Assembly (NCBI GenBank): GCA_964579335.1
Contig: CAZOFS010000001.1
Span: 11,196 to 75,195, forward strand
Direction of reading: 5' to 3'
Length of the DNA: 64,000 bases
From: an uncultured Bdellovibrionales bacterium
GTDB lineage: Bacteria; Patescibacteriota; Minisyncoccia; Moranbacterales; UBA1568
In this document: piece by piece, positions 1 to 64,000 of the stretch
How the letters are laid out: each line of letters opens with the position of its first letter
How positions within the stretch are numbered: position 1 is the first letter of the stretch
The notes under the pieces: model-generated
The model's database searches: none
Told to the model about the DNA's origin: nothing
What the model saw: the letters and a program-made list of their open reading frames with translations, nothing else
Translations under genes and position numbers: made by a program

Positions 1-782
1 TGTCCGTGGCTGACCACCTCTCCCTGGCCAACCCAATGAATCCTGATCAGGCCTATCCTCGGGCTAGTCTTTTCCCTAATCTTTTCTGGAGCGCTCTTTA
101 TAATGCCAAACATTTTGATCAGTTCGCCCTCTTTGAATATGGCAGCGTTTTCTCTCAGGGGAAAACAGAACCAAACGAAGAAAAACATATTGGAGTGCTG
201 GTATTTGAACGTGAAACCCAATCAATCGAAGTTGCTTTCCTCGCTTTCAAGGCCAAATTGGAGAGCCTCTTCCACATGAGTCGTCTCGAACCAGTCTGGG
301 AAAGCGTTGCTACTAATGCCCCGGCTCATTTCCATCCTACCAGGGTGGCTCATCTCAGTCTCATGGGAGAGTCACTGGGTTTTGTGGGTGCAGTCCATCC
401 TCAATACACTGAACGCCTTGGTAAGAAAGCAGTGCTTTTGTACGCCGAAATTCCTGTGAGGACGTGGCAAGCGCTTGGAAGTAGTGAGAAAATTTTCAAA
501 GGTATTTCACGCTTCCCTATAGCTCTCCGCGATATCTCACTTGTTGGTCCCAAGGATGTCAGCTTTGCTCGACTCAAGCAGGTGATCGAGGAAGCTGGGG
601 CGCCGCTTCTCCTCAAGAGTGAATTGTTTGATGTCTATACAACTGGTGAAGAAAAGAGTTTCGCACTTCATCTTGGCTTTGGTTCTCCTGAGCGGACGCT
701 TTCGAGTAGTGAAATGGATGAGAAATTTGACAGTATAGTCCGCGAAGCGGGAGAGCATCTAAATATGAAATTAAAGCTTTAA
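1..782 (+). CDS. pheT: Phenylalanine--tRNA ligase beta subunit, C-terminal fragment (gene starts upstream of the window)
   Basis: The ORF is open from the window edge. Its C-terminal segment (SELFDVYTTGEEKSFALHLGFGSPERTLSSSEMD) matches the conserved FDX-ACB domain at the end of PheT (family motif FDVY...S.A..L.FQ..ERTL). Confidence 0.65.
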   Translation, partial: SVADHLSLANPMNPDQAYPRASLFPNLFWSALYNAKHFDQFALFEYGSVFSQGKTEPNEEKHIGVLVFERETQSIEVAFLAFKAKLESLFHMSRLEPVWESVATNAPAHFHPTRVAHLSLMGESLGFVGAVHPQYTERLGKKAVLLYAEIPVRTWQALGSSEKIFKGISRFPIALRDISLVGPKDVSFARLKQVIEEAGAPLLLKSELFDVYTTGEEKSFALHLGFGSPERTLSSSEMDEKFDSIVREAGEHLNMKLKL

Positions 783-820
783 ATAAGCCATTATTTTGAT
801 TTTTTGATTGCTTTGATTTA

Positions 821-849
821 TTGACAAATAGTACAAAGCGTGATAGACT
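821..849 (+). promoter_or_regulatory. Sigma70-like promoter for rnpB: -35 TTGACA (821-826), 17-nt spacer, -10 TAGACT (844-849)
   Basis: Perfect -35 hexamer, canonical 17-nt spacing and a 4/6 -10 match, about 20 nt upstream of the RNase P RNA P1 stem. Confidence 0.4.
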
Positions 850-870
850 CTTGCAGTGAGGAGATCCTTT

Positions 871-1290
871 ACAAAACAGATCAGACTACCGCGCTACGGC
901 GAGGAAAGTCCGGACACTTAGCCCTCTTTCGAGAGGGTCAGGGTAATGGGTAATTCCCATACGTTGTGAAACGCTAGGTGCGAGCAGAGACGCCTTTCTC
1001 TGAAAGGAGAAGGTATCCAGCAATGGATAAGTCTTCGTATAAACTTGGAATGCTTCTGGCGCAAGTCGGGAGTTTACTCTGAGCGAAGTCGAAGAGTGAA
1101 ACGGCTAAATCCTTACTCGAGTGCAAGGTCGTGTCCTTCGCACCGCACGGTGTCTACTCTTTGGAGTGGGTATAGTGCGGTGTGAGGGAAGAACCGCAAA
1201 GATCCCTGGAGTAATCCAGGGGCAAGAGAAATGGTAGTCACCCTACGAGTAATCGTGGGGACAGAATCCGGCTTATCGATCTGTTTTGTA
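871..1290 (+). ncRNA. rnpB: RNase P RNA (bacterial type A)
   Basis: Universal P4 strands are present: GAGGAAAGTCCGGAC at 901-915 and ACAGAATCCGGCTTATCG at 1261-1278 (compare E. coli ACAGAACCCGGCTTATCG). The P1 helix pairs 871-882 (ACAAAACAGATC) with 1277-1288 (GATCTGTTTTGT). Size is about 420 nt and there is no long ORF. Confidence 0.85.
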
Positions 1291-1331
1291 CAGGGTTTCT
1301 TGAGAAAGAATTTATTTTTGAATATTCTTTT

Positions 1332-2747
1332 GTGAAACGTTCAGAAATTTACTTCAGTACGCTTCAGGTTCCAGTTGACTTTGCTATGATCCTACTGGCC
1401 GCTATTTCGGCTTATTTTTTGCGTGGCTTGGATATATTCCAGCCCTATGTTTCACGAGTGTTTAACCTCGCACTCAGTGACTATATGCAGTTTGCACTCA
1501 CCGTTGCCCCTTTCTTTATTCTCATCTTGGCGATTGAAGGGCTCTACCGTATGCGGGTCACGCGACGTTTGTGGCAGGAACTCTACTTTGTGACTCGGTC
1601 CATCACTATTGTCCTCATTATCTTGATGATTGCGGTATTTCTCCAGCGAGAATGTTTTTCTTCACGTTTCGTTATCCTCGTCGCCTGGGCTCTGGCCGTC
1701 CTCTATGTCGTCGTAGCTCGAATTATTATTCAACGTATCCAGAAATGGTACCTCGTCAATCGCGGAGTGGGAGTATACCGTATCCTCCTCATCGGGACCA
1801 ATCAGCGTATGTATGCCCTCAAGCGGCTTCTCACCAAGCAGAAGGAATTGGGTTATCAGGTGGTAGATCAGATCGATACGGCGAGCGTGACTCGGATCAA
1901 AGAGATTCGCGAGAAGAGAGGTATTGATGAGATTGTGGTGGGTGACCCGAGCTTTACTGATGATGAGCAAGAGAAACTCTTTGACTACTGTCAGATTAAT
2001 AACATCACCTACAAGTACTTTCCGACCATGCTCCAGACCCCACGCTTTTCGATGCAGATTTTTAATGGTGAGCCGATTATTGAGTTTCAACATACGCCAC
2101 TTGATGGCTGGGGCAAAGTTTTGAAACGAGGTTTTGATATCGTAGCTGGTTTTGGGCTCACGCTGCTCTTTTCTCCGATCATGCTGATTATCGCGCTTCT
2201 CATCAAGCTCGAGGATCCGGATGGGCCAATCATCTATACCAATGAACGGGTAGGGGAAAATGGTGAGAAAATTCCCGTGTTTAAATTTCGCTACATGCAA
2301 TGGAAATGGTGTATCAACAAAGCCAACCCCAACTTCGAGCAGGCTCTTGCGTATGAAAAGCAGTTGATCGCTGAACGCAGTGTCCGTGAAGGACCGCTCT
2401 ACAAAATCAAAGATGATCCTCGGAAGACCAGGGTCGGCGCTTTTATTGAACGCTCCTCACTCGATGAACTCCCTCAATTCTTCAATGTGTTGCGAGGTGA
2501 GATGAGTTTGGTCGGTCCACGGCCGCATCAGAAACGCGAGGTAGAAAAATACAATGAGTATCATCGCCGACTACTTACTATCCGTCCTGGTATTACTGGG
2601 ATGGCGCAGGTGTCGGGTCGCTCCGATCTCAACTTCGAGGACGAGTACCGCCTTGATGTCTTCTATATCGAAAACTGGTCCCTGTGGCTCGATATCCTCA
2701 TTTGTTTCAAAACAGCTGGCTCGCTCCTCCGCCGCCGAAGGAATTAA
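1332..2747 (+). CDS. Polyprenyl-phosphate hexose-1-phosphate transferase (WbaP/WcaJ-type large phosphoglycosyltransferase; initiating enzyme)
   Basis: N-terminal TM helices with a C-terminal bacterial sugar transferase domain: FDIVAGFGLTLLFSPIMLIIALLIKLEDPDGPIIY...PVFKFRYM...DELPQFFNVLRGEMSLVGPRP...RPGITGMAQVSGR...ENWSLWLDI. GTG start. Confidence 0.85.
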   Translation: MKRSEIYFSTLQVPVDFAMILLAAISAYFLRGLDIFQPYVSRVFNLALSDYMQFALTVAPFFILILAIEGLYRMRVTRRLWQELYFVTRSITIVLIILMIAVFLQRECFSSRFVILVAWALAVLYVVVARIIIQRIQKWYLVNRGVGVYRILLIGTNQRMYALKRLLTKQKELGYQVVDQIDTASVTRIKEIREKRGIDEIVVGDPSFTDDEQEKLFDYCQINNITYKYFPTMLQTPRFSMQIFNGEPIIEFQHTPLDGWGKVLKRGFDIVAGFGLTLLFSPIMLIIALLIKLEDPDGPIIYTNERVGENGEKIPVFKFRYMQWKWCINKANPNFEQALAYEKQLIAERSVREGPLYKIKDDPRKTRVGAFIERSSLDELPQFFNVLRGEMSLVGPRPHQKREVEKYNEYHRRLLTIRPGITGMAQVSGRSDLNFEDEYRLDVFYIENWSLWLDILICFKTAGSLLRRRRN

Positions 2748-2791
2748 CTTCTCTTGTGGTATACTGAGGGAAATTACTTTAAGTTATACGT

Positions 2792-3139
2792 ATGCGACTC
2801 TTACTACGTTGGGCTTTGGGAGCGGGGGCATTTTGGCTCGTGGCGCACTTTGTACCAGGGATTACTATCGCCAGTTGGGTGACGGCACTCGTCTTGGCGC
2901 TCCTCTGGGGGCTGATTGGTTTTACCGTGAAGCCTATCTTGGTATTGCTTACTCTCCCGATTAATCTCATTACCTTTGGACTCTTCACACTCGTTATCAA
3001 TGGTTTCCTTCTCTGGCTTTTGGGCGGAATTATCAAGGGTTTCGAAGTCGATACTTTCCTTCATGCGTTTCTCGGAGCGCTCCTTCTCTCGCTCCTTATG
3101 GGCGTGATCAATTGGGTTTTGGATCAGAAGGAAGATTAG
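2792..3139 (+). CDS. Small 4-TM membrane protein (phage-holin-IV-like / DUF membrane protein family)
   Basis: 115 aa with four hydrophobic helices. GITIASWVTALVLALLWGLIGFTVKPIL resembles the PF04020-type holin-like family. Confidence 0.45.
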   Translation: MRLLLRWALGAGAFWLVAHFVPGITIASWVTALVLALLWGLIGFTVKPILVLLTLPINLITFGLFTLVINGFLLWLLGGIIKGFEVDTFLHAFLGALLLSLLMGVINWVLDQKED

Positions 3140-3164
3140 TTCCTAAATATAAATATACCGATTT

Positions 3165-3194
3165 TTAAAAAACAGGGGATAGCCCCTGTTTTTC
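3165..3194. terminator. Bidirectional rho-independent terminator between convergent genes
   Basis: AAAAAACAGGGGatagCCCCTGTTTTTC: an 8-bp GC-rich stem with a 4-nt loop, flanked by an A-run 5' and a T-run 3'. Confidence 0.65.
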
Positions 3195-3211
3195 TTGTGT
3201 CTACCGAGAAG

Positions 3212-3901
3212 TTACCGAGTGTCTTTTTGTTTGAAAATAAGGAGTAAGAGGAAGGCGAGGGTGCTACCGATAAAGATAAGTGTTACCAAGGTCAGGAAAC
3301 CGTCTTTCAAAAACCACGGCTTGTACTGGGAGATGCGGTCGTTGAGTTCATCCAGGTTTTGACTGAGTGTCGGGTAGATGTAGGTGGGTCGCATGGCGAG
3401 TGAGCGCTCGGGTTGAGGTATTCCCGCCAGTGTAAGATCGAGGAATGACGCAGGCTTGGATTCGTGGGTGAAGAAGCGTAGGAATTCTGACTGAGGCTTT
3501 GTTTTATCAAAGCTGAGCATGACGCAGAGTGGCTCGCTGGAAGAGGTAGGGAGTGGTTCAAAACGAGCCACAAAGAGATTGTCTGAGTCGAGGTATCCAG
3601 GCTCGAGGGTGCTTTCGCGGATCGGGTTTTGACACGTAATATCAGCGAGGGTGATAGTTACTCGATCACTTGGTTTGGGCTCTGGATTACGGACGAGGAA
3701 TTCAAGTTTGGCGAGCGTACCCGACTTTGGCAGGAAGGTCTGGGTGATGGTTTCACCCGGAAGGATCTTCACCGGCTCGCCCTTGGTGAGAATGAGAGAG
3801 GAGTCACGAAAGGAAAGCTCGTGACCAAGGCGCCAACCAATGCCGAGGAGGGTAAGTCCAAGGAGTACAATGAGGAGTATTTTGGGTGAAGGGAGTGACA
3901 T
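3212..3901 (-). CDS. Hypothetical protein with an N-terminal membrane anchor
   Basis: ORF only. N-terminal hydrophobic segment (KILLIVLLGLTLLGIGW) followed by a soluble domain, plus a C-terminal TM segment. No recognisable motif. Confidence 0.4.
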   Translation of the reverse strand: MSLPSPKILLIVLLGLTLLGIGWRLGHELSFRDSSLILTKGEPVKILPGETITQTFLPKSGTLAKLEFLVRNPEPKPSDRVTITLADITCQNPIRESTLEPGYLDSDNLFVARFEPLPTSSSEPLCVMLSFDKTKPQSEFLRFFTHESKPASFLDLTLAGIPQPERSLAMRPTYIYPTLSQNLDELNDRISQYKPWFLKDGFLTLVTLIFIGSTLAFLLLLIFKQKDTR

Positions 3902-3905
3902 AGGA

Positions 3906-5393
3906 CTAAAAATAGTAACGGAAGATAATTACATTGAATATGGTGTGGAGCATGAGTCCGGTCATGAGGATCAGCAGGCCCAAGAGGATGGGGTTGAAAT
4001 ATCGTTCCTGTTTGAAGTAAGCGAGGAGAGCGCCGAGGCCACTCGTGATGAGGAGGATATGCGCGAGGAGGGCGGGGAGGAAGTAGCGACCAGGTGTGCC
4101 GAGACTCATAGACATTTTTTCATCCAGGCTGACGTAGATGTTCCAATCGGCGAAGCGGACACCAATCTGGAGCACAGCCATCATTATGGCGAGAAACAGG
4201 AGTTGTTTTTTGGCGGGCAAGAAAGAAGGATAACTTTCTTTTAATCGTTGGGCAAAGAAGAGGAGAACGAGCCCAGCAATAGCCGCCCATTCGAGGATAA
4301 AGATGAGTGTGGTTGTATACTGAATCACCCCGCTGTTGGTCCAGCCGAGCATGCCCCAGTAGGTTTCGGAAGGCCAGACAACTTTGTTCCAGGTGAGGGT
4401 TTTGGAGAGATACGTAGGGAGGGAGGAGAGTTTTTGGGCTAGACTATTTTCAGCCCCAAAGAAATGCTGATACAGGAAGACAAGGCTCCCAAGGCTCACG
4501 AAGAGCAATAGTCCTATGAGACCAGCGCGGAGGCGTCGACTGTGGAGCTTGGTAAACCTCGGGTAGGCCCAAGAGAGAATGAGAGCTAGGAGGACCACGG
4601 AGAGGAGGGAGCCAGTGGCTTTGGTGAGGATAGCGGGTACTATGGTGCCTACGAGGAGTATGAGGTTGGTCGGAGTAAAGCCATCTCTCACCACGCGAGC
4701 AGTGGCATACGTAAAGAGGAAGAAAAGGGGAATGAGGAGGGTGTCATAGTTGATCTGGCTGGAATAGAGGGAGAATTTTGGCTGAAATACGATGAGAGCG
4801 GTTGTGATGAGGCTCGTGGTGGATGAAAAACCAATGGTTCGAGCGGTGAGGTAAGCGAGGAGGATGGCGAGGGTACCAAGGAGCGCGGAAAAGATACGAA
4901 TGAGATAAAAGCGGGTGAAAATGCTCTCATCCGAAAAGACTTGTTCGATCACTGAGGCGAGCTGATGATAGAGAATAGAACTACGTACGGCATCAGGTGG
5001 GTAGTAGAGATTGTTGGTTGGCCATGGTTTGGCGTCGACCCTTGATTCCTGGAGACCGACAGAAGTATCGGAAAAGCGCATGGTATTGAAATCATCAGCC
5101 CGGAGGAGGTGATTGTTGGTAGCTCGGGCAGTTTCGCGGATTTCCTCAGAGAAGCGGTAGGTCGAGAGGTCGTCTTTGTCCTGTCTTTCAATCGGTAGAC
5201 GAGATTCTTCTGGAGGAATAGGGCTTGGTGTGATGATCAGCTGGATAGAGTTATAGTGTCGCGCCTCGTCTTGGCCGGTAAAGATCGGCTGAATAACAGT
5301 TAAAAAAACACCCTTAGAGAAAAAGACGACCAAGAGGAGAGCAAGTAAAAAAGTGGGGCGGGTCAGGATTGTAGGAAGCCTATTTCGAAACAT
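3906..5393 (-). CDS. Polytopic integral membrane protein, putative GT-C-type glycosyltransferase
   Basis: 495 aa with about 11 predicted TM helices and loops between them. The architecture matches GT-C membrane glycosyltransferases found in this locus. No catalytic motif confirmed. Confidence 0.4.
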   Translation of the reverse strand: MFRNRLPTILTRPTFLLALLLVVFFSKGVFLTVIQPIFTGQDEARHYNSIQLIITPSPIPPEESRLPIERQDKDDLSTYRFSEEIRETARATNNHLLRADDFNTMRFSDTSVGLQESRVDAKPWPTNNLYYPPDAVRSSILYHQLASVIEQVFSDESIFTRFYLIRIFSALLGTLAILLAYLTARTIGFSSTTSLITTALIVFQPKFSLYSSQINYDTLLIPLFFLFTYATARVVRDGFTPTNLILLVGTIVPAILTKATGSLLSVVLLALILSWAYPRFTKLHSRRLRAGLIGLLLFVSLGSLVFLYQHFFGAENSLAQKLSSLPTYLSKTLTWNKVVWPSETYWGMLGWTNSGVIQYTTTLIFILEWAAIAGLVLLFFAQRLKESYPSFLPAKKQLLFLAIMMAVLQIGVRFADWNIYVSLDEKMSMSLGTPGRYFLPALLAHILLITSGLGALLAYFKQERYFNPILLGLLILMTGLMLHTIFNVIIFRYYF

Positions 5394-5448
5394 ATCATTA
5401 GTGTATCACGTGAAAGTTGAGTGGTATTGTCTTCCTGTTACGACCACA

Positions 5449-5463
5449 GTATACTATAAAAAA
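5449..5463 (+). promoter_or_regulatory. GTATACTATAAAAAA promoter-like element (-10 TATACT) upstream of the epimerase/dehydratase operon
   Basis: The same GTATACTATA core recurs twice at 22272-22296. The -10-like hexamer lies in an intergenic, AT-rich region. Confidence 0.35.
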
Positions 5464-5553
5464 TGGCTCTAATAAAGGATTTCTTGGGTGAGGTAAGTGG
5501 AAAAAGGGAGCTCATTAATACGGATTCGTATGAAAGAGAAAAGAGGAATAATA

Positions 5554-6408
5554 ATGAATCAAGGTAGAAGACAAGTCCTCCTTTTGGGAGGAGAGGGGTT
5601 TGTTGGTAGAAACATTGCCACGCTCTTTTCCAGTGAATGGGATTGTTTTTCTGTGGGAGAACAGCAGTCTCCTTTTCTCGAGCGAGCGGATACGTTCATT
5701 CAGGCCAACCCGTATCAGGAGGTAATCCCAAATACATATGAGGCTATCGTACATCTCATCGATCTCAAATTCTCTCCTCCTGAACTTATACAACAGGAAC
5801 AGAAATTGATAGAGAATCTTGGGATCAACGAAAGAAACCATTTGATAGTGTTTTCATCAGCGGTGGTGTATGCCAATCCGGATTCTCCTTATGGACTGCG
5901 CAAAAGAGCGCTTGAAAAGTTTTATCACACATTTTGTAAGGAAAAGAATATTCGACTTACTCTTGTGCGACCATTTAATCTCTATGGGCCTTTCCAAATA
6001 CCTTGTCGGCAAGGAAGTCTCGTAGCAAATCTTATCTATAACCACCTCACTGCGACGCCGACGGAGATCAATGATATGGAGGCGAAGCGAGACTTCCTTT
6101 TTGTTGGCGATTTGGCTCGTATGGTGAGGTATCTTCTTAAAGAACGACAGGAGGGAATCTATGATGTAGGTTCAGGCAAGTTTACAAGTATACGAGAACT
6201 TGTCGCCATTCTAGAGGAGAAGGTTTTCAAAGAAAAAATGCAGATCATCCAAAAAAATAGTAAAGATCTGAGTAAAGACCGAGTGGCAGAGGGGGATGTG
6301 TTGGAGAGGATATCTATGCTAAGCTTGGAGGAAGGTTTGACATCGACTCTTGACTTTTACAAGAAAAATATTTCCCTTATAAAGGACTGCATTACATCAG
6401 GAAAGTAG
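5554..6408 (+). CDS. NAD-dependent epimerase/dehydratase (extended SDR), likely NDP-4-keto-sugar reductase/epimerase
   Basis: Rossmann motif LLLGGEGFVGRN near the N-terminus. Start placed at ATG 5554 (MNQGRR), which has an AGAGGA Shine-Dalgarno 6 nt upstream. The ORF is open from 5497. Confidence 0.7.
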   Translation: MNQGRRQVLLLGGEGFVGRNIATLFSSEWDCFSVGEQQSPFLERADTFIQANPYQEVIPNTYEAIVHLIDLKFSPPELIQQEQKLIENLGINERNHLIVFSSAVVYANPDSPYGLRKRALEKFYHTFCKEKNIRLTLVRPFNLYGPFQIPCRQGSLVANLIYNHLTATPTEINDMEAKRDFLFVGDLARMVRYLLKERQEGIYDVGSGKFTSIRELVAILEEKVFKEKMQIIQKNSKDLSKDRVAEGDVLERISMLSLEEGLTSTLDFYKKNISLIKDCITSGK

Positions 6409-6417
6409 GATACGGCT

Positions 6418-7824
6418 ATGGAAGTAAAGAATATTCTTATCATCGGAGCGGGAAGAGCGGGGAGGCTTTTGGCAAAGGACATTGCCATAAACCATTTGGA
6501 ATGTCGGGTGGTTGGTTTTGTTGATGACCAGGGGGATAAAGGTAAACAATCTGTTTTAGGGAGTATTGAGGATATTCCCAAATTGCTCGACTTGTACCAA
6601 GTGGATGAAATGGTTATTGCTATCCCCTCAGCGGACGGGGCGCTGATACGTCGGATTTTGCTTACCAATGTCCTCAACCGTATCCCTTTCAAAATCGTGC
6701 CACGCGACCAGCGGATCATTCGTGAGAGTGATGTGCGCTATAGCGAGGTGAAGGCTATCGAACCAGAGGATTTTCTTGGTCGCCCTTTTGTTCGCCATCA
6801 TGTCGATCAGCTCTCAAGCTTTTATAAAGGAAAGGTAGTGTTTGTGACGGGCGGAGCGGGTTCAATTGGTTCAGAAATTGTGCGCCAACTCCTCGATCTT
6901 AAGGTCAAGAAGGTAGTAGTCTACGATAATTCAGAATATTTGGTCTTTCTCCTTGAGCAGCAGCTCAAGGAACGAGGACTCCGGGAGCGATGCGAGCTTA
7001 TCGTGGGAGGAATCCTCCATGATCGTAAGCTCAGAACTCTGTTTGTTCGAATCAAACCGGATATCGTCTTCCATGCAGCTGCCTACAAACACGTACATCT
7101 CATGCAGGACAATATCGATGAGGCTATTTATAACAATGTAATTGGCACCAAACGGGTGGTAGACGTAGCGGTCGAACACAAAGTGCCGTTGATGACTTTT
7201 ATCTCAACGGATAAGGTAGTGAACCCCACAAGCATCATGGGGGCGACGAAGAAGCTGTGCGAGTACTACATCCAGCATCTCAAGAAGGGTAAGACCAGGT
7301 TTAATATCGTTCGATTTGGCAATGTGATTAATTCTCGGGGTTCGGCTTTGCCGCTCTTTGAACGGCAGATGGAACTGCACAAGTACATTACGGTAACTCA
7401 CAAGAAGATGCAGCGCTTCTTCATGTCGATCCGTGAAGCGGCCCAGCTGGTGATTGAAAGTACCGCCGAGGGAAAGCCCAATATGATCCATATTCTTAAT
7501 ATGGGGGAGCTCATCAATATCTATGAAGTGGCGAAGTGCTTGATTCGTTCCAAGAACCTTATTCCTGAAAAAGACATCGAGATCCGGATTATGGGCCTTC
7601 GCAAGGGCGAAAAAATGATTGAAGAGCTCTATACGGAAAGAGAGAAAGGAAAAATGACCAAAAAAAAATCAGGACGGATGTTCTTGCTCCGTAGTGAGGA
7701 GGTTTGCCCCGTAGATATTGACGTGGCGCTGGCTGAATTTGAAGAACTTGTCAAAACCAACCAGGACCAAGCGCTGCTACAAAAGAAATTGCGAGGCATC
7801 TTCCCGTCGCTCAAGAAACACTAA
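6418..7824 (+). CDS. CapD/PglF/WbpM-family nucleoside-diphosphate-sugar 4,6-dehydratase (soluble form; Polysacc_synt_2)
   Basis: VFVTGGAGSIGSEIVRQLL, FHAAAYKHVHLMQDN, ISTDKVVNPTSIMGATKKLCE and FNIVRFGNVINSRGSALPLF are hallmarks of the CapD-like family. N-terminal CoA-binding-like domain without TM helices. Confidence 0.8.
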   Translation: MEVKNILIIGAGRAGRLLAKDIAINHLECRVVGFVDDQGDKGKQSVLGSIEDIPKLLDLYQVDEMVIAIPSADGALIRRILLTNVLNRIPFKIVPRDQRIIRESDVRYSEVKAIEPEDFLGRPFVRHHVDQLSSFYKGKVVFVTGGAGSIGSEIVRQLLDLKVKKVVVYDNSEYLVFLLEQQLKERGLRERCELIVGGILHDRKLRTLFVRIKPDIVFHAAAYKHVHLMQDNIDEAIYNNVIGTKRVVDVAVEHKVPLMTFISTDKVVNPTSIMGATKKLCEYYIQHLKKGKTRFNIVRFGNVINSRGSALPLFERQMELHKYITVTHKKMQRFFMSIREAAQLVIESTAEGKPNMIHILNMGELINIYEVAKCLIRSKNLIPEKDIEIRIMGLRKGEKMIEELYTEREKGKMTKKKSGRMFLLRSEEVCPVDIDVALAEFEELVKTNQDQALLQKKLRGIFPSLKKH

Positions 7825-7848
7825 AAAAGACTTTAACAAGTTCTCAAT

Positions 7849-8754
7849 TTAATATTTCTCTTTGAAAAAGACCCCTGCAGCTGCTCCGAGGAGGGAGACG
7901 TCGTCCCCGAGTTTGGTTATTTGAATATCTGGGAGAGGGAGATAGTCGTCGGTATGACGGAGGAGAGGTGGGAGGAGTAGATCTTGATTGTGGACGAAAA
8001 CGCTGCCGCCGAAAATGATTCGTTCCGGATCATAGGCCACGATAGCATCCGAAAGGCCACGGCCGTTGATGCGGCCTAGTTCTTCCATAAAGACTACGGC
8101 ATGAAGATTTCCTTCCCGGGCTGCGGCAAAAATGTCTCTGGCATGACGATGGGTGCACTCAATGCTTTGTCGTTTGCAAAAGTTCTTAAAGGTCGAAAGG
8201 AGAAAGGTTCCGGAAGCGCAGCTATTCCAAAAATAAGGTTCATCGAAAACAAAAAAACGGCCAATTTCACCAGCATTGCCATTGCGACCGATGATAAGGT
8301 GATTGTTCGCGATGACTCCGCCGCCAATGCCGGTAGAAATAGTGATATAGACAAGGTTGGCTACGTCGTGGCCACTGCCGAAAAACTTTTCTCCAAGCAC
8401 CCCGGCGTGAGTATCTTTAAAGAGAAAAACAGGACAATGAAATGCTTCCTCGAGGGGAGCGACAAGAGGCACGACGCCGAGTGGGATATTGGGACAATGA
8501 TCGATACATCCTTGGGCGAGATCGAGCGGGCCGGCGCTACTTATGCTTATGGCAGCAATATTTCCTTCGGGTTGGATGGTGTGAATGAGCCGGGTAATTT
8601 CCCGTGTAATAACAAAGCTGTCATTTCCAAATTTCGGGGTGTTGGTAGTTTGTTTGGTGGTGACGGTGCCGTCTCGCTTTACCCTTGCTACCCGCAAATT
8701 GGTGCCGCCAATATCGACACAAATGACCTCGTTGAATACTTTTTTTTGACCCAT
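7849..8754 (-). CDS. ROK family sugar kinase / glucokinase
   Basis: N-terminal ICVDIGGTNLRVARV ATPase motif with ROK-type glycine-rich segments (ISTGIGGGVIANN). Confidence 0.7.
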   Translation of the reverse strand: MGQKKVFNEVICVDIGGTNLRVARVKRDGTVTTKQTTNTPKFGNDSFVITREITRLIHTIQPEGNIAAISISSAGPLDLAQGCIDHCPNIPLGVVPLVAPLEEAFHCPVFLFKDTHAGVLGEKFFGSGHDVANLVYITISTGIGGGVIANNHLIIGRNGNAGEIGRFFVFDEPYFWNSCASGTFLLSTFKNFCKRQSIECTHRHARDIFAAAREGNLHAVVFMEELGRINGRGLSDAIVAYDPERIIFGGSVFVHNQDLLLPPLLRHTDDYLPLPDIQITKLGDDVSLLGAAAGVFFKEKY

Positions 8755-8819
8755 AGACTTTTAATTTTTCCAAGTATAGCATGACTCAGCCTATGATTAG
8801 AGGCGTAACTTTTATAAGG

Positions 8820-8852
8820 GAAGAAAAAACCGCTGGGCGCTACCATGCGGTT
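8820..8852 (-). terminator. Rho-independent terminator (minus strand) downstream of the NUDIX-like gene
   Basis: On the minus strand: AACCGCatggtagcgcccaGCGGTT followed by TTTTTTCTTCC. Confidence 0.45.
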
Positions 8853-8944
8853 GGAAGGTGATTTTTATGTCACCACGGAATATGGCGTCTGTATCAGAGA
8901 GCGTCTGGAGGTCATGGATGGCCGAAACATCACTCGCCTTGGTT

Positions 8945-9709
8945 CTAGCGATGAATTTCGAGGACATACCGGCCGGGTCCACGGAAGAGGATCTGAGGGG
9001 TTGGATTCTGGAATGCCTGCAGACAGTCAAAGGTCATTTCCCAGTAGAGATGATGGGGATTTTGACCTTCCTCAGCGATGAGGTCCCCCAGGGTGATCCA
9101 GCGGGCACCCTCGGTTGACTTCAGGTATCCACCTTGACCAAGCTCACACTGGTCCGAGACAATGGCCACAAAGAGTGTTGCCTGGAAAGGGGTTTGCTCG
9201 GCCTGAATCTCGGAGACGTTGAGTATCAATTCGGAGTCGGTCATCTCCACAGTGCTTTGGTAGAGCCAAGGACCGATAATACCTGCAAACTGCAGGTCGA
9301 TTTCCAAGGCACTCCAGCCTAACGTTTCCTGAAGCGTCCGCTGCATGGCATGAATCGGACTCGGGTCGGAGGGCTTGGTATAACCACCCCACTTTGACTG
9401 GAGCTTGCCAAGGCAGTCAGGTGCGCCAGAAATGCGTTTGGCAACGAGGACTTCTGTCGATAGAAGATCGCAAGGGTCCATTGAACGCTGGCGCATCACC
9501 ACGGCCTCGGCTGTGCAGTAGGTGAGGGCGGAATAGCCTGGTTTCCAGCCACGCGCCGCCTCGATCTCTCGTTGGGCTTCCAAGGTGAAACCTTCGAACA
9601 TGATGAGGCTCACTTTCTCTAGGGAGTTGAACAAAAAGAACGCGACTACAGTATGAATAAAAATGTAATAAATGTCAAGGGTATTCATCTGAAAATTTAG
9701 AGGTGACAA
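8945..9709 (-). CDS. NUDIX-like hydrolase with a degenerate Nudix box (start uncertain; alternative start at 9601)
   Basis: WGGYTKPSDPSPIHAMQRTLQETLGW fits the G-x5-E-x7-REUxEExGU spacing but carries D, QR and QE substitutions. Local GC is higher than the flanks. Confidence 0.4.
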   Translation of the reverse strand: MSPLNFQMNTLDIYYIFIHTVVAFFLFNSLEKVSLIMFEGFTLEAQREIEAARGWKPGYSALTYCTAEAVVMRQRSMDPCDLLSTEVLVAKRISGAPDCLGKLQSKWGGYTKPSDPSPIHAMQRTLQETLGWSALEIDLQFAGIIGPWLYQSTVEMTDSELILNVSEIQAEQTPFQATLFVAIVSDQCELGQGGYLKSTEGARWITLGDLIAEEGQNPHHLYWEMTFDCLQAFQNPTPQILFRGPGRYVLEIHR

Positions 9710-9777
9710 AGGGTGAGGGGTGTGATAAATTGGAGGAGCTTATAGGGGGAACATAACTGGAGGATTGAAAAGAAATT

Positions 9778-10596
9778 ATGATTGATAAGGAAACAATTGT
9801 CTGTATTTCACTCGCGGAAAAACCAGGCAACTTGGGAGCGACCATCTTTAATACGGCATTCCAAGAACTGGGCATGAATTATATTTACAAGCCGTTTTTG
9901 GTGCGGAGTGAAGATTTGCAAAATGCCATTTTGGGAGTTCGGGCACTTGGTATTCGTGGCTGTGGCGTCTCGATGCCGCACAAAGTAGTTGTGATGCAGT
10001 ACCTTGATGAGGTTGATTCAGTGGCCAAAGAAATTGGTGCCGTAAATACCATTGTGAATCGCGGCGGAAAATTGACTGGATACAATACGGACTTTGAAGG
10101 TGTGCGAGTCATTACTCGAGATGATTATCGAGTTAAAGGAAAGAAAGTGCTTTTGGTGGGGGCAGGGGGTGCAGCCCGAGCTATTATTTGCGCTCTCAAA
10201 GAAAACCAAGTGGGTGAAATTGCTATTACTAATCGAAATGATGAACGAGCTCGGCAATTGGCAGAACAGTTTCATCTACGCTTTGTCCCTTGGAATGAAT
10301 GTGCTCGAGAAGAGGCCGAGTTCCTTATTAATGCCACTCCGGTCGGTATGAATCAGGAGCAGGCTTGTGTTTTCTCGGACGCAATGATCCAAAAGGCCGA
10401 GGCGGTTCTTGATGTAGTAGTGAGTTCTACGGATACGCTTCTTATCTCAAAGGCCAAACAGTATGGCAAAGTAGCGCTTCCCGGTATCCGCATGTCAGTC
10501 ATTCAGGGCATGGCTCAATTCAAGCTCTATACTACACCGGACGTGTCGGAGAAGATCATAAAGAAGGGGATAGCTACTTTCTTTGAAAATAATTAA
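9778..10596 (+). CDS. aroE: Shikimate/quinate 5-dehydrogenase family protein (AroE-like)
   Basis: Family motifs GVSMPHK and NTDFEGV, plus the NAD(P) site LLVGAGGAARAI. Only 14 nt upstream of the next gene. Confidence 0.75.
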   Translation: MIDKETIVCISLAEKPGNLGATIFNTAFQELGMNYIYKPFLVRSEDLQNAILGVRALGIRGCGVSMPHKVVVMQYLDEVDSVAKEIGAVNTIVNRGGKLTGYNTDFEGVRVITRDDYRVKGKKVLLVGAGGAARAIICALKENQVGEIAITNRNDERARQLAEQFHLRFVPWNECAREEAEFLINATPVGMNQEQACVFSDAMIQKAEAVLDVVVSSTDTLLISKAKQYGKVALPGIRMSVIQGMAQFKLYTTPDVSEKIIKKGIATFFENN

Positions 10597-10610
10597 TTCT
10601 GGATGGTCGT

Positions 10611-12197
10611 ATGAAATACAAGGTCTGTATCTTGGCAGCTGGAGCGGGGACACGTATGGGGGAATCGTCCAATCATATCAATAAGGCGGTCTTGCCGGTT
10701 AATATGAAGGCTGTTATCTCACATATTGTCGAGAAATTTCCCACAGATGTGGAAATAGTGGTAGCGGTCGGGCATAAAAAAGAAACCGTTATTGATTACT
10801 TGACGCTGGCTTATCCCGAGCGCCGTTTTACCTTCGTCGAGGTAGACCAGATCGTTGGGCCCGGGACAGGTCCTGGCTACTCGCTCCTCCAGTGTAAGTC
10901 GCATCTCCAGTGTCCATTTGTTTTTTCGGCAGCTGATACGATCGTGCTTGAGCAGGTTCCAGTGCCTGACCATAACTGGTTCGGTATTTCACCAGTGAAG
11001 GAAACAGAGCGTTACTGTACAGTCAAAATCAAGAACAATCTCATCTATCAGTTGGATGACAAGACCAAGAATGACAACAAATTTGCCTTTATCGGTCTGG
11101 CGGGCGTGAAGCATTACGAAGCCTTTTTTGATTCATTGGAGAAGAACAAGGTAGTAGCCAATGGTGAGATCCAGGTATCCAATGGCTTCAAAGCTTTGAT
11201 TGAGCAGAAATTAGTACCGATTGGTTTTACCTGGTTTGATACCGGATCTGAATTGAGTTATGCCGAAACGAATAAGAATCTCAGCGGCGCCAAAACCAAA
11301 TTTGACTTTAGCAAGGGGGACGAATATTTCTATTTCGTCAATGACCGGGTGATCAAGTTTTTTTCTGATGTTACTATCGCCAAAAACCGTTATGAACGGG
11401 CAGTGAATAGCCTCGCTGGCCTCTGTCCCAAGATTGAAGGTTATCGTGGTAATTTTTACTCCTACAAGAAAGTCCCAGGCCAGACACTCTACACTGTCCT
11501 CAATGCCAAGACGGTAAAGGATTTTCTTGGCTGGACCAAGATGAATTTGTGGAAAAAGATGGAGATTACGCCGGAGGAGGAAAGCCAGTTCAAGCAGGCT
11601 TGCCGTGATTTCTACCATGCCAAAACTATGAAACGGTTGGACATGTTCTTCAAGAAGTCCGAAATCGAAGACGGAGAGAATATTATTAATGGGGTGACAG
11701 TGTCTCCTTTGAATGATCTTTTGGCTAAGATTGACTGGGATTATCTTATCAATGGTACGCCATCAAACTTCCATGGTGACCTCCAATTTGATAATATTAT
11801 TGTAACCCGCGATCCGGTGAGTAATCTGGAAAAGTTTGTCTTAATTGACTGGCGGCAGGATTTTGGTGGATCAACCAAAATCGGAGATTTGTATTACGAC
11901 CTTGCCAAACTTTACGGTGGGACAACTCTTTCGTATCAGCTCATCAAAGAGGGAATGTTTACCTTTGATATGAGTGGTTCGAGCGTTTACTACAATTTCT
12001 ACCTGACCAATGAACTTGTGGAGGCCAAGAACGAATATGAGACGTTTATCCTGAAAAATGGTTATGACCTTAAGAAGGTAAAGCTTCTCACAGCGCTTAT
12101 TTTCCTGAATATGTCGCCCATGCATAATCATCCTTTTGATCTCATGTTGTATTACCTTGGTAAGAGTACGCTCAACAGGCTATTGAATAACGCATAA
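10611..12197 (+). CDS. Bifunctional protein: N-terminal sugar-phosphate nucleotidyltransferase (LicC/GlmU-N-like) fused to a C-terminal APH/choline-kinase-family kinase
   Basis: N-terminus ILAAGAGTRMG (G-x-G-T-R nucleotidyltransferase signature). The C-terminus has the Brenner motif HGDLQFDNIIV and the IDWRQDFGG...GDLYYDLAKL motif of APH/ChoK/anomeric sugar kinases. Confidence 0.7.
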   Translation: MKYKVCILAAGAGTRMGESSNHINKAVLPVNMKAVISHIVEKFPTDVEIVVAVGHKKETVIDYLTLAYPERRFTFVEVDQIVGPGTGPGYSLLQCKSHLQCPFVFSAADTIVLEQVPVPDHNWFGISPVKETERYCTVKIKNNLIYQLDDKTKNDNKFAFIGLAGVKHYEAFFDSLEKNKVVANGEIQVSNGFKALIEQKLVPIGFTWFDTGSELSYAETNKNLSGAKTKFDFSKGDEYFYFVNDRVIKFFSDVTIAKNRYERAVNSLAGLCPKIEGYRGNFYSYKKVPGQTLYTVLNAKTVKDFLGWTKMNLWKKMEITPEEESQFKQACRDFYHAKTMKRLDMFFKKSEIEDGENIINGVTVSPLNDLLAKIDWDYLINGTPSNFHGDLQFDNIIVTRDPVSNLEKFVLIDWRQDFGGSTKIGDLYYDLAKLYGGTTLSYQLIKEGMFTFDMSGSSVYYNFYLTNELVEAKNEYETFILKNGYDLKKVKLLTALIFLNMSPMHNHPFDLMLYYLGKSTLNRLLNNA

Positions 12198-12204
12198 AAG
12201 AAGT

Positions 12205-13224
12205 ATGGAAGAAACACTCGTTCATGGGAAAATTCGCGCTGACCTCGGGATTGGCCCCATGAGTACGGAGGCGATCGAAGCGACGTTTCGTTACTCACAC
12301 TATCACCGGAAACAGCTCATGCTGATTCCATCGAAGAACCAAATTGATGCCAAGGGTGGTTATGTGAATGGCTGGACCACAAAACAGTTTATGGAACATG
12401 TCCGAGAGCTGCGGAATACCTATGAGCATAGTGATGTCCTTATTTGTCGGGACCATTGTGGACCTGGTTTCAATGGTAATCATGACCTCGCCGATACCCA
12501 CAATACGATTCGAGACGATATAGAGAATGGATTTGACCTAATCCATATAGACTTTTGCCATTTTAAGGGAACCAAGGATGAGGCGCTGGAGGAATCCAAA
12601 AAAGCAGTAGAGCTTGCACTTGGTCTGAATCCCAATATCATGCTCGAGATTGGCACGGACGAAAATATGGGTTCCAATTATAACTTGCCTAACTTAGGAG
12701 AAATTGAACGAGAAATTGATTATTTCAAAGCAATCTGCAATCCCGAGTTTTACGTGGTTCAGACCGGAAGTTTGGTCAAGGAAATTAATCAAGTTGGGAA
12801 CTTTAATAAGGAATTTACCGAACAAATTGCTGAAGTTTTGCACCGAAAAGGGATCAAGCTCAAGGAGCACAATGACGACTATCTCAATAAGAGTGAAATT
12901 GAAATGAGAAAGGGGATTATTGATGCGAGAAATATTGCTCCGCAGTTGGGTGTGGTCCAAACGCAGCTTGTTCTGACGAAATGTCTTACTTATGGAGTAG
13001 ATTTCCAGGATTTTATCAATGATGTCTACCAGAGCGAGAAGTGGAAGAAATGGATGCATACCAATACCCCAGAGAACAAACTTCTTTGTGCCGTCATCGC
13101 TGGTCACTACTGTTTCAATTCAGACAGCTACAAGAAAATTATTGACCAGCTTTCACAATGCGAAGATATTCATGAGTCCATCACTAATTCATTAATGGAA
13201 ATTATAGAACATTATGAACAATGA
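12205..13224 (+). CDS. GatZ/KbaZ-family TIM-barrel protein (tagatose-bisphosphate aldolase subunit / tagatose-6-phosphate 4-epimerase family)
   Basis: Blockwise similarity to GatZ: [12 protein letters not shown] vs [38 protein letters not shown] vs [30 protein letters not shown] vs [18 protein letters not shown] vs KIHLDASM. Confidence 0.6.
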   Translation: [339 protein letters not shown]

Positions 13225-13597
13225 GTACCCAAAAACAGTGACTAAACCATGGGGACGAGAGATTTGGCTGGAGCTCAATGACCGCTATTGCTACAAGCGC
13301 TTGTACATTAACGCTGGCCATCGAACGAGTTTCCAGTACCACGAAAAGAAGCGCGAAACTAATTACATCATTGCTGGCGAAGCAGAGATATGGCTTGAGA
13401 ATGAACAAGGGGTCGTGGAAAAGAAACGTATGAAAGCTGATGATTTCTTTAATGTCATTCCGCCACGGAAGCATCGAGTAATTGCGATTACGGACCTTGT
13501 TTTGCAAGAGGTTTCTACTCCAGAGGTAGATGATGTGGTTCGTCTTGAAGATGATGCCCATCGCGGCGATGGTCGGATTGAATCAGAGCATCAGTAG
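13214..13597 (+). CDS. Cupin-domain protein (phosphomannose-isomerase type II-like cupin)
   Basis: 127 aa with KPWGREIWLE and HRTSFQYHEKKRETNYIIAGEAEIWLE (two-His cupin motifs). Overlaps the upstream gene by 11 nt. Confidence 0.6.
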   Translation: MNNEYPKTVTKPWGREIWLELNDRYCYKRLYINAGHRTSFQYHEKKRETNYIIAGEAEIWLENEQGVVEKKRMKADDFFNVIPPRKHRVIAITDLVLQEVSTPEVDDVVRLEDDAHRGDGRIESEHQ

Positions 13598-13606
13598 TAA
13601 TAAGGT

Positions 13607-14137
13607 ATGGCTAAGTCGGTGATCAAAAACCTCATCTTGGATGTGGACGGCGTTTTTACCGACGGCAAGTATTACTATACAACCGAAGGAAAAGTAATGA
13701 AGAAATTTGGTCCAGAGGATAATGATGCATTAGATCTCCTGAAGGGGAGGCTTTATATCCATGCGGTTTCGGGTGATAAACGCGGTTTTGCCATTACCAA
13801 GAAACGAATAGTGGAGGATATGGGTTTGCCGCTTGATTTAGTGAGTACTTTTGACCGGGCAGCATGGATCAAGGAGCGGTTTAATCCTCAAGAGACTATC
13901 TACATGGGCGATGGGATATTTGATCCGTTGGTATTCCGGGAGGTGTCGTACGGTATTGCTCCGGCCAATGCTTTTTACAAGACTAAGGAAGCAGCTAACT
14001 TTGTGACAAATGCCCGTGGCAGTGAAGGAGCGGTAGCCGAAGCATGCCTCCACATCTTAGAGAAGTTTTTTGAGCCCTTTGACCTTTTTACTCATGATTT
14101 CAGCAAGGGAGTAGGTGTATGGAATAAAAAGAAATAA
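13607..14137 (+). CDS. HAD-IIIA phosphatase of the KdsC family (3-deoxy-sugar-acid phosphate phosphatase-like)
   Basis: LILDVDGVFTDGKYYYTTEGKVMKKFGPEDNDALDLL matches the KdsC signature LILDVDGVLTDGKLYY...G...K.F...DG. Confidence 0.7.
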   Translation: MAKSVIKNLILDVDGVFTDGKYYYTTEGKVMKKFGPEDNDALDLLKGRLYIHAVSGDKRGFAITKKRIVEDMGLPLDLVSTFDRAAWIKERFNPQETIYMGDGIFDPLVFREVSYGIAPANAFYKTKEAANFVTNARGSEGAVAEACLHILEKFFEPFDLFTHDFSKGVGVWNKKK

Positions 14138-15268
14138 ATGGAATACATTATCCGAGATAAAAGTTTATTGACGGGAAAAAAGAACCTTGAAACGTTGCAT
14201 GTTTTCAAGGATTTTCCCGTCTTCATGGGCTGTACTGATCAAGCGGAGAGTAAAGACCTAAAAGCAGATATGAGCTTTGCTATCTGTCCTGAAACGGGGA
14301 TGATCCAGCTCGATAAGTTGCTTCCTTTAGAGCTGGTTTATCTAGCTCAGCATAATGATGGAGTGGGAAAAATATGGCAGGAACATTACCAGGCCTTTGC
14401 ATCATTTCTTAATCGTTTTTTCCCTAAGAAGGTTCTTGAAATCGGTGGTTCACATGATGAGATATTTAAATCGGCTTTTAAAACAAATAAGAGTCTTGAT
14501 TGGACAGTGGTTGAACCGCACCCTCTTTTTGAGGGATACGGCAATATCAGGGTCATTCCTCAGTGGTTTGATGAAAATTTTACTTCTGAAGAAGTATATG
14601 ACACAGTAGTTCATTCCCATGTACTAGAACATACGTATGATCCTCCTACTTTCCTATCTCATATTGGAAAATATTTAGAACCGGGGAAAAAACATATCTT
14701 TACTTTTCCAAATCTCATCGAGTTTCTGAAAAAAAAATATACTAATGGCTTAAATTTTGAGCACACTTGCCTCTTAGCCGAACCATTTGTAGATTACCTA
14801 CTAGCAAAAAATGGTTTTCGTGTTCTAGAAAAGGAATATTTTCATGATCATAGCATTTTTTATGCTACTGAAAGAGTAACACAACCTACCGCAGAGAATA
14901 CGCCTCCTTATTGTTATACGGAGTATAGATCTCTTTTCATGGATTTTATTAATTACCATGAAACACTTGTACAATCTCTTAATGAAAAGATTAAGAGTCA
15001 TTCTGGTGAGATATATTTATTTGGGGCACATATTTTTTCCCAATACTTGATTGCTTTTGGGCTAGATATAAGTCGTATTCGTATCGTACTTGATAATTCT
15101 GACCTTAAAAATAAGCAAAGACTCTACGGAACTCATCTATTAGTAGAAAAGCCGGAGCAAATTCGTAATGAAATAAATCCTGCTGTGATTGTTAAGATTG
15201 CTAATTATCGTGATGAAGTAGTGGAGCAACTGATGAAGATTAATCCTCGGGTTACCATTTTCGAATAA
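14138..15268 (+). CDS. Class I SAM-dependent methyltransferase of the NDP-sugar C-methyltransferase family (TylCIII-like; Zn-finger, MT and C-terminal domains)
   Basis: N-terminal putative Zn-binding domain FPVFMGC...FAICPETGMIQL (the C..CGLVQL signature), a central SAM fold (VLEIGGSHDE), and a C-terminal domain of about 120 aa typical of PF08484. Confidence 0.6.
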   Translation: MEYIIRDKSLLTGKKNLETLHVFKDFPVFMGCTDQAESKDLKADMSFAICPETGMIQLDKLLPLELVYLAQHNDGVGKIWQEHYQAFASFLNRFFPKKVLEIGGSHDEIFKSAFKTNKSLDWTVVEPHPLFEGYGNIRVIPQWFDENFTSEEVYDTVVHSHVLEHTYDPPTFLSHIGKYLEPGKKHIFTFPNLIEFLKKKYTNGLNFEHTCLLAEPFVDYLLAKNGFRVLEKEYFHDHSIFYATERVTQPTAENTPPYCYTEYRSLFMDFINYHETLVQSLNEKIKSHSGEIYLFGAHIFSQYLIAFGLDISRIRIVLDNSDLKNKQRLYGTHLLVEKPEQIRNEINPAVIVKIANYRDEVVEQLMKINPRVTIFE

Positions 15269-15270
15269 CT

Positions 15271-16545
15271 ATGAGACTTGTCTTAGTAAATCCTCATTAC
15301 TATATTTACGGAAAAACGGTAATAAATATTTTATTACGTCGGAAACACTTCATGAAATATGATTATTTCATTGATTATTATTTAAAAGATAAAAGTAAAC
15401 AAACAGCAATCTATATTGATGGGACTAAGACTTCCTTGGCAGCTATAAAAGTTCGATTTCTATTTTTTCCAAAGTTTTTTTCTTATTTAGAGCTTTTAGT
15501 ATGGATGATTAGTAATGGCCTTAATCCTTTTAAAGTAAAAGTTTATTTTGAGATCGGACAGCTAGATCCACAAAAAGATGTAATGATTGATTTTGTTCGT
15601 TCTCTGAAACTGTCGGAACTTAAGTATACTGGCTATACAAAATTTTCAGGACTAGTTTTATTTTTTTGCACCCATTACTTTCTTCGTATTAGGGAAGTAG
15701 TTGAGTATCTGAAGCAGGTTCCTCATTACCTTCTTATAGCAGAGCATAATCTTGCCCAAGAGGCTTTCTTTCATAATTTTTTCCCCAATGTAGCAGAAGT
15801 GTATCAGCTACCTTATGCCTTTGGTGAGCGTTTCAACCAAAAAAAGAATTTTGAAGAGCGCACAAATAAATGCTTAGCCCTTGGGTCTGTTGCACCTATT
15901 GAAAGGAATAATAAAGAGTTCTTTGATTTTTTCCATATCGAGGTTCTTCAGCCAATGCGTCAGTTGCTTCTCGACAAAGCGTCACAATATACACCGGAAA
16001 TTGATACGGTAATAAGACGTTTTGAAAATTCTTCTTTTCTCCAGACTGGTGTGCCTGATGAGAATTGGGTAAATCGTATGATACGACGTTGGGCACCTCC
16101 TTTTATTATGAAGATAGTTTTTTCTTATCCTCATAATAAATATTATCAATTTGACATAGTGCAAAAATATAATCAGTATCGAATGTTTATTTCTGGAGAG
16201 GAAATTGTTGGGTTACCCCCAATTAATGCTTTTGAAGGTATGGCTTGTGGGGCAGCGTATATTGGTATAGATCATCCGATGTATACTCGAATTGGTCTTA
16301 TCCCGGGGGTTAATTATGTTGGATACAAAGAAGGAGATTTAGATGATCTTATCAGTAAGGTACGTTATTACCAGACTCATCCAGTGGAGTTAAAAAAGAT
16401 CGCTGAGGCAGGAAAAGTATTCGTGAGAGATCATTTTAATAGAAAGAAGATTGCAGAGACCTTTTGGAAAGATATAGAAACAATCTCAAAAGAGTTCTCT
16501 GAATCACAATCTTTGAACATAGTTTGCTCTTTTCGCAAGCCTTAA
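15271..16545 (+). CDS. Glycosyltransferase-like protein with a C-terminal GT-B (GT1/GT4) domain
   Basis: C-terminal EGMACGAAYIGIDHPMYTRIG...VGY resembles the E-x7-E/EAMA-G-PVI donor-binding region of GT4 enzymes. The N-terminal half is unrecognised. Confidence 0.45.
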   Translation: MRLVLVNPHYYIYGKTVINILLRRKHFMKYDYFIDYYLKDKSKQTAIYIDGTKTSLAAIKVRFLFFPKFFSYLELLVWMISNGLNPFKVKVYFEIGQLDPQKDVMIDFVRSLKLSELKYTGYTKFSGLVLFFCTHYFLRIREVVEYLKQVPHYLLIAEHNLAQEAFFHNFFPNVAEVYQLPYAFGERFNQKKNFEERTNKCLALGSVAPIERNNKEFFDFFHIEVLQPMRQLLLDKASQYTPEIDTVIRRFENSSFLQTGVPDENWVNRMIRRWAPPFIMKIVFSYPHNKYYQFDIVQKYNQYRMFISGEEIVGLPPINAFEGMACGAAYIGIDHPMYTRIGLIPGVNYVGYKEGDLDDLISKVRYYQTHPVELKKIAEAGKVFVRDHFNRKKIAETFWKDIETISKEFSESQSLNIVCSFRKP

Positions 16546-17216
16546 TATTTTGCTGCAACGAGTATGATCTCATTGTAGAGTGCCGGGGGTAGAAATTTAA
16601 CAATGAAGCTAGTCTGTGGTAAGACGAGAATCTTTTTAGTTTCTTGTCGTTTAAGAGTTGCTTGCTCGAGCATAAAATCCATTAAGTGAAGTGTAAAAAA
16701 GGTATGATGTTTATAGTATCCAGATCGACGATACATATGTTCTTGATAGGAAATACCAAATATCATGCGGATTATATTATTTAATCCTACATCGCTAGGA
16801 ATACTTACTATAAGAACACCTCCCTTTTTTAGAACACGGTTAATTTCTTTAAGTAAACCTATGGGGTCAAAAACATGCTCTATTATATCTCCGGCCCATA
16901 CAACATCGAATCGCTCGTTATCTTCAGGAATACCCTCATCAAGATTGCATTGTTTTGCTTCAATGCCATTTTTGAGAGCTTTACTTACTGCCTCACAAGA
17001 AAAGTCCAAACCTTTTACAATGTACCCAAGCTCTTGAATTTTCTTTGTAACTAGTCCGCTCCCGCATCCAATATCGAGTATATGCACTTCTTGGGGCGGT
17101 TTGTTTAATGTCTGAGTGTATTTACTCAGCATTTCAAACATTGTTTTTTCTTCAAGTTCGATCCGGCAATGGTCGGAAATTTGGTAGCGTTTATCTTCTG
17201 CTTGATCTGGTCGCAT
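16542..17216 (-). CDS. Class I SAM-dependent methyltransferase (paralog of 19985-20659)
   Basis: Motif I ILDIGCGSGLVTKKI, motif post-I LDFS, and DVVWAGDIIEHV. About 60% aa identity to the 19985-20659 product. Confidence 0.75.
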   Translation of the reverse strand: MRPDQAEDKRYQISDHCRIELEEKTMFEMLSKYTQTLNKPPQEVHILDIGCGSGLVTKKIQELGYIVKGLDFSCEAVSKALKNGIEAKQCNLDEGIPEDNERFDVVWAGDIIEHVFDPIGLLKEINRVLKKGGVLIVSIPSDVGLNNIIRMIFGISYQEHMYRRSGYYKHHTFFTLHLMDFMLEQATLKRQETKKILVLPQTSFIVKFLPPALYNEIILVAAKY

Positions 17217-17349
17217 AGCATTTTTCTCTCTGGAAAGAGTTCAATATATGTGTAAATTACCTATATTATAGCAAAAAATACTCAAAATATCAGCTTTAAA
17301 AAAGATGAATTTGGCTGTATGTGCTTGTCAGAAAGGGACAAATATAAGC

Positions 17350-17358
17350 TGTTATAAT
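17350..17358 (+). promoter_or_regulatory. Extended -10 promoter element TGtTATAAT for the flippase gene
   Basis: Perfect TATAAT at 17353-17358 preceded by TG at 17350-17351, about 70 nt upstream of the ATG at 17430, in a 213-bp AT-rich divergent intergenic region. Confidence 0.4.
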
Positions 17359-17429
17359 AGATTAATAGATGTCCATAAAAACGCTTGCCCCCATCTCTCT
17401 AAGAAAGTGCACCAGGATAAGATCTGTTT

Positions 17430-18686
17430 ATGTTAGGAAAAAAGGTACGTTATTTAGATTGGTTAGGAAAAAAAATAGGCTTAGATTTGGCACGTCATTT
17501 TAATAATGGTCAGTGGATTTTTCTAAAATTTGGAGTGATAGCAGTAGGGGGGTGGTTAATATCACTTCTTTTTGCCAGACTTGGAACCAAAGAAGTTCTT
17601 GGTCAATACCAATACGTACTTTCATGTATTACAATCGTTTCTCTTTTATCCCTACCAGGTTTGAATACTGCAGCCCTTGAAGCTGTGGCGCATGGTCGAG
17701 AGGCGGGGGTTATTAAAGCAGTACGATGGAGCTTTTTTTTGAGTCTAATGGCATTGGTGGCACTGGTGGGATTGGGGTTTTATAGCATTTTTTTTCGAAA
17801 CCAATTTTTGGTGGGGGAAACGCTTATTTTAGCAGGGCTTCTAGCACCTTTTTATTATGCGTTTAATACCTGGAATATCTATTATGATGGGAAATCTCTT
17901 TTCAAAGAAAGCTCTCTTCGTACCGTACTTCTCTATATCTCTCTTCATCTTTCACTGGCTGTAGGTCTTTTATTAGAATTTAATGTATTAGGACTTGTGC
18001 TTACCTATCTTTTTGTTCATATTTTTCTTTTTGGCTATTTCTTTTTCGAGCTCTTAAAAAAAATAAAGGACCGAACAAACGATTATATTGATTTTAAATT
18101 TGGTGTTAATTCTTCGATTCAGCGTTTTGTTTTCGGTTTATCAAACAATGTCCCACCTCTCGCTATCTCTGCCTTGTTTGGTCTTGAGGCGGTTGCTATT
18201 TATTATATCGGTTATTTTATTGTCAATGCTGGCTCATCTCTTATGGGTATGCTCGGGTATCTCTATATTCCCGCCCTCTTCCGTGGGGTGAAAATTGCTT
18301 ACAAAAAAGTAATGCTGCAAAACCTGGTTGTAGGCATTATTTTTTGGGTCGCCTTTCTTATTTTTATCAAATTTCTTTTTATCCCTATGTATGGAGTGGG
18401 ATATTTAGAAAGTCAGAGATTAGCCTTCTTCTTCTCTATCTTGATGATTTTTGTACCACTTAAGATTTTTATGATGAATTTCTTTATGACCAGAAAGAAA
18501 AATTGGACAATCATTTCAATAATTGGTCTTGCTAATATAGTTTCGCTAGGAATTTTGTACTTACTAAAAAACCACGGTTTTTCGATTAGTATGGTAACTT
18601 ACATTTATGCCCTTGAGCTAATGACCATCTTACCTTTAGCGTATATATATCTTCAAGAAAATAGAAAATCTCTATACTCTAAATAA
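17430..18686 (+). CDS. Polysaccharide flippase (Wzx/MOP superfamily-like) membrane protein
   Basis: 418 aa with about 12 predicted TM helices and a size and topology typical of oligosaccharide-unit flippases. No soluble domain. Confidence 0.55.
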   Translation: MLGKKVRYLDWLGKKIGLDLARHFNNGQWIFLKFGVIAVGGWLISLLFARLGTKEVLGQYQYVLSCITIVSLLSLPGLNTAALEAVAHGREAGVIKAVRWSFFLSLMALVALVGLGFYSIFFRNQFLVGETLILAGLLAPFYYAFNTWNIYYDGKSLFKESSLRTVLLYISLHLSLAVGLLLEFNVLGLVLTYLFVHIFLFGYFFFELLKKIKDRTNDYIDFKFGVNSSIQRFVFGLSNNVPPLAISALFGLEAVAIYYIGYFIVNAGSSLMGMLGYLYIPALFRGVKIAYKKVMLQNLVVGIIFWVAFLIFIKFLFIPMYGVGYLESQRLAFFFSILMIFVPLKIFMMNFFMTRKKNWTIISIIGLANIVSLGILYLLKNHGFSISMVTYIYALELMTILPLAYIYLQENRKSLYSK

Positions 18687-18769
18687 GTTGAAAAGTAGCA
18701 TATAAAGCCATCTCCTTAGGTATTCTTTTCCAAGATTTTCTTGATTGCTAAGAGTGTTTGTAGTCAAAA

Positions 18770-19978
18770 TTATTCTCTTCCTTTCTTTAGACATCCAAGA
18801 AAAACCTTATCAATCTGTTCGGATATGTGACTTTGATTAAACTTTAAATTATATAGATTGAGTGCTTGTGTTGAAAATTTTTCTAGAAGAGTTTGATCTA
18901 GTAAAAAGCATTCAATTGAGTTATAAAGAAAATTTTCAATTGGCTTTAATTTTCCATTTTTTTGGAAATCGAAAAGATCTTTATAGAAATCTCGGGGATT
19001 ATAGTATTTCCCTAAAAGCTGATAGGTTTTTGGGTCATAATCCTGCAAGGGGTGATTATGAAAAACAAAGCCACTTCTATCTTCAACAACCATCTCAGTG
19101 GTGGCGTATTGATCAGTAATAATAAGAGGCATGCCGTGCGCGATCGCTTCGATTAGGACTAGGCCAAAACCATCCCGATAGGTAGGAAGACAGAAAACGT
19201 GATGATCTCGATAAAGTTGGCGCATTTCTTCAGCGCCGAGAACAGCATCGTGAAGATTGATGCCAGGTTGTGACAGGAGGCTGTCGGCATCTTCTTTTTT
19301 AAGAGCTACAATAGGAGTGATAATAGTAAGAGAAATGTTACTGTATTGCTTTCTTAAATTTAAGAAAGCGTTTACCAGTTCCCGGCCTCCTTTCATATAA
19401 AACTGTCCTACGAATAACAAGCGAAGTGTCCCAGACCATTTTTTTGGTAAGCATTTTTGGTTATCTACCAAGGGGACGGGATAGATTACTACCATTTTTT
19501 TAGTAAGAATATTTCTGACTATTTTTGGATAATATGCTGATGTAAAAAAACTCTTTTTTGATGCCTCGCTCAGGAAAATAAGTTTATGGCAATTCTTGCG
19601 GGTTGCTAGATACATAACAATGAGGCGGGCGAATGGATTTCTGGCTATTCCTAAATCATAATTGTAAGGTGATAAGCCAGTTTCGAGATAGACACAATAG
19701 GGTTTGTTGGTGATGAGAAGTGTTCCATACGTAAAAAGAATATCACCACTTGTTTCGTATCTAAAACGGACATTCGGTATTCCAATAATTCTTCGCAGCC
19801 AATGTTGCCAGGTGGTCTTTACTCGCACTATCTCTTTATCAAACGAGGGAAGTAATTTGTAGAGCATTCTCTTTGGTTTGAGATGAGCAACAAACACTCC
19901 ATGCTTGAGAATTTTTCCAAAATTAAGCACAAATTGCCGAAGATAAGGCTGGAAAAGAACAACTTGATATTTTTCCAT
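18770..19978 (-). CDS. Glycosyltransferase family 4 (GT-B)
   Basis: C-terminal donor-binding motif GFGLVLIEAIAHGMPLIITDQYATTEMVVEDRSGFVF (the E-x7-E region). Confidence 0.7.
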   Translation of the reverse strand: MEKYQVVLFQPYLRQFVLNFGKILKHGVFVAHLKPKRMLYKLLPSFDKEIVRVKTTWQHWLRRIIGIPNVRFRYETSGDILFTYGTLLITNKPYCVYLETGLSPYNYDLGIARNPFARLIVMYLATRKNCHKLIFLSEASKKSFFTSAYYPKIVRNILTKKMVVIYPVPLVDNQKCLPKKWSGTLRLLFVGQFYMKGGRELVNAFLNLRKQYSNISLTIITPIVALKKEDADSLLSQPGINLHDAVLGAEEMRQLYRDHHVFCLPTYRDGFGLVLIEAIAHGMPLIITDQYATTEMVVEDRSGFVFHNHPLQDYDPKTYQLLGKYYNPRDFYKDLFDFQKNGKLKPIENFLYNSIECFLLDQTLLEKFSTQALNLYNLKFNQSHISEQIDKVFLGCLKKGRE

Positions 19979-19984
19979 AAGGGG

Positions 19985-20659
19985 TTATTTCTTCCTTGCT
20001 TCAATAATCATTTCATTAAAAAAGGCTGATGGGAGAAAATTTGTTTCGTAGCGATTTTTACTCAGTATAAGAATCTTCTTGAAAGTATATATATGTAACC
20101 CAGCTTTTTGAAGCATGAATTTTATTAGGCGTGGAGTAAAGAAAGTATGATGTTTATAGAATCCAGAAGAATAGTACATTTGTTCTTGATAGGAAATCCC
20201 AAAGAGCATTTTAATTCGAGAAATTAATCCGACATCACTTGGAATAGTAATAAGCATGGCTCCGTCTATTTTGAGAACGCGCTGTGACTCTTTGAGTAGT
20301 CCAATGGGATCAAAAACATGCTCTACTATATCTCCAGCCCAAACAATATCGTATGCTTCTGAGCTTTCTGGAATACCTTCATCAAGATTAGTTTTTTTGG
20401 CGTTTACTCCTTGCGCTAGAGCCTTCTTGATAGCTTCCTCAGAAAAATCGAGGCCAACCACTTGATAGCCTTTTTTCATAAGTTCTTTTGAAATTCTTCC
20501 GCTGCCACAACCAATATCAAGGATCCTTAGATTGGAAGTGGGCACTTTTTTTTCTTGCGTATATCGATCAAGTAACTTGAACATCATCTGCTCTTCTTTG
20601 CTAATAGGGCAGTAATCTTCCGTGGCGTATCGTTGATCTTCTCTTTCTTCTGGTTTCAT
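19985..20659 (-). CDS. Class I SAM-dependent methyltransferase (paralog of 16542-17216)
   Basis: ILDIGCGSGRISKEL, GLDFS, DIVWAGDIVEHVFDPIGLLKE. Nucleotide-level similarity to 16542-17216 is evident; compare 20301-20420 with 16861-16980. Confidence 0.75.
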   Translation of the reverse strand: MKPEEREDQRYATEDYCPISKEEQMMFKLLDRYTQEKKVPTSNLRILDIGCGSGRISKELMKKGYQVVGLDFSEEAIKKALAQGVNAKKTNLDEGIPESSEAYDIVWAGDIVEHVFDPIGLLKESQRVLKIDGAMLITIPSDVGLISRIKMLFGISYQEQMYYSSGFYKHHTFFTPRLIKFMLQKAGLHIYTFKKILILSKNRYETNFLPSAFFNEMIIEARKK

Positions 20660-20710
20660 AGATTTTTCGTAAAAAATTACAAGTGACGCAGTCAGGAAAT
20701 AAATGAAGAA

Positions 20711-21505
20711 TTATTTTTTGCGCAAAACGAGCAGGATAGTATGACCAGAAACCGGGGCAAGGAGAGTTGAAAGGATATAGGCAATTCCCTGAGTGAGAAG
20801 ACTTTTGTTATTGTAGATAACCTGGAAGAACGGTTTCAGAGGACCAGATTCGTCTTTGAATCCCTTGAATCCTTCATAGGGTTTTTTCCTGATGAGTTCA
20901 AAACCCCAATTGGTAAAGTTTTGTACTGCTGATTCGCTTGAGAGAGCGAATTGGTAAAAATGTTCTCGATCAAATTTACTTGGATCATGTTTTGGGTAAA
21001 GGCCAAGTCTAGCCTTGAGTTGGCGTAAGGGAGACATATAGGGAAAGGTAAGGAAGAGATATCCTCCGGATTTAAGTACCCGGTGCATTTCCTGGCCGAT
21101 AGCCTCGTATCCTTCAGGGAAATGTTCGATAACACCAAGTGACCAGTAGCCATCAAAAGAGTTATTAGTAAAGTCGAGTTTGCGGACATCGCCGACCAAA
21201 AGATTGAGCTCTGGAATGACTGATTTCGCTTTCTCGACTACTTTGGGAGCGAAATCAATACCAGTTGCGTCGTAACCGCGGGCATGAAGCGAGTAGACGA
21301 ATTGACCTTTGCCGCATCCTCCTTCAAGGATCTTTGATCCTGGCTTTAGGTAATGACGGGTTATGGGATAAACAAAGCGCTCTTTGGCACCGGCGAGGAT
21401 GCTTTTCTTGAGTTTTTCATCCTCCCACTGACGGTCCCAAAATTCAGGAGTAGCATTTTCTTCGATGTATATCAAACGTTTTTGCTCTTGGTCAAAATAG
21501 CGCAT
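20711..21505 (-). CDS. Class I SAM-dependent methyltransferase (paralog of the N-terminal domain of 31172-32674)
   Basis: ILEGGCGKGQFVYSLHARGYDATGIDFAPK and DGYWSLGVIEHF...GGYLFLTFP, shared nearly verbatim with the N-terminal domain of the 31172-32674 product. Confidence 0.7.
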   Translation of the reverse strand: MRYFDQEQKRLIYIEENATPEFWDRQWEDEKLKKSILAGAKERFVYPITRHYLKPGSKILEGGCGKGQFVYSLHARGYDATGIDFAPKVVEKAKSVIPELNLLVGDVRKLDFTNNSFDGYWSLGVIEHFPEGYEAIGQEMHRVLKSGGYLFLTFPYMSPLRQLKARLGLYPKHDPSKFDREHFYQFALSSESAVQNFTNWGFELIRKKPYEGFKGFKDESGPLKPFFQVIYNNKSLLTQGIAYILSTLLAPVSGHTILLVLRKK

Positions 21506-21508
21506 ATT

Positions 21509-22243
21509 TTAGAGTTTTCTGGCGATAAGAATAATATTGAGGGCAAGGCCCCTCATGATGAGTTGGTCAAATTTTTTCGCTATCGGGAAAGGGAGCTTTC
21601 CGAGGGAGAAGAAAAACCAATCAAGGAACAGTCCGATAAGGTTATTGATAAAGTAGAAAGGAGCAAAGAGGATGCCGAGGCCAAAAGAAGCAAGAAAATA
21701 ATTCCACAGCTGGATTAGGGTAGTGAGATATGTATTGGACTCATCGAGTTTTTCAATGCGGAAGTTCTTGAAGAGGTAGGCGAGACCAAACTTGGTAAAA
21801 CGCCAATAGTCAACATTCCAAAAAGATAGTACGGTTGCATTGATGTTTTCAATTTTGGCCTCTTGGAGCGAAAGGGGAAGGCCGTGGTTGCGCATAGTCT
21901 GTGGAACCGTCACGAGCACGAGACCACCCGGCTTGAGTACCCGCTCGATTTCCCGGATAGTACCGACGGTATCAGAAATATGCTCAAGCGACTGGTTGAG
22001 AATTACCCCGTCCACAGAACTATCTGAGAGTCCAGAGTCCCAGGCGTCCCTTACGATATCAGCTTTGGTACCGGGATAGGGATCAAGGCCGATATACTGA
22101 CATGAAAAGAAGGAGGCATATGGTTTATTGCCGCAGCCAATATCAAGTACTTGCATCTCTTGGGTGAAGTGTTTGGCAAAATCCTGGACAGCTTTTTCTA
22201 CAGGTAGACGAGCAAGGTAATTGCTCGAAAAGAGGTGAATCAT
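21509..22243 (-). CDS. Class I SAM-dependent methyltransferase
   Basis: VLDIGCGNKPYASFF, GLDPYPG, and LEHISDTVGTIREIERVLKPGGLVLVTVP. Confidence 0.7.
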   Translation of the reverse strand: MIHLFSSNYLARLPVEKAVQDFAKHFTQEMQVLDIGCGNKPYASFFSCQYIGLDPYPGTKADIVRDAWDSGLSDSSVDGVILNQSLEHISDTVGTIREIERVLKPGGLVLVTVPQTMRNHGLPLSLQEAKIENINATVLSFWNVDYWRFTKFGLAYLFKNFRIEKLDESNTYLTTLIQLWNYFLASFGLGILFAPFYFINNLIGLFLDWFFFSLGKLPFPIAKKFDQLIMRGLALNIILIARKL

Positions 22244-22271
22244 GGCTACATTGGGCTTTTTTCTGGATCAG

Positions 22272-22296
22272 GTATACTATAAAAGTATACTATACC
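22272..22296. promoter_or_regulatory. Tandem GTATACTATA direct repeat in a divergent promoter region
   Basis: GTATACTATAaaaGTATACTATAcc. Each copy contains the palindrome GTATAC and a TATACT/TATAGT -10-like hexamer on either strand. It lies between a minus-strand methyltransferase operon and a plus-strand GT2 gene. Confidence 0.4.
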
Positions 22297-22383
22297 TTCT
22301 CTGAATCAAGGAGTATGAAAGGTTAATTGACAGGAGGGGTAGCTTATGTCTTTCTAAGAAAAAGAACGTACGTTTTACAGTCT

Positions 22384-23319
22384 ATGGAAATTACCACTAC
22401 CGGACGGCCTACTCTCGCAGTAGGGATACCTTGTTTTAACGAAGAATTGACGATTGCTCAGGTGATCCAAGATTTCCGCAAAGAATTGCCGGAAGCCGAA
22501 ATTTTCGTCTTTGATAATAATTCCAGAGACCAAACAGTAAGAATAGCAAAGGAAAACGGGGCTCAGGTTATTTATGAAAAGAAGCAAGGGAAGGGTTACG
22601 CCATGCAGCGCATGTTTCAAACCATGCAAGCCGACATACTTGTTATGGTAGACGGTGATGCCACGTATTTTGCTAAGGATGTGCATAAGCTTATCAAGCC
22701 TATCCTTGAAGATGATGCCGATATGGTAGTAGGCAACCGGCTACATCAGAATGACAAAGGGTTTTCTTTCGCCCATCGTTTTGGTAATGTACTTTTTAAA
22801 ATGCTTCTCAATTATCTCTTTAATACCCGGTATCAAGACATTCTTTCCGGATATCGGGCGATGAAGAAAGAATTCTACCAAGGTATCCCGCTTCTTGCTG
22901 GGGGGTTTGAGGTAGAAACAGAGCTGACACTGCAGTCCCTTGATCGGGGCTATTTCGTCCAAGAAGTACCGGTAGATTATACCAACCGACCAGTGGGAAG
23001 CCACTCAAAAATAAGCGAATTCAAGGACGGATCGAGGATTATTCTTACCATCATTTCACTCCTACGAGATTATCGACCAATGATATTTTTTTCCTACCTC
23101 GGTGGAGTTTTTATTGCTTTCGGACTTATCTTTGGAGGTGTGGTGGTAGTAGAATTCTACCAATCGGGTTTTATCACTCGAGTTCCTACTGCAATTCTCT
23201 CCATTGCCCTAGTTATTGTTGGAGTGAATGCTATTATTTCTGGTCTTATCCTGAGCGCAGTAGGACGACGCCAAAAGGAAACAGAACTTATTATGCGTCA
23301 AATTACGAAGAGGGGATAA
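22384..23319 (+). CDS. GT2 polyprenyl-phosphate glycosyltransferase (GtrB/DPM1/ArnC-like) with C-terminal TM helices
   Basis: LAVGIPCFNEELTIAQVIQDF...FVFDNNSRDQTVRIA...MVDGDATY, plus two C-terminal TM segments. Start placed at ATG 22384 (MEITTTG). The ORF is open from TTG 22327. Confidence 0.7.
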   Translation: MEITTTGRPTLAVGIPCFNEELTIAQVIQDFRKELPEAEIFVFDNNSRDQTVRIAKENGAQVIYEKKQGKGYAMQRMFQTMQADILVMVDGDATYFAKDVHKLIKPILEDDADMVVGNRLHQNDKGFSFAHRFGNVLFKMLLNYLFNTRYQDILSGYRAMKKEFYQGIPLLAGGFEVETELTLQSLDRGYFVQEVPVDYTNRPVGSHSKISEFKDGSRIILTIISLLRDYRPMIFFSYLGGVFIAFGLIFGGVVVVEFYQSGFITRVPTAILSIALVIVGVNAIISGLILSAVGRRQKETELIMRQITKRG

Positions 23320-24103
23320 GTTTCCTCTTAATGTTCTTAATGAAGTTGGGAGTCAGGATGACGATGAGCGGCTCAATCAGGTAGCGATAGTATAGCCAAC
23401 TATATCCATATCTGCGGATGTACTTGGTTTGGGTTTTGGCACATTGCCACATTTGCGCCCGTTGTTTTTCAATAGAAATTCCCTTCTCGATAGAACGGTA
23501 GCAGAGAAATTCAGGAAGATTGTAGAACTTCGTTTTTGGTGAGAGCCGAAGCCAGAGATCATAATCCTGGCCATAGCGGACAGATTCGTCATATTTCCCA
23601 ACTTCCTTGACGAGATAAGTCTTGAAGACGACACAGCTATGGGCAAAGGGATTTCTTTTGATAATGCTTTCTTTGATTTCTTCGTCACTCACCTTGAGGC
23701 TCACCGGGAATTCCTGGTTATGGGCAAGGTTAATGTAGTTGCAGCCGATCAGTCCGTACTCTCCGTGAGTCTCGAGAAAATTGAGTTGCTGTTCAAGCTT
23801 CTCAGGATGCCACCAATCGTCAGCATCAATGCGCGCAGTATAGGTTCCGGAGGCTTTATCGAGGCCCTTATTGAGGGATTTGGTCAGTCCAAGGCCAGGA
23901 GTATTTTCTATGAGGTGAAATCTTTCCTGGAAGATTGACTGCCATTTTTGGATGGCAGTGGCAGTAGTATCGGTGGAACCATCATTGATACAGACAATTT
24001 CAAAGTCCTGGAATGTCTGTTTTTGTATGCTCTCAAAACACTGGTCAAGCGTCGATGCCCCGTTGTGGATGGAAATAAGAATGGTGACTTTGGGTGAGTT
24101 CAT
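23303..24103 (-). CDS. Glycosyltransferase family 2
   Basis: VTILISIHNGASTLDQCFESIQKQTFQDFEIVCINDGSTD and ARIDADDWWHPEKL (DxD / catalytic-base region). Confidence 0.75.
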   Translation of the reverse strand: MNSPKVTILISIHNGASTLDQCFESIQKQTFQDFEIVCINDGSTDTTATAIQKWQSIFQERFHLIENTPGLGLTKSLNKGLDKASGTYTARIDADDWWHPEKLEQQLNFLETHGEYGLIGCNYINLAHNQEFPVSLKVSDEEIKESIIKRNPFAHSCVVFKTYLVKEVGKYDESVRYGQDYDLWLRLSPKTKFYNLPEFLCYRSIEKGISIEKQRAQMWQCAKTQTKYIRRYGYSWLYYRYLIEPLIVILTPNFIKNIKRKLIPSS

Positions 24104-25200
24104 GATCGTGTAAATCCAGTCAGTAGTTTATTCCAGTCATTGGCAATTTTTCTCAGAGAAAAATGTTCTTCCATGAATTTTTTGGCGGCCTGGCCAATGC
24201 GGGAACGAAGTGCTTCATCGGCCAAGAGTTTCTCGAGTGCGTCTGCGATGGCATCGCTATTTTTTACTGGGACAAGCATTCCGGTCGCTTTATCTTTTAC
24301 TAATTCTCGGTTTTCTTCGATGTCAGTCGTAATAACTGGCAGTCCGGCAGCCATCGCTTCCATGAGGGCGTTGCTCATGCCTTCAAAAAAAGTGGGCAAA
24401 ACAAAGATATGGGAAAGCTGCAGAATTTTGGGGACATCAGTTCTCTTGCCAAGAAAAAAAATATGTTCTCGAGAAACATACGAATCGATTTGCTTCTTCA
24501 GATTTGCTTTTTCTTCCCCATCGCCAATAAGGAAGAGCTTCGCACGGGGATGTCTTTGATGCACGTTTTCGAAAGCTTCCAAGAGGTAAGCATGTCCTTT
24601 ATTGGTATGCAGATTTGCTACGCAGACGATGACGGTTTCTCCCGGGGCGATGCCGAGAGACTCCTTGAGGGAGAGGTTGGCGAGAGCGGGGGTGGTATCA
24701 ATGCCATTTGGTAAAACTTGGATAGTATCCCTGACTATTCCTAAATGTTTTGCGTAGAAGCGTTTTACGGCCTCGGAGTTGGCGATGTATTGCTTCACGA
24801 GTGGCCGGGTAAGCCTCATGAGGAGGCGGGCGATAAAGTAGCGGGGATGGTTGTAGGTGGTGCGAAGGAAGGGGATGGGTGGGGCAGGAAGGATACCCCA
24901 AAGAATAAAACGAGTAACCATATCAGCATGGAAGAGATAGCTCAGGACAAGGTCGGGCTGCTCTTCTTTTACAAAGGTGCGAAGGCGGAGAAGTCCTGAA
25001 AAGTCAAAGAGGCCTCGGCAATGCACCGTCGCTACCCGGATATTGGCGGAAGCAAACCGGGGGGCGAGCTCCCCGAGTTCTTTGAGGGTGATAACGGTAT
25101 GCTCAAACTCGTCGAGGAGAGGAAGGGTACGAAGAAGCATATTCTCACAGCCGCCGTTATCGAGCGATTGGATAATGTGAAAAACCTTCTTTTTCCCCAT
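24100..25200 (-). CDS. Glycosyltransferase family 4
   Basis: FEGMSNALMEAMAAGLPVITTDIEENRELVKDKATGMLV. Start placed at MGKKKVFHII (25200). The ORF is open to 25224, which would overlap the upstream gene by 22 nt. Confidence 0.75.
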   Translation of the reverse strand: MGKKKVFHIIQSLDNGGCENMLLRTLPLLDEFEHTVITLKELGELAPRFASANIRVATVHCRGLFDFSGLLRLRTFVKEEQPDLVLSYLFHADMVTRFILWGILPAPPIPFLRTTYNHPRYFIARLLMRLTRPLVKQYIANSEAVKRFYAKHLGIVRDTIQVLPNGIDTTPALANLSLKESLGIAPGETVIVCVANLHTNKGHAYLLEAFENVHQRHPRAKLFLIGDGEEKANLKKQIDSYVSREHIFFLGKRTDVPKILQLSHIFVLPTFFEGMSNALMEAMAAGLPVITTDIEENRELVKDKATGMLVPVKNSDAIADALEKLLADEALRSRIGQAAKKFMEEHFSLRKIANDWNKLLTGFTRS

Positions 25201-25202
25201 TG

Positions 25203-26294
25203 TCATACCCGTGTGCCAATACACGTTATCCCTGCTTCAGGGTGCTCGTAGGCTTCAATTGCTTGCAAATGCGCATCAGTAAACCATTCTCGAATTTCTT
25301 CTACGTAGTAGTAGTTACTTTTGGGTGTGGCCAAAACATCAAAGGCATCATTGAGCTTCATGTTGAAGGGAAAATGGCGATAGTAAGCAAAGGGAAGCTT
25401 CTCTTCAAGTTTGGGAAACCCAATTTCACCGAGCCACTTTCCGAAGAGATTAATGCCATGGACGACTCCCCCGGGGATATAGCACAGCTTGAAAAGAAGG
25501 GGTTTTGGAAGTTTCTTGAGGAGGGAGCGCAGTGGTTCGTAGAAATAGAGCGCCCGGGCATTGTTGCGGCGGTTATACACCCAAATAAGCATCTTTCCGC
25601 CTATTTTGAGGACACTAGGAAGTTTACTGAAGCCCTGCTTGGGTTGGGGCAAATGATGAAGCACGCCAATAGAGTAAGCAATGTCAAAAATCTGATGGAA
25701 GGGCATGGCATAAATATCAGCCTGGACAATGCAGACATTAGGCAAATCTTTAGTCAGGCCATAGGCAACCTCAACCGTTTCTCCGAGATCGGTCCCAAAA
25801 GAAACTTCGGTTCCCGAAAGAGCTGCCCATTTGGTAAATCGCCCTGAACCACAGCCGATATCGAGGGTAGTTTTTCCTTTTAAATCCTGCTCTCTGAGAA
25901 AAGGGGAAAGAAAATGGAAAAAGTTATTTTTTTCATAATCGTTTTCTTTGTAGATATATTTCCATTCATAAGCGAAACTCTCAGCTGTTTTTTTCTGGTG
26001 CCTGAGGAATGCATCGAGGTCGGGAATATTATCGATGGCCCGCTGCCACTCGTTATGGGCGTTTTCAGGCAATTGATCTTTGTGTTGGTGAAAAAAGTCC
26101 TGGTGAGCTTGAAGGAGGTTTTCTTTGAGTTCACCGATGAGAATACGAGGAATCCCATTAATAATGGGGTACCAGCTTTGAGTAGTAGTGAGGAGGCCAG
26201 AAATCACATGCTCCCCCTCTTTTTGATAGGAGTGGAGTTCGAAGAGTTCATGGAAAAGAGGATCAGAAAGATGGGGAAGGAATTTTTCACGCAT
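25203..26294 (-). CDS. Trm112-like small domain fused to a class I SAM-dependent methyltransferase
   Basis: N-terminus SWYPIINGIPRIL (Trm112p-like zinc-ribbon-like motif). C-terminus TLDIGCGSGRFTKWAALSGTEVSFGTDL and GGKMLIWVYN. Confidence 0.6.
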   Translation of the reverse strand: MREKFLPHLSDPLFHELFELHSYQKEGEHVISGLLTTTQSWYPIINGIPRILIGELKENLLQAHQDFFHQHKDQLPENAHNEWQRAIDNIPDLDAFLRHQKKTAESFAYEWKYIYKENDYEKNNFFHFLSPFLREQDLKGKTTLDIGCGSGRFTKWAALSGTEVSFGTDLGETVEVAYGLTKDLPNVCIVQADIYAMPFHQIFDIAYSIGVLHHLPQPKQGFSKLPSVLKIGGKMLIWVYNRRNNARALYFYEPLRSLLKKLPKPLLFKLCYIPGGVVHGINLFGKWLGEIGFPKLEEKLPFAYYRHFPFNMKLNDAFDVLATPKSNYYYVEEIREWFTDAHLQAIEAYEHPEAGITCIGTRV

Positions 26295-26358
26295 AGAGGG
26301 TTTACAGTATTTATCCGTTAATTATAGACGATTTAGTACTTTCTTCAAGCAGGGAAAA

Positions 26359-27039
26359 TTAGGGCTTTTGGCAAATAATCGTGTAGTGAGGATACACCAA
26401 CATGCGCTTTTTAGTGAGGGAAGATGTTATAAAACCTATCTTCTTAAGTTCCTGCTCTGCTGTTTCGGCTACCATCTCATTGCCTATTTCTCCCGCGCAT
26501 ACAAAGTCATGAAGTTTGTTGAAACTTGTGAGAATGGGTTGTCCGGCATCAATGTCTTTTAGGACAAGTTTTGTACCAGGAGCCATTTTGTTGTAGATCT
26601 CCTGGAGAAAGGTAACCTGATCTTGTTTAGGGACGTGATGGAGTACATCAATGAGGAAGATATAGTTATACAAGCTGACTGTTTCAGGAATATCTTTCCC
26701 ATTGAAAGTGGTGAGGGTAGTAGAGATAGAGGTATTTTCTTGAAGCACTCTCTTGGCATTACTAATCAACGTGTCTGAAATTTCAATTCCTCCGAGGAGA
26801 TGGGGGTATTTGAATTTTGAGACTAAAGAAAGAAACATGCCATTACCACAACCGATATCGAAAACAGCAGCTTTCTCTGGGAGAATGTCGAGAAGATCAC
26901 CAAGAGGGCAGATATAAGGACGGTAAGCAATCTTAAGTTTATCAAGCAATTTTGCATCCTTTGGATCTCTTGATTGAAGGAACTGGGAAAGTTCACGGTT
27001 AGAAAATTTTTTCATAGTATTTGGTGAGGCCTGAAACAT
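26359..27039 (-). CDS. Class I SAM-dependent methyltransferase
   Basis: AAVFDIGCGNGMFLSLVSK, GGIEIS, and IFLIDVLHHVPKQD...GTKLVLKD. The annotated start overlaps the upstream gene by 41 nt; an alternative start is MKKF at 27015. Confidence 0.7.
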   Translation of the reverse strand: MFQASPNTMKKFSNRELSQFLQSRDPKDAKLLDKLKIAYRPYICPLGDLLDILPEKAAVFDIGCGNGMFLSLVSKFKYPHLLGGIEISDTLISNAKRVLQENTSISTTLTTFNGKDIPETVSLYNYIFLIDVLHHVPKQDQVTFLQEIYNKMAPGTKLVLKDIDAGQPILTSFNKLHDFVCAGEIGNEMVAETAEQELKKIGFITSSLTKKRMLVYPHYTIICQKP

Positions 27040-29209
27040 TTTTTTGAAACCAAGGACGGAGGAAGCTTAAGGTAGCTAGCTGATAGAGAAGAAGTTGGAT
27101 GTTTATTCCCAAGAGCAGGGTAATAAAGAAATCATAAATGGCAAGCATAGCTATGCCATTATGTTGTCCAAAAAATGAATTTTCAATAATAAGTGGAAGA
27201 AAAGAGAAGATAAACATAAAAAAAGGAAGGGAAAATTTCCAGGAACGTCTTTGAATAATAAAGAAAAGATTAATGAAAGAAAGGATGGTTACGGTAAACC
27301 ATAGCAGGGATCGAATAAAGGAAGTGTTAATAATATGACGATAGATGTTATTTGAAAGGAGTGATATAAGATCGAAGTAATTACCCTGGAAAGATTTTGT
27401 GATCCCGGTAAGGAACTTTATTGCGGAATGTTCGTGGTAGGTAATACTTTGACCCAAAGCAGTTTTAATTTCAGGGAGGAGGTTCACAAATCCGCTGGTG
27501 GGCATAATAATAAACGTCCCGGCTACGGTGAAATTGCGAAAACCAATAAAAATAGGAAAGAGTATGAACCCTATTACAAAAAAGAGGATGGTATATCTCC
27601 TTATAAATGCAAAGGGTGGTTCAAAAAACTTTACTCCTAAGAAGATGAAAACTCCTAAAAGGAGAGGGATCCAATCGGTTCGCATCATGCAGATAACTCC
27701 CCATAGAAGCCCTAGGAGAAAATAGTGAACCCAGGATGGGGTATTATTTTTGAGAAGGAAAAACATGTGCGCAAATGCGAGTACAACAAGAGGAAAAGCA
27801 ATAGCTTGTTGATATGGAGTGTGAAACAAAGCAAAAGGAGAAGTGGTAGGAAAAACCATGAGGAAAAAATAGCTCGCACCAAAGGTGAGTGCAACAGCTT
27901 TACCAAATTGTATGGCGAGAACAAAGACAAGAAAAAGAAAGGCTAAAGAAAATAGAAGGGTTTGGGCTACATATGGTCCCCACATTGGTTCGTCGAATAC
28001 CTTGTGAAAGGCAGCAAGAAAGAATCGGTGAAGTGGCTGATAGTAGTACGGCCCGTTCTTTTCGGTAGCTCGCAACATATCTTGGAAATTAGTGACTGAA
28101 AAAGTAGAGCGAGCAAATGACTCGTGGCCAAGCTCATCGCTGCCACCTTTAAAGAAAATGGTCTCTTTGGGTTGGGCATGTGCAGTAGCTAGGATAGATG
28201 CATTGCAAAAGAGTATGAGGAGGAGAAATGCAAGGATATTTCGTTTTGAATTCATTAGGTGAAGTATCCAGTAAAAAGAAGTGATGATAAAGATGCATGA
28301 GAAAAGAGAAAGTGAGAGCTTGAAGCTGAGGAAGTCTTGCTGGACGAGCCAAAAAAATCCAATAAGACTAAAGATAGTACTTAAAAGGAAATATTTCTCC
28401 TTCTTTTCTAATGCTTTTGTTTTCAGCAATAAACCCCAGAGAAAACAACCTAGTAAGAAAGTGAGCAGAAAAACGTTAATGAACTTGTAAATCTCTGTAA
28501 AGAGAATAACTACTGTCCCGGTTGGGAGAGTGTATAAGGGTGTTCCTGACACAGCAATTCGTAGGACACTTTTCTTTTTAATGGTGGCTTCATATTTTAT
28601 AGAGATCTGATTAAATTCATTGGGAACAAGATTGAAGGCCTCCCGCTTTTTCCCAGTTGTTTCAAGAGTTTTTCCGTTGATTGAAACCAATACTTTTTTG
28701 TCAGCGTGAACAATAATTTGATCGCCTGGCTTCGAGTAGAGAAAGGTGCTTGCCTCAAGGATATAGGGAAGAGTATCTCGTTTGGGTTGGTTCTCTTCGT
28801 AAAAGTTGAATGAAATATTATTAAAAAAATACAAAGGCATGTTCTTGCTATCAAAATCAACTTTTTCGTAAGTGTAGCCATTAATACCAGCTGGATCTTC
28901 AGCTGTAGGCTCGCAGCGAGACTGAAGTTTATTGATACCCACATCGCTCTTTATACATACTGACCACCCGTAGGGGAGGAAGTAATAAGATGTTATCTGT
29001 ATAACAAGGAGGAGAGTGAGAGAGGTTATTATTATTTTTTTGAGCCGAGGGGAGGTTTCCCAAGTGGTGGCTAAAATGAGCCAAAAACCAATGAAAGATC
29101 CAACCATCTCTTCGGCCGAAAGAGGTAATCCATCGAAAAACCCGGCTTTACTCCCCGGGAGGATACATATCAGAGTAAAAAGAATTGTGGCAAGGATTTT
29201 GAATCGCAT
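26999..29209 (-). CDS. Large membrane protein: N-terminal signal/anchor, about 230-aa extracytoplasmic domain, then about 12 TM helices (putative GT-C glycosyltransferase or polymerase)
   Basis: 736 aa. Signal-like N-terminus MRFKILATILFTLICILPGSKA. Long hydrophobic C-terminal two-thirds with short loops. Confidence 0.45.
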   Translation of the reverse strand: MRFKILATILFTLICILPGSKAGFFDGLPLSAEEMVGSFIGFWLILATTWETSPRLKKIIITSLTLLLVIQITSYYFLPYGWSVCIKSDVGINKLQSRCEPTAEDPAGINGYTYEKVDFDSKNMPLYFFNNISFNFYEENQPKRDTLPYILEASTFLYSKPGDQIIVHADKKVLVSINGKTLETTGKKREAFNLVPNEFNQISIKYEATIKKKSVLRIAVSGTPLYTLPTGTVVILFTEIYKFINVFLLTFLLGCFLWGLLLKTKALEKKEKYFLLSTIFSLIGFFWLVQQDFLSFKLSLSLFSCIFIITSFYWILHLMNSKRNILAFLLLILFCNASILATAHAQPKETIFFKGGSDELGHESFARSTFSVTNFQDMLRATEKNGPYYYQPLHRFFLAAFHKVFDEPMWGPYVAQTLLFSLAFLFLVFVLAIQFGKAVALTFGASYFFLMVFPTTSPFALFHTPYQQAIAFPLVVLAFAHMFFLLKNNTPSWVHYFLLGLLWGVICMMRTDWIPLLLGVFIFLGVKFFEPPFAFIRRYTILFFVIGFILFPIFIGFRNFTVAGTFIIMPTSGFVNLLPEIKTALGQSITYHEHSAIKFLTGITKSFQGNYFDLISLLSNNIYRHIINTSFIRSLLWFTVTILSFINLFFIIQRRSWKFSLPFFMFIFSFLPLIIENSFFGQHNGIAMLAIYDFFITLLLGINIQLLLYQLATLSFLRPWFQKNVSGLTKYYEKIF

Positions 29210-29213
29210 AGGC

Positions 29214-29870
29214 TTAGCCTATCTTATTTTGAAATTTCTTATATTTGGTAAGGAGATGGTAAATCAAAGAAGAAGATTTTTCTTGAAAATTTTTTCTGTC
29301 GAGGCTTTGGAGAAAGTTAGTGGCTGAAGTAAAATCAATATCACTCATGAGTGTTTTTCCATATTCACCAGCAAAGTGGGCATCGCTGGCGCATATAGGT
29401 GTTTTCCCATAGCGCTCAATGAACTGAGAAGCTTTTCGGTTATCAGACTGGAAGATATTGCGTGCATTAAAAACCTCAATAGCATCGATGAGATGGAGGT
29501 TTTTTTTCAGCTCAGCTGTTGTAAGTACGTGTTTCCGGAGCCGGTCAAAAGGATGGGGGACTATGGTAATGCCGCCTTGGCGCTTGATGGCCTCAAGGGT
29601 GGCTTGGGGAGTGAGTCCGGCTGGTATTTTTTCCTGAATAAATAAGCCGATAACTTCTCCAGCGGAAGTATTAATTTCTTCACCAACAATTACCGTCAGC
29701 CCAGAAGGGGCCATACTCCTGAGTCGGAGGGCGCCAGCTATTTCGTTGTGGTCAGTGATGGCAATGCCTGAAACTTGCTGAGTAATGCAACGCTGTATAA
29801 CATTCTCCAAACTTGCTCCTGCATCTTTGGAATACGGAGCAGTGTGGCAGTGGAATTCAAAATATGACAT
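29214..29870 (-). CDS. PHP-domain metal-dependent phosphoesterase
   Basis: PHP motifs FHCHT (HxH), ITDHN, IVPHPF and ASDAHF. 6 nt downstream of the UbiA-family gene. Confidence 0.7.
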   Translation of the reverse strand: MSYFEFHCHTAPYSKDAGASLENVIQRCITQQVSGIAITDHNEIAGALRLRSMAPSGLTVIVGEEINTSAGEVIGLFIQEKIPAGLTPQATLEAIKRQGGITIVPHPFDRLRKHVLTTAELKKNLHLIDAIEVFNARNIFQSDNRKASQFIERYGKTPICASDAHFAGEYGKTLMSDIDFTSATNFLQSLDRKNFQEKSSSLIYHLLTKYKKFQNKIG

Positions 29871-29876
29871 AGGTGT

Positions 29877-30755
29877 TTATAAATGAAAATGTATAATAGA
29901 AAAAAAGACCATTCCCCAAAGTGCAATATTGACAATCATAGGTCGATCGCTTGAGAAAATTTTGGTAGGATCATCACCTTTTGATTGGACATAAATAATT
30001 TGAAAATAGCGAAAGATGCCAAATACAACAAACGGTACAGTATAGAGTAGATGATGAGTTCCAAAGCGTTCCATGGTGTGATTGTCAATGGTATAAAGCG
30101 CATAGGTAATGATAGTGATTGCTGCTGTAGTACCAAGCAATTGGTTTAGAAATTCTGGATGGTATGAAGAAAGTACATTTCTTATCTGAGATGAATTTTC
30201 CTTAAGGATACCGATCTCACCTTTGCGTTTTCCAAAAGCGATGAAGAGAGCCCCAAAGAAAGTACAAAGGAGTATCCAGGGAGAAACGGAGACGGTAATA
30301 GCTGCAGCACCAGCTAAGATTCTTAGAACAAAACCGATAGCTACTACCATGACATCAAGAATAGGAATTCTCTTTAGATGCCATGAGTAAAGAATATTGA
30401 GAAGGAAATAGCCAGTAGTAATAGCGAAAACAGTAGGGGGTAATAATACAAGGATGATAGTAGTACCAGTAAGGAAAAGAGAGAGAAAGAAAACTAACCC
30501 TTGTTTTACACTGATAACCCTTGAGGCTATGGGGCGATATCGCTTGTGAAGATGTTTTCTATCAGATTCAACATCGGCAATATCATTGAATATATAAATT
30601 GCACTTGCTATTAATGAGAAGGCTGTAAAGGTGATAGTGACCTGTAAAATGTTATTTTGACTAAATTGAAGTGAGAAAACTAGGGGTGCAAAAATAAGTA
30701 CATTCTTAATGAGATGACTAATTCGCATGAGATGAAAATAAGCTTCCCATTTCAT
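29877..30755 (-). CDS. UbiA-superfamily polyprenyl-phosphate phosphoribosyltransferase-like protein (decaprenyl-phosphate 5-phosphoribosyltransferase family)
   Basis: NDIADVESDRKHLHKRYRPIASRVIS closely matches the DPPR-synthase signature NDVRDVEADRKHPTKRFRPIAAG. About 8 TM helices. Confidence 0.75.
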   Translation of the reverse strand: MKWEAYFHLMRISHLIKNVLIFAPLVFSLQFSQNNILQVTITFTAFSLIASAIYIFNDIADVESDRKHLHKRYRPIASRVISVKQGLVFFLSLFLTGTTIILVLLPPTVFAITTGYFLLNILYSWHLKRIPILDVMVVAIGFVLRILAGAAAITVSVSPWILLCTFFGALFIAFGKRKGEIGILKENSSQIRNVLSSYHPEFLNQLLGTTAAITIITYALYTIDNHTMERFGTHHLLYTVPFVVFGIFRYFQIIYVQSKGDDPTKIFSSDRPMIVNIALWGMVFFSIIHFHL

Positions 30756-31156
30756 AATATTTTTGGCTGGGTATCTGGTTTATAAAAAACCCAGTATTTA
30801 CTAGAAAAATAAGTAAAAAGAATAGCAAAAATAAGCGCGATGGTTTTCGAGATGTTGTAGTGAATTCCAAAGTTTATTGTGGCGAGATGAATAATAAATT
30901 CGGTAATGCCCAGAGCTATAAAGGTAACAAAAAGGTAATGGGAAATTTTTGAAAACTCTCGACCAGAAGTATTGTAACGAAAAGTCCATCTGCTATGAAG
31001 GATATAGCCTACTATCACACTTGTCGTAAATCCTAAAAGAACAGACCAGAAAAGGGTAAAATGAAGACCTAAATAGAGAATATTTAAAACAAAATAATCT
31101 ACTGAAATACTGAAAATTCCGACCAGGCTATAGCGTACCAATTGATACTCTATCAT
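30752..31156 (-). CDS. GtrA-family small membrane protein (lipid-linked sugar translocation accessory)
   Basis: 134 aa, 4 TM helices. VRYSLVGIFSISVDYFVLNILY...HSRWTFRY matches the GtrA-like family. 4-nt overlap with the UbiA-family gene. Confidence 0.7.
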   Translation of the reverse strand: MIEYQLVRYSLVGIFSISVDYFVLNILYLGLHFTLFWSVLLGFTTSVIVGYILHSRWTFRYNTSGREFSKISHYLFVTFIALGITEFIIHLATINFGIHYNISKTIALIFAILFTYFSSKYWVFYKPDTQPKIL

Positions 31157-31171
31157 ACGGGAGAAATTCGA

Positions 31172-32674
31172 TTATTGAGAGGTAACCGAAGCTATAACGT
31201 ATAATTCTCCAAATTTTATGGAGGAACTTTCGATTTTCAACCCTGCTTTTTCAAGTTCGGAGCGGAAATTTTCTTCAGTGTATTCTATAAAGTGAGTATC
31301 ATCGAGTTTGTAGCTAAAACCCTGATTCTTTTTGTAAACACTAAGCCAGTCACGAGTTATCATAGGAACTCGAATAAGAAATTTTGGAGCTAATCTCTTG
31401 ATGTTTTTTAAGAATTCTTTTCGTTTTTTTATGTGTTCTAGAACATTTGAAAGGACAATTATATCGAAAGTTTCCGTAAATTGATAATTCGTGGCATCAC
31501 CCTCAATAAATCGCATGTTATCAAGGCAGTATTCTTTTTTTGCAAGAACAATGTTTTTATTTATGATATCAATCCCGGTTACTTTTCGAGCTTTTTGGGC
31601 AATATGGTGGGCAACAAATCCGCTTCCATATCCGATATCAAGAACGGAATCACTTGGATGAACGTTTTCTACAAAAAATTTATGGTAGTCTGATATTTTA
31701 TGCTTTGGATGAATTCCACCATTATCTTTTATGGCAAGGAAACTAATAACCTTGTAAGAAAAATTATTGAGCCAGCAGAAAAAATGCATTACACCCCGAT
31801 TGATTGTTTTTAAAGGAAACTTTTCCCATAGAGTTTTATTTTTTTTCTTTTCTGATGATCCAACTTTTTTGAATACAAGCAAGATGGAGTGACTACTGAA
31901 AGGAGCTACGAGAAAAGAAATTCCATAGTTGAGAATTTTCACTAATAGGTTTTGACTGTCGTAAATTTTTTGTAACCAAGGTTTGAGAATAGAGGCTTCA
32001 TCTTTAAGTCCTTTCATTCCGGCATAGTGAGTTTTGCACACCAATCTAAATCCGTCATTAGTAAGTTCTTTGATGAGTTGATTGTGATCTAGAGCAAATT
32101 GGTAGAATTTGTCTTTCTGATCAATATGAGGATTAAAGAGGGGGTAACAGCCAAGCTTTATCTTCAACCTTCGTAAGAGTGAAAGATGAGGAAAGGTAAG
32201 AAAAAGATAACCCCCATCCTTCAGTACGCGTTTCATCTCATGGAGGATGGGCTGATAACCATCAAAAAAATGCTCAATAACTCCAATTGACCAATACCCA
32301 TCAAAATAAGCATCCGGGAATTCGAGGCTTCTTACATCTCCAGCACGAACATCAAGATAGGGAAAGGAAGCCTTTATTTTGTCGATGGTTTTTGGAGCAT
32401 AATCTACACCGTATGCATCGTAGCCGAGTTCATGAAAGGCATAAACAAACTGTCCATTACCACAGCCCCCCTCGATGATCTTTTTTGTTTTTTCTGGGGG
32501 GATAAATTTTTGGGTAGTTTTGGTTATCAGCCGATTATTAAGGCCATTCTTAACTACCTCTTCAAAATTGGTTACATCCCATTGGTTATCCCAATAGCTT
32601 GGAGAAGCTTCTTGTTCTATGAATACGATTCTATTTCCTTGGGGATCAAAATATTTTTTCATACAGTTCAGCAA
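31172..32674 (-). CDS. Tandem double SAM-dependent methyltransferase (two class I MT domains in one polypeptide)
   Basis: Domain 1 IIEGGCGNGQFVYAFHELGYDAYGVDYAPK is a paralog of 20711-21505. Domain 2 is VLDIGYGSGFVAHHIAQKARKVTGIDI...IIVLSNVLEHI. Confidence 0.7.
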   Translation of the reverse strand: MLNCMKKYFDPQGNRIVFIEQEASPSYWDNQWDVTNFEEVVKNGLNNRLITKTTQKFIPPEKTKKIIEGGCGNGQFVYAFHELGYDAYGVDYAPKTIDKIKASFPYLDVRAGDVRSLEFPDAYFDGYWSIGVIEHFFDGYQPILHEMKRVLKDGGYLFLTFPHLSLLRRLKIKLGCYPLFNPHIDQKDKFYQFALDHNQLIKELTNDGFRLVCKTHYAGMKGLKDEASILKPWLQKIYDSQNLLVKILNYGISFLVAPFSSHSILLVFKKVGSSEKKKNKTLWEKFPLKTINRGVMHFFCWLNNFSYKVISFLAIKDNGGIHPKHKISDYHKFFVENVHPSDSVLDIGYGSGFVAHHIAQKARKVTGIDIINKNIVLAKKEYCLDNMRFIEGDATNYQFTETFDIIVLSNVLEHIKKRKEFLKNIKRLAPKFLIRVPMITRDWLSVYKKNQGFSYKLDDTHFIEYTEENFRSELEKAGLKIESSSIKFGELYVIASVTSQ

Positions 32675-32686
32675 TCTGGTAAGCAG

Positions 32687-33682
32687 CTAAAAAATCTCGA
32701 TGTACTTCTGGGTCATAATGTCGAGTGAGAAGTTCTTTTCGGCAATAGCCCTGCTTTTTTCTGAGTAGGACACAAGGTTTTGTAAGATGGAATTGAGGTT
32801 ATCAGCAAACTGGTCGGTATTGTATGCCCGGCGTTTCCAAAAGGCATCCCCATCAGCGGGTATAAGGAGACTATTTTCTCCCGGGATAGTTAGTTCATTC
32901 ATAGATCCATCATTGACCCCACATATAGGCAAGCCGCAAGCCATGGCCTCAATGATGTTGTTGGGGCAAGGTGGGTTGAGATGAGTCATGAGAAAAACGT
33001 CGGCTGACCTTTGGTATTTTGGGAGATCCTCGTTTTTGATCTTACCAAGGAAATGAAGTTCCGTAAATTGAGAAAATTCCTGTGGCACAGTGGCCACTTC
33101 CCGGGTAAAATCACCGATGATAAGGAATTTAAAATTGTCGGTATATTTCTTTTTGTAAATTCTGAGAGCTTCAATGAGTGGGAGAATCTGGTCAGTGCGG
33201 CGAAATTTGGAAACAGTGATGAATAGTTTCTGTTCCGGATCGTCTCGCAGATTTTCAATCTTCTCTCCTCTTGGAGTAAAACGGTTGATATCTACTCCAT
33301 TGTAAATGATCGAGTAATTCTCATCTTTTCCTTTACCGAGAAACGTATCAGCGCAGTGCTTGCTGTATTTACTCTGGTATACAGTAAAATCAGCGAAAAA
33401 ACGATGAATGAAACTGGGTGGGAAATTGAGAAGGGGATATTTCCAACCAGCTACTGACCAGTAGTAGACTCCATCAAGGCGTTGAATAATTTTCTTTTTA
33501 TGGAATTTGGCATGCAGGAGGTAAAAGGGATTGCACTGTACCATTACAAACAGTACATCATAATCTTTGCGGAATGTGTAAAAAACTTCATGACCTGCTT
33601 TCTCAAGAGCTTGGCCGAACTTTTTTGCAAAAGTAGAAGTGCCTCCGGTATCTTGGATAGCGAAAGGAAGGAATATTTTCAT
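32687..33682 (-). CDS. Glycosyltransferase (GT-B, GT4-like)
   Basis: N-terminus KIFLPFAIQDTGGTSTFAKKFGQALEKAGHEV. C-terminus CPNNIIEAMACGLPICGVNDGSMNELT. Confidence 0.65.
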   Translation of the reverse strand: MKIFLPFAIQDTGGTSTFAKKFGQALEKAGHEVFYTFRKDYDVLFVMVQCNPFYLLHAKFHKKKIIQRLDGVYYWSVAGWKYPLLNFPPSFIHRFFADFTVYQSKYSKHCADTFLGKGKDENYSIIYNGVDINRFTPRGEKIENLRDDPEQKLFITVSKFRRTDQILPLIEALRIYKKKYTDNFKFLIIGDFTREVATVPQEFSQFTELHFLGKIKNEDLPKYQRSADVFLMTHLNPPCPNNIIEAMACGLPICGVNDGSMNELTIPGENSLLIPADGDAFWKRRAYNTDQFADNLNSILQNLVSYSEKSRAIAEKNFSLDIMTQKYIEIF

Positions 33683-34839
33683 AGAGTTTTGGATAAAGAA
33701 GATATTTTTTCAAGATACATGTTGATAGAATGATCCCAATTAAATTTCTGTTCTATTTCCTGACGAGCATTTTCTCCTAGTTCTTGTCGACGCAACTCGT
33801 TATCGAGAAGCTCTTCGAGGGATTTTTTGATAGCTTCTGTATCATGTGGTGGAATGATAATTCCTGATTGATTATGCGTAAGGATTTCTGGCGTCCCCCC
33901 AACATTGGTAGCGATCATAGCCCGACGACACGCTCCTGCTTCTAGGACTGATGTAGGGAGTCCTTCGTTGTAGCTTGGATTTATAAAGACATCAGTTACC
34001 TTGAGGAGGCTGATAACTTTACTAAAAGGTATATTTCCAAGAAATTTCGTTTGATTTGAAAGGCTATTTTCTCGGACGTATTGTTCAAGATGGATTCTTT
34101 CTGGGCCATCACCGACAATAACAAGCAGAATATCGGAACGCCTCAAAAAAGCTACCGCTTCCAAGAGATGTTTCACCCCTTTTCCATAGATAAGTCGTCC
34201 TACATAGGTAATGATCTTCTTTTCTCCCGCTTCACTTTGCAGGTTTTGATCGGGAAGAATAGCATCAATTTCGGCAAATGGCATACCTCGGTAAATCACA
34301 GTCGATTTTTTTCTTGAGAGTTTCTCTACGAATCGGGCAGCGGATCTGGAAGGGGTGATAATGAGATCGGCTCGGGAGAGCGTGAAGCGGCCGATGGTCA
34401 TGTCCACCAGTCGTGAGATGAGGGAAATAAGAAGGGTATTCTTGACGTAATCGCTGCAGTGTTCGATGTGAAGATAGGGGGTGCGGTGTCGTTTAGCGAA
34501 GTAGAGAGCGAAGAGAGGTTGGATAAAAAACCGAAGCGTGGAAATAGTAAGGTCGAATTCTTCTTGATTGATCTGCTTCCATTGGCGCCAAAAATCTTTG
34601 TTCCAAATTTTTGGCAAAGGATAATTGAAGATAATGTCAAAAGCGGGGTAGCGGAGAATACGGATATTCCCTTGAGTCTCTTCTTGAGGCGCAGAAAGAG
34701 GAAGACGGGGAGTGAAGATAGTAATATGATGGCCACGTTTAGCAAAATTTTCATGGAGTTCCTCGGAGTATTTCTCCATACCTCCGATATGAGGGGGGTA
34801 GTAAGGAGCGAAGTCGATAATTTTCATAAGACTTTCCAA
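33679..34839 (-). CDS. Glycosyltransferase family 4
   Basis: MKIIDFAPYYPPHIGGMEKYSEEL and NEGLPTSVLEAGACRRAMIATNVGGTPEIL. 4-nt overlap with the downstream gene. Confidence 0.75.
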   Translation of the reverse strand: MESLMKIIDFAPYYPPHIGGMEKYSEELHENFAKRGHHITIFTPRLPLSAPQEETQGNIRILRYPAFDIIFNYPLPKIWNKDFWRQWKQINQEEFDLTISTLRFFIQPLFALYFAKRHRTPYLHIEHCSDYVKNTLLISLISRLVDMTIGRFTLSRADLIITPSRSAARFVEKLSRKKSTVIYRGMPFAEIDAILPDQNLQSEAGEKKIITYVGRLIYGKGVKHLLEAVAFLRRSDILLVIVGDGPERIHLEQYVRENSLSNQTKFLGNIPFSKVISLLKVTDVFINPSYNEGLPTSVLEAGACRRAMIATNVGGTPEILTHNQSGIIIPPHDTEAIKKSLEELLDNELRRQELGENARQEIEQKFNWDHSINMYLEKISSLSKTL

Positions 34840-36881
34840 ATAATCACTTCGTCAAATTCATTCTCGATATGATATACTCGCTCAAATTTTTGAGGAAATT
34901 GGTCGAAAAGAAATTTTCCTTCTGGACAAGGCTCAATACCCCAAGACTTCATGCTATATGGACGATCACGGTAAGGATTTTTGGTGTGGACTTGCGAGTA
35001 GTAAACATAGAGGGATTTTTCTTTGAAAGAAGAAAGAGGGGTAAGGGTATAAATGTATTTATTGGAAATTGGCGCGCTAAGAGTGGGAATAGTTGAGAGA
35101 GGGGAAATGGTAAAAATTAGTTTGCTTGCCTCTAGTGTATTGACTGTTTTCTCAAATGATTGGTAGCTGGTTTCACAGTAAACTTGATTGGGAATATTTA
35201 CTACCGTACTTTTTGCATATACAGGAAGTAGTCCACGGTAACCATAAGATAAGAAGAGTCGGTTTTCGGGGAGAGTAGTCTGGATCCATTCAGCGCTCTG
35301 GAGTTGAAGGGGGGAAATGAGATAACGCTTCAAATAGTTGATGTAGAGAGTCCCACTTATGGTGATCACAAAGCACATCGTAAACAAAATAATTGCTTTA
35401 GAAGAGATTTTTGAAAAATACTGAAGGAGAATAAAGAGAAAAAAGTATCCAAAAATACCTGCGAACACCCAAGCGCGATCAGGGAGGAGAGCTAAACCAG
35501 GAAAACGAGGAAATACTTCAGCAATAACAAAAAAAGTAAGAAAGGAAAGAAAAATGATAGAGAGCGCTGGACTCCCGAAGAGTCTTTTTGAAGCAAAAGA
35601 ACGGAATTTTTTGTGGAACAAAAGAATGAGAAAAGCGAGAAGGATTAGCCCGAGCACTGGCCCGACATAGTAAGCATAAAATTTGATAATACCGCTCCAG
35701 GAGGTCCAGCCCATCAGATTGCGGTCAATGTTGGAGTATTGTGCGGGATAAAACCAGTTAAAGTGGGCTTTTTCTAAAAAAGAAGGAGCAAGCTTATAAA
35801 TCCAGTGTATGCCAAATTCATAGAGTGGTTTGAGGAACTGGATAGTGGAAATCACGATGAGAATAAGGAAGAGAGAGATTTTTTTGTTGCCATAGATAGC
35901 CTTTCGCTTAGCAATGATGACGGGCAGTACCCAAGCTGGAATCATGAGTAATGCTGTTTGATGGTAGAAAAAAGCCAAAAGTATGGTTAATCCAGAGATA
36001 TATAAGAAAAAGTCATCTTGCTTAAGATGAGAATAAATCAAGAAAAAGGTAATAAAATAACAGAGCACGATAAACGGCGCTTGCGGCATAGCAGTACCGG
36101 CATACAGGATGACATTAGGAATGCTAAATAGAAAAAGGAGGAAGATCCACTGACTGCTTTTGTTTGGAAATGTTTTGGCAATGAGCCAACCAGGAATAAG
36201 GGCCGTGAGAAGCAAAAAAGGAAGAAAGTATTTAAAGAACTCGGCTATAGTAATGCCAGTAAGAGTGGTTGCAGCAAAAATGAGCGAGCCAAAAAATGGC
36301 CGTTCAGCATAGTCAAGAAGATGGTTCTCAAACTGATAGGTGTATTTATACAGCCACTTGTAAGGGTCTAGGTCTGGAAGCGGGGAAAAAGAAAAAACTT
36401 GGAGTAGGAGGAAGATAATTCCAAAAACAAAAGAGAGGAAAAGAGGATGGAAATGGAAGTTGAGAACGGTGTGACAGGGTACGAAAGAAGGAAGGGTAGT
36501 TTTTTTGAAAAAGAGAAGGAGACTTGCTGGTATCAGAAGAAGAAAAATATTGATAATAGGATGCCAAACAGCAATGCTTTTGAGGAGGAAAAATTCTAGA
36601 TTCAAGATAAGAGGAGGGATAAGAAAGCTCATTAAGAAAGAAAGAGAAAGAAATTCCCAAGTACCGAAGGTCTTTTTAAAGAGCCATTGGAGAATGAGGG
36701 TGACGCAAGCCCCGGTGCCAAACAGAAAAAAGAGGCTGCCGCCAAGTAGTTGGGATAAGAAAAGGATGGGATGATCCCATGTCTGTCGAAGAAGAAGAAC
36801 ACTAATATATCCCCCAAGAATGAGGAAAAGGTAGAAAAAAGAGCCTTGAGATAAAAGGAGACGATTCAAAGAGGTGGCCAT
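34824..36881 (-). CDS. Large polytopic membrane protein with a C-terminal extracytoplasmic domain (putative GT-C glycosyltransferase / polymerase)
   Basis: 685 aa with at least 14 hydrophobic helices, then a soluble C-terminal domain of about 170 aa. No soluble enzymatic motif recognised. Confidence 0.45.
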   Translation of the reverse strand: MATSLNRLLLSQGSFFYLFLILGGYISVLLLRQTWDHPILFLSQLLGGSLFFLFGTGACVTLILQWLFKKTFGTWEFLSLSFLMSFLIPPLILNLEFFLLKSIAVWHPIINIFLLLIPASLLLFFKKTTLPSFVPCHTVLNFHFHPLFLSFVFGIIFLLLQVFSFSPLPDLDPYKWLYKYTYQFENHLLDYAERPFFGSLIFAATTLTGITIAEFFKYFLPFLLLTALIPGWLIAKTFPNKSSQWIFLLFLFSIPNVILYAGTAMPQAPFIVLCYFITFFLIYSHLKQDDFFLYISGLTILLAFFYHQTALLMIPAWVLPVIIAKRKAIYGNKKISLFLILIVISTIQFLKPLYEFGIHWIYKLAPSFLEKAHFNWFYPAQYSNIDRNLMGWTSWSGIIKFYAYYVGPVLGLILLAFLILLFHKKFRSFASKRLFGSPALSIIFLSFLTFFVIAEVFPRFPGLALLPDRAWVFAGIFGYFFLFILLQYFSKISSKAIILFTMCFVITISGTLYINYLKRYLISPLQLQSAEWIQTTLPENRLFLSYGYRGLLPVYAKSTVVNIPNQVYCETSYQSFEKTVNTLEASKLIFTISPLSTIPTLSAPISNKYIYTLTPLSSFKEKSLYVYYSQVHTKNPYRDRPYSMKSWGIEPCPEGKFLFDQFPQKFERVYHIENEFDEVIIWKVL

Positions 36882-36968
36882 ATATCTTCCAAATTATAGC
36901 CTATTCCACCCTCTTGCGTAAAGAATTTTCCCTTAAAAAAGCCATTATCATTCGATTGAGTTGGAGAC

Positions 36969-38567
36969 TTATGGCAATTTTTTATAAATAGTAAACATGC
37001 CAAATTCTCTATCATAGACATAGCCTGAGGGGGCAGTATAGGGCGTGGTTGATGAGTACGGGAGAGAAAGCTCCTTCCCTGATTTTTTGGTTATGCTTTG
37101 TATGAGATGGAAGATTTTGTTGGGTTTTTTTTGTGGGATTTTGTCAGTGATAGTGATGATGATAAAGTCGGCCTCTGGGTGGTAGGAAACGACTCTTTTT
37201 CTCAGGTCAGGGGAGTTGAACATCTCAGCTATGATCAATTCTCGTGATGCCATGATGATTTTATCTTCAGGTATTTCAGTGAGGATGTATTTAATAAGAC
37301 TTGATTCAATATGATAATTATTTCGAGTACTAAAATATTCATTGAAAATAATAGCGAAAATACTGTTTATGAAAAAGAAACATCCGATGGAAGCTATAAA
37401 GAACCAAAAGAAAATTTTTTTAAAATACCAATTTTTACTTTGATAGAATGTTTGGAGGAGATGCCAACTACTAAATGCGAAGATGAGGTAAGTGAGGGGC
37501 CAGAGAATAATGGCAGAACGATAACCAAATTGGTTGAGGAGAGTGGCAATAATAAAGAAAGTTAATGAAGCAAAATAGAGAGAAAGTAACTTTATATTTT
37601 TTTTAAATACAAGAACAAGAAGAGTTATGACTAAGGGAAAAATGAAAAACCAATGCGGAAGAAGCCAACGAAAGTAGGTATGATTGAGAGTTTGTATTTT
37701 TTCAAGCACTATTGGGTGCAATAAGGAAAAGGAGCCTGTAGTGGGAGAGAGAATAGAGGAATCTAATTCAAGATTTGATCTCGCTTCTTGGGCTACATGT
37801 GTGAGGCTATAGACTTTCTGAGTCGGAGCATTATTGGGAAGAATATGATGAGCAGTTAAAGAAAATGAAAATACAAGAATAACGATGAGAGAGGCTTTTT
37901 TCCAGGCTGCTAGTGGGAAAGTCCAAGTAAAAAATGAATAAAATAATAGGTAGAATGGAAGTATAAGTATACTAAATACGCTCATGGGATGAAGAAAGGT
38001 ATAGAAAAAAGTTAAAATAAAGAGACTCCAATAACGAAATTGAATGTCATCTCTAAGTAAGAAAAGAGTAAGGAGAAAGAAAAAAATAACGAAAAAAAAG
38101 CTTGGTACAATCCAAAAGAAACCATGGGTTTCACCAAATCCATGATAAAAACTTAAGAAAAATATTGACCAGGAGATAAGATCTTTATTTTGAGAAAAGG
38201 ATTTAAGAAATGGAACGAATATAAGAGTAAGTAGGATGATACCAAAGTAAAAACTGAAATGGTATATTTCTTGAATTGAAACATGTAGAATTTTTCCTAA
38301 TATACCAAAAAAAATACGGTAGGTAAGATAGTTAAACCCGGAACTATTTTGAAGAGTTATGTTTGTAGATGAACATGATTTGGATGTGCATTCTGCTATT
38401 GAGGCGATTTGGGTGAGATAATTATACGAATCATCTGGTTCAGGAGGAATATGACGATCCTCCCAGAGAATGCCGATGAGGAAAAACTTCCAAATAATGA
38501 AAAAAAGAATGGCAGCAATGAACCATTTATTTTCTTGCATCTTTTGGTTGATCTCACTCAGTTTCAT
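36969..38567 (-). CDS. Large polytopic membrane protein with a C-terminal soluble domain (putative GT-C-like)
   Basis: About 530 aa. Start placed at MKLSEINQ (38567) to avoid a 76-nt overlap with the upstream gene; the ORF is open to 38639. Confidence 0.4.
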   Translation of the reverse strand: MKLSEINQKMQENKWFIAAILFFIIWKFFLIGILWEDRHIPPEPDDSYNYLTQIASIAECTSKSCSSTNITLQNSSGFNYLTYRIFFGILGKILHVSIQEIYHFSFYFGIILLTLIFVPFLKSFSQNKDLISWSIFFLSFYHGFGETHGFFWIVPSFFFVIFFFLLTLFLLRDDIQFRYWSLFILTFFYTFLHPMSVFSILILPFYLLFYSFFTWTFPLAAWKKASLIVILVFSFSLTAHHILPNNAPTQKVYSLTHVAQEARSNLELDSSILSPTTGSFSLLHPIVLEKIQTLNHTYFRWLLPHWFFIFPLVITLLVLVFKKNIKLLSLYFASLTFFIIATLLNQFGYRSAIILWPLTYLIFAFSSWHLLQTFYQSKNWYFKKIFFWFFIASIGCFFFINSIFAIIFNEYFSTRNNYHIESSLIKYILTEIPEDKIIMASRELIIAEMFNSPDLRKRVVSYHPEADFIIITITDKIPQKKPNKIFHLIQSITKKSGKELSLPYSSTTPYTAPSGYVYDREFGMFTIYKKLP

Positions 38568-39595
38568 CGTCGCAACAGCTTCTGGAAAAAACGGGCGTAT
38601 CTTTCTTTGGTCACGGATGCTGAAAAATGTTCCCGACAATAAGCAACCCCTCCAATACCGAGGGCAGCCCGTTTGGCTGCCTCTCCGAGGAGGAAGTCTA
38701 GGTTATTATACCAATCCGCCTTATTTTTGCATAAAATAGCCGGCGAACCCACGTATGATGGTACTTCACTTGCTATGACTGGGAGGCCAATAGACATGGG
38801 ATAGCCGATTTTGGTAAAGCTATGCCCCAAATTATACGATTGCGTCAAGTCCCGAGGGGCGATAAAGATGTCTCCATCGAGCATCTGCTCATGGATGTGC
38901 TTTTGTTGATAAGGACGATAAGCAACATCTATCCCAGGTATGGAAAGGCGTGGATTTTTTTCACAAATGAGCAGTAGGCTAAAGTCATGTTTTTGCCGAA
39001 GCTTTTGGAGTACCTCTTGGATATCTAAAATTTCAGGCGCTTTAACGGCATAGCCGACATAGAGGAGTTTCAGGGGGCGATTAGCAAGAGCCATTTTTTT
39101 TACAGAAAAGAACGTGTCACTGATGTTTTCTGGGATACAAACAATCGGTTTTTCAGGAAAGAACCGTTTCGCATAGTCTTGAATGTAGTCTGTGCTCGTG
39201 ATGACTCCATCGGCTGTTTCCGTAAATCGGAGAATCTTTGGATGGTTGGCTGACTCATCTTGATTGAGGACTCCGAGGATCGTCTTATCGTAATAGTTGA
39301 CATTGATGTCGAGAATGATTTTAACACCCTGTTTTTTTAATTTTTTGGCAAGTTGCAAAGCTTGCTCATCAAATTTTTTCTGGAAAATGACAATATCGTA
39401 ATGCTTCCACGGCTTGTAGAGCTCTACAAAGTACTCATCGCTCGATTGGAAGTTATTGATGACGTCATAAGCCCTCAAACGTGTGGAAGCCATGATGCGG
39501 CCATAGTAGGGGGTAGGCCAAACGCTCAAAACAAATCCAATCCGTTTTTTGCGGCTAATAATAAACGATTTCAAAAATTCTCGAAGGAGAAACAT
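38564..39595 (-). CDS. Glycosyltransferase (GT-B fold, GT4-like)
   Basis: Architecture and C-terminal FIAPRDLTQSYNLGHSFTKIGYPMSIGLPVIASEVPSY donor-binding-like region. Start codon abuts the stop of the upstream GT2 gene. Confidence 0.5.
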   Translation of the reverse strand: MFLLREFLKSFIISRKKRIGFVLSVWPTPYYGRIMASTRLRAYDVINNFQSSDEYFVELYKPWKHYDIVIFQKKFDEQALQLAKKLKKQGVKIILDINVNYYDKTILGVLNQDESANHPKILRFTETADGVITSTDYIQDYAKRFFPEKPIVCIPENISDTFFSVKKMALANRPLKLLYVGYAVKAPEILDIQEVLQKLRQKHDFSLLLICEKNPRLSIPGIDVAYRPYQQKHIHEQMLDGDIFIAPRDLTQSYNLGHSFTKIGYPMSIGLPVIASEVPSYVGSPAILCKNKADWYNNLDFLLGEAAKRAALGIGGVAYCREHFSASVTKERYARFFQKLLRR

Positions 39596-40411
39596 TTACG
39601 TAAACTTACGAATACACTGCCATATTTTCTCTTCGAGGAAGTGGGGAATGAAGAAGAAATAAAAGGCGGCAGGGACGATTTTCCAAGCGTCAGTCAAGGG
39701 ATAGCCATAGCGAGAGAAGGCATGCCACCGGGCCTCGAGTCCATACCATTCCTGATTCTTTTTGGAGCGAGCCGAGATGCTTTTTCCATGAACACGATGA
39801 AGGGTAAGGAATTCAGGCAAGACGGCGACTGGATGCTTGGCGGAAACCTTGAGTAATAAATCGTAGTCCTGAGCTTTCTTTATCGCGGTGCTGTAATTAC
39901 CAAGACTGTGGACGATATCCCTTCGGAAAAAGAATGAAGAGTGGGTAAAGAAATTGTAGAAGAGTAATTTCTTTTTGATGTCCTGGTACCCGGTCGGGGA
40001 TTTTTTCTCTCCTGTTTTCTTACCATGTTCGTCGATCAATACTGCCCAGGTGCCGCAAAGGGCATGGCGAGGATTGGTTTCCATGAACTCGAACTGCTTT
40101 TTGAGCCGGTCTGGATGGGCGAGGTCGTCGCTATCCAGGCGAGCGATATATTTTCCAGTAGCCAATCCGAGTGCAGTATTAAGTGACTTGGTCAGACCGA
40201 GATTGGTTTCATTGGTATGGACACTGATTCGGGTATCTTGTGTTTCATATTGAGTCAGAATATCTTTTACATGAGAAAATTCTGGGCCATCATCCATGAT
40301 AATAAACTCAAAGTCTCGGAAAGACTGGGAGAGGATACTCTCAATGGATTGTCGGAGATATGTCTCGTCTTCATTGTAGACAGACATGATGACAGAAATT
40401 GGTTTTTCCAT
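39596..40411 (-). CDS. Glycosyltransferase family 2
   Basis: ISVIMSVYNEDETYLRQSIESILSQSFRDFEFIIMDDGP and ARLDSDDLAHPDRLKKQ. Confidence 0.75.
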   Translation of the reverse strand: MEKPISVIMSVYNEDETYLRQSIESILSQSFRDFEFIIMDDGPEFSHVKDILTQYETQDTRISVHTNETNLGLTKSLNTALGLATGKYIARLDSDDLAHPDRLKKQFEFMETNPRHALCGTWAVLIDEHGKKTGEKKSPTGYQDIKKKLLFYNFFTHSSFFFRRDIVHSLGNYSTAIKKAQDYDLLLKVSAKHPVAVLPEFLTLHRVHGKSISARSKKNQEWYGLEARWHAFSRYGYPLTDAWKIVPAAFYFFFIPHFLEEKIWQCIRKFT

Positions 40412-40413
40412 AA

Positions 40414-42309
40414 TTACTCATTCGGAAAATATTCCTCAAACCAAAGCTCGAGAGTGAGGAGAGCCCAAATATGAGGGGAAAAGTTAATCTGGGTTGTGGT
40501 GTGAGTATGAAGAATATCTTCGATGGCTTCTTTTTTACATAAACCTTGTGAGACCAGGTGGCCCTGGAGGAGTTTTTGCTCAGCATATTCACGGAGCTCA
40601 CCTCGAAACCAGACATCGATAGGGACGCCAAAACCCATTTTGGGGCGATGAAGGATAGTGTGAGGCAGGATGTGGGCAAGAGCTTTTTTCAAAATATACT
40701 TTTTGTGATTGAGGCCTCGGAGCTTGAGGTCAAAGGGAATCTGAGCGGTGAGTTCGAGGAATTCATGATCGAGAAACGGGGAGCGGCCCTCGAGTGAGAC
40801 GGCCATGCTGGCTATATCTACCTTGACGAGAAGGTCTTCGGGGAGATAGAGCGCGAAGTCAGCATAGACGGCTTGCTCAGTTTTATTCTTGGATCCGGAT
40901 TTCATGAATTGCTCTGCGACCAGACTATAGGTATTAGCCCCAGCAATCTTTTTCTTAAACGTATCAGTATAGAGTTTCTCCTTTTGCTCATTGGTGAAAT
41001 ACGATGTAAAGCCCATATAGCGCTCACGGTAATCAATCGCGAGGCTTTGGGTAAAGCGGTACACACGGTCAAATAAGGTCGTAGGAAATATATTTTTCAG
41101 GAGACGAGTAACCGGTGCACCGATAGTGGTAGCGAGCCACGCAAAGCGTTCCAAGAAAATCGAGGCTTGGAAAGCACTGTAACGAGAGTAGCCGGCAAAA
41201 TTCTCATCACCACCATCGCCATTGAGGGCGACTGTCACATGCTCACGAGTGAGTTTGCTCACATAGTAGGTCGGGAGGGCACTCGAGTCGGCAAAGGGCT
41301 CTTCATATTGGTGGACGAGCGTGGGGAGGAGATCAATAGCCTGAGGTTCAACGATGAACTCAGTGTGATCAGTTTTGAATTGCTCCGCGATCATGCGGGC
41401 ATAGGGGAGTTCATTATATTTGGCTTCCTTGAACCCAATCGAGAAGGTCTTGACTGGTTTGGATGAGTGCTTGGTCATCATGGCAACCACAGCACTCGAG
41501 TCAACTCCACCCGAGAGAAAGGCTCCAAGTGGTACATCGGAGATCATTCGGAGTTTGACTGATTCTTCGAGTTTGGCGAGGATACGTTTTTGCCACTCGG
41601 CTTCGGAAAGGTTAAGTTTTTTCGAATAGTCGAGCTTCCAGTAGCGTTCTTTCTGGAGTTCATTCGTCTTAAGATTAAGCCAGAGGTAATGAGCTGGTTC
41701 GAGTTTCTGAATACCCTTGAAGCCAGTCATGGGCGCTGGCACATACTGAAGCGTGAGGTAGTGGTGAATGGCCTCGTAGTCTACTTCTCTCTTGTACTCA
41801 GGCTGAGTGAGGATAGCCTTGAGTTCAGAGCCAAAGAGAAACACATTGTCATCAAAATAATACTTGAAGGGTTTTTTTCCAACTCGGTCCCGAGCGCAAA
41901 ACAACACCTGCTCTTGTTCATCGTAAATAGCAAGAGCAAACATGCCTCGCAGATGATCGACACAGTTCTCTCGGTACTTATCGTAAAGAGCGAGGATTAC
42001 TTCGGTGTCGGAGTGCGAAGCGAACGTATAGCCTTCTTTTTCGAGGGCAGCTCGTTTCTCTTGAAAGTTGTAAATTTCTCCATTGAATACGATTTCATAC
42101 CGATCCAGGTAACGCATGGGCTGATGACCAAGCGGTGAGAGATCGATGATAGCGAGGCGGCGGTGGCCCAAACCAACCTTGTGATCAGGTGAGATATAGA
42201 CGCCGCTATCGTCTGGTCCACGGTGGCGGATAGCGTTACACATGGCTTCTACCTCAGGGGCTGAAACACACTGCTCTCTTAGTGAGATTTTACCAGCGAT
42301 GCCACACAT
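40414..42309 (-). CDS. asnB: Asparagine synthase (glutamine-hydrolysing) family amidotransferase
   Basis: N-terminal MCGIAG (Ntn Cys2), the PP-loop SGGVDSS, and a length of 631 aa. Confidence 0.85.
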   Translation of the reverse strand: MCGIAGKISLREQCVSAPEVEAMCNAIRHRGPDDSGVYISPDHKVGLGHRRLAIIDLSPLGHQPMRYLDRYEIVFNGEIYNFQEKRAALEKEGYTFASHSDTEVILALYDKYRENCVDHLRGMFALAIYDEQEQVLFCARDRVGKKPFKYYFDDNVFLFGSELKAILTQPEYKREVDYEAIHHYLTLQYVPAPMTGFKGIQKLEPAHYLWLNLKTNELQKERYWKLDYSKKLNLSEAEWQKRILAKLEESVKLRMISDVPLGAFLSGGVDSSAVVAMMTKHSSKPVKTFSIGFKEAKYNELPYARMIAEQFKTDHTEFIVEPQAIDLLPTLVHQYEEPFADSSALPTYYVSKLTREHVTVALNGDGGDENFAGYSRYSAFQASIFLERFAWLATTIGAPVTRLLKNIFPTTLFDRVYRFTQSLAIDYRERYMGFTSYFTNEQKEKLYTDTFKKKIAGANTYSLVAEQFMKSGSKNKTEQAVYADFALYLPEDLLVKVDIASMAVSLEGRSPFLDHEFLELTAQIPFDLKLRGLNHKKYILKKALAHILPHTILHRPKMGFGVPIDVWFRGELREYAEQKLLQGHLVSQGLCKKEAIEDILHTHTTTQINFSPHIWALLTLELWFEEYFPNE

Positions 42310-42351
42310 AGGAAGAAGAATGAAGAATAGAGAATTTAGAAACCCAGTTCA

Positions 42352-43506
42352 TTATTGATTGAGCAATTGAGAAAATACCTTCAAGTATTGTTTGGTGGCG
42401 TGATGCCAGTCAAATTTGGTCTGGACATGGAGGAAGGCTTGTTCGCCGAATTTTTGGCGGAGCGAGGGATCCTGGATGAGGAGGGTGAGCTTCTTTTGGA
42501 GATCATCCATGTCATGTGGGGCGATGAGAAAGCCGTCGCCATTACCTGAAATAATTTCAGCCGTACCACCAACATCGGTAGCGATGATAGTCTTGTGGCA
42601 CAAAGCCGCTTCGATAACAGCGGTTGGGATGCCCTCAGTATAACTAGGATTGACGAAGATATCGAATGACTTTAGGAGGGCTATAGCCTCGGTAAAGGGT
42701 TTTTCACCGAGTAGTATGACTCTCTCCGAAAGCTTGTTTTCAGCAATAAACTTCTCCAATCGAGTTCGCTCAGGCCCATCACCGATGATGGCACAAATAC
42801 TAGTGTCGGTAGTAATCCTTGAGAAGGCTTGGAGCAGATCAAAAACGCCTTTGCCATCAATGAGACGGCCCACGAAACCGATCACTATTTTCCCTGGGAA
42901 ATGAGTCTCAAAAAACGAGTGAGGGGCCACCTGATGGATAGTTTCTTTGTCTACCCCTCGATAAATCACCGTACAGTTATCGCGTCCGGAAAGTTTTTTG
43001 ACAAAAGCAGCTGAGGCCTTGGAGTTGGCAACATTGACATCACTTTGGCGCAAGACAAAAGAACCAAGCGTGTAATCATACAGTTGACCGAGAATGGTCT
43101 TGATCCGGCCGTTAAACGTAGCAAAGTCTGACCCGTGCTCGATATGTACCCAAGGCAGAGCGTTTTTTTTCGCGTAGCGCCAAGTCATGAGCGAGGTAAA
43201 GAAAAAGCGAGTGCGAGAAAGTGTCACATTGTACTGTTCCTCAGTGAGTTTTTTCCAGACTATCCAAAACTCTTTTTGCCAGAACTTTGGAAAGGGATAA
43301 TTGGGAATGAGCTCGACTGCAGGAAAGCGGATGATTCGCACTCGTTCGTAACGGATCTCTTCGCCCACACTTGAAGCAGGTAGACGGGGAGTAAAGACGG
43401 TGATACGGGTACCAGTGGCTGCCAGATGACGATTGAACTCGTCACTGTGGCTCTCGAGTCCTCCAGTGTGAGGAGGGTAGTAGGGGGAGAAAACAAGCAA
43501 ATGCAT
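42352..43506 (-). CDS. Glycosyltransferase family 4
   Basis: MHLLVFSPYYPPHTGGLESHSDEF and TEGIPTAVIEAALCHKTIIATDVGGTAEII. Confidence 0.75.
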   Translation of the reverse strand: MHLLVFSPYYPPHTGGLESHSDEFNRHLAATGTRITVFTPRLPASSVGEEIRYERVRIIRFPAVELIPNYPFPKFWQKEFWIVWKKLTEEQYNVTLSRTRFFFTSLMTWRYAKKNALPWVHIEHGSDFATFNGRIKTILGQLYDYTLGSFVLRQSDVNVANSKASAAFVKKLSGRDNCTVIYRGVDKETIHQVAPHSFFETHFPGKIVIGFVGRLIDGKGVFDLLQAFSRITTDTSICAIIGDGPERTRLEKFIAENKLSERVILLGEKPFTEAIALLKSFDIFVNPSYTEGIPTAVIEAALCHKTIIATDVGGTAEIISGNGDGFLIAPHDMDDLQKKLTLLIQDPSLRQKFGEQAFLHVQTKFDWHHATKQYLKVFSQLLNQ

Positions 43507-43893
43507 TTATTTTTTTTGAGAAATTTCTTTGAGCGCATCCTGACGAGTAAGTACGGTCATTTGCTGCTCGAGGTACTCGATAGCTGACAATAGTTTGAAA
43601 ATAATGAGGAAAACAAGAATGAATCCAGTTAGAATAACTGCATTAAGGTTCCCTTCAATACCGATTATACGCGCTAATGTATTGGTAAGCCCAGGAAAAA
43701 CAACAATCGCTGCCATGCCGCCCCACACGACGATACGAACTCCAATCTTGAGGAGTGTTTGATGATCTTTGCCTTTAAAGAAATTACTCAGGCCTTGATA
43801 GATCATAGCCCCGGCAATGATGAGGATAATAACTTGGTAGAGCTGGAGATTCTCGAATTGCATACGAGTCGGATTTAAGAAATAATGTTCCAA
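43507..43893 (-). CDS. DUF2304-like small membrane protein (GT2-associated)
   Basis: About 120 aa with three TM helices. Immediately downstream of, and overlapping, a GT2 gene, the typical context for this family. Alternative start at MQFENL (43863). Confidence 0.5.
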   Translation of the reverse strand: MEHYFLNPTRMQFENLQLYQVIILIIAGAMIYQGLSNFFKGKDHQTLLKIGVRIVVWGGMAAIVVFPGLTNTLARIIGIEGNLNAVILTGFILVFLIIFKLLSAIEYLEQQMTVLTRQDALKEISQKK

Positions 43894-44588
43894 ATAATCT
43901 TATAGAGTGTTTTGAGGCCATTCACAAACCCTTGTTTTTGAATCTTTCCCATAGAATATTCAGTATAGCGTACCTCGATGGGTACCTCAGCATAACGCAG
44001 TCGGTATTGATAAATCTCACGGATCACCTCGCTGTCATATTCATAGCGATCTGTCTTGGTATTGATCCGATCAACCGCAGAGCGAGCATAGGCGCGAAAG
44101 CCGGATTGGCTGTCAGAGACGTAGAGTCCATAGAAGTACCAAGTAATAACATTGCCAATCTTGTTGGCGATAATTTTATACCATGGCATACCCTCAGGAT
44201 TGATAAGGCGAGTACCAAGCGTTACTTCGCATTGTTTTTTCTGGATGGGCTCAATAAGTTTGGCAATATCCCTCGGGTTGTGTTGCCCGTCGCTATCCAT
44301 GGTAATGATCACTTCTGCTCCCAGCAACTTCGCGGCTTCGATACCAGTTTTGGTAGCTGCTCCTTTGCCACGGTTGAGCCGATGGCGGAGGGTCATGACC
44401 CCAGTTTTTTGAGCCACAGCAAAAGTATCGTCTCGGCTTCCATCGTCTACCACAATGATATTGTGGTACCCAGCCGTATGAATTTCTCGTATGACACTCT
44501 CAAGTACCTTGGCTTCATTGTAAGCAGGGAGGACAACATATAGCAATGGCTGTTGGGGAGAAGTTGGCTCCATAGCGTTAGTGAGCAA
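43875..44588 (-). CDS. Glycosyltransferase family 2 (polyprenyl-phosphate sugar synthase-like soluble domain)
   Basis: LYVVLPAYNEAKVLESVIREIHTAGYHNIIVVDDGSRDDT and TMDSDGQHNP. Confidence 0.75.
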   Translation of the reverse strand: MLTNAMEPTSPQQPLLYVVLPAYNEAKVLESVIREIHTAGYHNIIVVDDGSRDDTFAVAQKTGVMTLRHRLNRGKGAATKTGIEAAKLLGAEVIITMDSDGQHNPRDIAKLIEPIQKKQCEVTLGTRLINPEGMPWYKIIANKIGNVITWYFYGLYVSDSQSGFRAYARSAVDRINTKTDRYEYDSEVIREIYQYRLRYAEVPIEVRYTEYSMGKIQKQGFVNGLKTLYKIIWNIIS

Positions 44589-44675
44589 GGTTCTCTAAAA
44601 AAGGCTCAATCAAAGCAAAATATGCCATTAGTGTAGCATATGAACCGAGTCCTTCCAAGACTTGTTGTGGGGTAC

Positions 44676-45614
44676 CTACGATTCTTCTCGTAGTCTCGCT
44701 TTAAACCACGTCACTGTAGCCGTGATACCTTCCGAGATAGCTACTTCAGGTTTCCATCCAAGGAGGGTGGTGGCTTTGGTCGAGTCGAGGGCGCTTCGCT
44801 TGACTTCGCCTGGCTTGGCCGGCCCATGACTCGCTTCAAAGGCTTTGCCAAATTGCCAGTTAACCAAACGGAAAATTTCATTCACGTTTGTTTCTTGGCT
44901 CGTACCAATATGGAAGATCCCCTCAGTGAGTTCTGAATCAAGGGCTGCGAGGTTGGCTTTGACGACATCGCTCACATACACGTAGTCCCGAGTCTGTTCG
45001 CCGTCACCATTGATGATCGGAGCTCGACCCTCGAGCATAGCACTAGTAAAAATAGCGATCACCCCAGCCTCACCGTGTGGGTTTTGACGTGGGCCATAGA
45101 CATTGCCGTAGCGGAGCACGATGTAGGGGAGCGAGCGTTCGCGGTGGTAAAACTTGAGGTATTCCTCAACCCCGGCCTTGGCCAGACCATAGGGTGAGAG
45201 GGGGGTCATAGACTCCTCTTCAGTGGCTGGGTAGTGGGCTTCATCACCAAACATAGCGCCACCGGTGGAAGAAAAGATAAACTTCTTAACCCCGGCTTTG
45301 GCGGCCATGTCCATGAGTCGCAGGCTGCCAAGGATATTGCACTCAGCATCGATAATAGGATTCTCAACCGAGGCGCGGACATTGATTTGCCCTGCAAGGT
45401 GAAAAATAGCCTCGGGCTCTACACGCTTGAAGACGCTTTCGAGCTTCTTTTGATTGGCAACATCGCCTTTGATGAATTTGGCCCGGCGATTGAGATTCTC
45501 CTCTTGGCCCGAAGAAAGATCGTCGAGCACGGTCACTCGATGTCCTCGATCGATTAACGCATCTACAATGTGGGATCCAATAAATCCTGCCCCACCAGTA
45601 ACGAGTATACGCAT
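44676..45614 (-). CDS. NAD-dependent epimerase/dehydratase (GalE/UXS-like extended SDR)
   Basis: MRILVTGGAGFIGSHIVDAL, YGLAK, and RYGNVYGPRQ. Start placed at MRILV (45614); the ORF is open to 45629. Confidence 0.75.
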   Translation of the reverse strand: MRILVTGGAGFIGSHIVDALIDRGHRVTVLDDLSSGQEENLNRRAKFIKGDVANQKKLESVFKRVEPEAIFHLAGQINVRASVENPIIDAECNILGSLRLMDMAAKAGVKKFIFSSTGGAMFGDEAHYPATEEESMTPLSPYGLAKAGVEEYLKFYHRERSLPYIVLRYGNVYGPRQNPHGEAGVIAIFTSAMLEGRAPIINGDGEQTRDYVYVSDVVKANLAALDSELTEGIFHIGTSQETNVNEIFRLVNWQFGKAFEASHGPAKPGEVKRSALDSTKATTLLGWKPEVAISEGITATVTWFKARLREES

Positions 45615-45640
45615 AGATTGATAGCTCAATAATACCCATT

Positions 45641-45669
45641 ACTTTACCCTAAAAATATAAATCTGTCAA
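45641..45669 (-). promoter_or_regulatory. Candidate minus-strand promoter for the 22-kb minus-strand gene array
   Basis: On the minus strand: TTGACA (complement of 45664-45669), 17-nt spacer, TAAAGT (complement of 45641-45646). Confidence 0.35.
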
Positions 45670-45737
45670 TCAGAGAAAGGGTGCTTTGTCAAGAGTGACT
45701 ATTTGCTTCAGATAAGCCATGAGGGTACAATGAATCT

Positions 45738-46679
45738 ATGAATAACGAACAACCGTGGCTTTCTGTTGTTGTCCCGCTGTATAACGAAGAGGGCAATGTG
45801 GTTGAGCTACACCAAAAAATTCTTACCGCTCTCGAGAAGCTTGGACGGCCGTTTGAAATTATTTTTGTGGACGATGGTTCTCGAGATGGGACGCTCGAGC
45901 AAGCGCGTAGCCTGACGCCTCTGAAGCTTATCGTCTTTCGGAAAAATTTTGGTCAGACAGCTGCTTTTGACGCGGGGATTAAAGCTGCTCTCGGTGAAGT
46001 TATTATTACCCTCGACGGCGATCTTCAAAATGATCCCAATGATATCCCACTCCTTCTCGCCAAAATGGATGAGGGCTACGATGTGGTTTCGGGTTGGCGC
46101 CACAAACGTCAGGATCCGTGGAGTAAGAAGATTCCTTCACGCATCGCTAACCTTCTCCGCAAATTCCTCATTCACGACGATATTCACGACTCTGGCTGTA
46201 GTCTCAAAGCGTACAAACGCGAATGCTTCAAAGATGTAGATCTCTTTGGTGAGATGCACCGTTTTATCCCAGCCATTTTGCAACTTGAGGGCTATCGGGT
46301 AGGGGAAGTCAAAGTGTCGCATCACCCGCGCCTCCATGGGGTCACCAAATACAATTGGAAACGCGGTTTCAAGGGACTTGTCGATATGATTTCCATTTGG
46401 TTTTGGCGTAAATATTCGCATCGGCCACTCCATCTCTTTGGGGCGAGTGGTGTAGTATTGTCTCTTCTCGGAGGCGCAATTCTTCTGTGGATGGTAGTCG
46501 AAAAGTTCTACTTTGACGCTTCCATCGCTGATCGCATCTGGCCCCTGGTTGGAATCTTCTTTACTCTTATCGGGGTGCAGCTTTTCATTTCAGGGCTCCT
46601 CGCCGATATTGCGGTCAGAAACTACTATCAGAATCGCCATCGGATGAATTACAATATCCGGGAAGTGCGGGAGCAGTAG
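45738..46679 (+). CDS. GT2 polyprenyl-phosphate glycosyltransferase (GtrB/DPM1-like) with C-terminal TM helices
   Basis: LSVVVPLYNEEGNVVELHQKI...EIIFVDDGSRDGT, LDGDLQNDP, and two C-terminal TM segments. Confidence 0.75.
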   Translation: MNNEQPWLSVVVPLYNEEGNVVELHQKILTALEKLGRPFEIIFVDDGSRDGTLEQARSLTPLKLIVFRKNFGQTAAFDAGIKAALGEVIITLDGDLQNDPNDIPLLLAKMDEGYDVVSGWRHKRQDPWSKKIPSRIANLLRKFLIHDDIHDSGCSLKAYKRECFKDVDLFGEMHRFIPAILQLEGYRVGEVKVSHHPRLHGVTKYNWKRGFKGLVDMISIWFWRKYSHRPLHLFGASGVVLSLLGGAILLWMVVEKFYFDASIADRIWPLVGIFFTLIGVQLFISGLLADIAVRNYYQNRHRMNYNIREVREQ

Positions 46680-46686
46680 CGTCTGG

Positions 46687-46728
46687 AGTATTAAGTATTA
46701 AGTATTGGGTATAGAGTATCGGGATATT
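46687..46728. repeat. Degenerate tandem heptamer repeat, six units of AGTATTA-like sequence
   Basis: AGTATTA AGTATTA AGTATTG GGTATAG AGTATCG GGATATT, read directly from the sequence. Intergenic, about 60 nt upstream of ugd. Confidence 0.6.
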
Positions 46729-46790
46729 TGCCGGTATGATTTTGTTCTCGTACAAGATACATACTACGAGATACTGTATATAAATTTATT

Positions 46791-48101
46791 ATGAAACTTT
46801 CTTTTCTCGGGACAGGCTATGTGGGACTGGTGTCGGGGGCGTGTATGGCCGAGATCGGGCATGAGGTGATTTGTGCTGATGTGGATAAAGACAAAATCGC
46901 CAAACTGAAAAAAGGGGTCATCCCGATTTATGAAATTGGGCTTGAGGAAATTGTCGAGCGCAATGTGCGGGAGGGACGACTGCGGTTCACCACTGACCTC
47001 AAGGAAGCGGTCCAGACATCGGAGGTAGTCTTTATGGCAGTCGGGACGCCCGAGGACAAGCTTACCGGCCAAGCGGATCTCCAGTATGTGTTTTCAGCTG
47101 CGGAAGTATTTGGCAAGCACTTGAATGGTTACAAAATCTTCGTCGATAAATCCACAGTGCCAGTAGGGACTGCGGAGAAGGTAGAGACTATTATTAAGCA
47201 AGCTTCCAAGGGTAAACATCCATTTGAAGTGGTTTCCAATCCTGAGTTTTTGCGTGAAGGAGCAGCGGTCAAAGATTTCCTCAATCCTGATCGGGTAGTG
47301 GTTGGGGCGACTTCTGCCAAGGCCAAAAAAATCATGGAGCAGATTTATCGACCGATTGCTCGGGCGGGGCGGCCAGTAGTGTTTACCGATGTGCGGAGTG
47401 CGGAGATCATCAAATATGCGGCCAATGCTTTCCTTGCTATGAAGATTACTTTCATCAATGAGGTGGCTAATTTCTGTGATGTAGCTGGTGGCAATGTCAA
47501 AGAAGTGGCTCGAGGTATTGGTTGCGACAATCGGATCGGTTCACGTTTCCTCTACGCCGGTATCGGTTATGGTGGATCATGTTTCCCCAAAGACGTGAAA
47601 GCTCTGATTGAAACGGGTCGTGAGTATGATGCCCACTTCCATATTATTGAAACGGTGAGTGAGGTCAACGAAGCCCAACGCATCAAACCATTTATCAAAC
47701 TCAAGAACGTGTTTGGTGATTCGCTCAAAGGGAAGACGGTTGCTGTCTGGGGTCTTGCTTTCAAGCCACGGACTGACGATATCCGAGAGGCACCTGGGAT
47801 TGAGAATATTAAACTCTTGCTTGAAGCAGGCGCTCGGGTCAAGACCTTTGATCCGGTAGCGATGCCCAACACTCAAAAAGTACTGCAGCATAAGAATCTC
47901 ATCTATACCAAAAAAGCCCTCGATGCCCTCAAGGGAGCTGATGCGCTCATTATCTGTACCGAGTGGGACGAGTTCCGGGTGGTAGACTACAAGGACCTAC
48001 GAAAGCTTATGAAGGGCACGCTCATCTATGATGGTCGCAATGTCCTCGAACGTTCCGAGGCCGAGGCTGCCGGTTTTACGTACTTTGGGATTGGAGTCTA
48101 A
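46791..48101 (+). CDS. ugd: UDP-glucose 6-dehydrogenase
   Basis: N-terminal FLGTGYVGLVSGACMAEIGHEV, the catalytic region GGSCFPKDV, and a length of 436 aa. Confidence 0.85.
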   Translation: MKLSFLGTGYVGLVSGACMAEIGHEVICADVDKDKIAKLKKGVIPIYEIGLEEIVERNVREGRLRFTTDLKEAVQTSEVVFMAVGTPEDKLTGQADLQYVFSAAEVFGKHLNGYKIFVDKSTVPVGTAEKVETIIKQASKGKHPFEVVSNPEFLREGAAVKDFLNPDRVVVGATSAKAKKIMEQIYRPIARAGRPVVFTDVRSAEIIKYAANAFLAMKITFINEVANFCDVAGGNVKEVARGIGCDNRIGSRFLYAGIGYGGSCFPKDVKALIETGREYDAHFHIIETVSEVNEAQRIKPFIKLKNVFGDSLKGKTVAVWGLAFKPRTDDIREAPGIENIKLLLEAGARVKTFDPVAMPNTQKVLQHKNLIYTKKALDALKGADALIICTEWDEFRVVDYKDLRKLMKGTLIYDGRNVLERSEAEAAGFTYFGIGV

Positions 48102-48190
48102 GACAATAATCAGTTATCAATTAGCAATCGACGAAGAGAGAATTATTTCAGGTTTTGTTAACTGCTTATTGTTTATTGATATTTGTTCCA

Positions 48191-49353
48191 TGAAGATTTT
48201 ATTTTTGAACTACGAATACCCGCCTTTGGGGGGCGGGGCGGCCAATGCCACGGCTCAGCTCCTGGCGGAATGGTCGCGGGACAGTGATCTCGAGGTGCAT
48301 CTCATTACCTCGAGTATTACGGCACATCTCGAACATGAGCGAGTCGGAGGCAAAGTGTATGTGCATCGTTTACCTATCGGAAAAGATTCAAAACGTCTTC
48401 ATCATCAGTCTATCAAAGACATTGTGCTTTATAGCGTCAAAGCCTGGTGGTTTGGGCGGAAACTTTTACGTGAACAAGCGCCTTTTGACGTGACCCTCGC
48501 TTTTTTTGGCGTGCCCTCCGGTTTTATCGCCTGGCTTTTTCGACAGAGCTTTGGCATTCCGTATGTCGTTGCTCTCCGCGGGTCCGATGTCCCTGGCTAT
48601 AGTCGCAAATTTACCTGGTTGTACCCACTGCTTCGCCCAGTCATTCGTCTCATTTGGAGAGGAGCAGGAGCGGTGGTACCCAATAGCGAGGGACTCGCGG
48701 CCTTGGCCCGCCAAACCGATCCACGACAAGTTTTTACCATTATCGAAAACGGAGTCGACACGAGGCAATTTATGCCTGACCCAACCAAGCGCCCAGTGGG
48801 GGAATGTATCATTACCCCCGGAGCTTCACGCGTGACAGAACGCAAAGGACTCAAGTATCTGATCGAGGCGGTAGCCGAGCTCATACCGCATTACCCGGAA
48901 CTCCGGCTCAAGATCATGGGAGATGGTGAGGCACGCCCAAGTTTGGAAGCGCTTGTGAAAGAATTGAAGCTTGAGGCTCATGTCACTTTTCTCGGGCGTG
49001 TCCCGAGAGAAGAGACGGCCCCACATTATCAGGAAGCCTCGCTCTTTGTCCTTCCATCACTCAATGAAGGGATGAGTAATGCTATGCTTGAGGCGCTCGC
49101 CTCGGGACTCCCTATCATTGCCACACCGACCGGTGGTACGGCTGAGCTTGTGACTGAAGGCAAAAATGGTCTGATTGTTCCAGAGAAGTCAGCTGATGCT
49201 TTGGCTCAGGCTATCGAAGTATTCCTCAAAAACAAACATCTTATCACCGAGTATGGCGTTGCGAGCCGGGCCAAAGCCGAGGCACAGGGCTGGGATAAAA
49301 CTGCCCAAGCTTTTTATCGTGTACTTGAAAGCGTAATCACCAAAACAGCTTAA
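48191..49353 (+). CDS. Glycosyltransferase family 4
   Basis: MKILFLNYEYPPLGGGAANA and NEGMSNAMLEALASGLPIIATPTGGTAELV. The ORF is open from 48028 but would overlap ugd, so the start is placed at 48191. Confidence 0.7.
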
Positions 49354-50333
49354 TGTCCTTAACTTTGAAACAGATACTTAAGTGGGGGATAGCTGGACTT
49401 CTTGTCTGGTGGCTTATTGGACATGTTGACTGGATTACGGTTCTTGGGATTCTCAAGCAGGTTTCGTTGCCGCTTATTGGACTCTACTGCGTGCTCCAAC
49501 TCGTAGGCAATCTTCTCTCGGCGGCCAAATGGCAAATGATTGCCAAGACCCAAGGCTTCACCTTCTCGCTTCGGGATGGATTTTTCAGCTATCTTTCGGG
49601 AGCCTTTATTAATAATTTCCTCCCATCGACGATCGGTGGAGATACGTACCGGACTCTGTGGATGAGCGAGCCCGGGAAACGTTTTGAAGCCTTTACCGTC
49701 GTTCTCTTTGATCGCCTGAGTGGACTCCTTGCTCTCTTTCTCTCAGCAGCGGTAGGACTCTTCTTATTGCCGTGGCAAGCGTTTATCGCTGATCCAATTC
49801 TCATCATTATTGGGCTCGTCATTATCAGTATGACGGTGTGTATTCTTATATCGCTTTTTTGGTTTACGGGCCTCTTTGAACTAGTCCTCCTCATTGTTGA
49901 TTGGGTACCGTTTGCGATCTTTGAACGTATCAAACAAATGATCGAGCGCTTCCGGCCCTTAATTGAGATCGATCTCTATCTGAAGTCGCTTCTCTACTCA
50001 CTCGTCTTTCTTGGGATTGGCGTTGGGCTGTCCAACCTTTTTCTCTGGCAGGCGCTCGGGGCCCCGTTCCCACTCCTTACTTTCTTTGGCTGTATCTTTC
50101 TCGCGACCCTCATTGCCAATATTCCTATCTCGGTCAACAATATCGGTGTCAAAGAATGGTCGTATATCCTCGTTTTTGGTCTGGTCGGTGCCTCGCCTGA
50201 GCTTGCGGTAACCGCAGCCCTCCTCTCCCGTCTCCTCCAGATGCTCCTCTCATTCATCGCCGTCCCAGCGTATCTACGATTCAAAAGAGTTGCTAATAAA
50301 CAGGCGCTTAGTTTATCTCAAGTTATTGAATAG
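49353..50333 (+). CDS. Lysylphosphatidylglycerol-synthase-TM-domain (UPF0104) family membrane protein, flippase-like accessory
   Basis: 326 aa with about 8 TM helices. KWQMIAKTQGFTFSLRDGFFSYLSGAFINNFLPSTIGGDTYR resembles the LPG_synthase_TM family. Start overlaps the GT4 stop by 1 nt. Confidence 0.55.
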   Translation: MSLTLKQILKWGIAGLLVWWLIGHVDWITVLGILKQVSLPLIGLYCVLQLVGNLLSAAKWQMIAKTQGFTFSLRDGFFSYLSGAFINNFLPSTIGGDTYRTLWMSEPGKRFEAFTVVLFDRLSGLLALFLSAAVGLFLLPWQAFIADPILIIIGLVIISMTVCILISLFWFTGLFELVLLIVDWVPFAIFERIKQMIERFRPLIEIDLYLKSLLYSLVFLGIGVGLSNLFLWQALGAPFPLLTFFGCIFLATLIANIPISVNNIGVKEWSYILVFGLVGASPELAVTAALLSRLLQMLLSFIAVPAYLRFKRVANKQALSLSQVIE

Positions 50334-50508
50334 GACTCGTCGGTTTGTACTCGAAATTTCTAGATCGCGTGGTACGAACGAGTCAGTTGGATTTAACGAG
50401 ACTACGAGGCAGTATTACTACTAGTTCTTTTTGGGCTGGCTACAATAGAAATTCCTGCGTTCAAACCTACTCACCCACTCGTCCTTTGCCCCTCATTCTT
50501 AGTAGTGA

Positions 50509-52413
50509 TCACTCCTTCTCAAACCGGACGATGTTGACGAAGTTGTCTGGGCGACCGTTGATGAGGAGTTCCCAATCGGGACGGTTTTGGACCTTATCTA
50601 CGTAGTAAGCGGTATCACGTTTGGGCCAGGGGTTGTTTTTGAGCACGGGCTGATTGCGGACTTTGATGACCCCGCGTTTGGACATGACGAAGTAATCGGG
50701 AGTAACTTGGGCGAGATCGATTTGGCGTGACTGGAGACACTTGCCAACGAAGAAACGGCAGACGGTATTACTATTGGACCAGATGATGAGGTTCTTCGCA
50801 TCGGGGAGCGTGTTGAGATATTCGGCTGCCTCATAGAAGCCATGGCCCCAGGAGTCATGGATGGATTGTTCGTTTGGCAGAAGGAAGTTGGTATAGCTGA
50901 AATAAAATGGTCGGAGCTGCCACAAGGTAATGGCACCGAGGATGAGGAAGAAGAGAGCGAGAGCGATCCAGGCTTTCTCGTGAAGTTTTGCTGGTACCAA
51001 GCGACGCACCCATTCATCGATGGTGAGGGCTCCGGCGAGGGCTAAGAGTGGGAAGAGGAAAATCATATAGCGGGCATTGGTCACTACCTTGGCAAAATAG
51101 GTCGCTACGAGATACAAGATAACGAATGAAAATACCGCTAGCAGTACGGTCTTGGTGCGAGGACTGAAGATATCGCGCCAGAGGCCAATCAAGCCAAGGA
51201 GGAGGGCGAGGAATACGATGGGAGTGAGTGAAAACACTAAGGGTGAGATTTCCATGATGCCAATTGCAAACCACTTTTCCCAAAATGGGGCCGTCTTGAG
51301 GAGTACGGGTTTGAAGTTGAAGGCCTGGGGTTCATTGGCATAAGCCGCATCTTTGAGAGCTTCGACTGGAACCAAAGCCTGACCAGTCCAGGCGTTAACG
51401 ATGGTTATGAGAAACACCGTACTAAAGAGGATGACTACAGTTTTGGTAATGACTGATTGGAAATTTCTGATCCAAACCTGGAATTTCGCCAACCGATCAT
51501 CAGTGCACCATTTCCAAGCGAGAAAACTGGTGATGCTACCGAGGACGAGTAGAGCTACCCAGTAGGGTACATGTTTGGCGGTAAAAAATTGTGAAGCTCC
51601 TTTGAAGAAGAGGCTGGGGTCGAGAAAGGTGGCTGGGAGTACTATGAAAAAAGTTAGGGTAGCTAGGCCAAAAATCTTGAGGAGGGCGAGGAAGTGTTTC
51701 CAGGTATTATGACGAGTGAGCGTAGCCTTGGCTTCATCGGTAGCAAACAGCGCATAGCCCAAGAGCAAGAGTCCGAAGAGAGGAAAGAGGAGGAAAGCCG
51801 TGTATTTGGAGAGGAGCGCGAAGCCAGTCATGAGACCAGTCACGAGGAGCAGGCGGGGATGACCACGAAAGAGGAAGCCGAGGTACGAGAGTACCGAGAG
51901 GAAACCGAAGATCCAGAAAAAGCTGTCAGGGTTGATCACCTGGGCGATCCCCACGAGGATAGGATTGAGACCGATGAGGATGGTAGCGAGGAGTGCGATG
52001 GTGGTTGATTGGAAGATAGAGTGGATGAAAAAGAAAAAGGCGATGAGGGCGATGGTACTGACGACAAGAATGGGGAGACGGAAGCGAATATTGACGAGTT
52101 CGGTCTGATCTTCCCGGTAGTCCTCAAAAAATTTGGCCTCCTCGGGTGGGAGGGCGACGAGTTCGCTTCGTTCGGGATGAGCGTCGGGGATGAGGCCGAT
52201 GCCAGAAAAGATAGCGACGGTGATGCCGGGTTTGTCATTGATGTAGGTTTTCTCGAGTTTCCAGTCGCGCCAGCCTTCCCAGTAGTCGCCGATGCGTTTG
52301 TATTTCCAGAGATGTTCATCGGTGGTCTCAAATTTTCCGAGATGGTACCAGCCAAAACTGGCGAAGAGAAACGCGGTAAGGAAGGCGAGACTAATGGCAG
52401 CTGAACGTGACAT
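50509..52413 (-). CDS. GT-C family membrane glycosyltransferase (ArnT/PMT_2-like), paralog of 52425-54788
   Basis: 634 aa with about 13 TM helices. First-loop motif TDEHLWKYKRIGDYWEG...DKPGIT is shared with the neighbouring paralog. C-terminal soluble domain. Confidence 0.55.
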   Translation of the reverse strand: MSRSAAISLAFLTAFLFASFGWYHLGKFETTDEHLWKYKRIGDYWEGWRDWKLEKTYINDKPGITVAIFSGIGLIPDAHPERSELVALPPEEAKFFEDYREDQTELVNIRFRLPILVVSTIALIAFFFFIHSIFQSTTIALLATILIGLNPILVGIAQVINPDSFFWIFGFLSVLSYLGFLFRGHPRLLLVTGLMTGFALLSKYTAFLLFPLFGLLLLGYALFATDEAKATLTRHNTWKHFLALLKIFGLATLTFFIVLPATFLDPSLFFKGASQFFTAKHVPYWVALLVLGSITSFLAWKWCTDDRLAKFQVWIRNFQSVITKTVVILFSTVFLITIVNAWTGQALVPVEALKDAAYANEPQAFNFKPVLLKTAPFWEKWFAIGIMEISPLVFSLTPIVFLALLLGLIGLWRDIFSPRTKTVLLAVFSFVILYLVATYFAKVVTNARYMIFLFPLLALAGALTIDEWVRRLVPAKLHEKAWIALALFFLILGAITLWQLRPFYFSYTNFLLPNEQSIHDSWGHGFYEAAEYLNTLPDAKNLIIWSNSNTVCRFFVGKCLQSRQIDLAQVTPDYFVMSKRGVIKVRNQPVLKNNPWPKRDTAYYVDKVQNRPDWELLINGRPDNFVNIVRFEKE

Positions 52414-52424
52414 AGGGAGAAGGA

Positions 52425-54788
52425 TTAGGGATTGAGATGAAATACTTTGACCGTTTGGCCTGAACGACCATTGATGTTAATGGTATAGAAAGCATCATCA
52501 CGCTGATAATAGCTATCGAGATGGGTGAAATCTTGAACATGAGTTTCGGATGGAGCATCAATAGGATTCACTCGATTACGAATGCGAGATTCACGACCAG
52601 AAGAGAGTACAAGGTAGCGCACGGAATACCCTTCAATTTTTTTGAAGTTGAAACCATCAAAACAGGGACCAATATAGAATTTGCATACACCGCTCTTGTC
52701 AGTCCAGATAGCAGTGACGTGTGCGTTTGGGAGTCTGTTGAGGTATTCGGCTGCTTCATAACTGCCTGCCCCCATATCTTTGACATCGACCGACAGAGTG
52801 TTGGGGAGCAAGGATGAATTGTAGGAAAGGGGGAATGGAGTGGTGAGTGGTGAGAATACCAGGAGGAGGACGAGAGTTAGCAAGGTTGGGTGCCAGAGAG
52901 AAGGAGTATCGAGAGATCGGTGAAAGCGCTCCAAGAGCGTCTTGAGGCCCCAGGTGAGGCCAATACCACTGAGTATGGCAAGGAGAGGATAGAGCATGAT
53001 TTGATAGCGGTTGATGAGGGCTACTTCATTGATCGTAGAGCCGAGATAGAAGAGGAGGATAAAGAGGAGAAGTATGAGTACGAGGCGTTCGGTGACTCCT
53101 CGCCCAGCGGGGCTCGTGCGCCAGGTTTTGACGATAGCGATGAGGCTTCCGAGAACAATGAGGGGGACAGAGCCAAAGAGGAGTGGATAGCCGTGTGCAA
53201 GAAAGATAGACACGAGGCCATAGAATTTGGAAATACTTTTGGGTGAGGTGAGAATTTCAGTGAAGTTGAGCCAAGGCATACCAGTTATCCCATTGATAAA
53301 GACAAAGGCAAAGAGGAGGCTAAATGTCGTGAGGATGAGGATGGTAATCACTTGAGCTGAGCATTCCAGCCAATGAATAACTTTGGTGCTGAAACGACTC
53401 TTGAAGAGGAGTTGATCCAAAAAGACGATGAGAATAATGGTGATGAAGAGCCAAGCTACTTTCTCAAATGCTTGGCTGAAAATAGTGCTCGTGAGGAGAC
53501 GGGCTGGGTTGACCCAAAAGGCGGGGACCGCCACATAAAGGACGCTGAGGCCAATGCCGAGCCAAATAAAAAAAGCCTGAAGGGAATGTTTGAGCGTCTT
53601 GGGCGTGGCATGACCTTTCCAAATTGGGTAGAGGAAGACGAGGCCAAACAAGAAGACAACCAAAAAGTTCGCCACGTATTTGGTGAGGAGAGCTAGTCCA
53701 AAAAGAACACCCGAGAGCACGAGGAAGCGCCAAACCTTTTTTTCAATGAAGACGAGATAGGCGAGGAGTGAGAGGGGGGCAAATATCCAGAGGAGTGAAT
53801 CAGGATTAACGATTTTACTGATCCCAATGAGTATTGGGGCGAGCGTGATCCCAGCATAGCTTATGAGAGCCGCCTTGGGTCCGATGAGAGGGAAGAGAAG
53901 GAGATAAAAGAGGGGAAGTAAGCAAGTGATGACGATAAGGAGTGGTAGGCGAAAGGCGAGATAAAAATGCTCGATTTTGAGCGCAGGGTTTTTGGCCTGA
54001 TATTCGTAGCGAGTGTCGCGATAGTGGCTCGGATCTACTACGAGGAGTGCTGGGCCAGTGCTCCAAACGATAGTGATGCCTGGTTTATCGCTCACGAGAG
54101 TTCTCTCCATAGCCTGGGCCGAGAGGTGTTTCCAAAATTTACCAATTCGACCATCGAGCCAGAGTGGTTCATCGACGGCAGCAAAACGGGCCAGGTTCTG
54201 GAGGCCAAAGAGGAGAAAGACCAGTGTCAGTCCCGTTATCCACAAGAGTGCCCAGCGGCTTCCGTGGTCGTGCCAGGAGAGAGGAGAGAGAATAGTGGTT
54301 GGTTCAGTATCATTTGATTCGTGCTTTTCGCGTACAATGAAGTTTCTCGCCCAGTAAGTAAATATTCCTATGACATAGAGTCCGACAGAGAGATCAACGA
54401 GATAATGGAACTCTCGAGCTAATATGAGACCAATACTGAGTATGAATGCTACGGGGAAAAAAGAAATGAGAAGACTGCGGCACAAAAGAGTATCAATATG
54501 ACGGCTGTGTTGCCAGGTGATCCAAGTAGTCATGATACTGAGGATGGGAAACGTCACATAGAAGCAATCATTACTCAAAAACCAACTCAATCTAGCTAAG
54601 GGTAGCCAGGGTTGGGCAACAAAGAGAAGGGTAATGAGAGTGAGGAGTGATCGGAGGATGAAAAGAGGAGTGGGTCGTAACATAAAAAAACGTAGACAAG
54701 CGCCAAAAACGGCGTAAAATAAAGAGGTCAGGGGACTCAAAACAGCCTCAGTATAGCGTAATTTCTTCCAAAAAGGAATCACATGCAT
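52425..54788 (-). CDS. GT-C family membrane glycosyltransferase (ArnT/PMT_2-like) with an N-terminal TM extension
   Basis: 787 aa. AVDEPLWLDGRIGKFW...DKPGIT aligns with the DE..LW...RIG..W...DKPGIT motif of the 50509-52413 product. C-terminal beta-rich soluble domain. Confidence 0.55.
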   Translation of the reverse strand: MHVIPFWKKLRYTEAVLSPLTSLFYAVFGACLRFFMLRPTPLFILRSLLTLITLLFVAQPWLPLARLSWFLSNDCFYVTFPILSIMTTWITWQHSRHIDTLLCRSLLISFFPVAFILSIGLILAREFHYLVDLSVGLYVIGIFTYWARNFIVREKHESNDTEPTTILSPLSWHDHGSRWALLWITGLTLVFLLFGLQNLARFAAVDEPLWLDGRIGKFWKHLSAQAMERTLVSDKPGITIVWSTGPALLVVDPSHYRDTRYEYQAKNPALKIEHFYLAFRLPLLIVITCLLPLFYLLLFPLIGPKAALISYAGITLAPILIGISKIVNPDSLLWIFAPLSLLAYLVFIEKKVWRFLVLSGVLFGLALLTKYVANFLVVFLFGLVFLYPIWKGHATPKTLKHSLQAFFIWLGIGLSVLYVAVPAFWVNPARLLTSTIFSQAFEKVAWLFITIILIVFLDQLLFKSRFSTKVIHWLECSAQVITILILTTFSLLFAFVFINGITGMPWLNFTEILTSPKSISKFYGLVSIFLAHGYPLLFGSVPLIVLGSLIAIVKTWRTSPAGRGVTERLVLILLLFILLFYLGSTINEVALINRYQIMLYPLLAILSGIGLTWGLKTLLERFHRSLDTPSLWHPTLLTLVLLLVFSPLTTPFPLSYNSSLLPNTLSVDVKDMGAGSYEAAEYLNRLPNAHVTAIWTDKSGVCKFYIGPCFDGFNFKKIEGYSVRYLVLSSGRESRIRNRVNPIDAPSETHVQDFTHLDSYYQRDDAFYTININGRSGQTVKVFHLNP

Positions 54789-56561
54789 TGGTCAAAAAAG
54801 CAAGTAGTGTGGGGAATGATTTTTCTCATCGTAGGACTTGGTGCTTGGCTTCGGGTGTATCACCTCGATGATTGGCTTCACTTCGAACTCGATCAGGCTC
54901 GAGACGTGCGGGTGATCGATATCGCTCTCGAGGGCGATCTAGCTGATCTCCCGCTTTTGGGTCCTCGGGCTGGCGGGACTTTCCTCCGTCTCGGCCCAGG
55001 TTTCTACTGGCTCGAATACCTTGGCTCACTCTTGCTGGGTGACTCGGTAGTGGGGAGTGCAGCCATGGTAGCCTTCTTTTCCATTCTCTCTCTACCTTTG
55101 TTTTATCTTTTGGCCCGGCGATTTTTCCCCGTGCCGCTTGCTTTGGGACTCCTCGGACTCATGGCAGTCTCTACTTTTATGGTTATGTATGGTCGCTTTG
55201 CTTGGAATCCTAACCTCGTGCCGTTTTTCTCACTCCTCGGTTTCTATGCTTTGCTTCGCGCGGTAGATGATGAGGAATCACATCGGGGCCGGTGGCTCCT
55301 TCTCTCTGGATTCGCGCTTGCTTTGGCGACCCATATGCACTTCCTCGCCTTCCTCGCCCTTCCGACCATCGCCGTGCTTCTCCTCCTCATCAAACGTCCG
55401 CGTATCGCTCTCAAGTTTTGGGTGGGGGCGTTTGGTATTGTAGCCCTCCTGTATCTTCCAATGATGTTGAATGAAATAGCCACGGGTGGTGACAATGCCC
55501 GTGAGTTTGTGGCAGCTCTTACGGAAAAGTCTGAGAAAGAAGATCATCCACTGATTGAAAAGGCAGTACGGAATGTGAGCGAGTTTGGTCTCCATAGTGT
55601 AGTCATTCTTACCGGTTTTGAGGGGGCGACTTTCCCCTCGATTATCCTCTCCGACGGTGTGATTGGTTCGGTCTGTGATGCCAAGTGTGATCGAGGGAAA
55701 TGGTATGGGGTAGCAGCTATTATCCTCTTGGGTTTGGCACTCCTCTCGCTAACCTATCTCTGGTGGCGGGAGACAGAAACAAAGAAGAAGGACCTCTTAC
55801 TCTTGGCCCTTCTCTGGTTTGGGGTTACTTTTGTGCTTTACCTCCCTCTCTCCTATGGCATTGCTCCTCGTTTTTTTCTCCCAAATGCCCCGCTCTTTTT
55901 CTTGCTTTTGGGTTGTTTCATTCTTGTTTTACAAAGACTTTTTTTCTCAGTCCGACTGGGGAGAGCACTCATGGGAGGGGTAATAGGATTTTTTATCTTC
56001 ACCAATCTCCATTTTCTCCTCGCTCGTTTTGATGAATTATCACGGGCTGGGACCGAAGCAGTCGTCAGTGCCCCTGATCGCATCCTCAAAGAGCCGACTC
56101 GGGTGACGCTCGAGCAACAAAAAGCCATTGCGGACTTCCTCGCACGGCGCTCACAGGAGAGTAGCCTACCGATTTATATGGCGAGTGAGTCGCATTATGA
56201 ACGAGCGCTCAAGTATCACCTCGATCAGCGTAGGCTAGAGAGTGATGGTCTCGGTATAACTCATATTTACCGAGAAGGCCTCTATTTCCTCATCATTCGG
56301 GCTACCTCAGACCATACTGACGCACTCGAGAAGTATCTGCCGCATTATACGGTCGGTGAAACCATTTCTTTTGGAACGCTGGTGGCGATCGAACTTGTAC
56401 CCAAGCAAGAATCAATTACAGCCGAGCGCCAGGATTTCTTCGCTCCCGAAAAGCCAATTCGTTCCCGTGTGGCCCCACGCTATACGCTGCGTGAGTTCCT
56501 TTCTCGGGAAGAACCAAACAAAGACAGTGATGATCCAGCCGAGGATGTACAGGATGAGTGA
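54783..56561 (+). CDS. Polytopic membrane protein, GT-C-like (ArnT/PMT_2-type), with a C-terminal soluble domain
   Basis: 592 aa. The first loop HFELDQARDVRVIDIALEGDL has a DQ-AR acidic motif, followed by about 11 TM helices. Divergent from the previous gene, with abutting start codons. Confidence 0.45.
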   Translation: MHWSKKQVVWGMIFLIVGLGAWLRVYHLDDWLHFELDQARDVRVIDIALEGDLADLPLLGPRAGGTFLRLGPGFYWLEYLGSLLLGDSVVGSAAMVAFFSILSLPLFYLLARRFFPVPLALGLLGLMAVSTFMVMYGRFAWNPNLVPFFSLLGFYALLRAVDDEESHRGRWLLLSGFALALATHMHFLAFLALPTIAVLLLLIKRPRIALKFWVGAFGIVALLYLPMMLNEIATGGDNAREFVAALTEKSEKEDHPLIEKAVRNVSEFGLHSVVILTGFEGATFPSIILSDGVIGSVCDAKCDRGKWYGVAAIILLGLALLSLTYLWWRETETKKKDLLLLALLWFGVTFVLYLPLSYGIAPRFFLPNAPLFFLLLGCFILVLQRLFFSVRLGRALMGGVIGFFIFTNLHFLLARFDELSRAGTEAVVSAPDRILKEPTRVTLEQQKAIADFLARRSQESSLPIYMASESHYERALKYHLDQRRLESDGLGITHIYREGLYFLIIRATSDHTDALEKYLPHYTVGETISFGTLVAIELVPKQESITAERQDFFAPEKPIRSRVAPRYTLREFLSREEPNKDSDDPAEDVQDE

Positions 56562-58860
56562 TATGATGTATCGATCTTTACTCAAGCGTTTCTTTGCGCC
56601 CCAATGTTTCTTGGGTCTGCTTGCTCTAGGTTTTCTCCTTGCAGCTTACCCCTCCACCGTACAAGGAGCGAGTTATGACTACTACGTCAAAGAGGGCGAG
56701 AATGGTGATGGAGGAGAAGATGATCCGTTTGGCTCAATCAAAGACGCCATCGAAGCGATTGATGATGATCGAGGAAAAAAGGTTTATGTAGCTTCCGGGA
56801 GCTATGGCGGAGAGGTGACCATACCCAAAGATACCACCATCGTCGGGAGCGATCCCAAACAAGTTACCATCACGGGTGATATGATTTTGGCGGATGGAGT
56901 TGAGCTCAAAAAGCTGGGTTTCAGTGGGGCTGGAGACGTGTTGGTGACCAAAAACGCTCGTGTCGTACTCGAAAATCTGCGGTTCAAGGATATCAGCCGG
57001 ACTGCTATCAAAACCGAGCCGGGGAACACGGTCTTGGTGTTGCGGGATTCGATGATTGAAAAGGCAGGTAAGGGCATGTACCTCCAGGCTGGGACGAGGG
57101 TCGAGATTGAAGGAGTAGAAGTGGTGGGCGGTCGCGAAGAGGGTATCGACATTCGCGAAAACGTGAGTGGCTATATCAAAAAGAGTAATTTCCGCAACAA
57201 TGCCGAATCAGGCATAGAGATTATTCTCGGGAGTGCTGAGATGGCCATTACCGACAATACGTTTTCGGGGAATGGGGCTAGTGGAGTAGCGGCCCAGTTT
57301 TTTGATGGAGCCAAGAAACTCGGTAATGTCCGCGTGGAAGGCAATACCTTTTCCAAAAATGATTGGGGAGTAGAGTGCAAGGCTCCTAAGGGACGGCTTG
57401 ACTCAAGTTTTTATTATCTCAATTCACTCAAAATTCTGAACAATGTGTATCAGAACAATAAGTCAGGTGAGATTGCTCCTGCCTGTAAAATTTTGACTGA
57501 TGAAGAGCGCTTGGCTTTTGAAAAAGAAGCAGCGGAGCAGGAAGCTCTCATCGCTGAGCGCAAAGCGACCCTCAATCTGAGTGAAGCCGTACTCGCTGAT
57601 CGCCTGAGTAAATCGATCGAATTTCGTACAACAAAAGTAGCACAGTATGCCACTGAAGAACGAACGAGGCTTGAGCCATTGTTTCAGACACTCAATCAAC
57701 TGACTGAGAATGGGAAACAAGAAGTAACTTCTCTCGCAGCCAAGCGCTCGGCTTGGACCTGCTATCTTTTGGGTGTCGAAGGGGATGTGGCCGAGCTCAA
57801 TCGAACCCTGGAAGCACTTGATAGGCTCCGTACTGAGCTGGGTCAAGCCAAAGGCACTCTCTATGAACCCAATCAGCTTACGCTTACCGCTCAGCTATCC
57901 GAGCTTGAGGCGCTGCAACAAAAAATCCGTGAGACGCTCGCCTCACCCATGTGCCGTTTCTCACTCCTTGGCTGGACCAGTCGCTTCTGGCCCCAACCTG
58001 ATATGGGGAAACTCTTTGGATTAGAACTCGAGACTTTGCAATGGCCAGAGGTCCAAGGTGAAGCCAAAGCTCTATTCCTCGGTCACTTGGGTTACTACCC
58101 ACGGGTGCGCGAAGTCGCGGTCCGCTCAGGAGATGAACGTCTTGTCGCGGGGCTCCTCGAAAGAGCCATGAGCTATGCGGCTATCATCGGCGATCTTCGC
58201 TACCCTCTCGGTGGGGCCGAGGATCCCTTGCCTCCTCCTCAGATGACGAGCGAGTATTCTTTCCCCGTGCGCTTTGGTAATATTTTCGCTGGCGCCAATA
58301 TCCGCGCGCTTCATGTGAGTGCTAGTCCAGCTCAAATACAAATTAATCCCGATGCCTTCAAAAAAACTGGGGCTAATTTGGCCTATGCCAATATTCAAAC
58401 CATCGGAGCGGTGTCGGGCGGGGTGAGGATTGCTGAGACACAGCTGGGTGAGAGAGTACTCCATTGGGTAGATTATCGTGAGGGCGAGAATCTCGACGTC
58501 CTCCGCCAGGCGATCACTCCTTTCACGTCAAACAATGAGCCGGTGGTGGTACTTCTCTCTTGGGATGAGAAACAAGGGAAGGTGATGACTCCCAAGCGAG
58601 AAGCGCTGGTGCGTGATTTGGTTCAAGCTGGAGTATCGCTCGTGATTGGTACTGGTGTTATGGCTCCATTTGAACAAAAGCTGGTTGACGGTGTCCCATT
58701 TTATTTCTCGCTTGGCTCAGCCTTTGAAAAGTTCCAAACGGGTGACGCGAGCAAAAAATCAGTGGCTCTCGAAATGCAAATTTCTCTTGAAGGCAAACTT
58801 GAAGTAGCCGAAAAGAATCTTAACTTCACCGCCGAAAAAGGTTTGGAAATCTTGCCATAA
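56554..58860 (+). CDS. Secreted multidomain protein: signal peptide, right-handed parallel beta-helix, coiled coil, and a CapA/PGA_cap-like C-terminal domain
   Basis: Signal peptide ...GLLALGFLLAAYPSTVQG/AS. PbH1-type repeats (VLENLRFKDISRTAIK, IEIILGSAEMAITDNTFSGNGASGVAAQF, VEGNTFSKNDWGVECKA). Heptad-rich region at 57480-57950. C-terminal AGVSLVIGTGVMAPFEQKLVDGVPFYFSLG resembles the CapA C-terminus. Start at ATG 56554; the ORF is open from 56356 but would overlap the upstream gene. Confidence 0.55.
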   Translation: MSDMMYRSLLKRFFAPQCFLGLLALGFLLAAYPSTVQGASYDYYVKEGENGDGGEDDPFGSIKDAIEAIDDDRGKKVYVASGSYGGEVTIPKDTTIVGSDPKQVTITGDMILADGVELKKLGFSGAGDVLVTKNARVVLENLRFKDISRTAIKTEPGNTVLVLRDSMIEKAGKGMYLQAGTRVEIEGVEVVGGREEGIDIRENVSGYIKKSNFRNNAESGIEIILGSAEMAITDNTFSGNGASGVAAQFFDGAKKLGNVRVEGNTFSKNDWGVECKAPKGRLDSSFYYLNSLKILNNVYQNNKSGEIAPACKILTDEERLAFEKEAAEQEALIAERKATLNLSEAVLADRLSKSIEFRTTKVAQYATEERTRLEPLFQTLNQLTENGKQEVTSLAAKRSAWTCYLLGVEGDVAELNRTLEALDRLRTELGQAKGTLYEPNQLTLTAQLSELEALQQKIRETLASPMCRFSLLGWTSRFWPQPDMGKLFGLELETLQWPEVQGEAKALFLGHLGYYPRVREVAVRSGDERLVAGLLERAMSYAAIIGDLRYPLGGAEDPLPPPQMTSEYSFPVRFGNIFAGANIRALHVSASPAQIQINPDAFKKTGANLAYANIQTIGAVSGGVRIAETQLGERVLHWVDYREGENLDVLRQAITPFTSNNEPVVVLLSWDEKQGKVMTPKREALVRDLVQAGVSLVIGTGVMAPFEQKLVDGVPFYFSLGSAFEKFQTGDASKKSVALEMQISLEGKLEVAEKNLNFTAEKGLEILP

Positions 58861-58866
58861 AAAAGA

Positions 58867-58900
58867 CGAGCCCCGAGTACCGTGAGACGGTTCGGGGTCG
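58867..58900 (-). terminator. Putative rho-independent terminator (minus strand) for the GC-rich orphan gene
   Basis: CCCCGA(14-nt loop)TCGGGG stem at 58871-58896. On the minus strand it is followed by TTTTTT (complement of 58859-58864). Confidence 0.4.
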
Positions 58901-58939
58901 TTACAGCTCCTTTAGAGCGGCTGTGGATGTACGGCGCGG

Positions 58940-59293
58940 TCAGGCGCCTGTCATATAGCGCTCGGCCCAGTCGGCATCTTGTTCAGCGGAGTCGTACCAG
59001 ACGATCTCGTCTTCCGATTTGACCCAGCGAACCCTGTTGGCACGCAACGGAAAGTGGTTCGAGTTCTCGAGTCTGGGTTGGTGGATCTTCCCCGCGTGGT
59101 AGAGCTCGAGAGCGATCCGCACGCCTTCTCCCGGAGCCTTTCTCCAGTAGGCCTTGGCGTAATCCGCCAACACCCCTTGGAACACTTCCAGGTTGCCCGC
59201 GCACGTGCCGGAGACGATGTATTCGATGTCGCTTTGAACGACCTCGCCGTCCAGCACGTCTGCGATGCAAAGGGACAGGGAGAGACCGATCAT
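58940..59293 (-). CDS. Hypothetical protein encoded in a GC-rich island (orphan; function unknown)
   Basis: Longest ORF in the island. Start placed at MIGLSLSL (59293), which has an AAAGG Shine-Dalgarno 9 nt upstream; the ORF is open to 59344. GC content is markedly higher than the flanks. Confidence 0.35.
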   Translation of the reverse strand: MIGLSLSLCIADVLDGEVVQSDIEYIVSGTCAGNLEVFQGVLADYAKAYWRKAPGEGVRIALELYHAGKIHQPRLENSNHFPLRANRVRWVKSEDEIVWYDSAEQDADWAERYMTGA

Positions 59294-59365
59294 CTTAGTA
59301 CCTTTCGGTGGTTTGCCGCGAATTGCGACATTATATAATAGCATACTTTTAATATCTTGTCTATA

Positions 59366-59396
59366 CTAAAAAGAGGCTTGGGTAAGCCACTTTTTG
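59366..59396. terminator. Weak bidirectional terminator-like hairpin
   Basis: CTAAAAAGAGGCTTgggtAAGCCACTTTTTG: a 5-bp stem flanked by A- and T-runs, downstream of the flippase gene that ends at 59418. Confidence 0.35.
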
Positions 59397-59417
59397 AGAG
59401 AATATTGCTCTTTTTGA

Positions 59418-60902
59418 CTAAGTTGAGCGTTTGAAGAGCTGGAGGGCGGGGGCGATATCGTCCTTGGTCATGGCGCGGGTGAGGTAGAGAAAGCCGAGGT
59501 AGAGGAACCCAAGGAGGAGGGAGGAGAGGATAAACCAGTGGCCGGCGGGGAGGAAGTGACTTAGTAGGACAATGAGAATGGCACCGAGCGCGGCGAAGAG
59601 AGCTGTGCGCCAGGGGAAGTCAAGCTCAAAGTGGGTGAAGACTTTACCAAGGATACCAAGCATGAGGAGGATGGAGACGGTGGTAACGGCCATAGCCGCC
59701 CCAATGAGTCCGTAGAGTGGGATGAGGACTAGATTAAGTATGAGGCCGAGTACTACTCCACCGATAGCGAGCACGAGCGGGAAACGCAGCAGCCCCGCGC
59801 CATTCAGGGCAAAGGTAAAGACATAGAAAACGGTGAGCGCCCCGACGCCGACTGCGAGGATCGTCATAGGAAGGGCTGCCTGGAAGAAGGCCTGACCGTA
59901 GAAGAGATGAAGCGTCTCAGGCGCATAGAGCGCGAGGAGTGTCACGAGTGGCACGAGGAGAAAGAGCATAAGGCGAAGCGACTGCTGGAGAAGTTTCTTG
60001 GTAGCGGCGGTGTCGCGGTGGGCTTCGGTTTTGGCGATCGTGGGGAGGAGTGCGAGGGCGAGCGCGTAGAAGAGATAGTACGGGATGCGGCCGACGGTTA
60101 CTGCAGCGTTGTAAAGCCCAGTAAGGTGATCGTCAGCCAAGAGGATTTTGACCAGAAAGAGATCGATAGTAAGGATAAGTTCGTAGAAGAGGAGGAAGAG
60201 GGTGAGCGGGAGTGCATGTGAGATGATGTCACGCCAAGGGAAGTGGGGTGTGGTGGCTTTGGCATGGACGGCTTCGGGGTAAAAACGCCGCATGAGCCAG
60301 GGTTCGAGGGCAAGGCCGACGAGGAAGACTGTGAGGGGGGCGAGGATATTGCCGGTTACGGCGCCGGTCACCCCGCTCGTGAGCGCTAAACCAGCGATAA
60401 AAATGACACGGGCGAACGAACGCAAGATTTTGAGAAAAGCCTGGACGCGGAAGAAATGAAGACCAATAAAGAAGTAGAGATTGAACGAAGCAGCAGCGAA
60501 GGTGGGAATGATGAGACTGGAAAGTTTAAGCAGGGGTGTGAGGCTTTCATCACGTAGGAGCGCTGCGATGAGCGGTGCGGCGAAGTAAAAGAGGAGGGTG
60601 AGACCACCGATGAGGACGACCTGGAGGTGCATGGCGCTTTGTCGGATCCCATAAATTTTTCCTGGCTCTTTTTCGGATATGCCCGAGAGGTATTTGGACA
60701 TGGCGGTCGGGATACCATTTCCCACCAGGACGATGAGCATGGTGGTGAGAGTGATGACGATTCCATAACGGCCATACTCGGCTGGTCCGAGAAAGCGGCC
60801 CGTCAAAGCGTGCACGACGTACCCCGAGAGATTGTAGACAATCTCAGCGATCGAAAGCCAGACGACAGCTTTGGCAAAAGAGTGTTTCATAACATTATCC
60901 AA
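59418..60902 (-). CDS. Polysaccharide biosynthesis protein / oligosaccharide flippase (MOP superfamily, Wzx/MurJ-like)
   Basis: 494 aa with 12-14 TM helices. Size and topology are typical of Polysacc_synt-family flippases. Confidence 0.6.
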   Translation of the reverse strand: MDNVMKHSFAKAVVWLSIAEIVYNLSGYVVHALTGRFLGPAEYGRYGIVITLTTMLIVLVGNGIPTAMSKYLSGISEKEPGKIYGIRQSAMHLQVVLIGGLTLLFYFAAPLIAALLRDESLTPLLKLSSLIIPTFAAASFNLYFFIGLHFFRVQAFLKILRSFARVIFIAGLALTSGVTGAVTGNILAPLTVFLVGLALEPWLMRRFYPEAVHAKATTPHFPWRDIISHALPLTLFLLFYELILTIDLFLVKILLADDHLTGLYNAAVTVGRIPYYLFYALALALLPTIAKTEAHRDTAATKKLLQQSLRLMLFLLVPLVTLLALYAPETLHLFYGQAFFQAALPMTILAVGVGALTVFYVFTFALNGAGLLRFPLVLAIGGVVLGLILNLVLIPLYGLIGAAMAVTTVSILLMLGILGKVFTHFELDFPWRTALFAALGAILIVLLSHFLPAGHWFILSSLLLGFLYLGFLYLTRAMTKDDIAPALQLFKRST

Positions 60903-61488
60903 CCTGTATCTGATTGGTTATCTCATCCATAGATTGATCGGCATCGAGGGTAATGAAGTGCCAGCTCTCTCTAGCTTGGTCAAAGAGACGAGTTTTGTCT
61001 TTGAGGTACTGGAGGCCTTGCTCAGGCGCACGTTCCCGCTCCATGACTTTCTCAGGCGTGACTCGGAGGTAAAAGGCTTGGGTAGGCTTAGGGGTATGTT
61101 TGGCGATGAAGCGCATAAAGGGAGTATCGAGACCCGTCGTATCGAGGTAAGCGATATTGACGAGCGTGTCATAGAAATAGCGATCAGAGAGGAGGTATTC
61201 GGTCCCCAGCTTTTCCAGTCGTTTTACGAAACGCCGGAAACGCCAGAGGTCGATGAAGAGCACTATTTTGCGTAGCCCAATTCCGATGAGGCTACTCTTG
61301 ACCCCTGCCTTGGCTGTGCCCACCGCTCTCGATCCAAAGAGTTTGGTACGCAGTGTCTCGGGTAGGCTAAAGGCTACCGCATGAAAGTAGGCTACTTGCT
61401 TCCCTTGAGACATGAGTTTGGTGCGCAGCCTTTCGAGCTGGGTGCTCTTGCCGCTCCCGTCAACACCAGAGAAAGTGATGATTCTCAT
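60895..61488 (-). CDS. P-loop nucleoside-monophosphate kinase, thymidylate-kinase-like
   Basis: ITFSGVDGSGKSTQ (Walker A, as in Tmk FITFEG.DGAGKST), and LLSDRYFYDTLVNIAY (the DR-Y...AYQ region). Confidence 0.5.
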   Translation of the reverse strand: MRIITFSGVDGSGKSTQLERLRTKLMSQGKQVAYFHAVAFSLPETLRTKLFGSRAVGTAKAGVKSSLIGIGLRKIVLFIDLWRFRRFVKRLEKLGTEYLLSDRYFYDTLVNIAYLDTTGLDTPFMRFIAKHTPKPTQAFYLRVTPEKVMERERAPEQGLQYLKDKTRLFDQARESWHFITLDADQSMDEITNQIQVG

Positions 61489-61579
61489 AAAGCTTATAAC
61501 TTAAAACATAAAGCTTGACGCAAACCAACTGCTAGACAATTTGGATGTTCCAAGTTATATGGTACAAGCTTTAAGGAAG

Positions 61580-63085
61580 CTAGTACATTATCACCGAAAT
61601 AGGCTGGAGCTTGACGACGGGTTTGACGACATCATTTGCGACGACGCTTTCGATGACATCCTCGGCCCGTTTGTAGTGAGACGAATCCTGTTCAATGACT
61701 TTGGATGAACGACCATTGTAGAGTTTTACACCCTTTGTTTTGAGTTTCTCGTGAAGCTCCTCTTTGCTTTCTGGAACAAGATCCTCAGTTTTTTTGGCCG
61801 ATTTCCCGGCGCCATGATTGCACGAAAAGAAGCTCGTGACATTGCCGTCTTGGCCAACGCAGAGGTAGGCCTCGGTCGACATAGAGGTCGGGATAAAGGC
61901 TGGCTCACCCGTTTCTTTGAAAAGAGGGTGATCGGCCATGCGCTCACGGCCGTAGGCTCGGCTGGTACCATTCCTGTGCACCCACATACGTTTCCCGTAA
62001 TGCTCCTCCTCCGAGACAAGGATATGGGGCATATCATAGAGGAGATCGGCTTCAACTGTGCGACCCAGGATCTTCTCAGCGGTGGTGACGAAGTTGTGAG
62101 TGATAGTGGCGCGATTGGCATGGGCGAAATTGGAGCAAGCTTTGCGCACCTCCATATAGAGGTGACCATCTTTGCCATTGCCATCAAAGGTAATAAGAGG
62201 CTCTTTTTTACCAAAGTCTGAGGTGCGAATCTTTTCTGCGATAGTTTGAATTGTTCGCTTGAAAGGGGTAAGCCACAAGAAGCGTCCGAGATTCATGAGG
62301 ATAGCGGTCGAGAGGTGCTCGCGCTTTTTGGCGGTGTACATGTACATATTGTACTGACCGAGGATCCCCGAGCCGCAGTGGACCATGAGGAGATACTGAC
62401 CCTTCCGAAGGTTAAACTTGGTGGCCACCTCAGGATCGACGATATCGGTTACCTTCATGAGATCAAGGAAGTGATTACCAGCGGCGCCGATAATCCCAGA
62501 GCGGAATTGAGCAAAGAAGAGAAAGAGCGGTGGAATGATATTCAGGATGTGTCGGCGTGAAGGCGGAGTTTCAAAAAAGTTGCCACGATCGATACTATTT
62601 TGGGCTTCGTTCTTGGTCTTGATCCCGAGATAGTCGATCAATGGTTGGATGCCAAGACGACAGATATCGACAATGACGCGGAAGGGAAGGACGGTGCCAA
62701 CGTACTTTTTGGTTGGTACGGTTTTGGTAGCGGCCTGGAATACCCGATCAATTTCCTCAGGGGTGATATTGCTCTCATCGAGATTGAGCCGGACGAGGCG
62801 CATCCCACAAGCCGGATCGGAGTCGTTCACCTGAGGAAGGATGTATTTTTCGGAAACGACTGTGGTGCCGGTGGCATTTTTGCGACCAGGTTTACTGTGC
62901 ACATCGGCCATGGCAGCGATATGTTGTGAGACAGAGTCGTTCCCAGCGACGCTTTCGAGCTGAGCGAGGGTCGATTCATTGGGCATGAGTTTTTCGCCAA
63001 TGTGAAAAATGACAGGGACTTTCATTTTCTCCGTCTTCATCTCACTCTTATGTTCTGAAATTTTTTTAAACGCTCCTTCGTACAT
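61580..63085 (-). CDS. rtcB: RtcB-family RNA 3'-phosphate/5'-hydroxyl ligase
   Basis: MADVHSKPG (as RtcB ALPDVH), DSDPACGMRLV (as DIGCGMR), VHCGSGILG (as HSGSRGLG), and CNHGAGKS (as NHGAGR). Confidence 0.75.
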   Translation of the reverse strand: MYEGAFKKISEHKSEMKTEKMKVPVIFHIGEKLMPNESTLAQLESVAGNDSVSQHIAAMADVHSKPGRKNATGTTVVSEKYILPQVNDSDPACGMRLVRLNLDESNITPEEIDRVFQAATKTVPTKKYVGTVLPFRVIVDICRLGIQPLIDYLGIKTKNEAQNSIDRGNFFETPPSRRHILNIIPPLFLFFAQFRSGIIGAAGNHFLDLMKVTDIVDPEVATKFNLRKGQYLLMVHCGSGILGQYNMYMYTAKKREHLSTAILMNLGRFLWLTPFKRTIQTIAEKIRTSDFGKKEPLITFDGNGKDGHLYMEVRKACSNFAHANRATITHNFVTTAEKILGRTVEADLLYDMPHILVSEEEHYGKRMWVHRNGTSRAYGRERMADHPLFKETGEPAFIPTSMSTEAYLCVGQDGNVTSFFSCNHGAGKSAKKTEDLVPESKEELHEKLKTKGVKLYNGRSSKVIEQDSSHYKRAEDVIESVVANDVVKPVVKLQPISVIMY

Positions 63086-63097
63086 GGCAGTGTGAGG

Positions 63098-63583
63098 TTA
63101 TTGTGTATCGCCGAAAGCTTCGAGGGTACGATTTGGACGAATCAGAAAACGTAGTGAGTAACCAGCCCCATTTTCTTCTTTATGAAGAAACTTGGCGAGT
63201 TCTGATTGGAATTTCTCCAAAGGAGCCCAAGAACATTCTTGATCTCTCTTTTCTGGACGGAGCTTTGAACCGTAGGGGGATTCTATCCCGGCACTACTGT
63301 GGAGATTTATTCGGTATACGCCAGCTGGCCACCATGATACATCGAGGGTGTAGAAACCATCACGGGAAACCAGCGGTTTCATCCCGTTCTCTTCCTTGTT
63401 ACCTACCCACATACCACAGGGAACATGAGGATAGTATTTTTCCATGAGGTCGCGGGTTTCTTTTACGCGAGTATCATCATTGTCGAGTGGGCTATAGGCC
63501 GAACCAACCCAAACCCAGGCCTCATCGGACCCGAGTAAGGATGCTGAAAGTTGGATTTGGTTAGGTGAAATTTGAATCAACAT
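63098..63583 (-). CDS. Hypothetical protein
   Basis: 161-aa ORF immediately downstream of rtcB on the same strand. No recognisable motif; it is not archease-like. Confidence 0.35.
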   Translation of the reverse strand: MLIQISPNQIQLSASLLGSDEAWVWVGSAYSPLDNDDTRVKETRDLMEKYYPHVPCGMWVGNKEENGMKPLVSRDGFYTLDVSWWPAGVYRINLHSSAGIESPYGSKLRPEKRDQECSWAPLEKFQSELAKFLHKEENGAGYSLRFLIRPNRTLEAFGDTQ

Positions 63584-63597
63584 AACAACGCAAAATC

Positions 63598-64000
63598 TTA
63601 CAGTGATGCGTAGAGTTCCTCGTACTGCTGGGCAGTGTTTTTGAGGTCAAAGTGTTCTTGGACGAAACGCCGAGCATTGGCTCCGAGGCGCTCACACTCA
63701 GCCTTATTTTGGCTTAGATTAGCCACGGATTCGATGAGTTTGGTCCCTGAATCCTTGGGGATAGTAACACAAATATCGTGATTTGTAAATTCAGCAAACT
63801 GGGGGAGGTCGGAGAGGATGACTGGTTTACCACAGGCATAGGCCTCGATAATGATAAGGGGAACATCGAATTTGCCACGGAGATTCTCGACTGGAAAGAG
63901 GACGACATCGGCTGTATTGTAGAGAGCGGCCATGTTGGTTGTGGCATGTTCGGCCTGGAAGAGGATGTGACGTTCGAGATCAAGTTGTTTTACTTTTGCT
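63598..64000 (-). CDS. Glycosyltransferase family 4, C-terminal part (gene continues beyond the window end)
   Basis: LIIIEAYACGKPVILSDLPQFAEF is the GT4 donor-binding region, which normally lies about 80 aa from the C-terminus. Confidence 0.55.
   Translation of the reverse strand, partial: AKVKQLDLERHILFQAEHATTNMAALYNTADVVLFPVENLRGKFDVPLIIIEAYACGKPVILSDLPQFAEFTNHDICVTIPKDSGTKLIESVANLSQNKAECERLGANARRFVQEHFDLKNTAQQYEELYASL

What the first reader, a model, noticed from the sequence alone, without database searches (positions are those of the whole stretch)
9778..16545. Tight seven-gene operon suggesting an undescribed nucleotide-sugar pathway
Seven co-oriented genes with gaps of -11 to +14 nt encode:
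- an AroE-family dehydrogenase;
- a fusion of a G-x-G-T-R nucleotidyltransferase with an APH/choline-kinase-type kinase. Both the Brenner motif HGDLQFDN and IDW...GDxxxD are present, as in the anomeric sugar kinases NahK/AmgK and in LicA;
- a GatZ/KbaZ-family TIM barrel, a family that includes tagatose-6-phosphate 4-epimerases;
- a PMI-type cupin;
- a KdsC-family HAD phosphatase;
- a TylCIII-like C-methyltransferase with the C..CGLVQL Zn motif;
- a GT-B protein.
No known pathway uses this combination. One interpretation is that a sugar phosphate is epimerised or isomerised (GatZ-like, cupin, AroE-like redox), dephosphorylated (KdsC-like), re-phosphorylated at C1 and nucleotidylated (the kinase-NT fusion), then C- or O-methylated and transferred. 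This would be a salvage-style activation grafted onto a de novo route. There is no KdsA/NeuB-type synthase, so it is not a standard Kdo or nonulosonate cluster.
Basis: partly seen in the sequence, partly recalled or inferred. Interest (0 to 1): 0.8.

Follow-up and report, generated by a model that had tools for sequence, protein, structure and literature searches.

The report
Widespread uncharacterised nucleotide-sugar synthesis cassette
The seven genes are real, but only five form a conserved, uncharacterised unit that most likely builds and activates an unknown rare sugar for cell-surface glycans, and this unit recurs in many bacteria, in ultra-small CPR bacteria and DPANN archaea, and on virus-classified contigs.

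Summary
In detail: seven co-oriented ORFs at 9778-16545, gaps -11 to +14 nt, with the stated domains. One detail fails: the methyltransferase lacks the four-Cys zinc motif.

The unit is not seven genes. It is a five-function core: a reductase, a nucleotidyltransferase-kinase (NT-kinase) fusion, a GatZ-like barrel, a PMI-type cupin and a phosphatase. The methyltransferase and glycosyltransferase belong to a separate low-GC, variable block.

In 84 genome loci and 80 IMG/VR contigs the fusion, the GatZ-like protein and the cupin are almost always adjacent. The AroE-like reductase (47 loci) and a FabG-like SDR (24 loci) never co-occur. The KdsC-type phosphatase is replaced by a small GmhB/PNKP-like HAD in the viral set. 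Natural fusions exist (cupin-NT-kinase, NT-kinase-GatZ, GatZ-cupin-NT-kinase).

Bacterial and DPANN copies of the fusion are 60-70% identical. Catalytic residues are conserved in all five proteins.

Best reading: a ketose phosphate is reshaped, its phosphate is relocated to C1 by kinase plus phosphatase, and the product is nucleotidylated. This is the logic of the NDP-heptose pathway built from unrelated folds. The sugar, the nucleotide and the reductase step are unknown. I found no published description in the literature I could search.

The parts
9778..10596 (+). AroE/SdhL-like NAD(P)-dependent reductase (272 aa). This is the core 'reductase' slot.
   Evidence: Hits Pfam PF08501 and PF01488. 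TIGR00507 scores 199.6 against a cut-off of 200.2, and NF009202 scores 247 against 306. The best solved relative is HI0607 SdhL, 1npy, at 1.8e-51; 5-ketofructose reductase 7cok is also a relative. The catalytic S65-x-P-x-K69, N90, D105 and Q243/Q247 are at least 95% conserved in 42 homologues. It is present in 47 of 84 genome loci and is mutually exclusive with a FabG-like SDR found in 24 loci. It is present in 75 of 80 IMG/VR loci.
10611..12197 (+). Fusion of a sugar-1-phosphate-type nucleotidyltransferase (about residues 1-225) with an APH/ChoK-fold kinase (about residues 230-528). This is the signature gene of the cassette.
12205..13224 (+). Short GatZ/KbaZ-like class-II-aldolase-fold TIM barrel (339 aa). 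It is inferred to be a metal-dependent ketose-phosphate C4-epimerase or aldolase.
   Evidence: PF08013 scores 34.5 bits, while the TIGR02810 equivalog scores only 29.6 against a cut-off of 568.8. The AF2 model has pLDDT 87. Foldseek's best matches are GatZ 2fiq and 3txv at TM 0.75-0.80, followed by class II FBP and TBP aldolases. D83-H84 align with the GatZ base and zinc ligand D87-H88 (PMC11907403). R82-D83-H84, H114, D116, E148, Q186 and K220-H222-N223-D225 are at least 95% conserved in 70 homologues. It occurs fused to the NT-kinase in P0243 and P0346.
13214..13597 (+). Small PMI-type (type II phosphomannose-isomerase-like) cupin (127 aa). It is inferred to be an aldose-ketose isomerase acting on a sugar phosphate.
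   Evidence: PF01050 scores 31.4 bits against a cut-off of 23.6, and it matches the TIGR01479 C-terminal region 356-465. The metal ligands Q41, H43, E48 and H87, and the basic residues K28, K46, R88, R110 and R117, are at least 95% conserved in 70 homologues. It is fused N-terminally to the NT-kinase in L059, in many IMG/VR loci and in P0255, P0258, P0262 and P0271.
13607..14137 (+). KdsC-family (HAD-IIIA, capless) sugar-phosphate phosphatase (176 aa). This is the core 'phosphatase' slot.
   Evidence: TIGR01670 scores 62.4 against a cut-off of 107. PDB KdsC/YrbI relatives score 1e-16 to 1e-9. DxD (D12, D14) and G101-D102-G103-x-x-D106 are conserved in 53 homologues. It is present in 57 of 84 genome loci. 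It is replaced by a 120-aa PNKP/GmhB-like HAD in 67 of 80 IMG/VR loci. An IMPase-family gene occupies its usual position in L038, and IMPase-family genes occur in 11 loci.
14138..15268 (+). Accessory SAM methyltransferase (376 aa) with a C-methyltransferase-type C-terminal domain. It is variable and not part of the core.
   Evidence: Hits PF13489 and PF08484 (26.1 bits against 23.5), with no PF08421 hit. The zinc motif is degenerate. A homologue is adjacent to the cassette in only 13 of 84 genome loci and 7 of 80 viral loci. GC is 36% against 42-46% for the core. It is 76% identical to the closest relative, against 87-95% for the core genes. It has strong PHROG hits.
15271..16545 (+). Accessory GT-B-type glycosyltransferase (424 aa, Glyco_trans_1_2). 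It is the probable transferase for the cassette's product and is variable.
   Evidence: Hits PF13524 at 34.9 bits and PF05686 weakly. A homologue occurs in 13 of 84 loci. The same Pfam family follows the cassette in L021. It also follows the NT-kinase in Enterococcus phage 9183, where the match is weak. GC is 34.5%. It is 62% identical to the closest relative.

Best explanation
The region holds a conserved, horizontally mobile cassette of five functions that makes a nucleotide-activated unusual sugar for a surface polysaccharide.

**Shown**
- The five functions are always linked: reductase, NT-kinase fusion, GatZ-like barrel, PMI-type cupin and phosphatase.
- They are sometimes fused to one another.
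- All five proteins keep their catalytic residues.
- In this window and in the neighbourhoods I inspected (L001-L004, L021, L027, L076, L085), the cassette sits among glycosyltransferases, flippases and sugar-tailoring genes.

**Inferred mechanism**
1. The GatZ-like metalloenzyme epimerises a ketose phosphate such as fructose-6-P at C4, or reassembles it by a retro-aldol/aldol reaction.
2. The PMI-like cupin isomerises the ketose phosphate to an aldose phosphate.
3. The AroE-like reductase, or its SDR substitute, sets one stereocentre on a non-nucleotide intermediate. Its position in the route is unknown.
4. The APH-fold kinase phosphorylates the anomeric C1-OH, and the HAD phosphatase removes the distal phosphate. 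The order may be kinase, then bisphosphate, then phosphatase, as between HldE and GmhB in the heptose pathway.
5. The fused RmlA-like NT domain converts the sugar-1-phosphate to an NDP-sugar.

In this window a low-GC, serotype-type block then methylates the sugar (14138-15268) and transfers it (15271-16545). That block continues with a second methyltransferase, a Wzx-like flippase and a GT4 glycosyltransferase.
For: **Linkage**
- In 84 genome loci, the NT-kinase is present in 79, the GatZ-like protein in 74, the cupin in 74 and the KdsC-type HAD in 57.
- The AroE-like reductase (47 loci) and the FabG-like SDR (24 loci) never co-occur.
- In 80 IMG/VR contigs the order is cupin-NT-kinase, AroE-like, GatZ-like, small HAD.

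**Gene fusions**
- cupin-NT-kinase, NT-kinase-GatZ, and GatZ-cupin-NT-kinase.

**Folds**
- The NT domain is closest to the sugar-1-P nucleotidyltransferases RmlA, GalU and MurU. It carries GxGTR and WFDTG.
- The kinase has the APH/ChoK fold with intact HGDLxxDN and DW motifs. The same fold is used by the anomeric kinases maltokinase, MtnK and NahK.
- The GatZ-like model matches GatZ at TM 0.75-0.80 and keeps the D-H pair.
- GatZ and KbaZ have been shown to be fructose-6-P to tagatose-6-P 4-epimerases (PMC11907403).
- The cupin passes the Pfam PMI threshold. It keeps the Q-H-E-H ligands and five basic residues, which is consistent with a phosphorylated substrate.

**Context**
- The window's neighbours are a WbaP-like transferase, a PglF-like dehydratase, Wzx, GT4 and methyltransferases.
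- Neighbours in other loci are similar.

**A minimal module elsewhere**
- Enterococcus phage 9183 carries small HAD + NT-kinase + Glyco_trans_1_2 GT. Its NT-kinase is only 23% identical.
- This shows that kinase, phosphatase and NT can travel together as a unit.
Against: - There is no biochemical evidence for any member of the cassette.
- The sugar and the nucleotide are unknown.
- The reductase has no assigned step in the scheme.
- Known APH-fold anomeric kinases act on free sugars, which favours phosphatase first. GatZ, PMI and KdsC precedents act on phosphosugars. The order is therefore unresolved.
- The GatZ-like protein lacks the GatZ hallmark residues: E44 aligns to I41, and C20 appears replaced (read from sequence, not aligned). 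Its reaction may not be a C4 epimerisation.
- Seventeen loci carry a second stand-alone NT paralogue whose role is unexplained.
- L030 has the cassette without a GatZ-like gene.
Confidence: 0.6

Rival explanations
1. **CDP-alditol or CDP-alcohol route, LicC/LicA-like.** The sugar phosphate is epimerised and dephosphorylated. It is then reduced to a polyol by the AroE-like or SDR enzyme. The kinase phosphorylates a primary hydroxyl, and the NT makes a CDP-polyol. The polyol phosphate is then transferred as in teichoic-acid-type polymers.
For: - An NT-then-kinase domain order is known from LicCA-type fusions (my own knowledge, not tested here).
- A small-molecule reductase is a near-universal part of the cassette, and it finds a natural role in this scheme.
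- Inositol-1-P cytidylyltransferases are also structural neighbours.
Against: - The NT domain's top matches and its WFDTG and DDK motifs are those of RmlA-type sugar-1-P enzymes.
- The PMI-type cupin would be redundant.
- The recurrent adjacent transferase is a GT-B-type glycosyltransferase.
- No LicD, TagF or CDP-alcohol phosphotransferase family appeared among the recurrent neighbour clusters I annotated. That survey was not exhaustive.
- The Choline_kinase Pfam model is hit weakly by only 2 of 15 relatives.
Confidence: 0.17
2. **De novo aldol assembly on free sugars.**
1. The GatZ-like protein acts as a true DHAP-dependent class II aldolase. It condenses DHAP with a small aldehyde or 2-oxoaldehyde, for example lactaldehyde or methylglyoxal.
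2. The reductase makes the aldehyde, or reduces the extra keto group as 5-ketofructose reductase does.
3. The phosphatase removes the C1 phosphate of the ketose.
4. The cupin isomerises the free ketose to an aldose.
5. The kinase and NT then activate it.

The product could be an NDP-6-deoxyhexose or another rare sugar.
For: - The fold is that of the class II aldolases, and the metal and base residues are conserved.
- An AroE-family enzyme acting on a free keto-sugar, 5-ketofructose reductase 7cok, is among the solved relatives.
- Every enzyme is used exactly once, and the scheme explains why both a phosphatase and a kinase are needed.
- APH-fold anomeric kinases act on free sugars (established knowledge).
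- An IMPase/FBPase-family phosphatase occurs in 11 loci. In L038 it occupies the usual HAD position.
Against: - The nearest relatives are GatZ proteins, whose only demonstrated catalysis is C4 epimerisation of a hexulose 6-phosphate.
- The cupin passes the PMI (phosphosugar isomerase) model. It carries five conserved basic residues, which suggests a phosphorylated substrate.
- KdsC-family enzymes remove distal phosphates rather than C1 phosphates (established knowledge).
Confidence: 0.15
3. **No dedicated pathway.** The genes are housekeeping or catabolic enzymes (AroE for aromatic amino acids, GatZ for galactitol or tagatose catabolism, KdsC for Kdo) that happen to lie together in this genome.
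For: The AroE-like protein scores 199.6 bits on TIGR00507, against a cut-off of 200.2.
Against: - The same set is linked in about 160 loci, including genomes labelled CPR and DPANN and virus-classified contigs.
- GatZ-like scores 29.6 against 568.8, and KdsC-like 62 against 107, so both are far below their equivalog cut-offs.
- Fusion proteins join GatZ-like, cupin and NT-kinase.
- The AroE-like gene is replaced by an SDR in 24 loci.
- No transporter or PTS genes are adjacent.
Confidence: 0.03

Closest known systems
NDP-heptose pathways: GmhA, HldE (kinase-NT fusion), GmhB and HldD for ADP-heptose; GmhA, HddA, GmhB and HddC for GDP-heptose
   Same: The set of roles is the same. These are a ketose-phosphate isomerase, an anomeric kinase fused to or paired with an NT, a HAD-IIIA phosphatase acting between the kinase and the NT, and an NAD(P) oxidoreductase-fold enzyme. 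The virus-borne version of the cassette uses a small GmhB/PNKP-like HAD. A cyanophage, Sf-CH8, pairs the cupin and this HAD with an HldE-C-type NT.
   Different: Every fold differs. The isomerase is a cupin rather than the SIS-fold GmhA. The kinase is APH-type rather than ribokinase or GHMP. The NT is RmlA-like rather than the cytidylyltransferase-like HldE-C. The phosphatase here is KdsC-type. The redox enzyme is AroE-like or a classical SDR rather than the extended SDR HldD. There is an additional GatZ-like enzyme. The HddC model is hit only at 8e-5, 22 bits against a cut-off of 300.
GDP-mannose synthesis by the bifunctional type II PMI/GMP enzyme (ManC, AlgA, XanB) with phosphomannomutase
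   Same: An NT works together with a PMI-type cupin. The cupin matches the C-terminal PMI domain of TIGR01479. In relatives it is fused to the NT-kinase.
   Different: No mutase is encoded among the cassette genes. A kinase plus a phosphatase would do the 6-to-1 phosphate transfer instead. The domain order is reversed (cupin N-terminal). A GatZ-like enzyme and a reductase are added, so the sugar is unlikely to be mannose.
Anomeric salvage pairs AmgK-MurU and NahK-GlmU, and the LicA-LicC (LicCA) CDP-choline pair
   Same: An APH/ChoK-fold kinase feeds an NT of the RmlA/LicC fold.
   Different: Those systems salvage a ready-made substrate. Here the kinase-NT is embedded in a de novo route with three or four upstream enzymes. 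There is no family-level sequence match: MurU scores 8.5e-4 and 18.8 bits against a cut-off of 370, and the Choline_kinase Pfam model is not hit by the window protein.
GatZ/KbaZ fructose-6-P to tagatose-6-P C4-epimerases, and the GatZ plus HAD phosphatase route to free tagatose (PMC11907403)
   Same: The fold and the D-H catalytic pair are shared. A HAD phosphatase is the partner enzyme.
   Different: This protein is 339 aa against 420 aa. Only the first ~110 residues align by sequence. The GatZ hallmark residue E44 is replaced, and C20 appears to be. The context is biosynthetic rather than catabolic.

Membership tests
NDP-heptose pathway (GmhA / HldE or HddA / GmhB / HddC) | SIS-fold sedoheptulose-7-P isomerase GmhA | tested here: not met
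   The only isomerase candidate is a 127-aa cupin that hits PF01050 and PF07883. No SIS-domain protein is present among the cassette genes.
NDP-heptose pathway (GmhA / HldE or HddA / GmhB / HddC) | Ribokinase-type (HldE-N) or GHMP-type (HddA) heptose-7-P kinase | tested here: not met
NDP-heptose pathway (GmhA / HldE or HddA / GmhB / HddC) | HAD-IIIA bisphosphate phosphatase acting between the kinase and the NT | tested here: inconclusive
   The window protein is a KdsC-type HAD-IIIA enzyme. Virus-borne cassettes carry a small PNKP/GmhB-like HAD. The substrate is not testable in silico.
NDP-heptose pathway (GmhA / HldE or HddA / GmhB / HddC) | Heptose-1-P nucleotidyltransferase (HddC or HldE-C) | tested here: not met
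GatZ/KbaZ (PF08013; TIGR02810) | Pfam family membership and GatZ fold | tested here: met
   PF08013 scores 34.5 bits against 26.7. Foldseek matches 2fiq and 3txv at TM 0.75-0.80.
GatZ/KbaZ (PF08013; TIGR02810) | Equivalog-level identity and the GatZ hallmark residues: D87-H88, plus H257, E171, E44, C20 and K279 | tested here: not met
   TIGR02810 scores 29.6 against 568.8. D83-H84 align with D87-H88, but E44 aligns with the invariant I41 (residues from PMC11907403). The other ligands could not be aligned by sequence.
KdsC (Kdo-8-P phosphatase) | Score above the TIGR01670 or NF007019 cut-offs, with KdsA and KdsB as partners | tested here: not met
   The scores are 62.4 against 106.95, and 55.2 against 208. 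No KdsA- or NeuB-type synthase was found among the genes annotated in this locus or among the recurrent neighbour clusters I annotated.
Shikimate dehydrogenase AroE | Score above the equivalog cut-off, with a shikimate-pathway context | tested here: not met
   TIGR00507 scores 199.6 against 200.2, which is borderline. NF001319 scores 239 against 252. The closest structure is the SdhL-type protein HI0607. The context is the cassette itself, including 75 of 80 virus-classified contigs, and the gene is replaced by an SDR in 24 loci. The catalytic K and D are conserved.
Type II phosphomannose isomerase domain (PF01050) | Pfam gathering score and Q-x-H / E / H metal ligands | tested here: met
   The score is 31.4 bits against 23.6. 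Q41, H43, E48 and H87 are at least 95% conserved. Substrate specificity is not testable here.
APH-fold anomeric sugar kinases (NahK, AmgK, MtnK, maltokinase) | APH fold with Brenner motif and DxD/DW Mg site | tested here: met
APH-fold anomeric sugar kinases (NahK, AmgK, MtnK, maltokinase) | Phosphorylation of the anomeric C1-OH | not testable with these tools
   This is inferred only from the fusion to an RmlA-like sugar-1-P NT. The kinase is equally distant from LicA, FN3K and the APH enzymes.
TylCIII-type NDP-hexose C-methyltransferase | N-terminal four-Cys zinc domain (PF08421) plus PF08484 | tested here: not met
   PF08484 scores 26.1 against 23.5, but PF08421 is not hit. The sequence shows a single Cys in 'FAICPETGMIQL' and no upstream CxxC.
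LicC/LicA CDP-choline system | Choline_kinase family (PF01633) kinase, with LicB and LicD as partners | tested here: not met
   The window protein does not hit PF01633. Only 2 of 15 relatives hit it, at 3e-3. No LicD-like neighbour appears among the recurrent clusters I annotated, though that survey was not exhaustive.

The most novel reading that the evidence does not exclude
The cassette encodes a previously unknown nucleotide-sugar pathway. It is a fold-for-fold analogue of the ADP/GDP-heptose route and proceeds through a sugar-1,omega-bisphosphate. It makes a rare hexose or heptose stereoisomer, for example a talo- or galacto-configured sugar derived from a 4-epimerised ketose phosphate. 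That sugar would decorate the surfaces of CPR bacteria, DPANN archaea and many marine bacteria. Viruses would carry the cassette as an auxiliary gene set, and in some phages it may serve to modify other targets such as DNA.
Probability: 0.35. Interest if true: 0.8.

Novelty: new variant of a known kind. Interest (0 to 1): 0.66.

Why it matters
**A missing branch of sugar metabolism.**
- Nucleotide-sugar pathways define what microbes display on their surface.
- This cassette has thousands of homologues and 459 representative kinase clusters at E<=1e-30.
- Its proteins are 60-70% identical between bacteria and DPANN archaea.
- It also occurs on many virus-classified contigs and in a few GenBank phage records.
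- None of its enzymes has a known substrate.

**What solving it would give.**
- The identity of a sugar likely to be common on the surfaces of the ultra-small, host-attached CPR and DPANN organisms.
- A new kinase-NT fusion enzyme useful for chemoenzymatic NDP-sugar synthesis.
- A biosynthetic function for the GatZ and SdhL families, whose physiological roles are poorly understood.

**A clean evolutionary example.** The reductase and phosphatase slots are each filled by unrelated families while the rest of the pathway stays fixed.

Tried and rejected
**Searches that found nothing useful**
- An exact-sequence lookup of the fusion protein found nothing.
- Seven literature searches found no description of the cassette. 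They combined the enzyme names, CPR/DPANN, SdhL/HI0607, heptose-pathway analogues and phage 'phosphoheptose isomerase' genes. Only the GatZ epimerase paper was useful.
- The promoter and terminator scan was uninformative, with counts at or below shuffled expectation.

**Neighbour families left unidentified**
- Three recurrent neighbour families, of 216, 275 and 389 aa, stayed unannotated.
- The 216-aa family lies just upstream of the NT-kinase in some loci that lack a HAD. I could not show that it is a phosphatase.

**Ideas considered and rejected**
- A Kdo or nonulosonate cluster: no synthase is present.
- A galactitol or tagatose catabolic operon: there is no PTS or transporter, and an NT is present.
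- A shikimate or cyclitol route: there is no DHQ synthase or dehydratase, an SDR substitutes for the AroE-like gene, and the cassette occurs on viral contigs.

**Not resolved**
- I could not decide the order of the kinase and phosphatase steps.
- I could not place the reductase.
- I could not verify that the IMG/VR contigs are true viruses.

Full report
**1. The observation**

The intergenic distances are 14, 7, -11, 9, 0 and 2 nt. Pfam and NCBIfam confirm the domain calls:
- an AroE-family dehydrogenase;
- a 528-aa protein with an N-terminal NTP-transferase domain and a weak C-terminal APH match;
- a protein passing the GatZ_KbaZ-like threshold, though only over residues 23-127;
- a 127-aa cupin passing the phosphomannose-isomerase C-terminal model;
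- a KdsC-subfamily HAD phosphatase below the subfamily cut-off;
- a methyltransferase with the C-methyltransferase C-terminal domain;
- a Glyco_trans_1_2 glycosyltransferase.

One detail is wrong. The methyltransferase has 'FAICPETGMIQL', with a single cysteine and no upstream CxxC. The zinc-domain model PF08421 is not hit. It therefore lacks the TylCIII-type zinc site.

**2. Context and source**

A bacterial class A RNase P RNA lies at 873-1291, so the window is bacterial. The closest relatives of the locus are MAGs labelled Bdellovibrionales, with the fusion protein 94% and 85% identical.

The surrounding genes form a polysaccharide locus:
- a WbaP/PglC-like initiating transferase;
- a PMT_2 glycosyltransferase;
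- an epimerase;
- a PglF/CapD-like dehydratase;
- a ROK protein;
- a second methyltransferase;
- a Wzx-like flippase;
- a GT4 glycosyltransferase.

**3. The unit is five functions, not seven genes**

I fetched 80 genome loci with the fusion protein, plus four from exact-protein look-ups. I then scored the seven window proteins against them and clustered all neighbouring ORFs within 6 kb.

| Component | Loci with it (of 84) |
|---|---|
| NT-kinase fusion | 79 |
| GatZ-like protein | 74 |
| Cupin | 74 |
| KdsC-type HAD | 57 |
| AroE-like protein | 47 |
| FabG-like classical SDR | 24 |
| Methyltransferase homologue | 13 |
| Glycosyltransferase homologue | 13 |

The AroE-like protein and the SDR never occur in the same locus. 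The SDR usually sits between the GatZ-like gene and the cupin. This is a clear case of one reductase step filled by two unrelated families.

In the window the split is visible in composition. The five core genes have 42-46% GC (GC3 44-53%). The methyltransferase, the glycosyltransferase and the next three genes have 34-37% GC (GC3 28-32%). The break falls at the HAD/methyltransferase junction. Against the nearest relative, the core proteins are 87-95% identical, the methyltransferase 76% and the glycosyltransferase 62%.

**4. Distribution**

The fusion protein has more than 3000 homologues at E<=0.001 among the candidates scored. The kinase domain alone has 459 representative clusters at E<=1e-30, and almost all of them are fusions of about 525 aa.

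Carriers include:
- many CPR lineages (Falkowbacteria, Buchananbacteria, Yanofskybacteria, Saccharibacteria, Kaiserbacteria);
- many DPANN lineages (Woesearchaeota, Pacearchaeota, Nanoarchaeota, Iainarchaeum);
- Bdellovibrionota, SAR86, Pelagibacteraceae, Halieaceae, Magnetococcales, Planctomycetota, Spartobacteria, Elusimicrobiales and others.

Several of the MAG contigs are long: 160-437 kb. Bacterial and archaeal copies of the fusion are 60-70% identical. The NT-kinase, GatZ and cupin block is even alignable at the DNA level, at about 64-66% over 2.5-3 kb. This points to repeated horizontal transfer of a strongly constrained module.

**5. Viruses**

A scan of IMG/VR returned 80 virus-classified contigs (12-300 kb) with full-length homologues at 32-42% identity. 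Of these, 73-75 carry the cupin, the AroE-like gene and the GatZ-like gene next to it. The cupin is often fused to the NT-kinase. Sixty-seven carry a 120-aa PNKP/GmhB-like HAD in place of the KdsC-type enzyme. The phosphatase slot is therefore also filled by different families.

In GenBank phage records:
- 'Marine virus AG-345-E15' has small HAD, cupin, NT-kinase and GatZ-like.
- Synechococcus phage Sf-CH8 has the small HAD and the cupin, beside an HldE-C-type nucleotidyltransferase and glycosyltransferases.
- Enterococcus phage 9183 has small HAD, an NT-kinase (23% identity) and a weak Glyco_trans_1_2 protein. These sit inside its nucleotide-metabolism and replication module.

I could not verify independently that the IMG/VR contigs are viral.

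**6. Fusions**

These natural fusions tie the GatZ-like protein, the cupin, the NT and the kinase to one pathway:
- L059 encodes a cupin-NT-kinase protein.
- P0255, P0258, P0262 and P0271 are cupin-NT-kinase.
- P0243 is NT-kinase-GatZ-like.
- P0346 (1390 aa) is GatZ-like-cupin-NT-kinase.

**7. The individual proteins**

*NT domain.* The AF2 model has pLDDT 85. The best matches are RmlA, GalU, MurU, ST0452 and GlmU, with LicC close behind. GxGTR, ADT, DDK and WFDTG are invariant.

*GatZ-like protein.* The model has pLDDT 87. It matches GatZ at TM 0.75-0.80, then class II aldolases. D83-H84 align with the proposed base and zinc ligand of GatZ (PMC11907403). Other GatZ hallmark residues differ.

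*Conservation across 42-70 diverse homologues.*

| Protein | Residues at least 95% conserved |
|---|---|
| GatZ-like | R82-D83-H84, H114, D116, E148, K220-H222-N223-D225 |
| Cupin | Q41, H43, E48, H87, plus five basic residues |
| HAD | D12, D14, GDGxxD |
| AroE-like | K69, N90, D105, Q243/Q247 |

All five proteins look catalytically competent.

**8. Mechanism**

*Shown:* the linkage, the fusions, the conserved catalytic residues and the glycan context.

*Inferred:*
1. The GatZ-like enzyme and the cupin reshape a ketose phosphate into a rare aldose phosphate.
2. A small-molecule reductase sets a stereocentre at an unknown point.
3. The kinase and the phosphatase together move the phosphate to C1.
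4. The fused NT makes the NDP-sugar.

The set of roles is that of the NDP-heptose pathways: an isomerase, a kinase-NT fusion, a HAD-IIIA phosphatase acting between the two fused activities, and an oxidoreductase-fold enzyme. Every fold is different, however, and a GatZ-like step is added.

Family precedents pull in two directions on the order of steps. GatZ, PMI and KdsC act on phosphosugars. Known APH-fold anomeric kinases act on free sugars. The net reaction is the same for both.

**9. Rivals**

- A CDP-alditol (LicCA-like) route gives the reductase a role. It makes the cupin redundant, and it does not fit the RmlA-like NT motifs or the adjacent GT-B transferases.
- A DHAP-aldolase route on free sugars uses each enzyme once. 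It fits the 5-ketofructose-reductase relative and the IMPase-family genes seen in 11 loci. It conflicts with the PMI and KdsC precedents.
- A housekeeping or catabolic reading is excluded by the synteny, the fusions and the scores far below equivalog cut-offs.

**10. Novelty**

I found no description of the cassette in the searchable literature. It is a new variant of a known kind of system, de novo nucleotide-sugar synthesis. The product is unknown, the kinase-NT fusion family is uncharacterised, and the distribution across domains and viruses is unusual.

Noticed in passing
window 873-1291 (+): Bacterial class A RNase P RNA (108.9 bits, full length). This shows that the window is bacterial.
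   Followed up: yes
window 8755-9695, ORF 8945-9709 (-): About 1 kb lies between the ROK gene and the cassette and is absent from the closest relative, L001. It holds a 254-aa TTG-start ORF with unusually high GC3 (0.61). There is no PDB sequence hit and no Pfam hit (E<=1e-4), and only one weak homologue (28% identity, in L010). By eye, the stretch 'GGYTKPSDPSPIHAMQRTLQETLG' resembles a degenerate Nudix box.
   Followed up: partly
window 14138-20000: There is a sharp compositional break at the HAD/methyltransferase junction. Five consecutive glycan genes have 34-37% GC (GC3 28-32%), against 44.8% for the whole window. This is the usual signature of an exchangeable, serotype-specific block.
   Followed up: yes
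window 7849-8754 (-): A ROK-family protein (sugar kinase or regulator) is divergently adjacent to the cassette. It is conserved there only in the nearest (Bdellovibrionales-labelled) relatives, about five loci. Its role in the pathway is unknown.
   Followed up: partly
L165 (Enterococcus phage 9183, NC_055907.1) 7645-10845: Small HAD (gp046, annotated 'phosphoheptose isomerase'), an NT-kinase fusion (gp047) and a weak Glyco_trans_1_2 protein (gp048). They sit between dUTPase and a thymidylate-synthase-like gene on one side and RNase H, thymidine kinase and DNA polymerase on the other. This placement raises the possibility of DNA or nucleotide glycosylation in this phage.
   Followed up: partly
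L085-L164 (IMG/VR contigs): Eighty virus-classified contigs carry a compact version of the cassette: cupin-NT-kinase fusion, a short (about 206 aa) AroE-like gene, GatZ-like and a 120-aa HAD. In L085 the flanking genes are PseB-like, PIG-L, formyltransferase and GT2. Whether the contigs are really viral was not verified.
   Followed up: partly
L014 14068-14778; L019 10001-10705; 17 loci in all: A second, stand-alone NT paralogue of about 236 aa (37-51% identical to the NT domains of fusion proteins) accompanies the cassette. In L019 it lies immediately upstream of the fusion gene. The reason for two NTs is unexplained.
   Followed up: partly
L012 5351-6910; L038 4108-5886; L039 16125-17057, and similar loci: Recurrent accessory genes lie next to the cassette: a B12-binding radical SAM enzyme (10 loci), a NodU/CmcH-type carbamoyltransferase (9), an IMPase-family phosphatase (11) and GDP-mannose 4,6-dehydratase (11). 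These suggest that the sugar is often C- or O-methylated or carbamoylated.
   Followed up: partly
P0346 (1390 aa, from the representative library): A single polypeptide joins GatZ-like, a long low-complexity linker, the cupin, the NT and the kinase. Its style suggests a eukaryotic or giant-virus origin. The source is unknown.
   Followed up: no
L030 (Komeilibacteria contig) 1108-6448: This locus has the cassette with AroE-like, a shorter NT-kinase (497 aa), the cupin, the HAD and methyltransferases, but no GatZ-like gene on the 7.7-kb contig. The GatZ-like step may be dispensable or encoded elsewhere.
   Followed up: no

What the first reader, a model, noticed from the sequence alone, without database searches (positions are those of the whole stretch)
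14138..32674. Nine SAM-methyltransferase domains in one glycan locus, including recently duplicated paralogs
Methyltransferase genes lie at 14138, 16542, 19985, 20711, 21509, 25203, 26359 and 31172, the last carrying two domains. The pair 16542-17216 and 19985-20659 share about 60% aa identity and visibly conserved nucleotide stretches. The gene 20711-21505 matches the N-terminal domain of the double-MT gene 31172-32674 (GGCGxGQFVY...DGYWSxGVIEHF...GGYLFLTFP). One gene adds a Trm112-like N-terminal domain. This density points to a heavily and variably O- or C-methylated surface glycan. For comparison, methyl groups are used as chain-terminating caps in ABC-transporter-dependent O-antigens, and methylated polysaccharides occur in mycobacteria. 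The duplications suggest ongoing diversification of the methylation pattern.
Basis: seen in the sequence. Interest (0 to 1): 0.65.

Follow-up and report, generated by a model that had tools for sequence, protein, structure and literature searches.

The report
Methyltransferase-rich glycan island of a Moranbacterium
A tiny-genome CPR bacterium (Candidatus Moraniibacteriota) carries a strain-variable surface-sugar gene island with eight methyltransferase genes (nine domains), but the look-alike copies are ancient paralogs shuffled as gene modules, not recent duplicates.

Summary
Eight genes at the stated coordinates carry nine class I SAM-methyltransferase (MT) domains among glycosyltransferases, a Wzx-like flippase and a polyprenyl-phosphate-pentose cassette. 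MT2/MT3 are 56% identical. MT4 matches the N-domain of the double-MT gene at 48%. The Trm112-like N-terminus of 25203-26294 is real at family level, though it has lost its cysteines.

"Recently duplicated" is not supported. Synonymous sites are saturated. Each copy has closer relatives in other genomes (MT3 up to 96%, MT2 up to 74%) than its partner here. MT4 and MT8 sit side by side in two other genomes.

The window comes from a Candidatus Moraniibacteriota (CPR) MAG. Related loci carry 4-5 MT genes per ~20 kb. The closest one lacks MT1, MT2 and a precise 4.9-kb cassette (GtrA-UbiA-PHP-GT-C-MT7). So variation arises by gain, loss or replacement of GT+MT modules.

MT density here is about 80 times that of 66 comparison loci from other phyla. 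No MT reaches a curated cut-off of any small-molecule or rRNA MT family. Methylation of the glycan is inferred from context only. Verdict: a new, unusually MT-rich member of a known kind of tailoring-enzyme glycan locus, of moderate interest.

The parts
14138..15268 (+). MT1: class I MT core plus the C-terminal domain of NDP-sugar C-methyltransferases (TylC3/TcaB9-like). Absent from the closest sister locus.
   Evidence: Pfam Methyltransf_23 at 41.6 bits and Methyltransf_14 at 26.1 bits (cut-off 23.5). PDB 4rv9 D-mycarose 3-C-MT at E=5.9e-4. 90.7% nt identity with the sister contig stops at 14137.
15271..16545 (+). Glyco_trans_1_2 / GT90-like glycosyltransferase
   Evidence: Pfam. 45-46% identical homologs in L015 and L016.
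16542..17216 (-). MT2: 224-aa class I MT of a family whose named members are all CPR. Absent from sister loci L015/L098 and L016.
   Evidence: An independent Logan contig, L001, is 99.9% identical.
17430..18686 (+). Wzx-like flippase (Polysacc_synt, 10 hydrophobic segments)
   Evidence: Only 71% aa / 70% nt identical to the sister, against ~90% nt in the flanking blocks.
18770..19978 (-). GT4 glycosyltransferase
   Evidence: 93% identical in L015.
19985..20659 (-). MT3: ancient paralog of MT2 (56% aa). Its orthologs elsewhere are 96%, 81% and 80% identical.
20711..21505 (-). MT4: 264-aa class I MT. Part of the conserved MT5-MT4-(MT2/3-type) block.
   Evidence: AlphaFold2 model with pLDDT 96.4 shows a class I MT fold.
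21509..22243 (-). MT5: 244-aa class I MT with a C-terminal hydrophobic segment
   Evidence: Orthologs are 91%, 74% and 53% identical in L015, L016 and L007.
22327..24103 (.). Two GT2 glycosyltransferases (22327-23319 on +, 23303-24103 on -)
   Evidence: 98% and 94% identical in L015.
24100..25224 (-). GT4 glycosyltransferase, always next to MT6
   Evidence: The MT6-GT4 adjacency is seen in the window, L015, L016 and L018.
25203..26294 (-). MT6: Cys-less Trm112-like N-domain, linker and class I MT. The MT gene found in the most related loci: four of the five compared (window, L015, L016, L018), not L007.
26359..27039 (-). MT7: class I MT whose start overlaps the end of the GT-C gene. Part of the 4.9-kb cassette.
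   Evidence: called product is 218 aa. It is fused in frame to the GT-C in L018.
26999..29209 (-). 736-aa polytopic GT-C-like glycosyltransferase
   Evidence: PMT_2 at 23.5 bits, below the 26.1 cut-off. ~15 hydrophobic segments. 37% identical homolog in L018.
29214..29870 (-). PHP-family phosphoesterase, the putative 5-phosphate phosphatase of the pathway
   Evidence: Co-located with UbiA in 5 loci (the four identified, L018-L021, are CPR or an unclassified MAG).
29877..30755 (-). UbiA-family polyprenyl-phosphate 5-phosphoribosyltransferase (DPPR-synthase type)
   Evidence: NCBIfam NF008977 at 276 bits, above the 234 cut-off
30752..31156 (-). GtrA-family small membrane protein, a putative flippase for polyprenyl-P-sugar
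   Evidence: Pfam GtrA_DPMS_TM at 70 bits
31172..32674 (-). MT8: fusion of an MT4-family N-domain with a second, unrelated class I MT domain. The second domain is a stand-alone 214-aa gene in L007.
   Evidence: The fusion is seen only in the 4 closest protein clusters (70-92% id), plus one 494-aa two-MT protein aligned over only 41% of the query.
32687..36881 (-). Two GT4 genes (32687-33682, 33679-34839) and a 685-aa polytopic membrane protein with no Pfam match. Syntenic with MT8 in L015 and L016; in L007 homologs of all three are present (the GT4s are not adjacent there) and a stand-alone MT8C-like gene lies next to the 685-aa homolog.
26316..31193 (.). Presence/absence cassette GtrA-UbiA-PHP-GT-C-MT7. 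In the closest sister contig 111 bp take its place.
   Evidence: blastn breakpoints. No tblastn hits for the five genes in L015 or L016. The cassette is present in L018.
14138..18782 (.). Replaced, divergent segment (MT1, GT90-like, MT2, Wzx). The sister carries GT90-like, a 329-aa gene, Wzx and GT90-like here instead.
9778..14137 (+). Upstream operon for an unassigned activated sugar or polyol: SDH-like, NTP_transf_3, GatZ/KbaZ-like, cupin, HAD. MT1 follows it directly.
   Evidence: 90.7% nt identity in the sister.
1332..2747 (+). Bac_transf phosphoglycosyl transferase, the likely initiating enzyme of the island
   Evidence: Pfam at 202 bits. 88% identical in L007.

Best explanation
The region is the core of a strain-variable surface-glycan biosynthesis island of more than 55 kb. 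It belongs to a Candidatus Moraniibacteriota bacterium (CPR/Patescibacteria).

Proposed assembly (inferred). A polyprenyl-phosphate-linked oligosaccharide is started by a Bac_transf phosphoglycosyl transferase. Cytoplasmic GT2/GT4 enzymes build it up, and Wzx-type flippases export it. GT-C enzymes decorate it further outside the membrane, using polyprenyl-P-sugars. One such donor is a polyprenyl-P-pentofuranose made by the UbiA/PHP/GtrA cassette.

Role of the MTs (inferred from context). The eight MT genes come from at least seven sequence families and act as SAM-dependent tailoring enzymes. MT1 probably acts on a nucleotide sugar and may form a C-methyl branch. The others probably O-methylate sugars of the lipid-linked intermediate on the cytoplasmic face.

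Shown here. MTs travel with particular glycosyltransferases as modules: MT5-MT4-MT2/3-type, MT6+GT4, MT8+two GT4+685-aa membrane protein, and GT-C+MT7. These modules are present, absent or replaced among related genomes, so the predicted methylation pattern differs between strains. The two paralog pairs are ancient family members, not recent duplicates.
For: Domain content and order. All nine motif I sequences are intact. No MT passes any specific non-glycan NCBIfam cut-off.

Conserved MT+GT synteny appears in four other loci: L007, L015/L098, L016 and L018. The 4.9-kb cassette indel and the 4.6-kb replaced segment have sharp breakpoints.

MT density is 8 genes per 18.5 kb here, against 4 per 868 kb in 66 comparison loci.

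Taxonomy: named homologs of MT2 are all Moranbacteria/Moraniibacteriota or Andersenbacteria. The 90%-identity RtcB cluster holds a Candidatus Moraniibacteriota protein. The window proteins sit on one 81,730-bp NCBI contig.

Independent Logan assemblies reproduce 29236-37129, 38593-43856 and 16447-18186 at 99.9-100% identity.

Old paralogy.

Fusions point to joint action. MT8 is a double MT. Other members of the MT4 family are fused to an FkbM-type MT or to a sugar epimerase. In L018 the GT-C is fused to MT7.
Against: No chemistry exists: no glycan from any Moranbacterium has been analysed, and substrate specificity cannot be read from these generic class I MTs. PDB and Foldseek matches are generic. 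Sugar O-MTs such as RebM and AtmM appear among many others.

MT1's link to C-methyltransferases is weak (26.1 bits; E=6e-4), and it lacks the N-terminal zinc domain.

No Wzy polymerase, ligase or acceptor was identified, so the final product is unknown. It could be a wall polysaccharide, a lipoglycan, or an S-layer or pilin glycan.

The L018 GT-C::MT7 fusion could be a one-base assembly error, and no other such fusion occurs in the top 120 MT7 homologs.

The comparison loci were chosen around UbiA genes and are not a random sample of glycan loci.
Confidence: 0.7

Rival explanations
1. One reading: the MT2/MT3 and MT4/MT8N pairs arose by recent tandem duplication inside this locus, and such duplication is what currently diversifies the methylation pattern.
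For: The pairs lie within 3.4 kb and 10 kb of each other. They share 56% and 48% aa identity, and MT2/MT3 share a 252-nt stretch at 72% identity. In 6 of 20 bootstrap replicates the MT4 and MT8N clades fall in a small common clade of 11-27 members.
Against: dS is saturated and third-position identity is 41% and 38%. MT3 has 96%, 81% and 80% orthologs and MT2 has 74% and 68% orthologs in other genomes, yet the two are only 56% alike. Their common ancestor spans 101 of 118 family members. MT4 and MT8 coexist in L015 and L016, at about 70% ortholog identity in L016. The closest sister lacks MT2 inside a replaced segment, which points to recombination or acquisition.
Confidence: 0.05
2. Several of the MTs do not modify the glycan. 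They methylate other substrates such as membrane lipids, polyprenyl carriers, proteins or small metabolites, and sit in the island by chance or through co-regulation.
For: All are generic class I MTs whose best named matches are UbiG, BioC, phosphoethanolamine N-MT and similar. The MT7 family is huge (852 hits), and only 1 of 80 UbiA-centred loci holds an MT7 homolog.
Against: None reaches a curated family cut-off. MT+GT adjacency is kept across genomes whose proteins are only 50-70% identical. The enrichment is about 80-fold over the comparison loci. Genes overlap or are tightly spaced with GT genes on the same strand.
Confidence: 0.15
3. One or more MTs act as chain-terminating cappers, like WbdD in E. 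coli O8/O9a. The methyl group would then control chain length rather than decorate the repeat unit.
For: Terminal methylation is the usual pattern in bacterial S-layer glycans (statement in PMC5088730). The number of MTs exceeds what one repeat unit obviously needs.
Against: The scanned ORFs show no ABC transporter (Wzm/Wzt), no kinase domain and no coiled-coil WbdD-like architecture. Wzx-type flippases are present instead. Nine domains cannot all be terminators.
Confidence: 0.1

Closest known systems
Wzx-type (flippase-dependent) O-antigen/capsule/cell-wall polysaccharide gene clusters with tailoring enzymes
   Same: Both have an initiating Bac_transf PGT, sugar-nucleotide genes, many GT2/GT4 genes, Polysacc_synt flippases, lower G+C than the flanks (35-41% against 46-50%) and strain-level replacement of blocks.
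   Different: This locus has 8 MT genes (9 domains) rather than the usual 0-2. No recognisable Wzy, Wzz or ligase is present. It has five GT-C genes. The host is a CPR bacterium with a genome of about 1 Mb and an unknown envelope glycan.
Mycobacterial glycopeptidolipid O-methyltransferases and polymethylated polysaccharides (MGLP/MMP; PMC9883506)
   Same: Several SAM-MTs cluster with GTs to give multiply O-methylated sugars.
   Different: MMP and MGLP are cytoplasmic, with no flippase or GT-C. The MT families differ, and none of the window MTs passed a curated mycobacterial model (for example NF045823 and NF045825 scored far below cut-off).
Decaprenyl-phosphoribose/arabinose pathway of Corynebacterineae (UbiA Rv3806c, phosphatase, DprE1/E2, GT-C arabinofuranosyltransferases)
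   Same: A UbiA-type phosphoribosyltransferase scores above the equivalog cut-off. A phosphatase, a GtrA-like protein and a polytopic GT-C sit in one operon.
   Different: The phosphatase is PHP-type, not PAP2. No DprE1/DprE2 epimerase lies in the window, so the donor is more likely polyprenyl-P-ribofuranose. An MT gene (MT7) overlaps the GT-C gene and is fused to it in L018.
NDP-hexose C-3-methyltransferases TylC3/TcaB9 (PDB 4rv9 family)
   Same: MT1 has an SAM domain plus the Methyltransf_14 C-terminal domain, and an EIGG/SxxD-type motif I.
   Different: The match is very weak (E=6e-4). The N-terminal zinc-ribbon domain is not detected and the cysteines are absent. No 4,6-dehydratase gene is adjacent.
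Methylated protein-linked glycans: Haloferax AglP; Kuenenia stuttgartiensis S-layer O-glycan (PMC5088730)
   Same: A SAM-MT acts on a lipid-linked glycan before transfer (AglP, cited within PMC5088730; the mechanism is from my own knowledge). Extensive methylation of a surface glycan occurs in an uncultured-type bacterium.
   Different: No acceptor protein or oligosaccharyltransferase is identified here. No chemical data exist.
Trm112-methyltransferase holoenzymes (PDB 6f5z, 6zxw)
   Same: MT6's family carries an N-terminal Trm112-type zinc ribbon joined to a class I MT.
   Different: The domain is fused in cis rather than being a separate activator subunit. The window copy lacks the zinc cysteines. 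The genomic context is glycan genes, not translation factors or tRNA.

Membership tests
Class I SAM-dependent methyltransferases | Rossmann-like MT domain detected by family models | tested here: met
   Pfam Methyltransf_11/12/23/25/31 hits above gathering score for all 8 genes, with two stretches in 31172-32674. The AF2 model of MT4 (pLDDT 96.4) matches class I MTs.
Class I SAM-dependent methyltransferases | Intact glycine-rich SAM-binding motif I | tested here: met
   Read directly from the translations: DIGCGSG (MT2, MT3, MT6), EGGCGKG and EGGCGNG (MT4, MT8N), DIGCGNK (MT5), DIGCGNG (MT7), DIGYGSG (MT8C), EIGGSHD (MT1).
Specific small-molecule/rRNA/tRNA MT families (UbiG, BioC, MetW, CmoB, PrmA, Erm, KsgA ...) | Score at or above NCBIfam curated cut-off | tested here: not met
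   The best hits all fall far below cut-off, for example UbiG at 65 bits against 103 and CmoB at 40 against 209.
NDP-sugar C-methyltransferase (TylC3/TcaB9) - MT1 only | C-terminal Methyltransf_14 domain | tested here: met
   26.1 bits against a 23.5 cut-off, residues 269-369. PDB 4rv9 at E=5.9e-4.
NDP-sugar C-methyltransferase (TylC3/TcaB9) - MT1 only | N-terminal four-Cys zinc domain (Methyltransf_13) | tested here: not met
   No Pfam hit at E<=0.01. No CxxC pairs in residues 1-60.
Trm112-like domain fused to MT - MT6 | N-terminal Trm112p/UPF0434 fold signature | tested here: met
   23 of 32 family members hit PF03966. The family profile hits 6zxw_H at 1e-14 and 6f5z_C at 2e-10. The window protein alone gives only E=9e-6 and 7e-4.
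Trm112-like domain fused to MT - MT6 | Zinc-binding CPxC...CxxC cysteines | tested here: not met
   The family consensus has them. The window protein and its three orthologs have D-P-L/x and T/S in their place.
WbdD-type methyl chain terminator / ABC-transporter-dependent O-antigen | Wzm/Wzt ABC transporter and a kinase/coiled-coil terminator | tested here: not met
   No ABC_tran, ABC2_membrane or Pkinase hit among the window ORFs scanned.
Polyprenyl-P-ribose/arabinose (DPR/DPA) pathway | UbiA-type polyprenyl-phosphate phosphoribosyltransferase | tested here: met
   NF008977 at 276 bits, above the 234 cut-off.
Polyprenyl-P-ribose/arabinose (DPR/DPA) pathway | DprE1/DprE2 2'-epimerase giving arabinose | tested here: not met
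   No FAD-oxidase or short-chain reductase gene lies in or beside the cassette, and none is in the 64-kb window. The rest of the genome was not available.
Polyprenyl-P-ribose/arabinose (DPR/DPA) pathway | GT-C transferase using the lipid-linked pentose | tested here: inconclusive
   A 736-aa polytopic protein. PMT_2 scores 23.5 bits, below the 26.1 cut-off. About 15 hydrophobic segments. Activity is not testable here.
Wzx/Wzy-dependent polysaccharide locus | PGT initiator and Wzx flippase | tested here: met
   Bac_transf at 202 bits. Polysacc_synt at 28.6 bits (cut-off 28.2) for 17430-18686 and 96.5 bits for 59418-60902.
Wzx/Wzy-dependent polysaccharide locus | Wzy polymerase / chain-length regulator / ligase | tested here: inconclusive
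   No Wzy_C, O-antigen-polymerase or Wzz hit. The two polytopic proteins without a family (34824-36881, 36969-38639) are candidates.
Methylated surface glycan (the functional claim) | Methyl groups present on the mature glycan | not testable with these tools
   This needs chemical analysis. No published glycan structure for Moranbacteria was found.

The most novel reading that the evidence does not exclude
Moranbacteria, which are ultra-small and probably episymbiotic CPR cells, spend about 5% of a ~1.2-Mb genome on a glycan island whose product is a heavily methylated and therefore unusually hydrophobic surface glycan that differs between strains. That glycan would include a methylated pentofuranose, made on a polyprenyl-phosphate carrier by a UbiA/PHP pathway, methylated by an MT physically coupled to the GT-C that installs it, and added outside the membrane. 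The methylation pattern would serve as the strain's identity tag for host attachment or phage evasion.
Probability: 0.15. Interest if true: 0.6.

Novelty: new member of a known kind. Interest (0 to 1): 0.35.

Why it matters
Nothing is known chemically about the cell-surface glycans of CPR bacteria, although an elaborate surface is a recurring theme in their genomes (PMC8080830, PMC5220378). This window alone holds about 20 glycosyltransferase-type genes. That equals the whole-genome count that was considered notable for another Parcubacterium (PMC5220378). It also holds nine MT domains. If the prediction holds, methylation would be a major axis of surface variation in these organisms, exchanged as GT+MT modules. 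The locus gives concrete, testable enzyme sets for glyco-engineering: the MT5-MT4-MT3 block, MT6+GT4, the double MT8, and GT-C+MT7. It also corrects a tempting but wrong reading: similar neighbouring genes are not evidence of recent duplication.

Tried and rejected
- NCBIfam scan for specific MT families found nothing above cut-off.
- phmmer against the PDB for MT1, MT4, MT6 and MT7 returned only generic class I MTs. The exceptions were a weak TylC3 hit for MT1 and weak Trm112 hits for MT6.
- Single-sequence AlphaFold2 of MT6 failed (pLDDT 33) and was not used. Alignments containing locus-derived sequences could not be submitted.
- Foldseek of the good MT4 model against the PDB gave a generic MT fold with no substrate clue. 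That model also places MT4's C-terminal 'hydrophobic segment' inside the globular fold, so I dropped the idea that MT4 is membrane-anchored. MT5 remains possible.
- The first NJ bootstrap script timed out. The faster version left the deep MT4/MT8N relationship unresolved.
- No tRNA genes and no flanking direct or inverted repeats mark the cassette or the replaced segment, so no mobile-element mechanism can be named. Rfam found only RNase P RNA and no SAM riboswitch.
- I tested whether MT7 is generally linked to the UbiA pathway. Only 1 of 80 UbiA loci (L018) has an MT7 homolog, and no GT-C fusions appear among the top 120 MT7 homologs. The 'MT7 methylates the lipid-linked pentose' idea therefore stays speculative.
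- Literature searches for CPR or Patescibacteria glycan methylation or S-layer glycosylation found nothing specific.
- My greedy ORF picker missed three real genes (38564-39595, 46791-48101, 54783-56561) and listed antisense artefacts. This was corrected.

Full report
**1. What is in the sequence**

ORF listing and Pfam scans show that 14138-32674 holds 18 tightly packed genes. Eight of them carry class I SAM-methyltransferase domains:
- MT1, 14138-15268 (+)
- MT2, 16542-17216 (-)
- MT3, 19985-20659 (-)
- MT4, 20711-21505 (-)
- MT5, 21509-22243 (-)
- MT6, 25203-26294 (-)
- MT7, 26359-27039 (-)
- MT8, 31172-32674 (-), which has two separate MT stretches

A glycine-rich motif I is intact in all nine (sequences).

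Between the MT genes lie a GT90-like transferase, a Wzx-like flippase, three GT4 and two GT2 genes. There is also an operon GtrA / UbiA / PHP phosphoesterase / 736-aa polytopic GT-C-like protein. The UbiA protein scores above the equivalog cut-off for decaprenyl-phosphate phosphoribosyltransferase (276 bits against 234).

**2. The wider window**

Almost all of the 64 kb is glycan biosynthesis:
- a Bac_transf initiating transferase (1332-2747)
- a CapD/PglF-type dehydratase
- five GT-C/PMT_2 genes
- two Wzx-like flippases
- about a dozen GT2/GT4 genes
- an AsnB-type amidotransferase
- UDP-glucose dehydrogenase
- a GT2+DUF2304 pair
- an LPG_synthase_TM protein

PheT and RNase P RNA bound it on the left, and RtcB on the right. 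G+C drops from 46-50% in the flanks to 35-41% in the MT-rich core.

**3. Whose genome**

The exact proteins sit on one 81,730-bp NCBI contig. The RtcB 90%-identity cluster contains a protein named Candidatus Moraniibacteriota. All named homologs of MT2 are from Moranbacteria/Moraniibacteriota or Andersenbacteria. The nearest UbiA relative, at 66%, is in a Moraniibacteriota MAG. The organism is therefore a CPR/Patescibacteria bacterium.

One Moraniibacteriota contig is 1.22 Mb long. If that approximates a genome, this island is about 5% of it. That figure is an inference.

Independent Logan assemblies reproduce 16447-18186, 29236-37129 and 38593-43856 at 99.9-100% identity. The gene order is therefore not an artefact of one assembly.

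**4. The paralog claims**

The identities are as stated. MT2 and MT3 are 56% identical over 223 aa. MT4 and the N-domain of MT8 are 48% identical over 264 aa. All other pairs are at most 36% identical over local stretches. A 252-nt stretch of MT2 and MT3 is 72% identical.

They are not recent duplicates, for these reasons:
- Overall nucleotide identity is 60% and 57%. Third-position identity is 41% and 38%. NG86 dS cannot be computed because synonymous sites are saturated.
- MT3 has orthologs at 96%, 81% and 80% identity and MT2 at 74%, 68% and 68% in other metagenomic genomes, yet the two are only 56% alike. In an NJ tree their common ancestor spans 101 of 118 family members.
- MT4 orthologs (window, L015, L016, L007) and MT8N orthologs (window, two Logan clusters, L015, L016) form two separate clades. 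Both genes coexist in L015 and L016. The deep relation between the two clades is unresolved.
- MT8's C-domain is a stand-alone 214-aa gene in L007, at 55% identity. The fused form occurs only in the 4 closest protein clusters (70-92% identity); a fifth two-MT protein of 494 aa aligns over only 41% of the query.

**5. The Trm112-like domain**

For MT6 alone the evidence is weak. The MT6 family is large: 193 representatives at E<=1e-30. Its consensus N-terminus reads CPxC...CxxC...YPIxxGIPR. 23 of 32 members hit Pfam Trm112p. The family profile hits solved Trm112 chains at 1e-14 and 2e-10. The window protein and its three orthologs have lost the cysteines.

The claim is therefore confirmed, with that qualification.

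**6. Sister-genome comparison**

*L015/L098, the closest relative* (Logan SRR22388190_2050293). Its shared blocks are about 90% nt identical. It carries MT3, MT4, MT5, MT6 and MT8 only. The 4.9-kb cassette GtrA-UbiA-PHP-GT-C-MT7 (window 26316-31193) is replaced by 111 bp, so MT8 abuts MT6. The segment 14138-18782 (MT1, GT90-like, MT2, Wzx) is replaced by GT90-like, a 329-aa gene, a 71%-identical Wzx and a second GT90-like gene. The 90.7% identity stops exactly at the MT1 start.

*L016* (NCBI GCA_964428075.1). It has MT4, MT5, MT6, MT8 and a TylF-type MT, but no MT3.

*L007* (ENA ERZ28614686). It has single copies of the MT2-type, MT4-type, MT5-type and MT8C-type genes, plus a private 261-aa MT.

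*L018* (Moraniibacteriota MAG). It has AsnB-UbiA-PHP-[GT-C fused in frame to an MT7-like domain, 980 aa]-MT6-GT4.

*L010, a conspecific strain.* It is about 100% identical to the right of roughly 44.6 kb. To the left it is 82% identical and has an extra gene.

MT content therefore varies, but it does so through gain, loss or replacement of GT+MT modules. No tRNA genes or flanking repeats explain the breakpoints.

**7. Is the density unusual?**

HMMs built from three of the MT families find exactly the eight genes in the window, including MT1 and MT7, which were not used for training. They find none elsewhere in the 64 kb. Sister loci hold 4-5 per ~20 kb. The 66 UbiA-centred loci from other phyla hold only 4 in 868 kb.

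That is roughly an 80-fold enrichment. The caveat is that those loci are not a random sample of glycan loci.

**8. What the MTs do**

No MT reaches any curated cut-off for a small-molecule, rRNA or tRNA MT family.

MT1 combines an MT core with the Methyltransf_14 domain typical of NDP-hexose C-methyltransferases, and it weakly matches TylC3. It lacks the zinc domain.

A high-confidence model of MT4 (pLDDT 96.4) is a standard class I MT. Its structural neighbours include the sugar O-MTs RebM and AtmM among many others.

Function therefore rests on context: conserved adjacency to particular GTs, overlapping or closely spaced same-strand genes, and domain fusions. Those fusions are MT-MT, MT-FkbM and MT-epimerase in the MT4 family, and GT-C-MT7 in L018.

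The most likely mechanism is SAM-dependent O-methylation of sugars on the polyprenyl-linked intermediate at the cytoplasmic face. This resembles AglP in Haloferax, which is my own knowledge and is cited in PMC5088730. MT1 would act at the nucleotide-sugar level. This step is inferred, not shown.

The UbiA/PHP/GtrA/GT-C cassette is predicted to supply and transfer a polyprenyl-P-pentofuranose. Ribose is the likelier sugar, because no DprE1/E2 lies in the window. Whether MT7 methylates that donor is speculation.

**9. Comparison with known systems and verdict**

The locus works like a flippase-dependent heteropolysaccharide or glycoconjugate cluster with tailoring enzymes.

It is not a WbdD/ABC-transporter capping system, because it has no transporter and no kinase. 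It is not like the cytoplasmic mycobacterial polymethylated polysaccharides (PMC9883506). Extensive methylation of a surface glycan has a precedent in the Kuenenia S-layer glycan (PMC5088730).

Hypervariable surface-glycan genes are a known feature of environmental bacteria and are usually read as phage evasion (PMC9426551). An elaborate surface is a recognised CPR theme (PMC8080830, PMC5220378).

I found no report of glycan methylation in CPR bacteria.

The finding is a real and unusually MT-rich example of a known kind of locus. The 'recent duplication' reading is wrong. Interest is moderate.

Noticed in passing
window 873-1291 (+): Bacterial RNase P RNA class A (108.9 bits, full-length model), between pheT and the glycan island. 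It is the only Rfam hit in the window, and there are no tRNAs.
   Followed up: no
window 9778-14137 (+): A five-gene operon: shikimate-DH-like, a 528-aa MobA-like nucleotidyltransferase with a weak APH-like C-part, GatZ/KbaZ-like, cupin and HAD phosphatase. It looks like a pathway for an unidentified activated sugar or polyol. It is 90.7% nt conserved in the sister contig, where MT1 is missing.
   Followed up: partly
window 34824-36881 (-) and 36969-38639 (-): Two polytopic membrane proteins (685 and 556 aa; one search lists 18 and 11 partly overlapping hydrophobic segments) with no Pfam match even at E<=1. They are conserved next to the GT4 pair and MT8 in sister loci. A distant 713-aa homolog is inserted elsewhere in a conspecific strain (L010 1984-4125). 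They are candidate Wzy-like polymerases or an undescribed transferase family.
   Followed up: partly
window 3906-5393, 26999-29209, 50509-52413, 52425-54788, 54783-56561: Five GT-C/PMT_2-type membrane glycosyltransferases in 64 kb, plus a GT2+DUF2304 pair (43507-44588) typical of polyprenyl-P-hexose synthesis. This suggests much extracytoplasmic glycosylation, and possibly protein O-glycosylation.
   Followed up: no
L018 4063-7005 (Moraniibacteriota MAG JBPOHW010000003.1): A single 980-aa ORF joins the GT-C homolog to an MT7-like domain (MT domain at residues 801-957). In the window the two genes overlap by 17-41 nt in different frames. It is either a real Rosetta-stone fusion or a one-base assembly error.
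   Followed up: partly
window ~41500-44600 vs L010/L011: A conspecific strain (ENA ERZ27275550 k141_11031; identical RtcB, GT-C and LPG_synthase proteins) switches from ~100% to ~82% nt identity left of ~44.6 kb and carries an extra 2.2-kb gene. This marks the right edge of the hypervariable island.
   Followed up: partly
window 2792-3139 (+): A 115-aa Phage_holin_4_2-family four-TM protein lies directly after the Bac_transf gene. It is 89% conserved in L007 at the same position, so it is probably a small membrane partner of the glycan machinery rather than a phage holin.
   Followed up: no
window 56356-58860 (+): A large beta-helix (NosD / Pel9A-like) protein sits between GT-C genes and the second flippase. 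It could be a secreted glycan-modifying or glycan-degrading enzyme, or a surface protein.
   Followed up: no
one search hits P0190/P0201 (749 aa) and P0193 (536 aa): Other members of the MT4/MT8N family are fused to an FkbM-type methyltransferase (PF05050) or to an NDP-sugar epimerase. The family also occurs in Asgard archaea (Lokiarchaeota/Promethearchaeota names).
   Followed up: no
whole window: GC skew is positive in every 2-kb bin regardless of gene orientation, and the cumulative skew rises monotonically. The + strand is probably the leading strand throughout.
   Followed up: no
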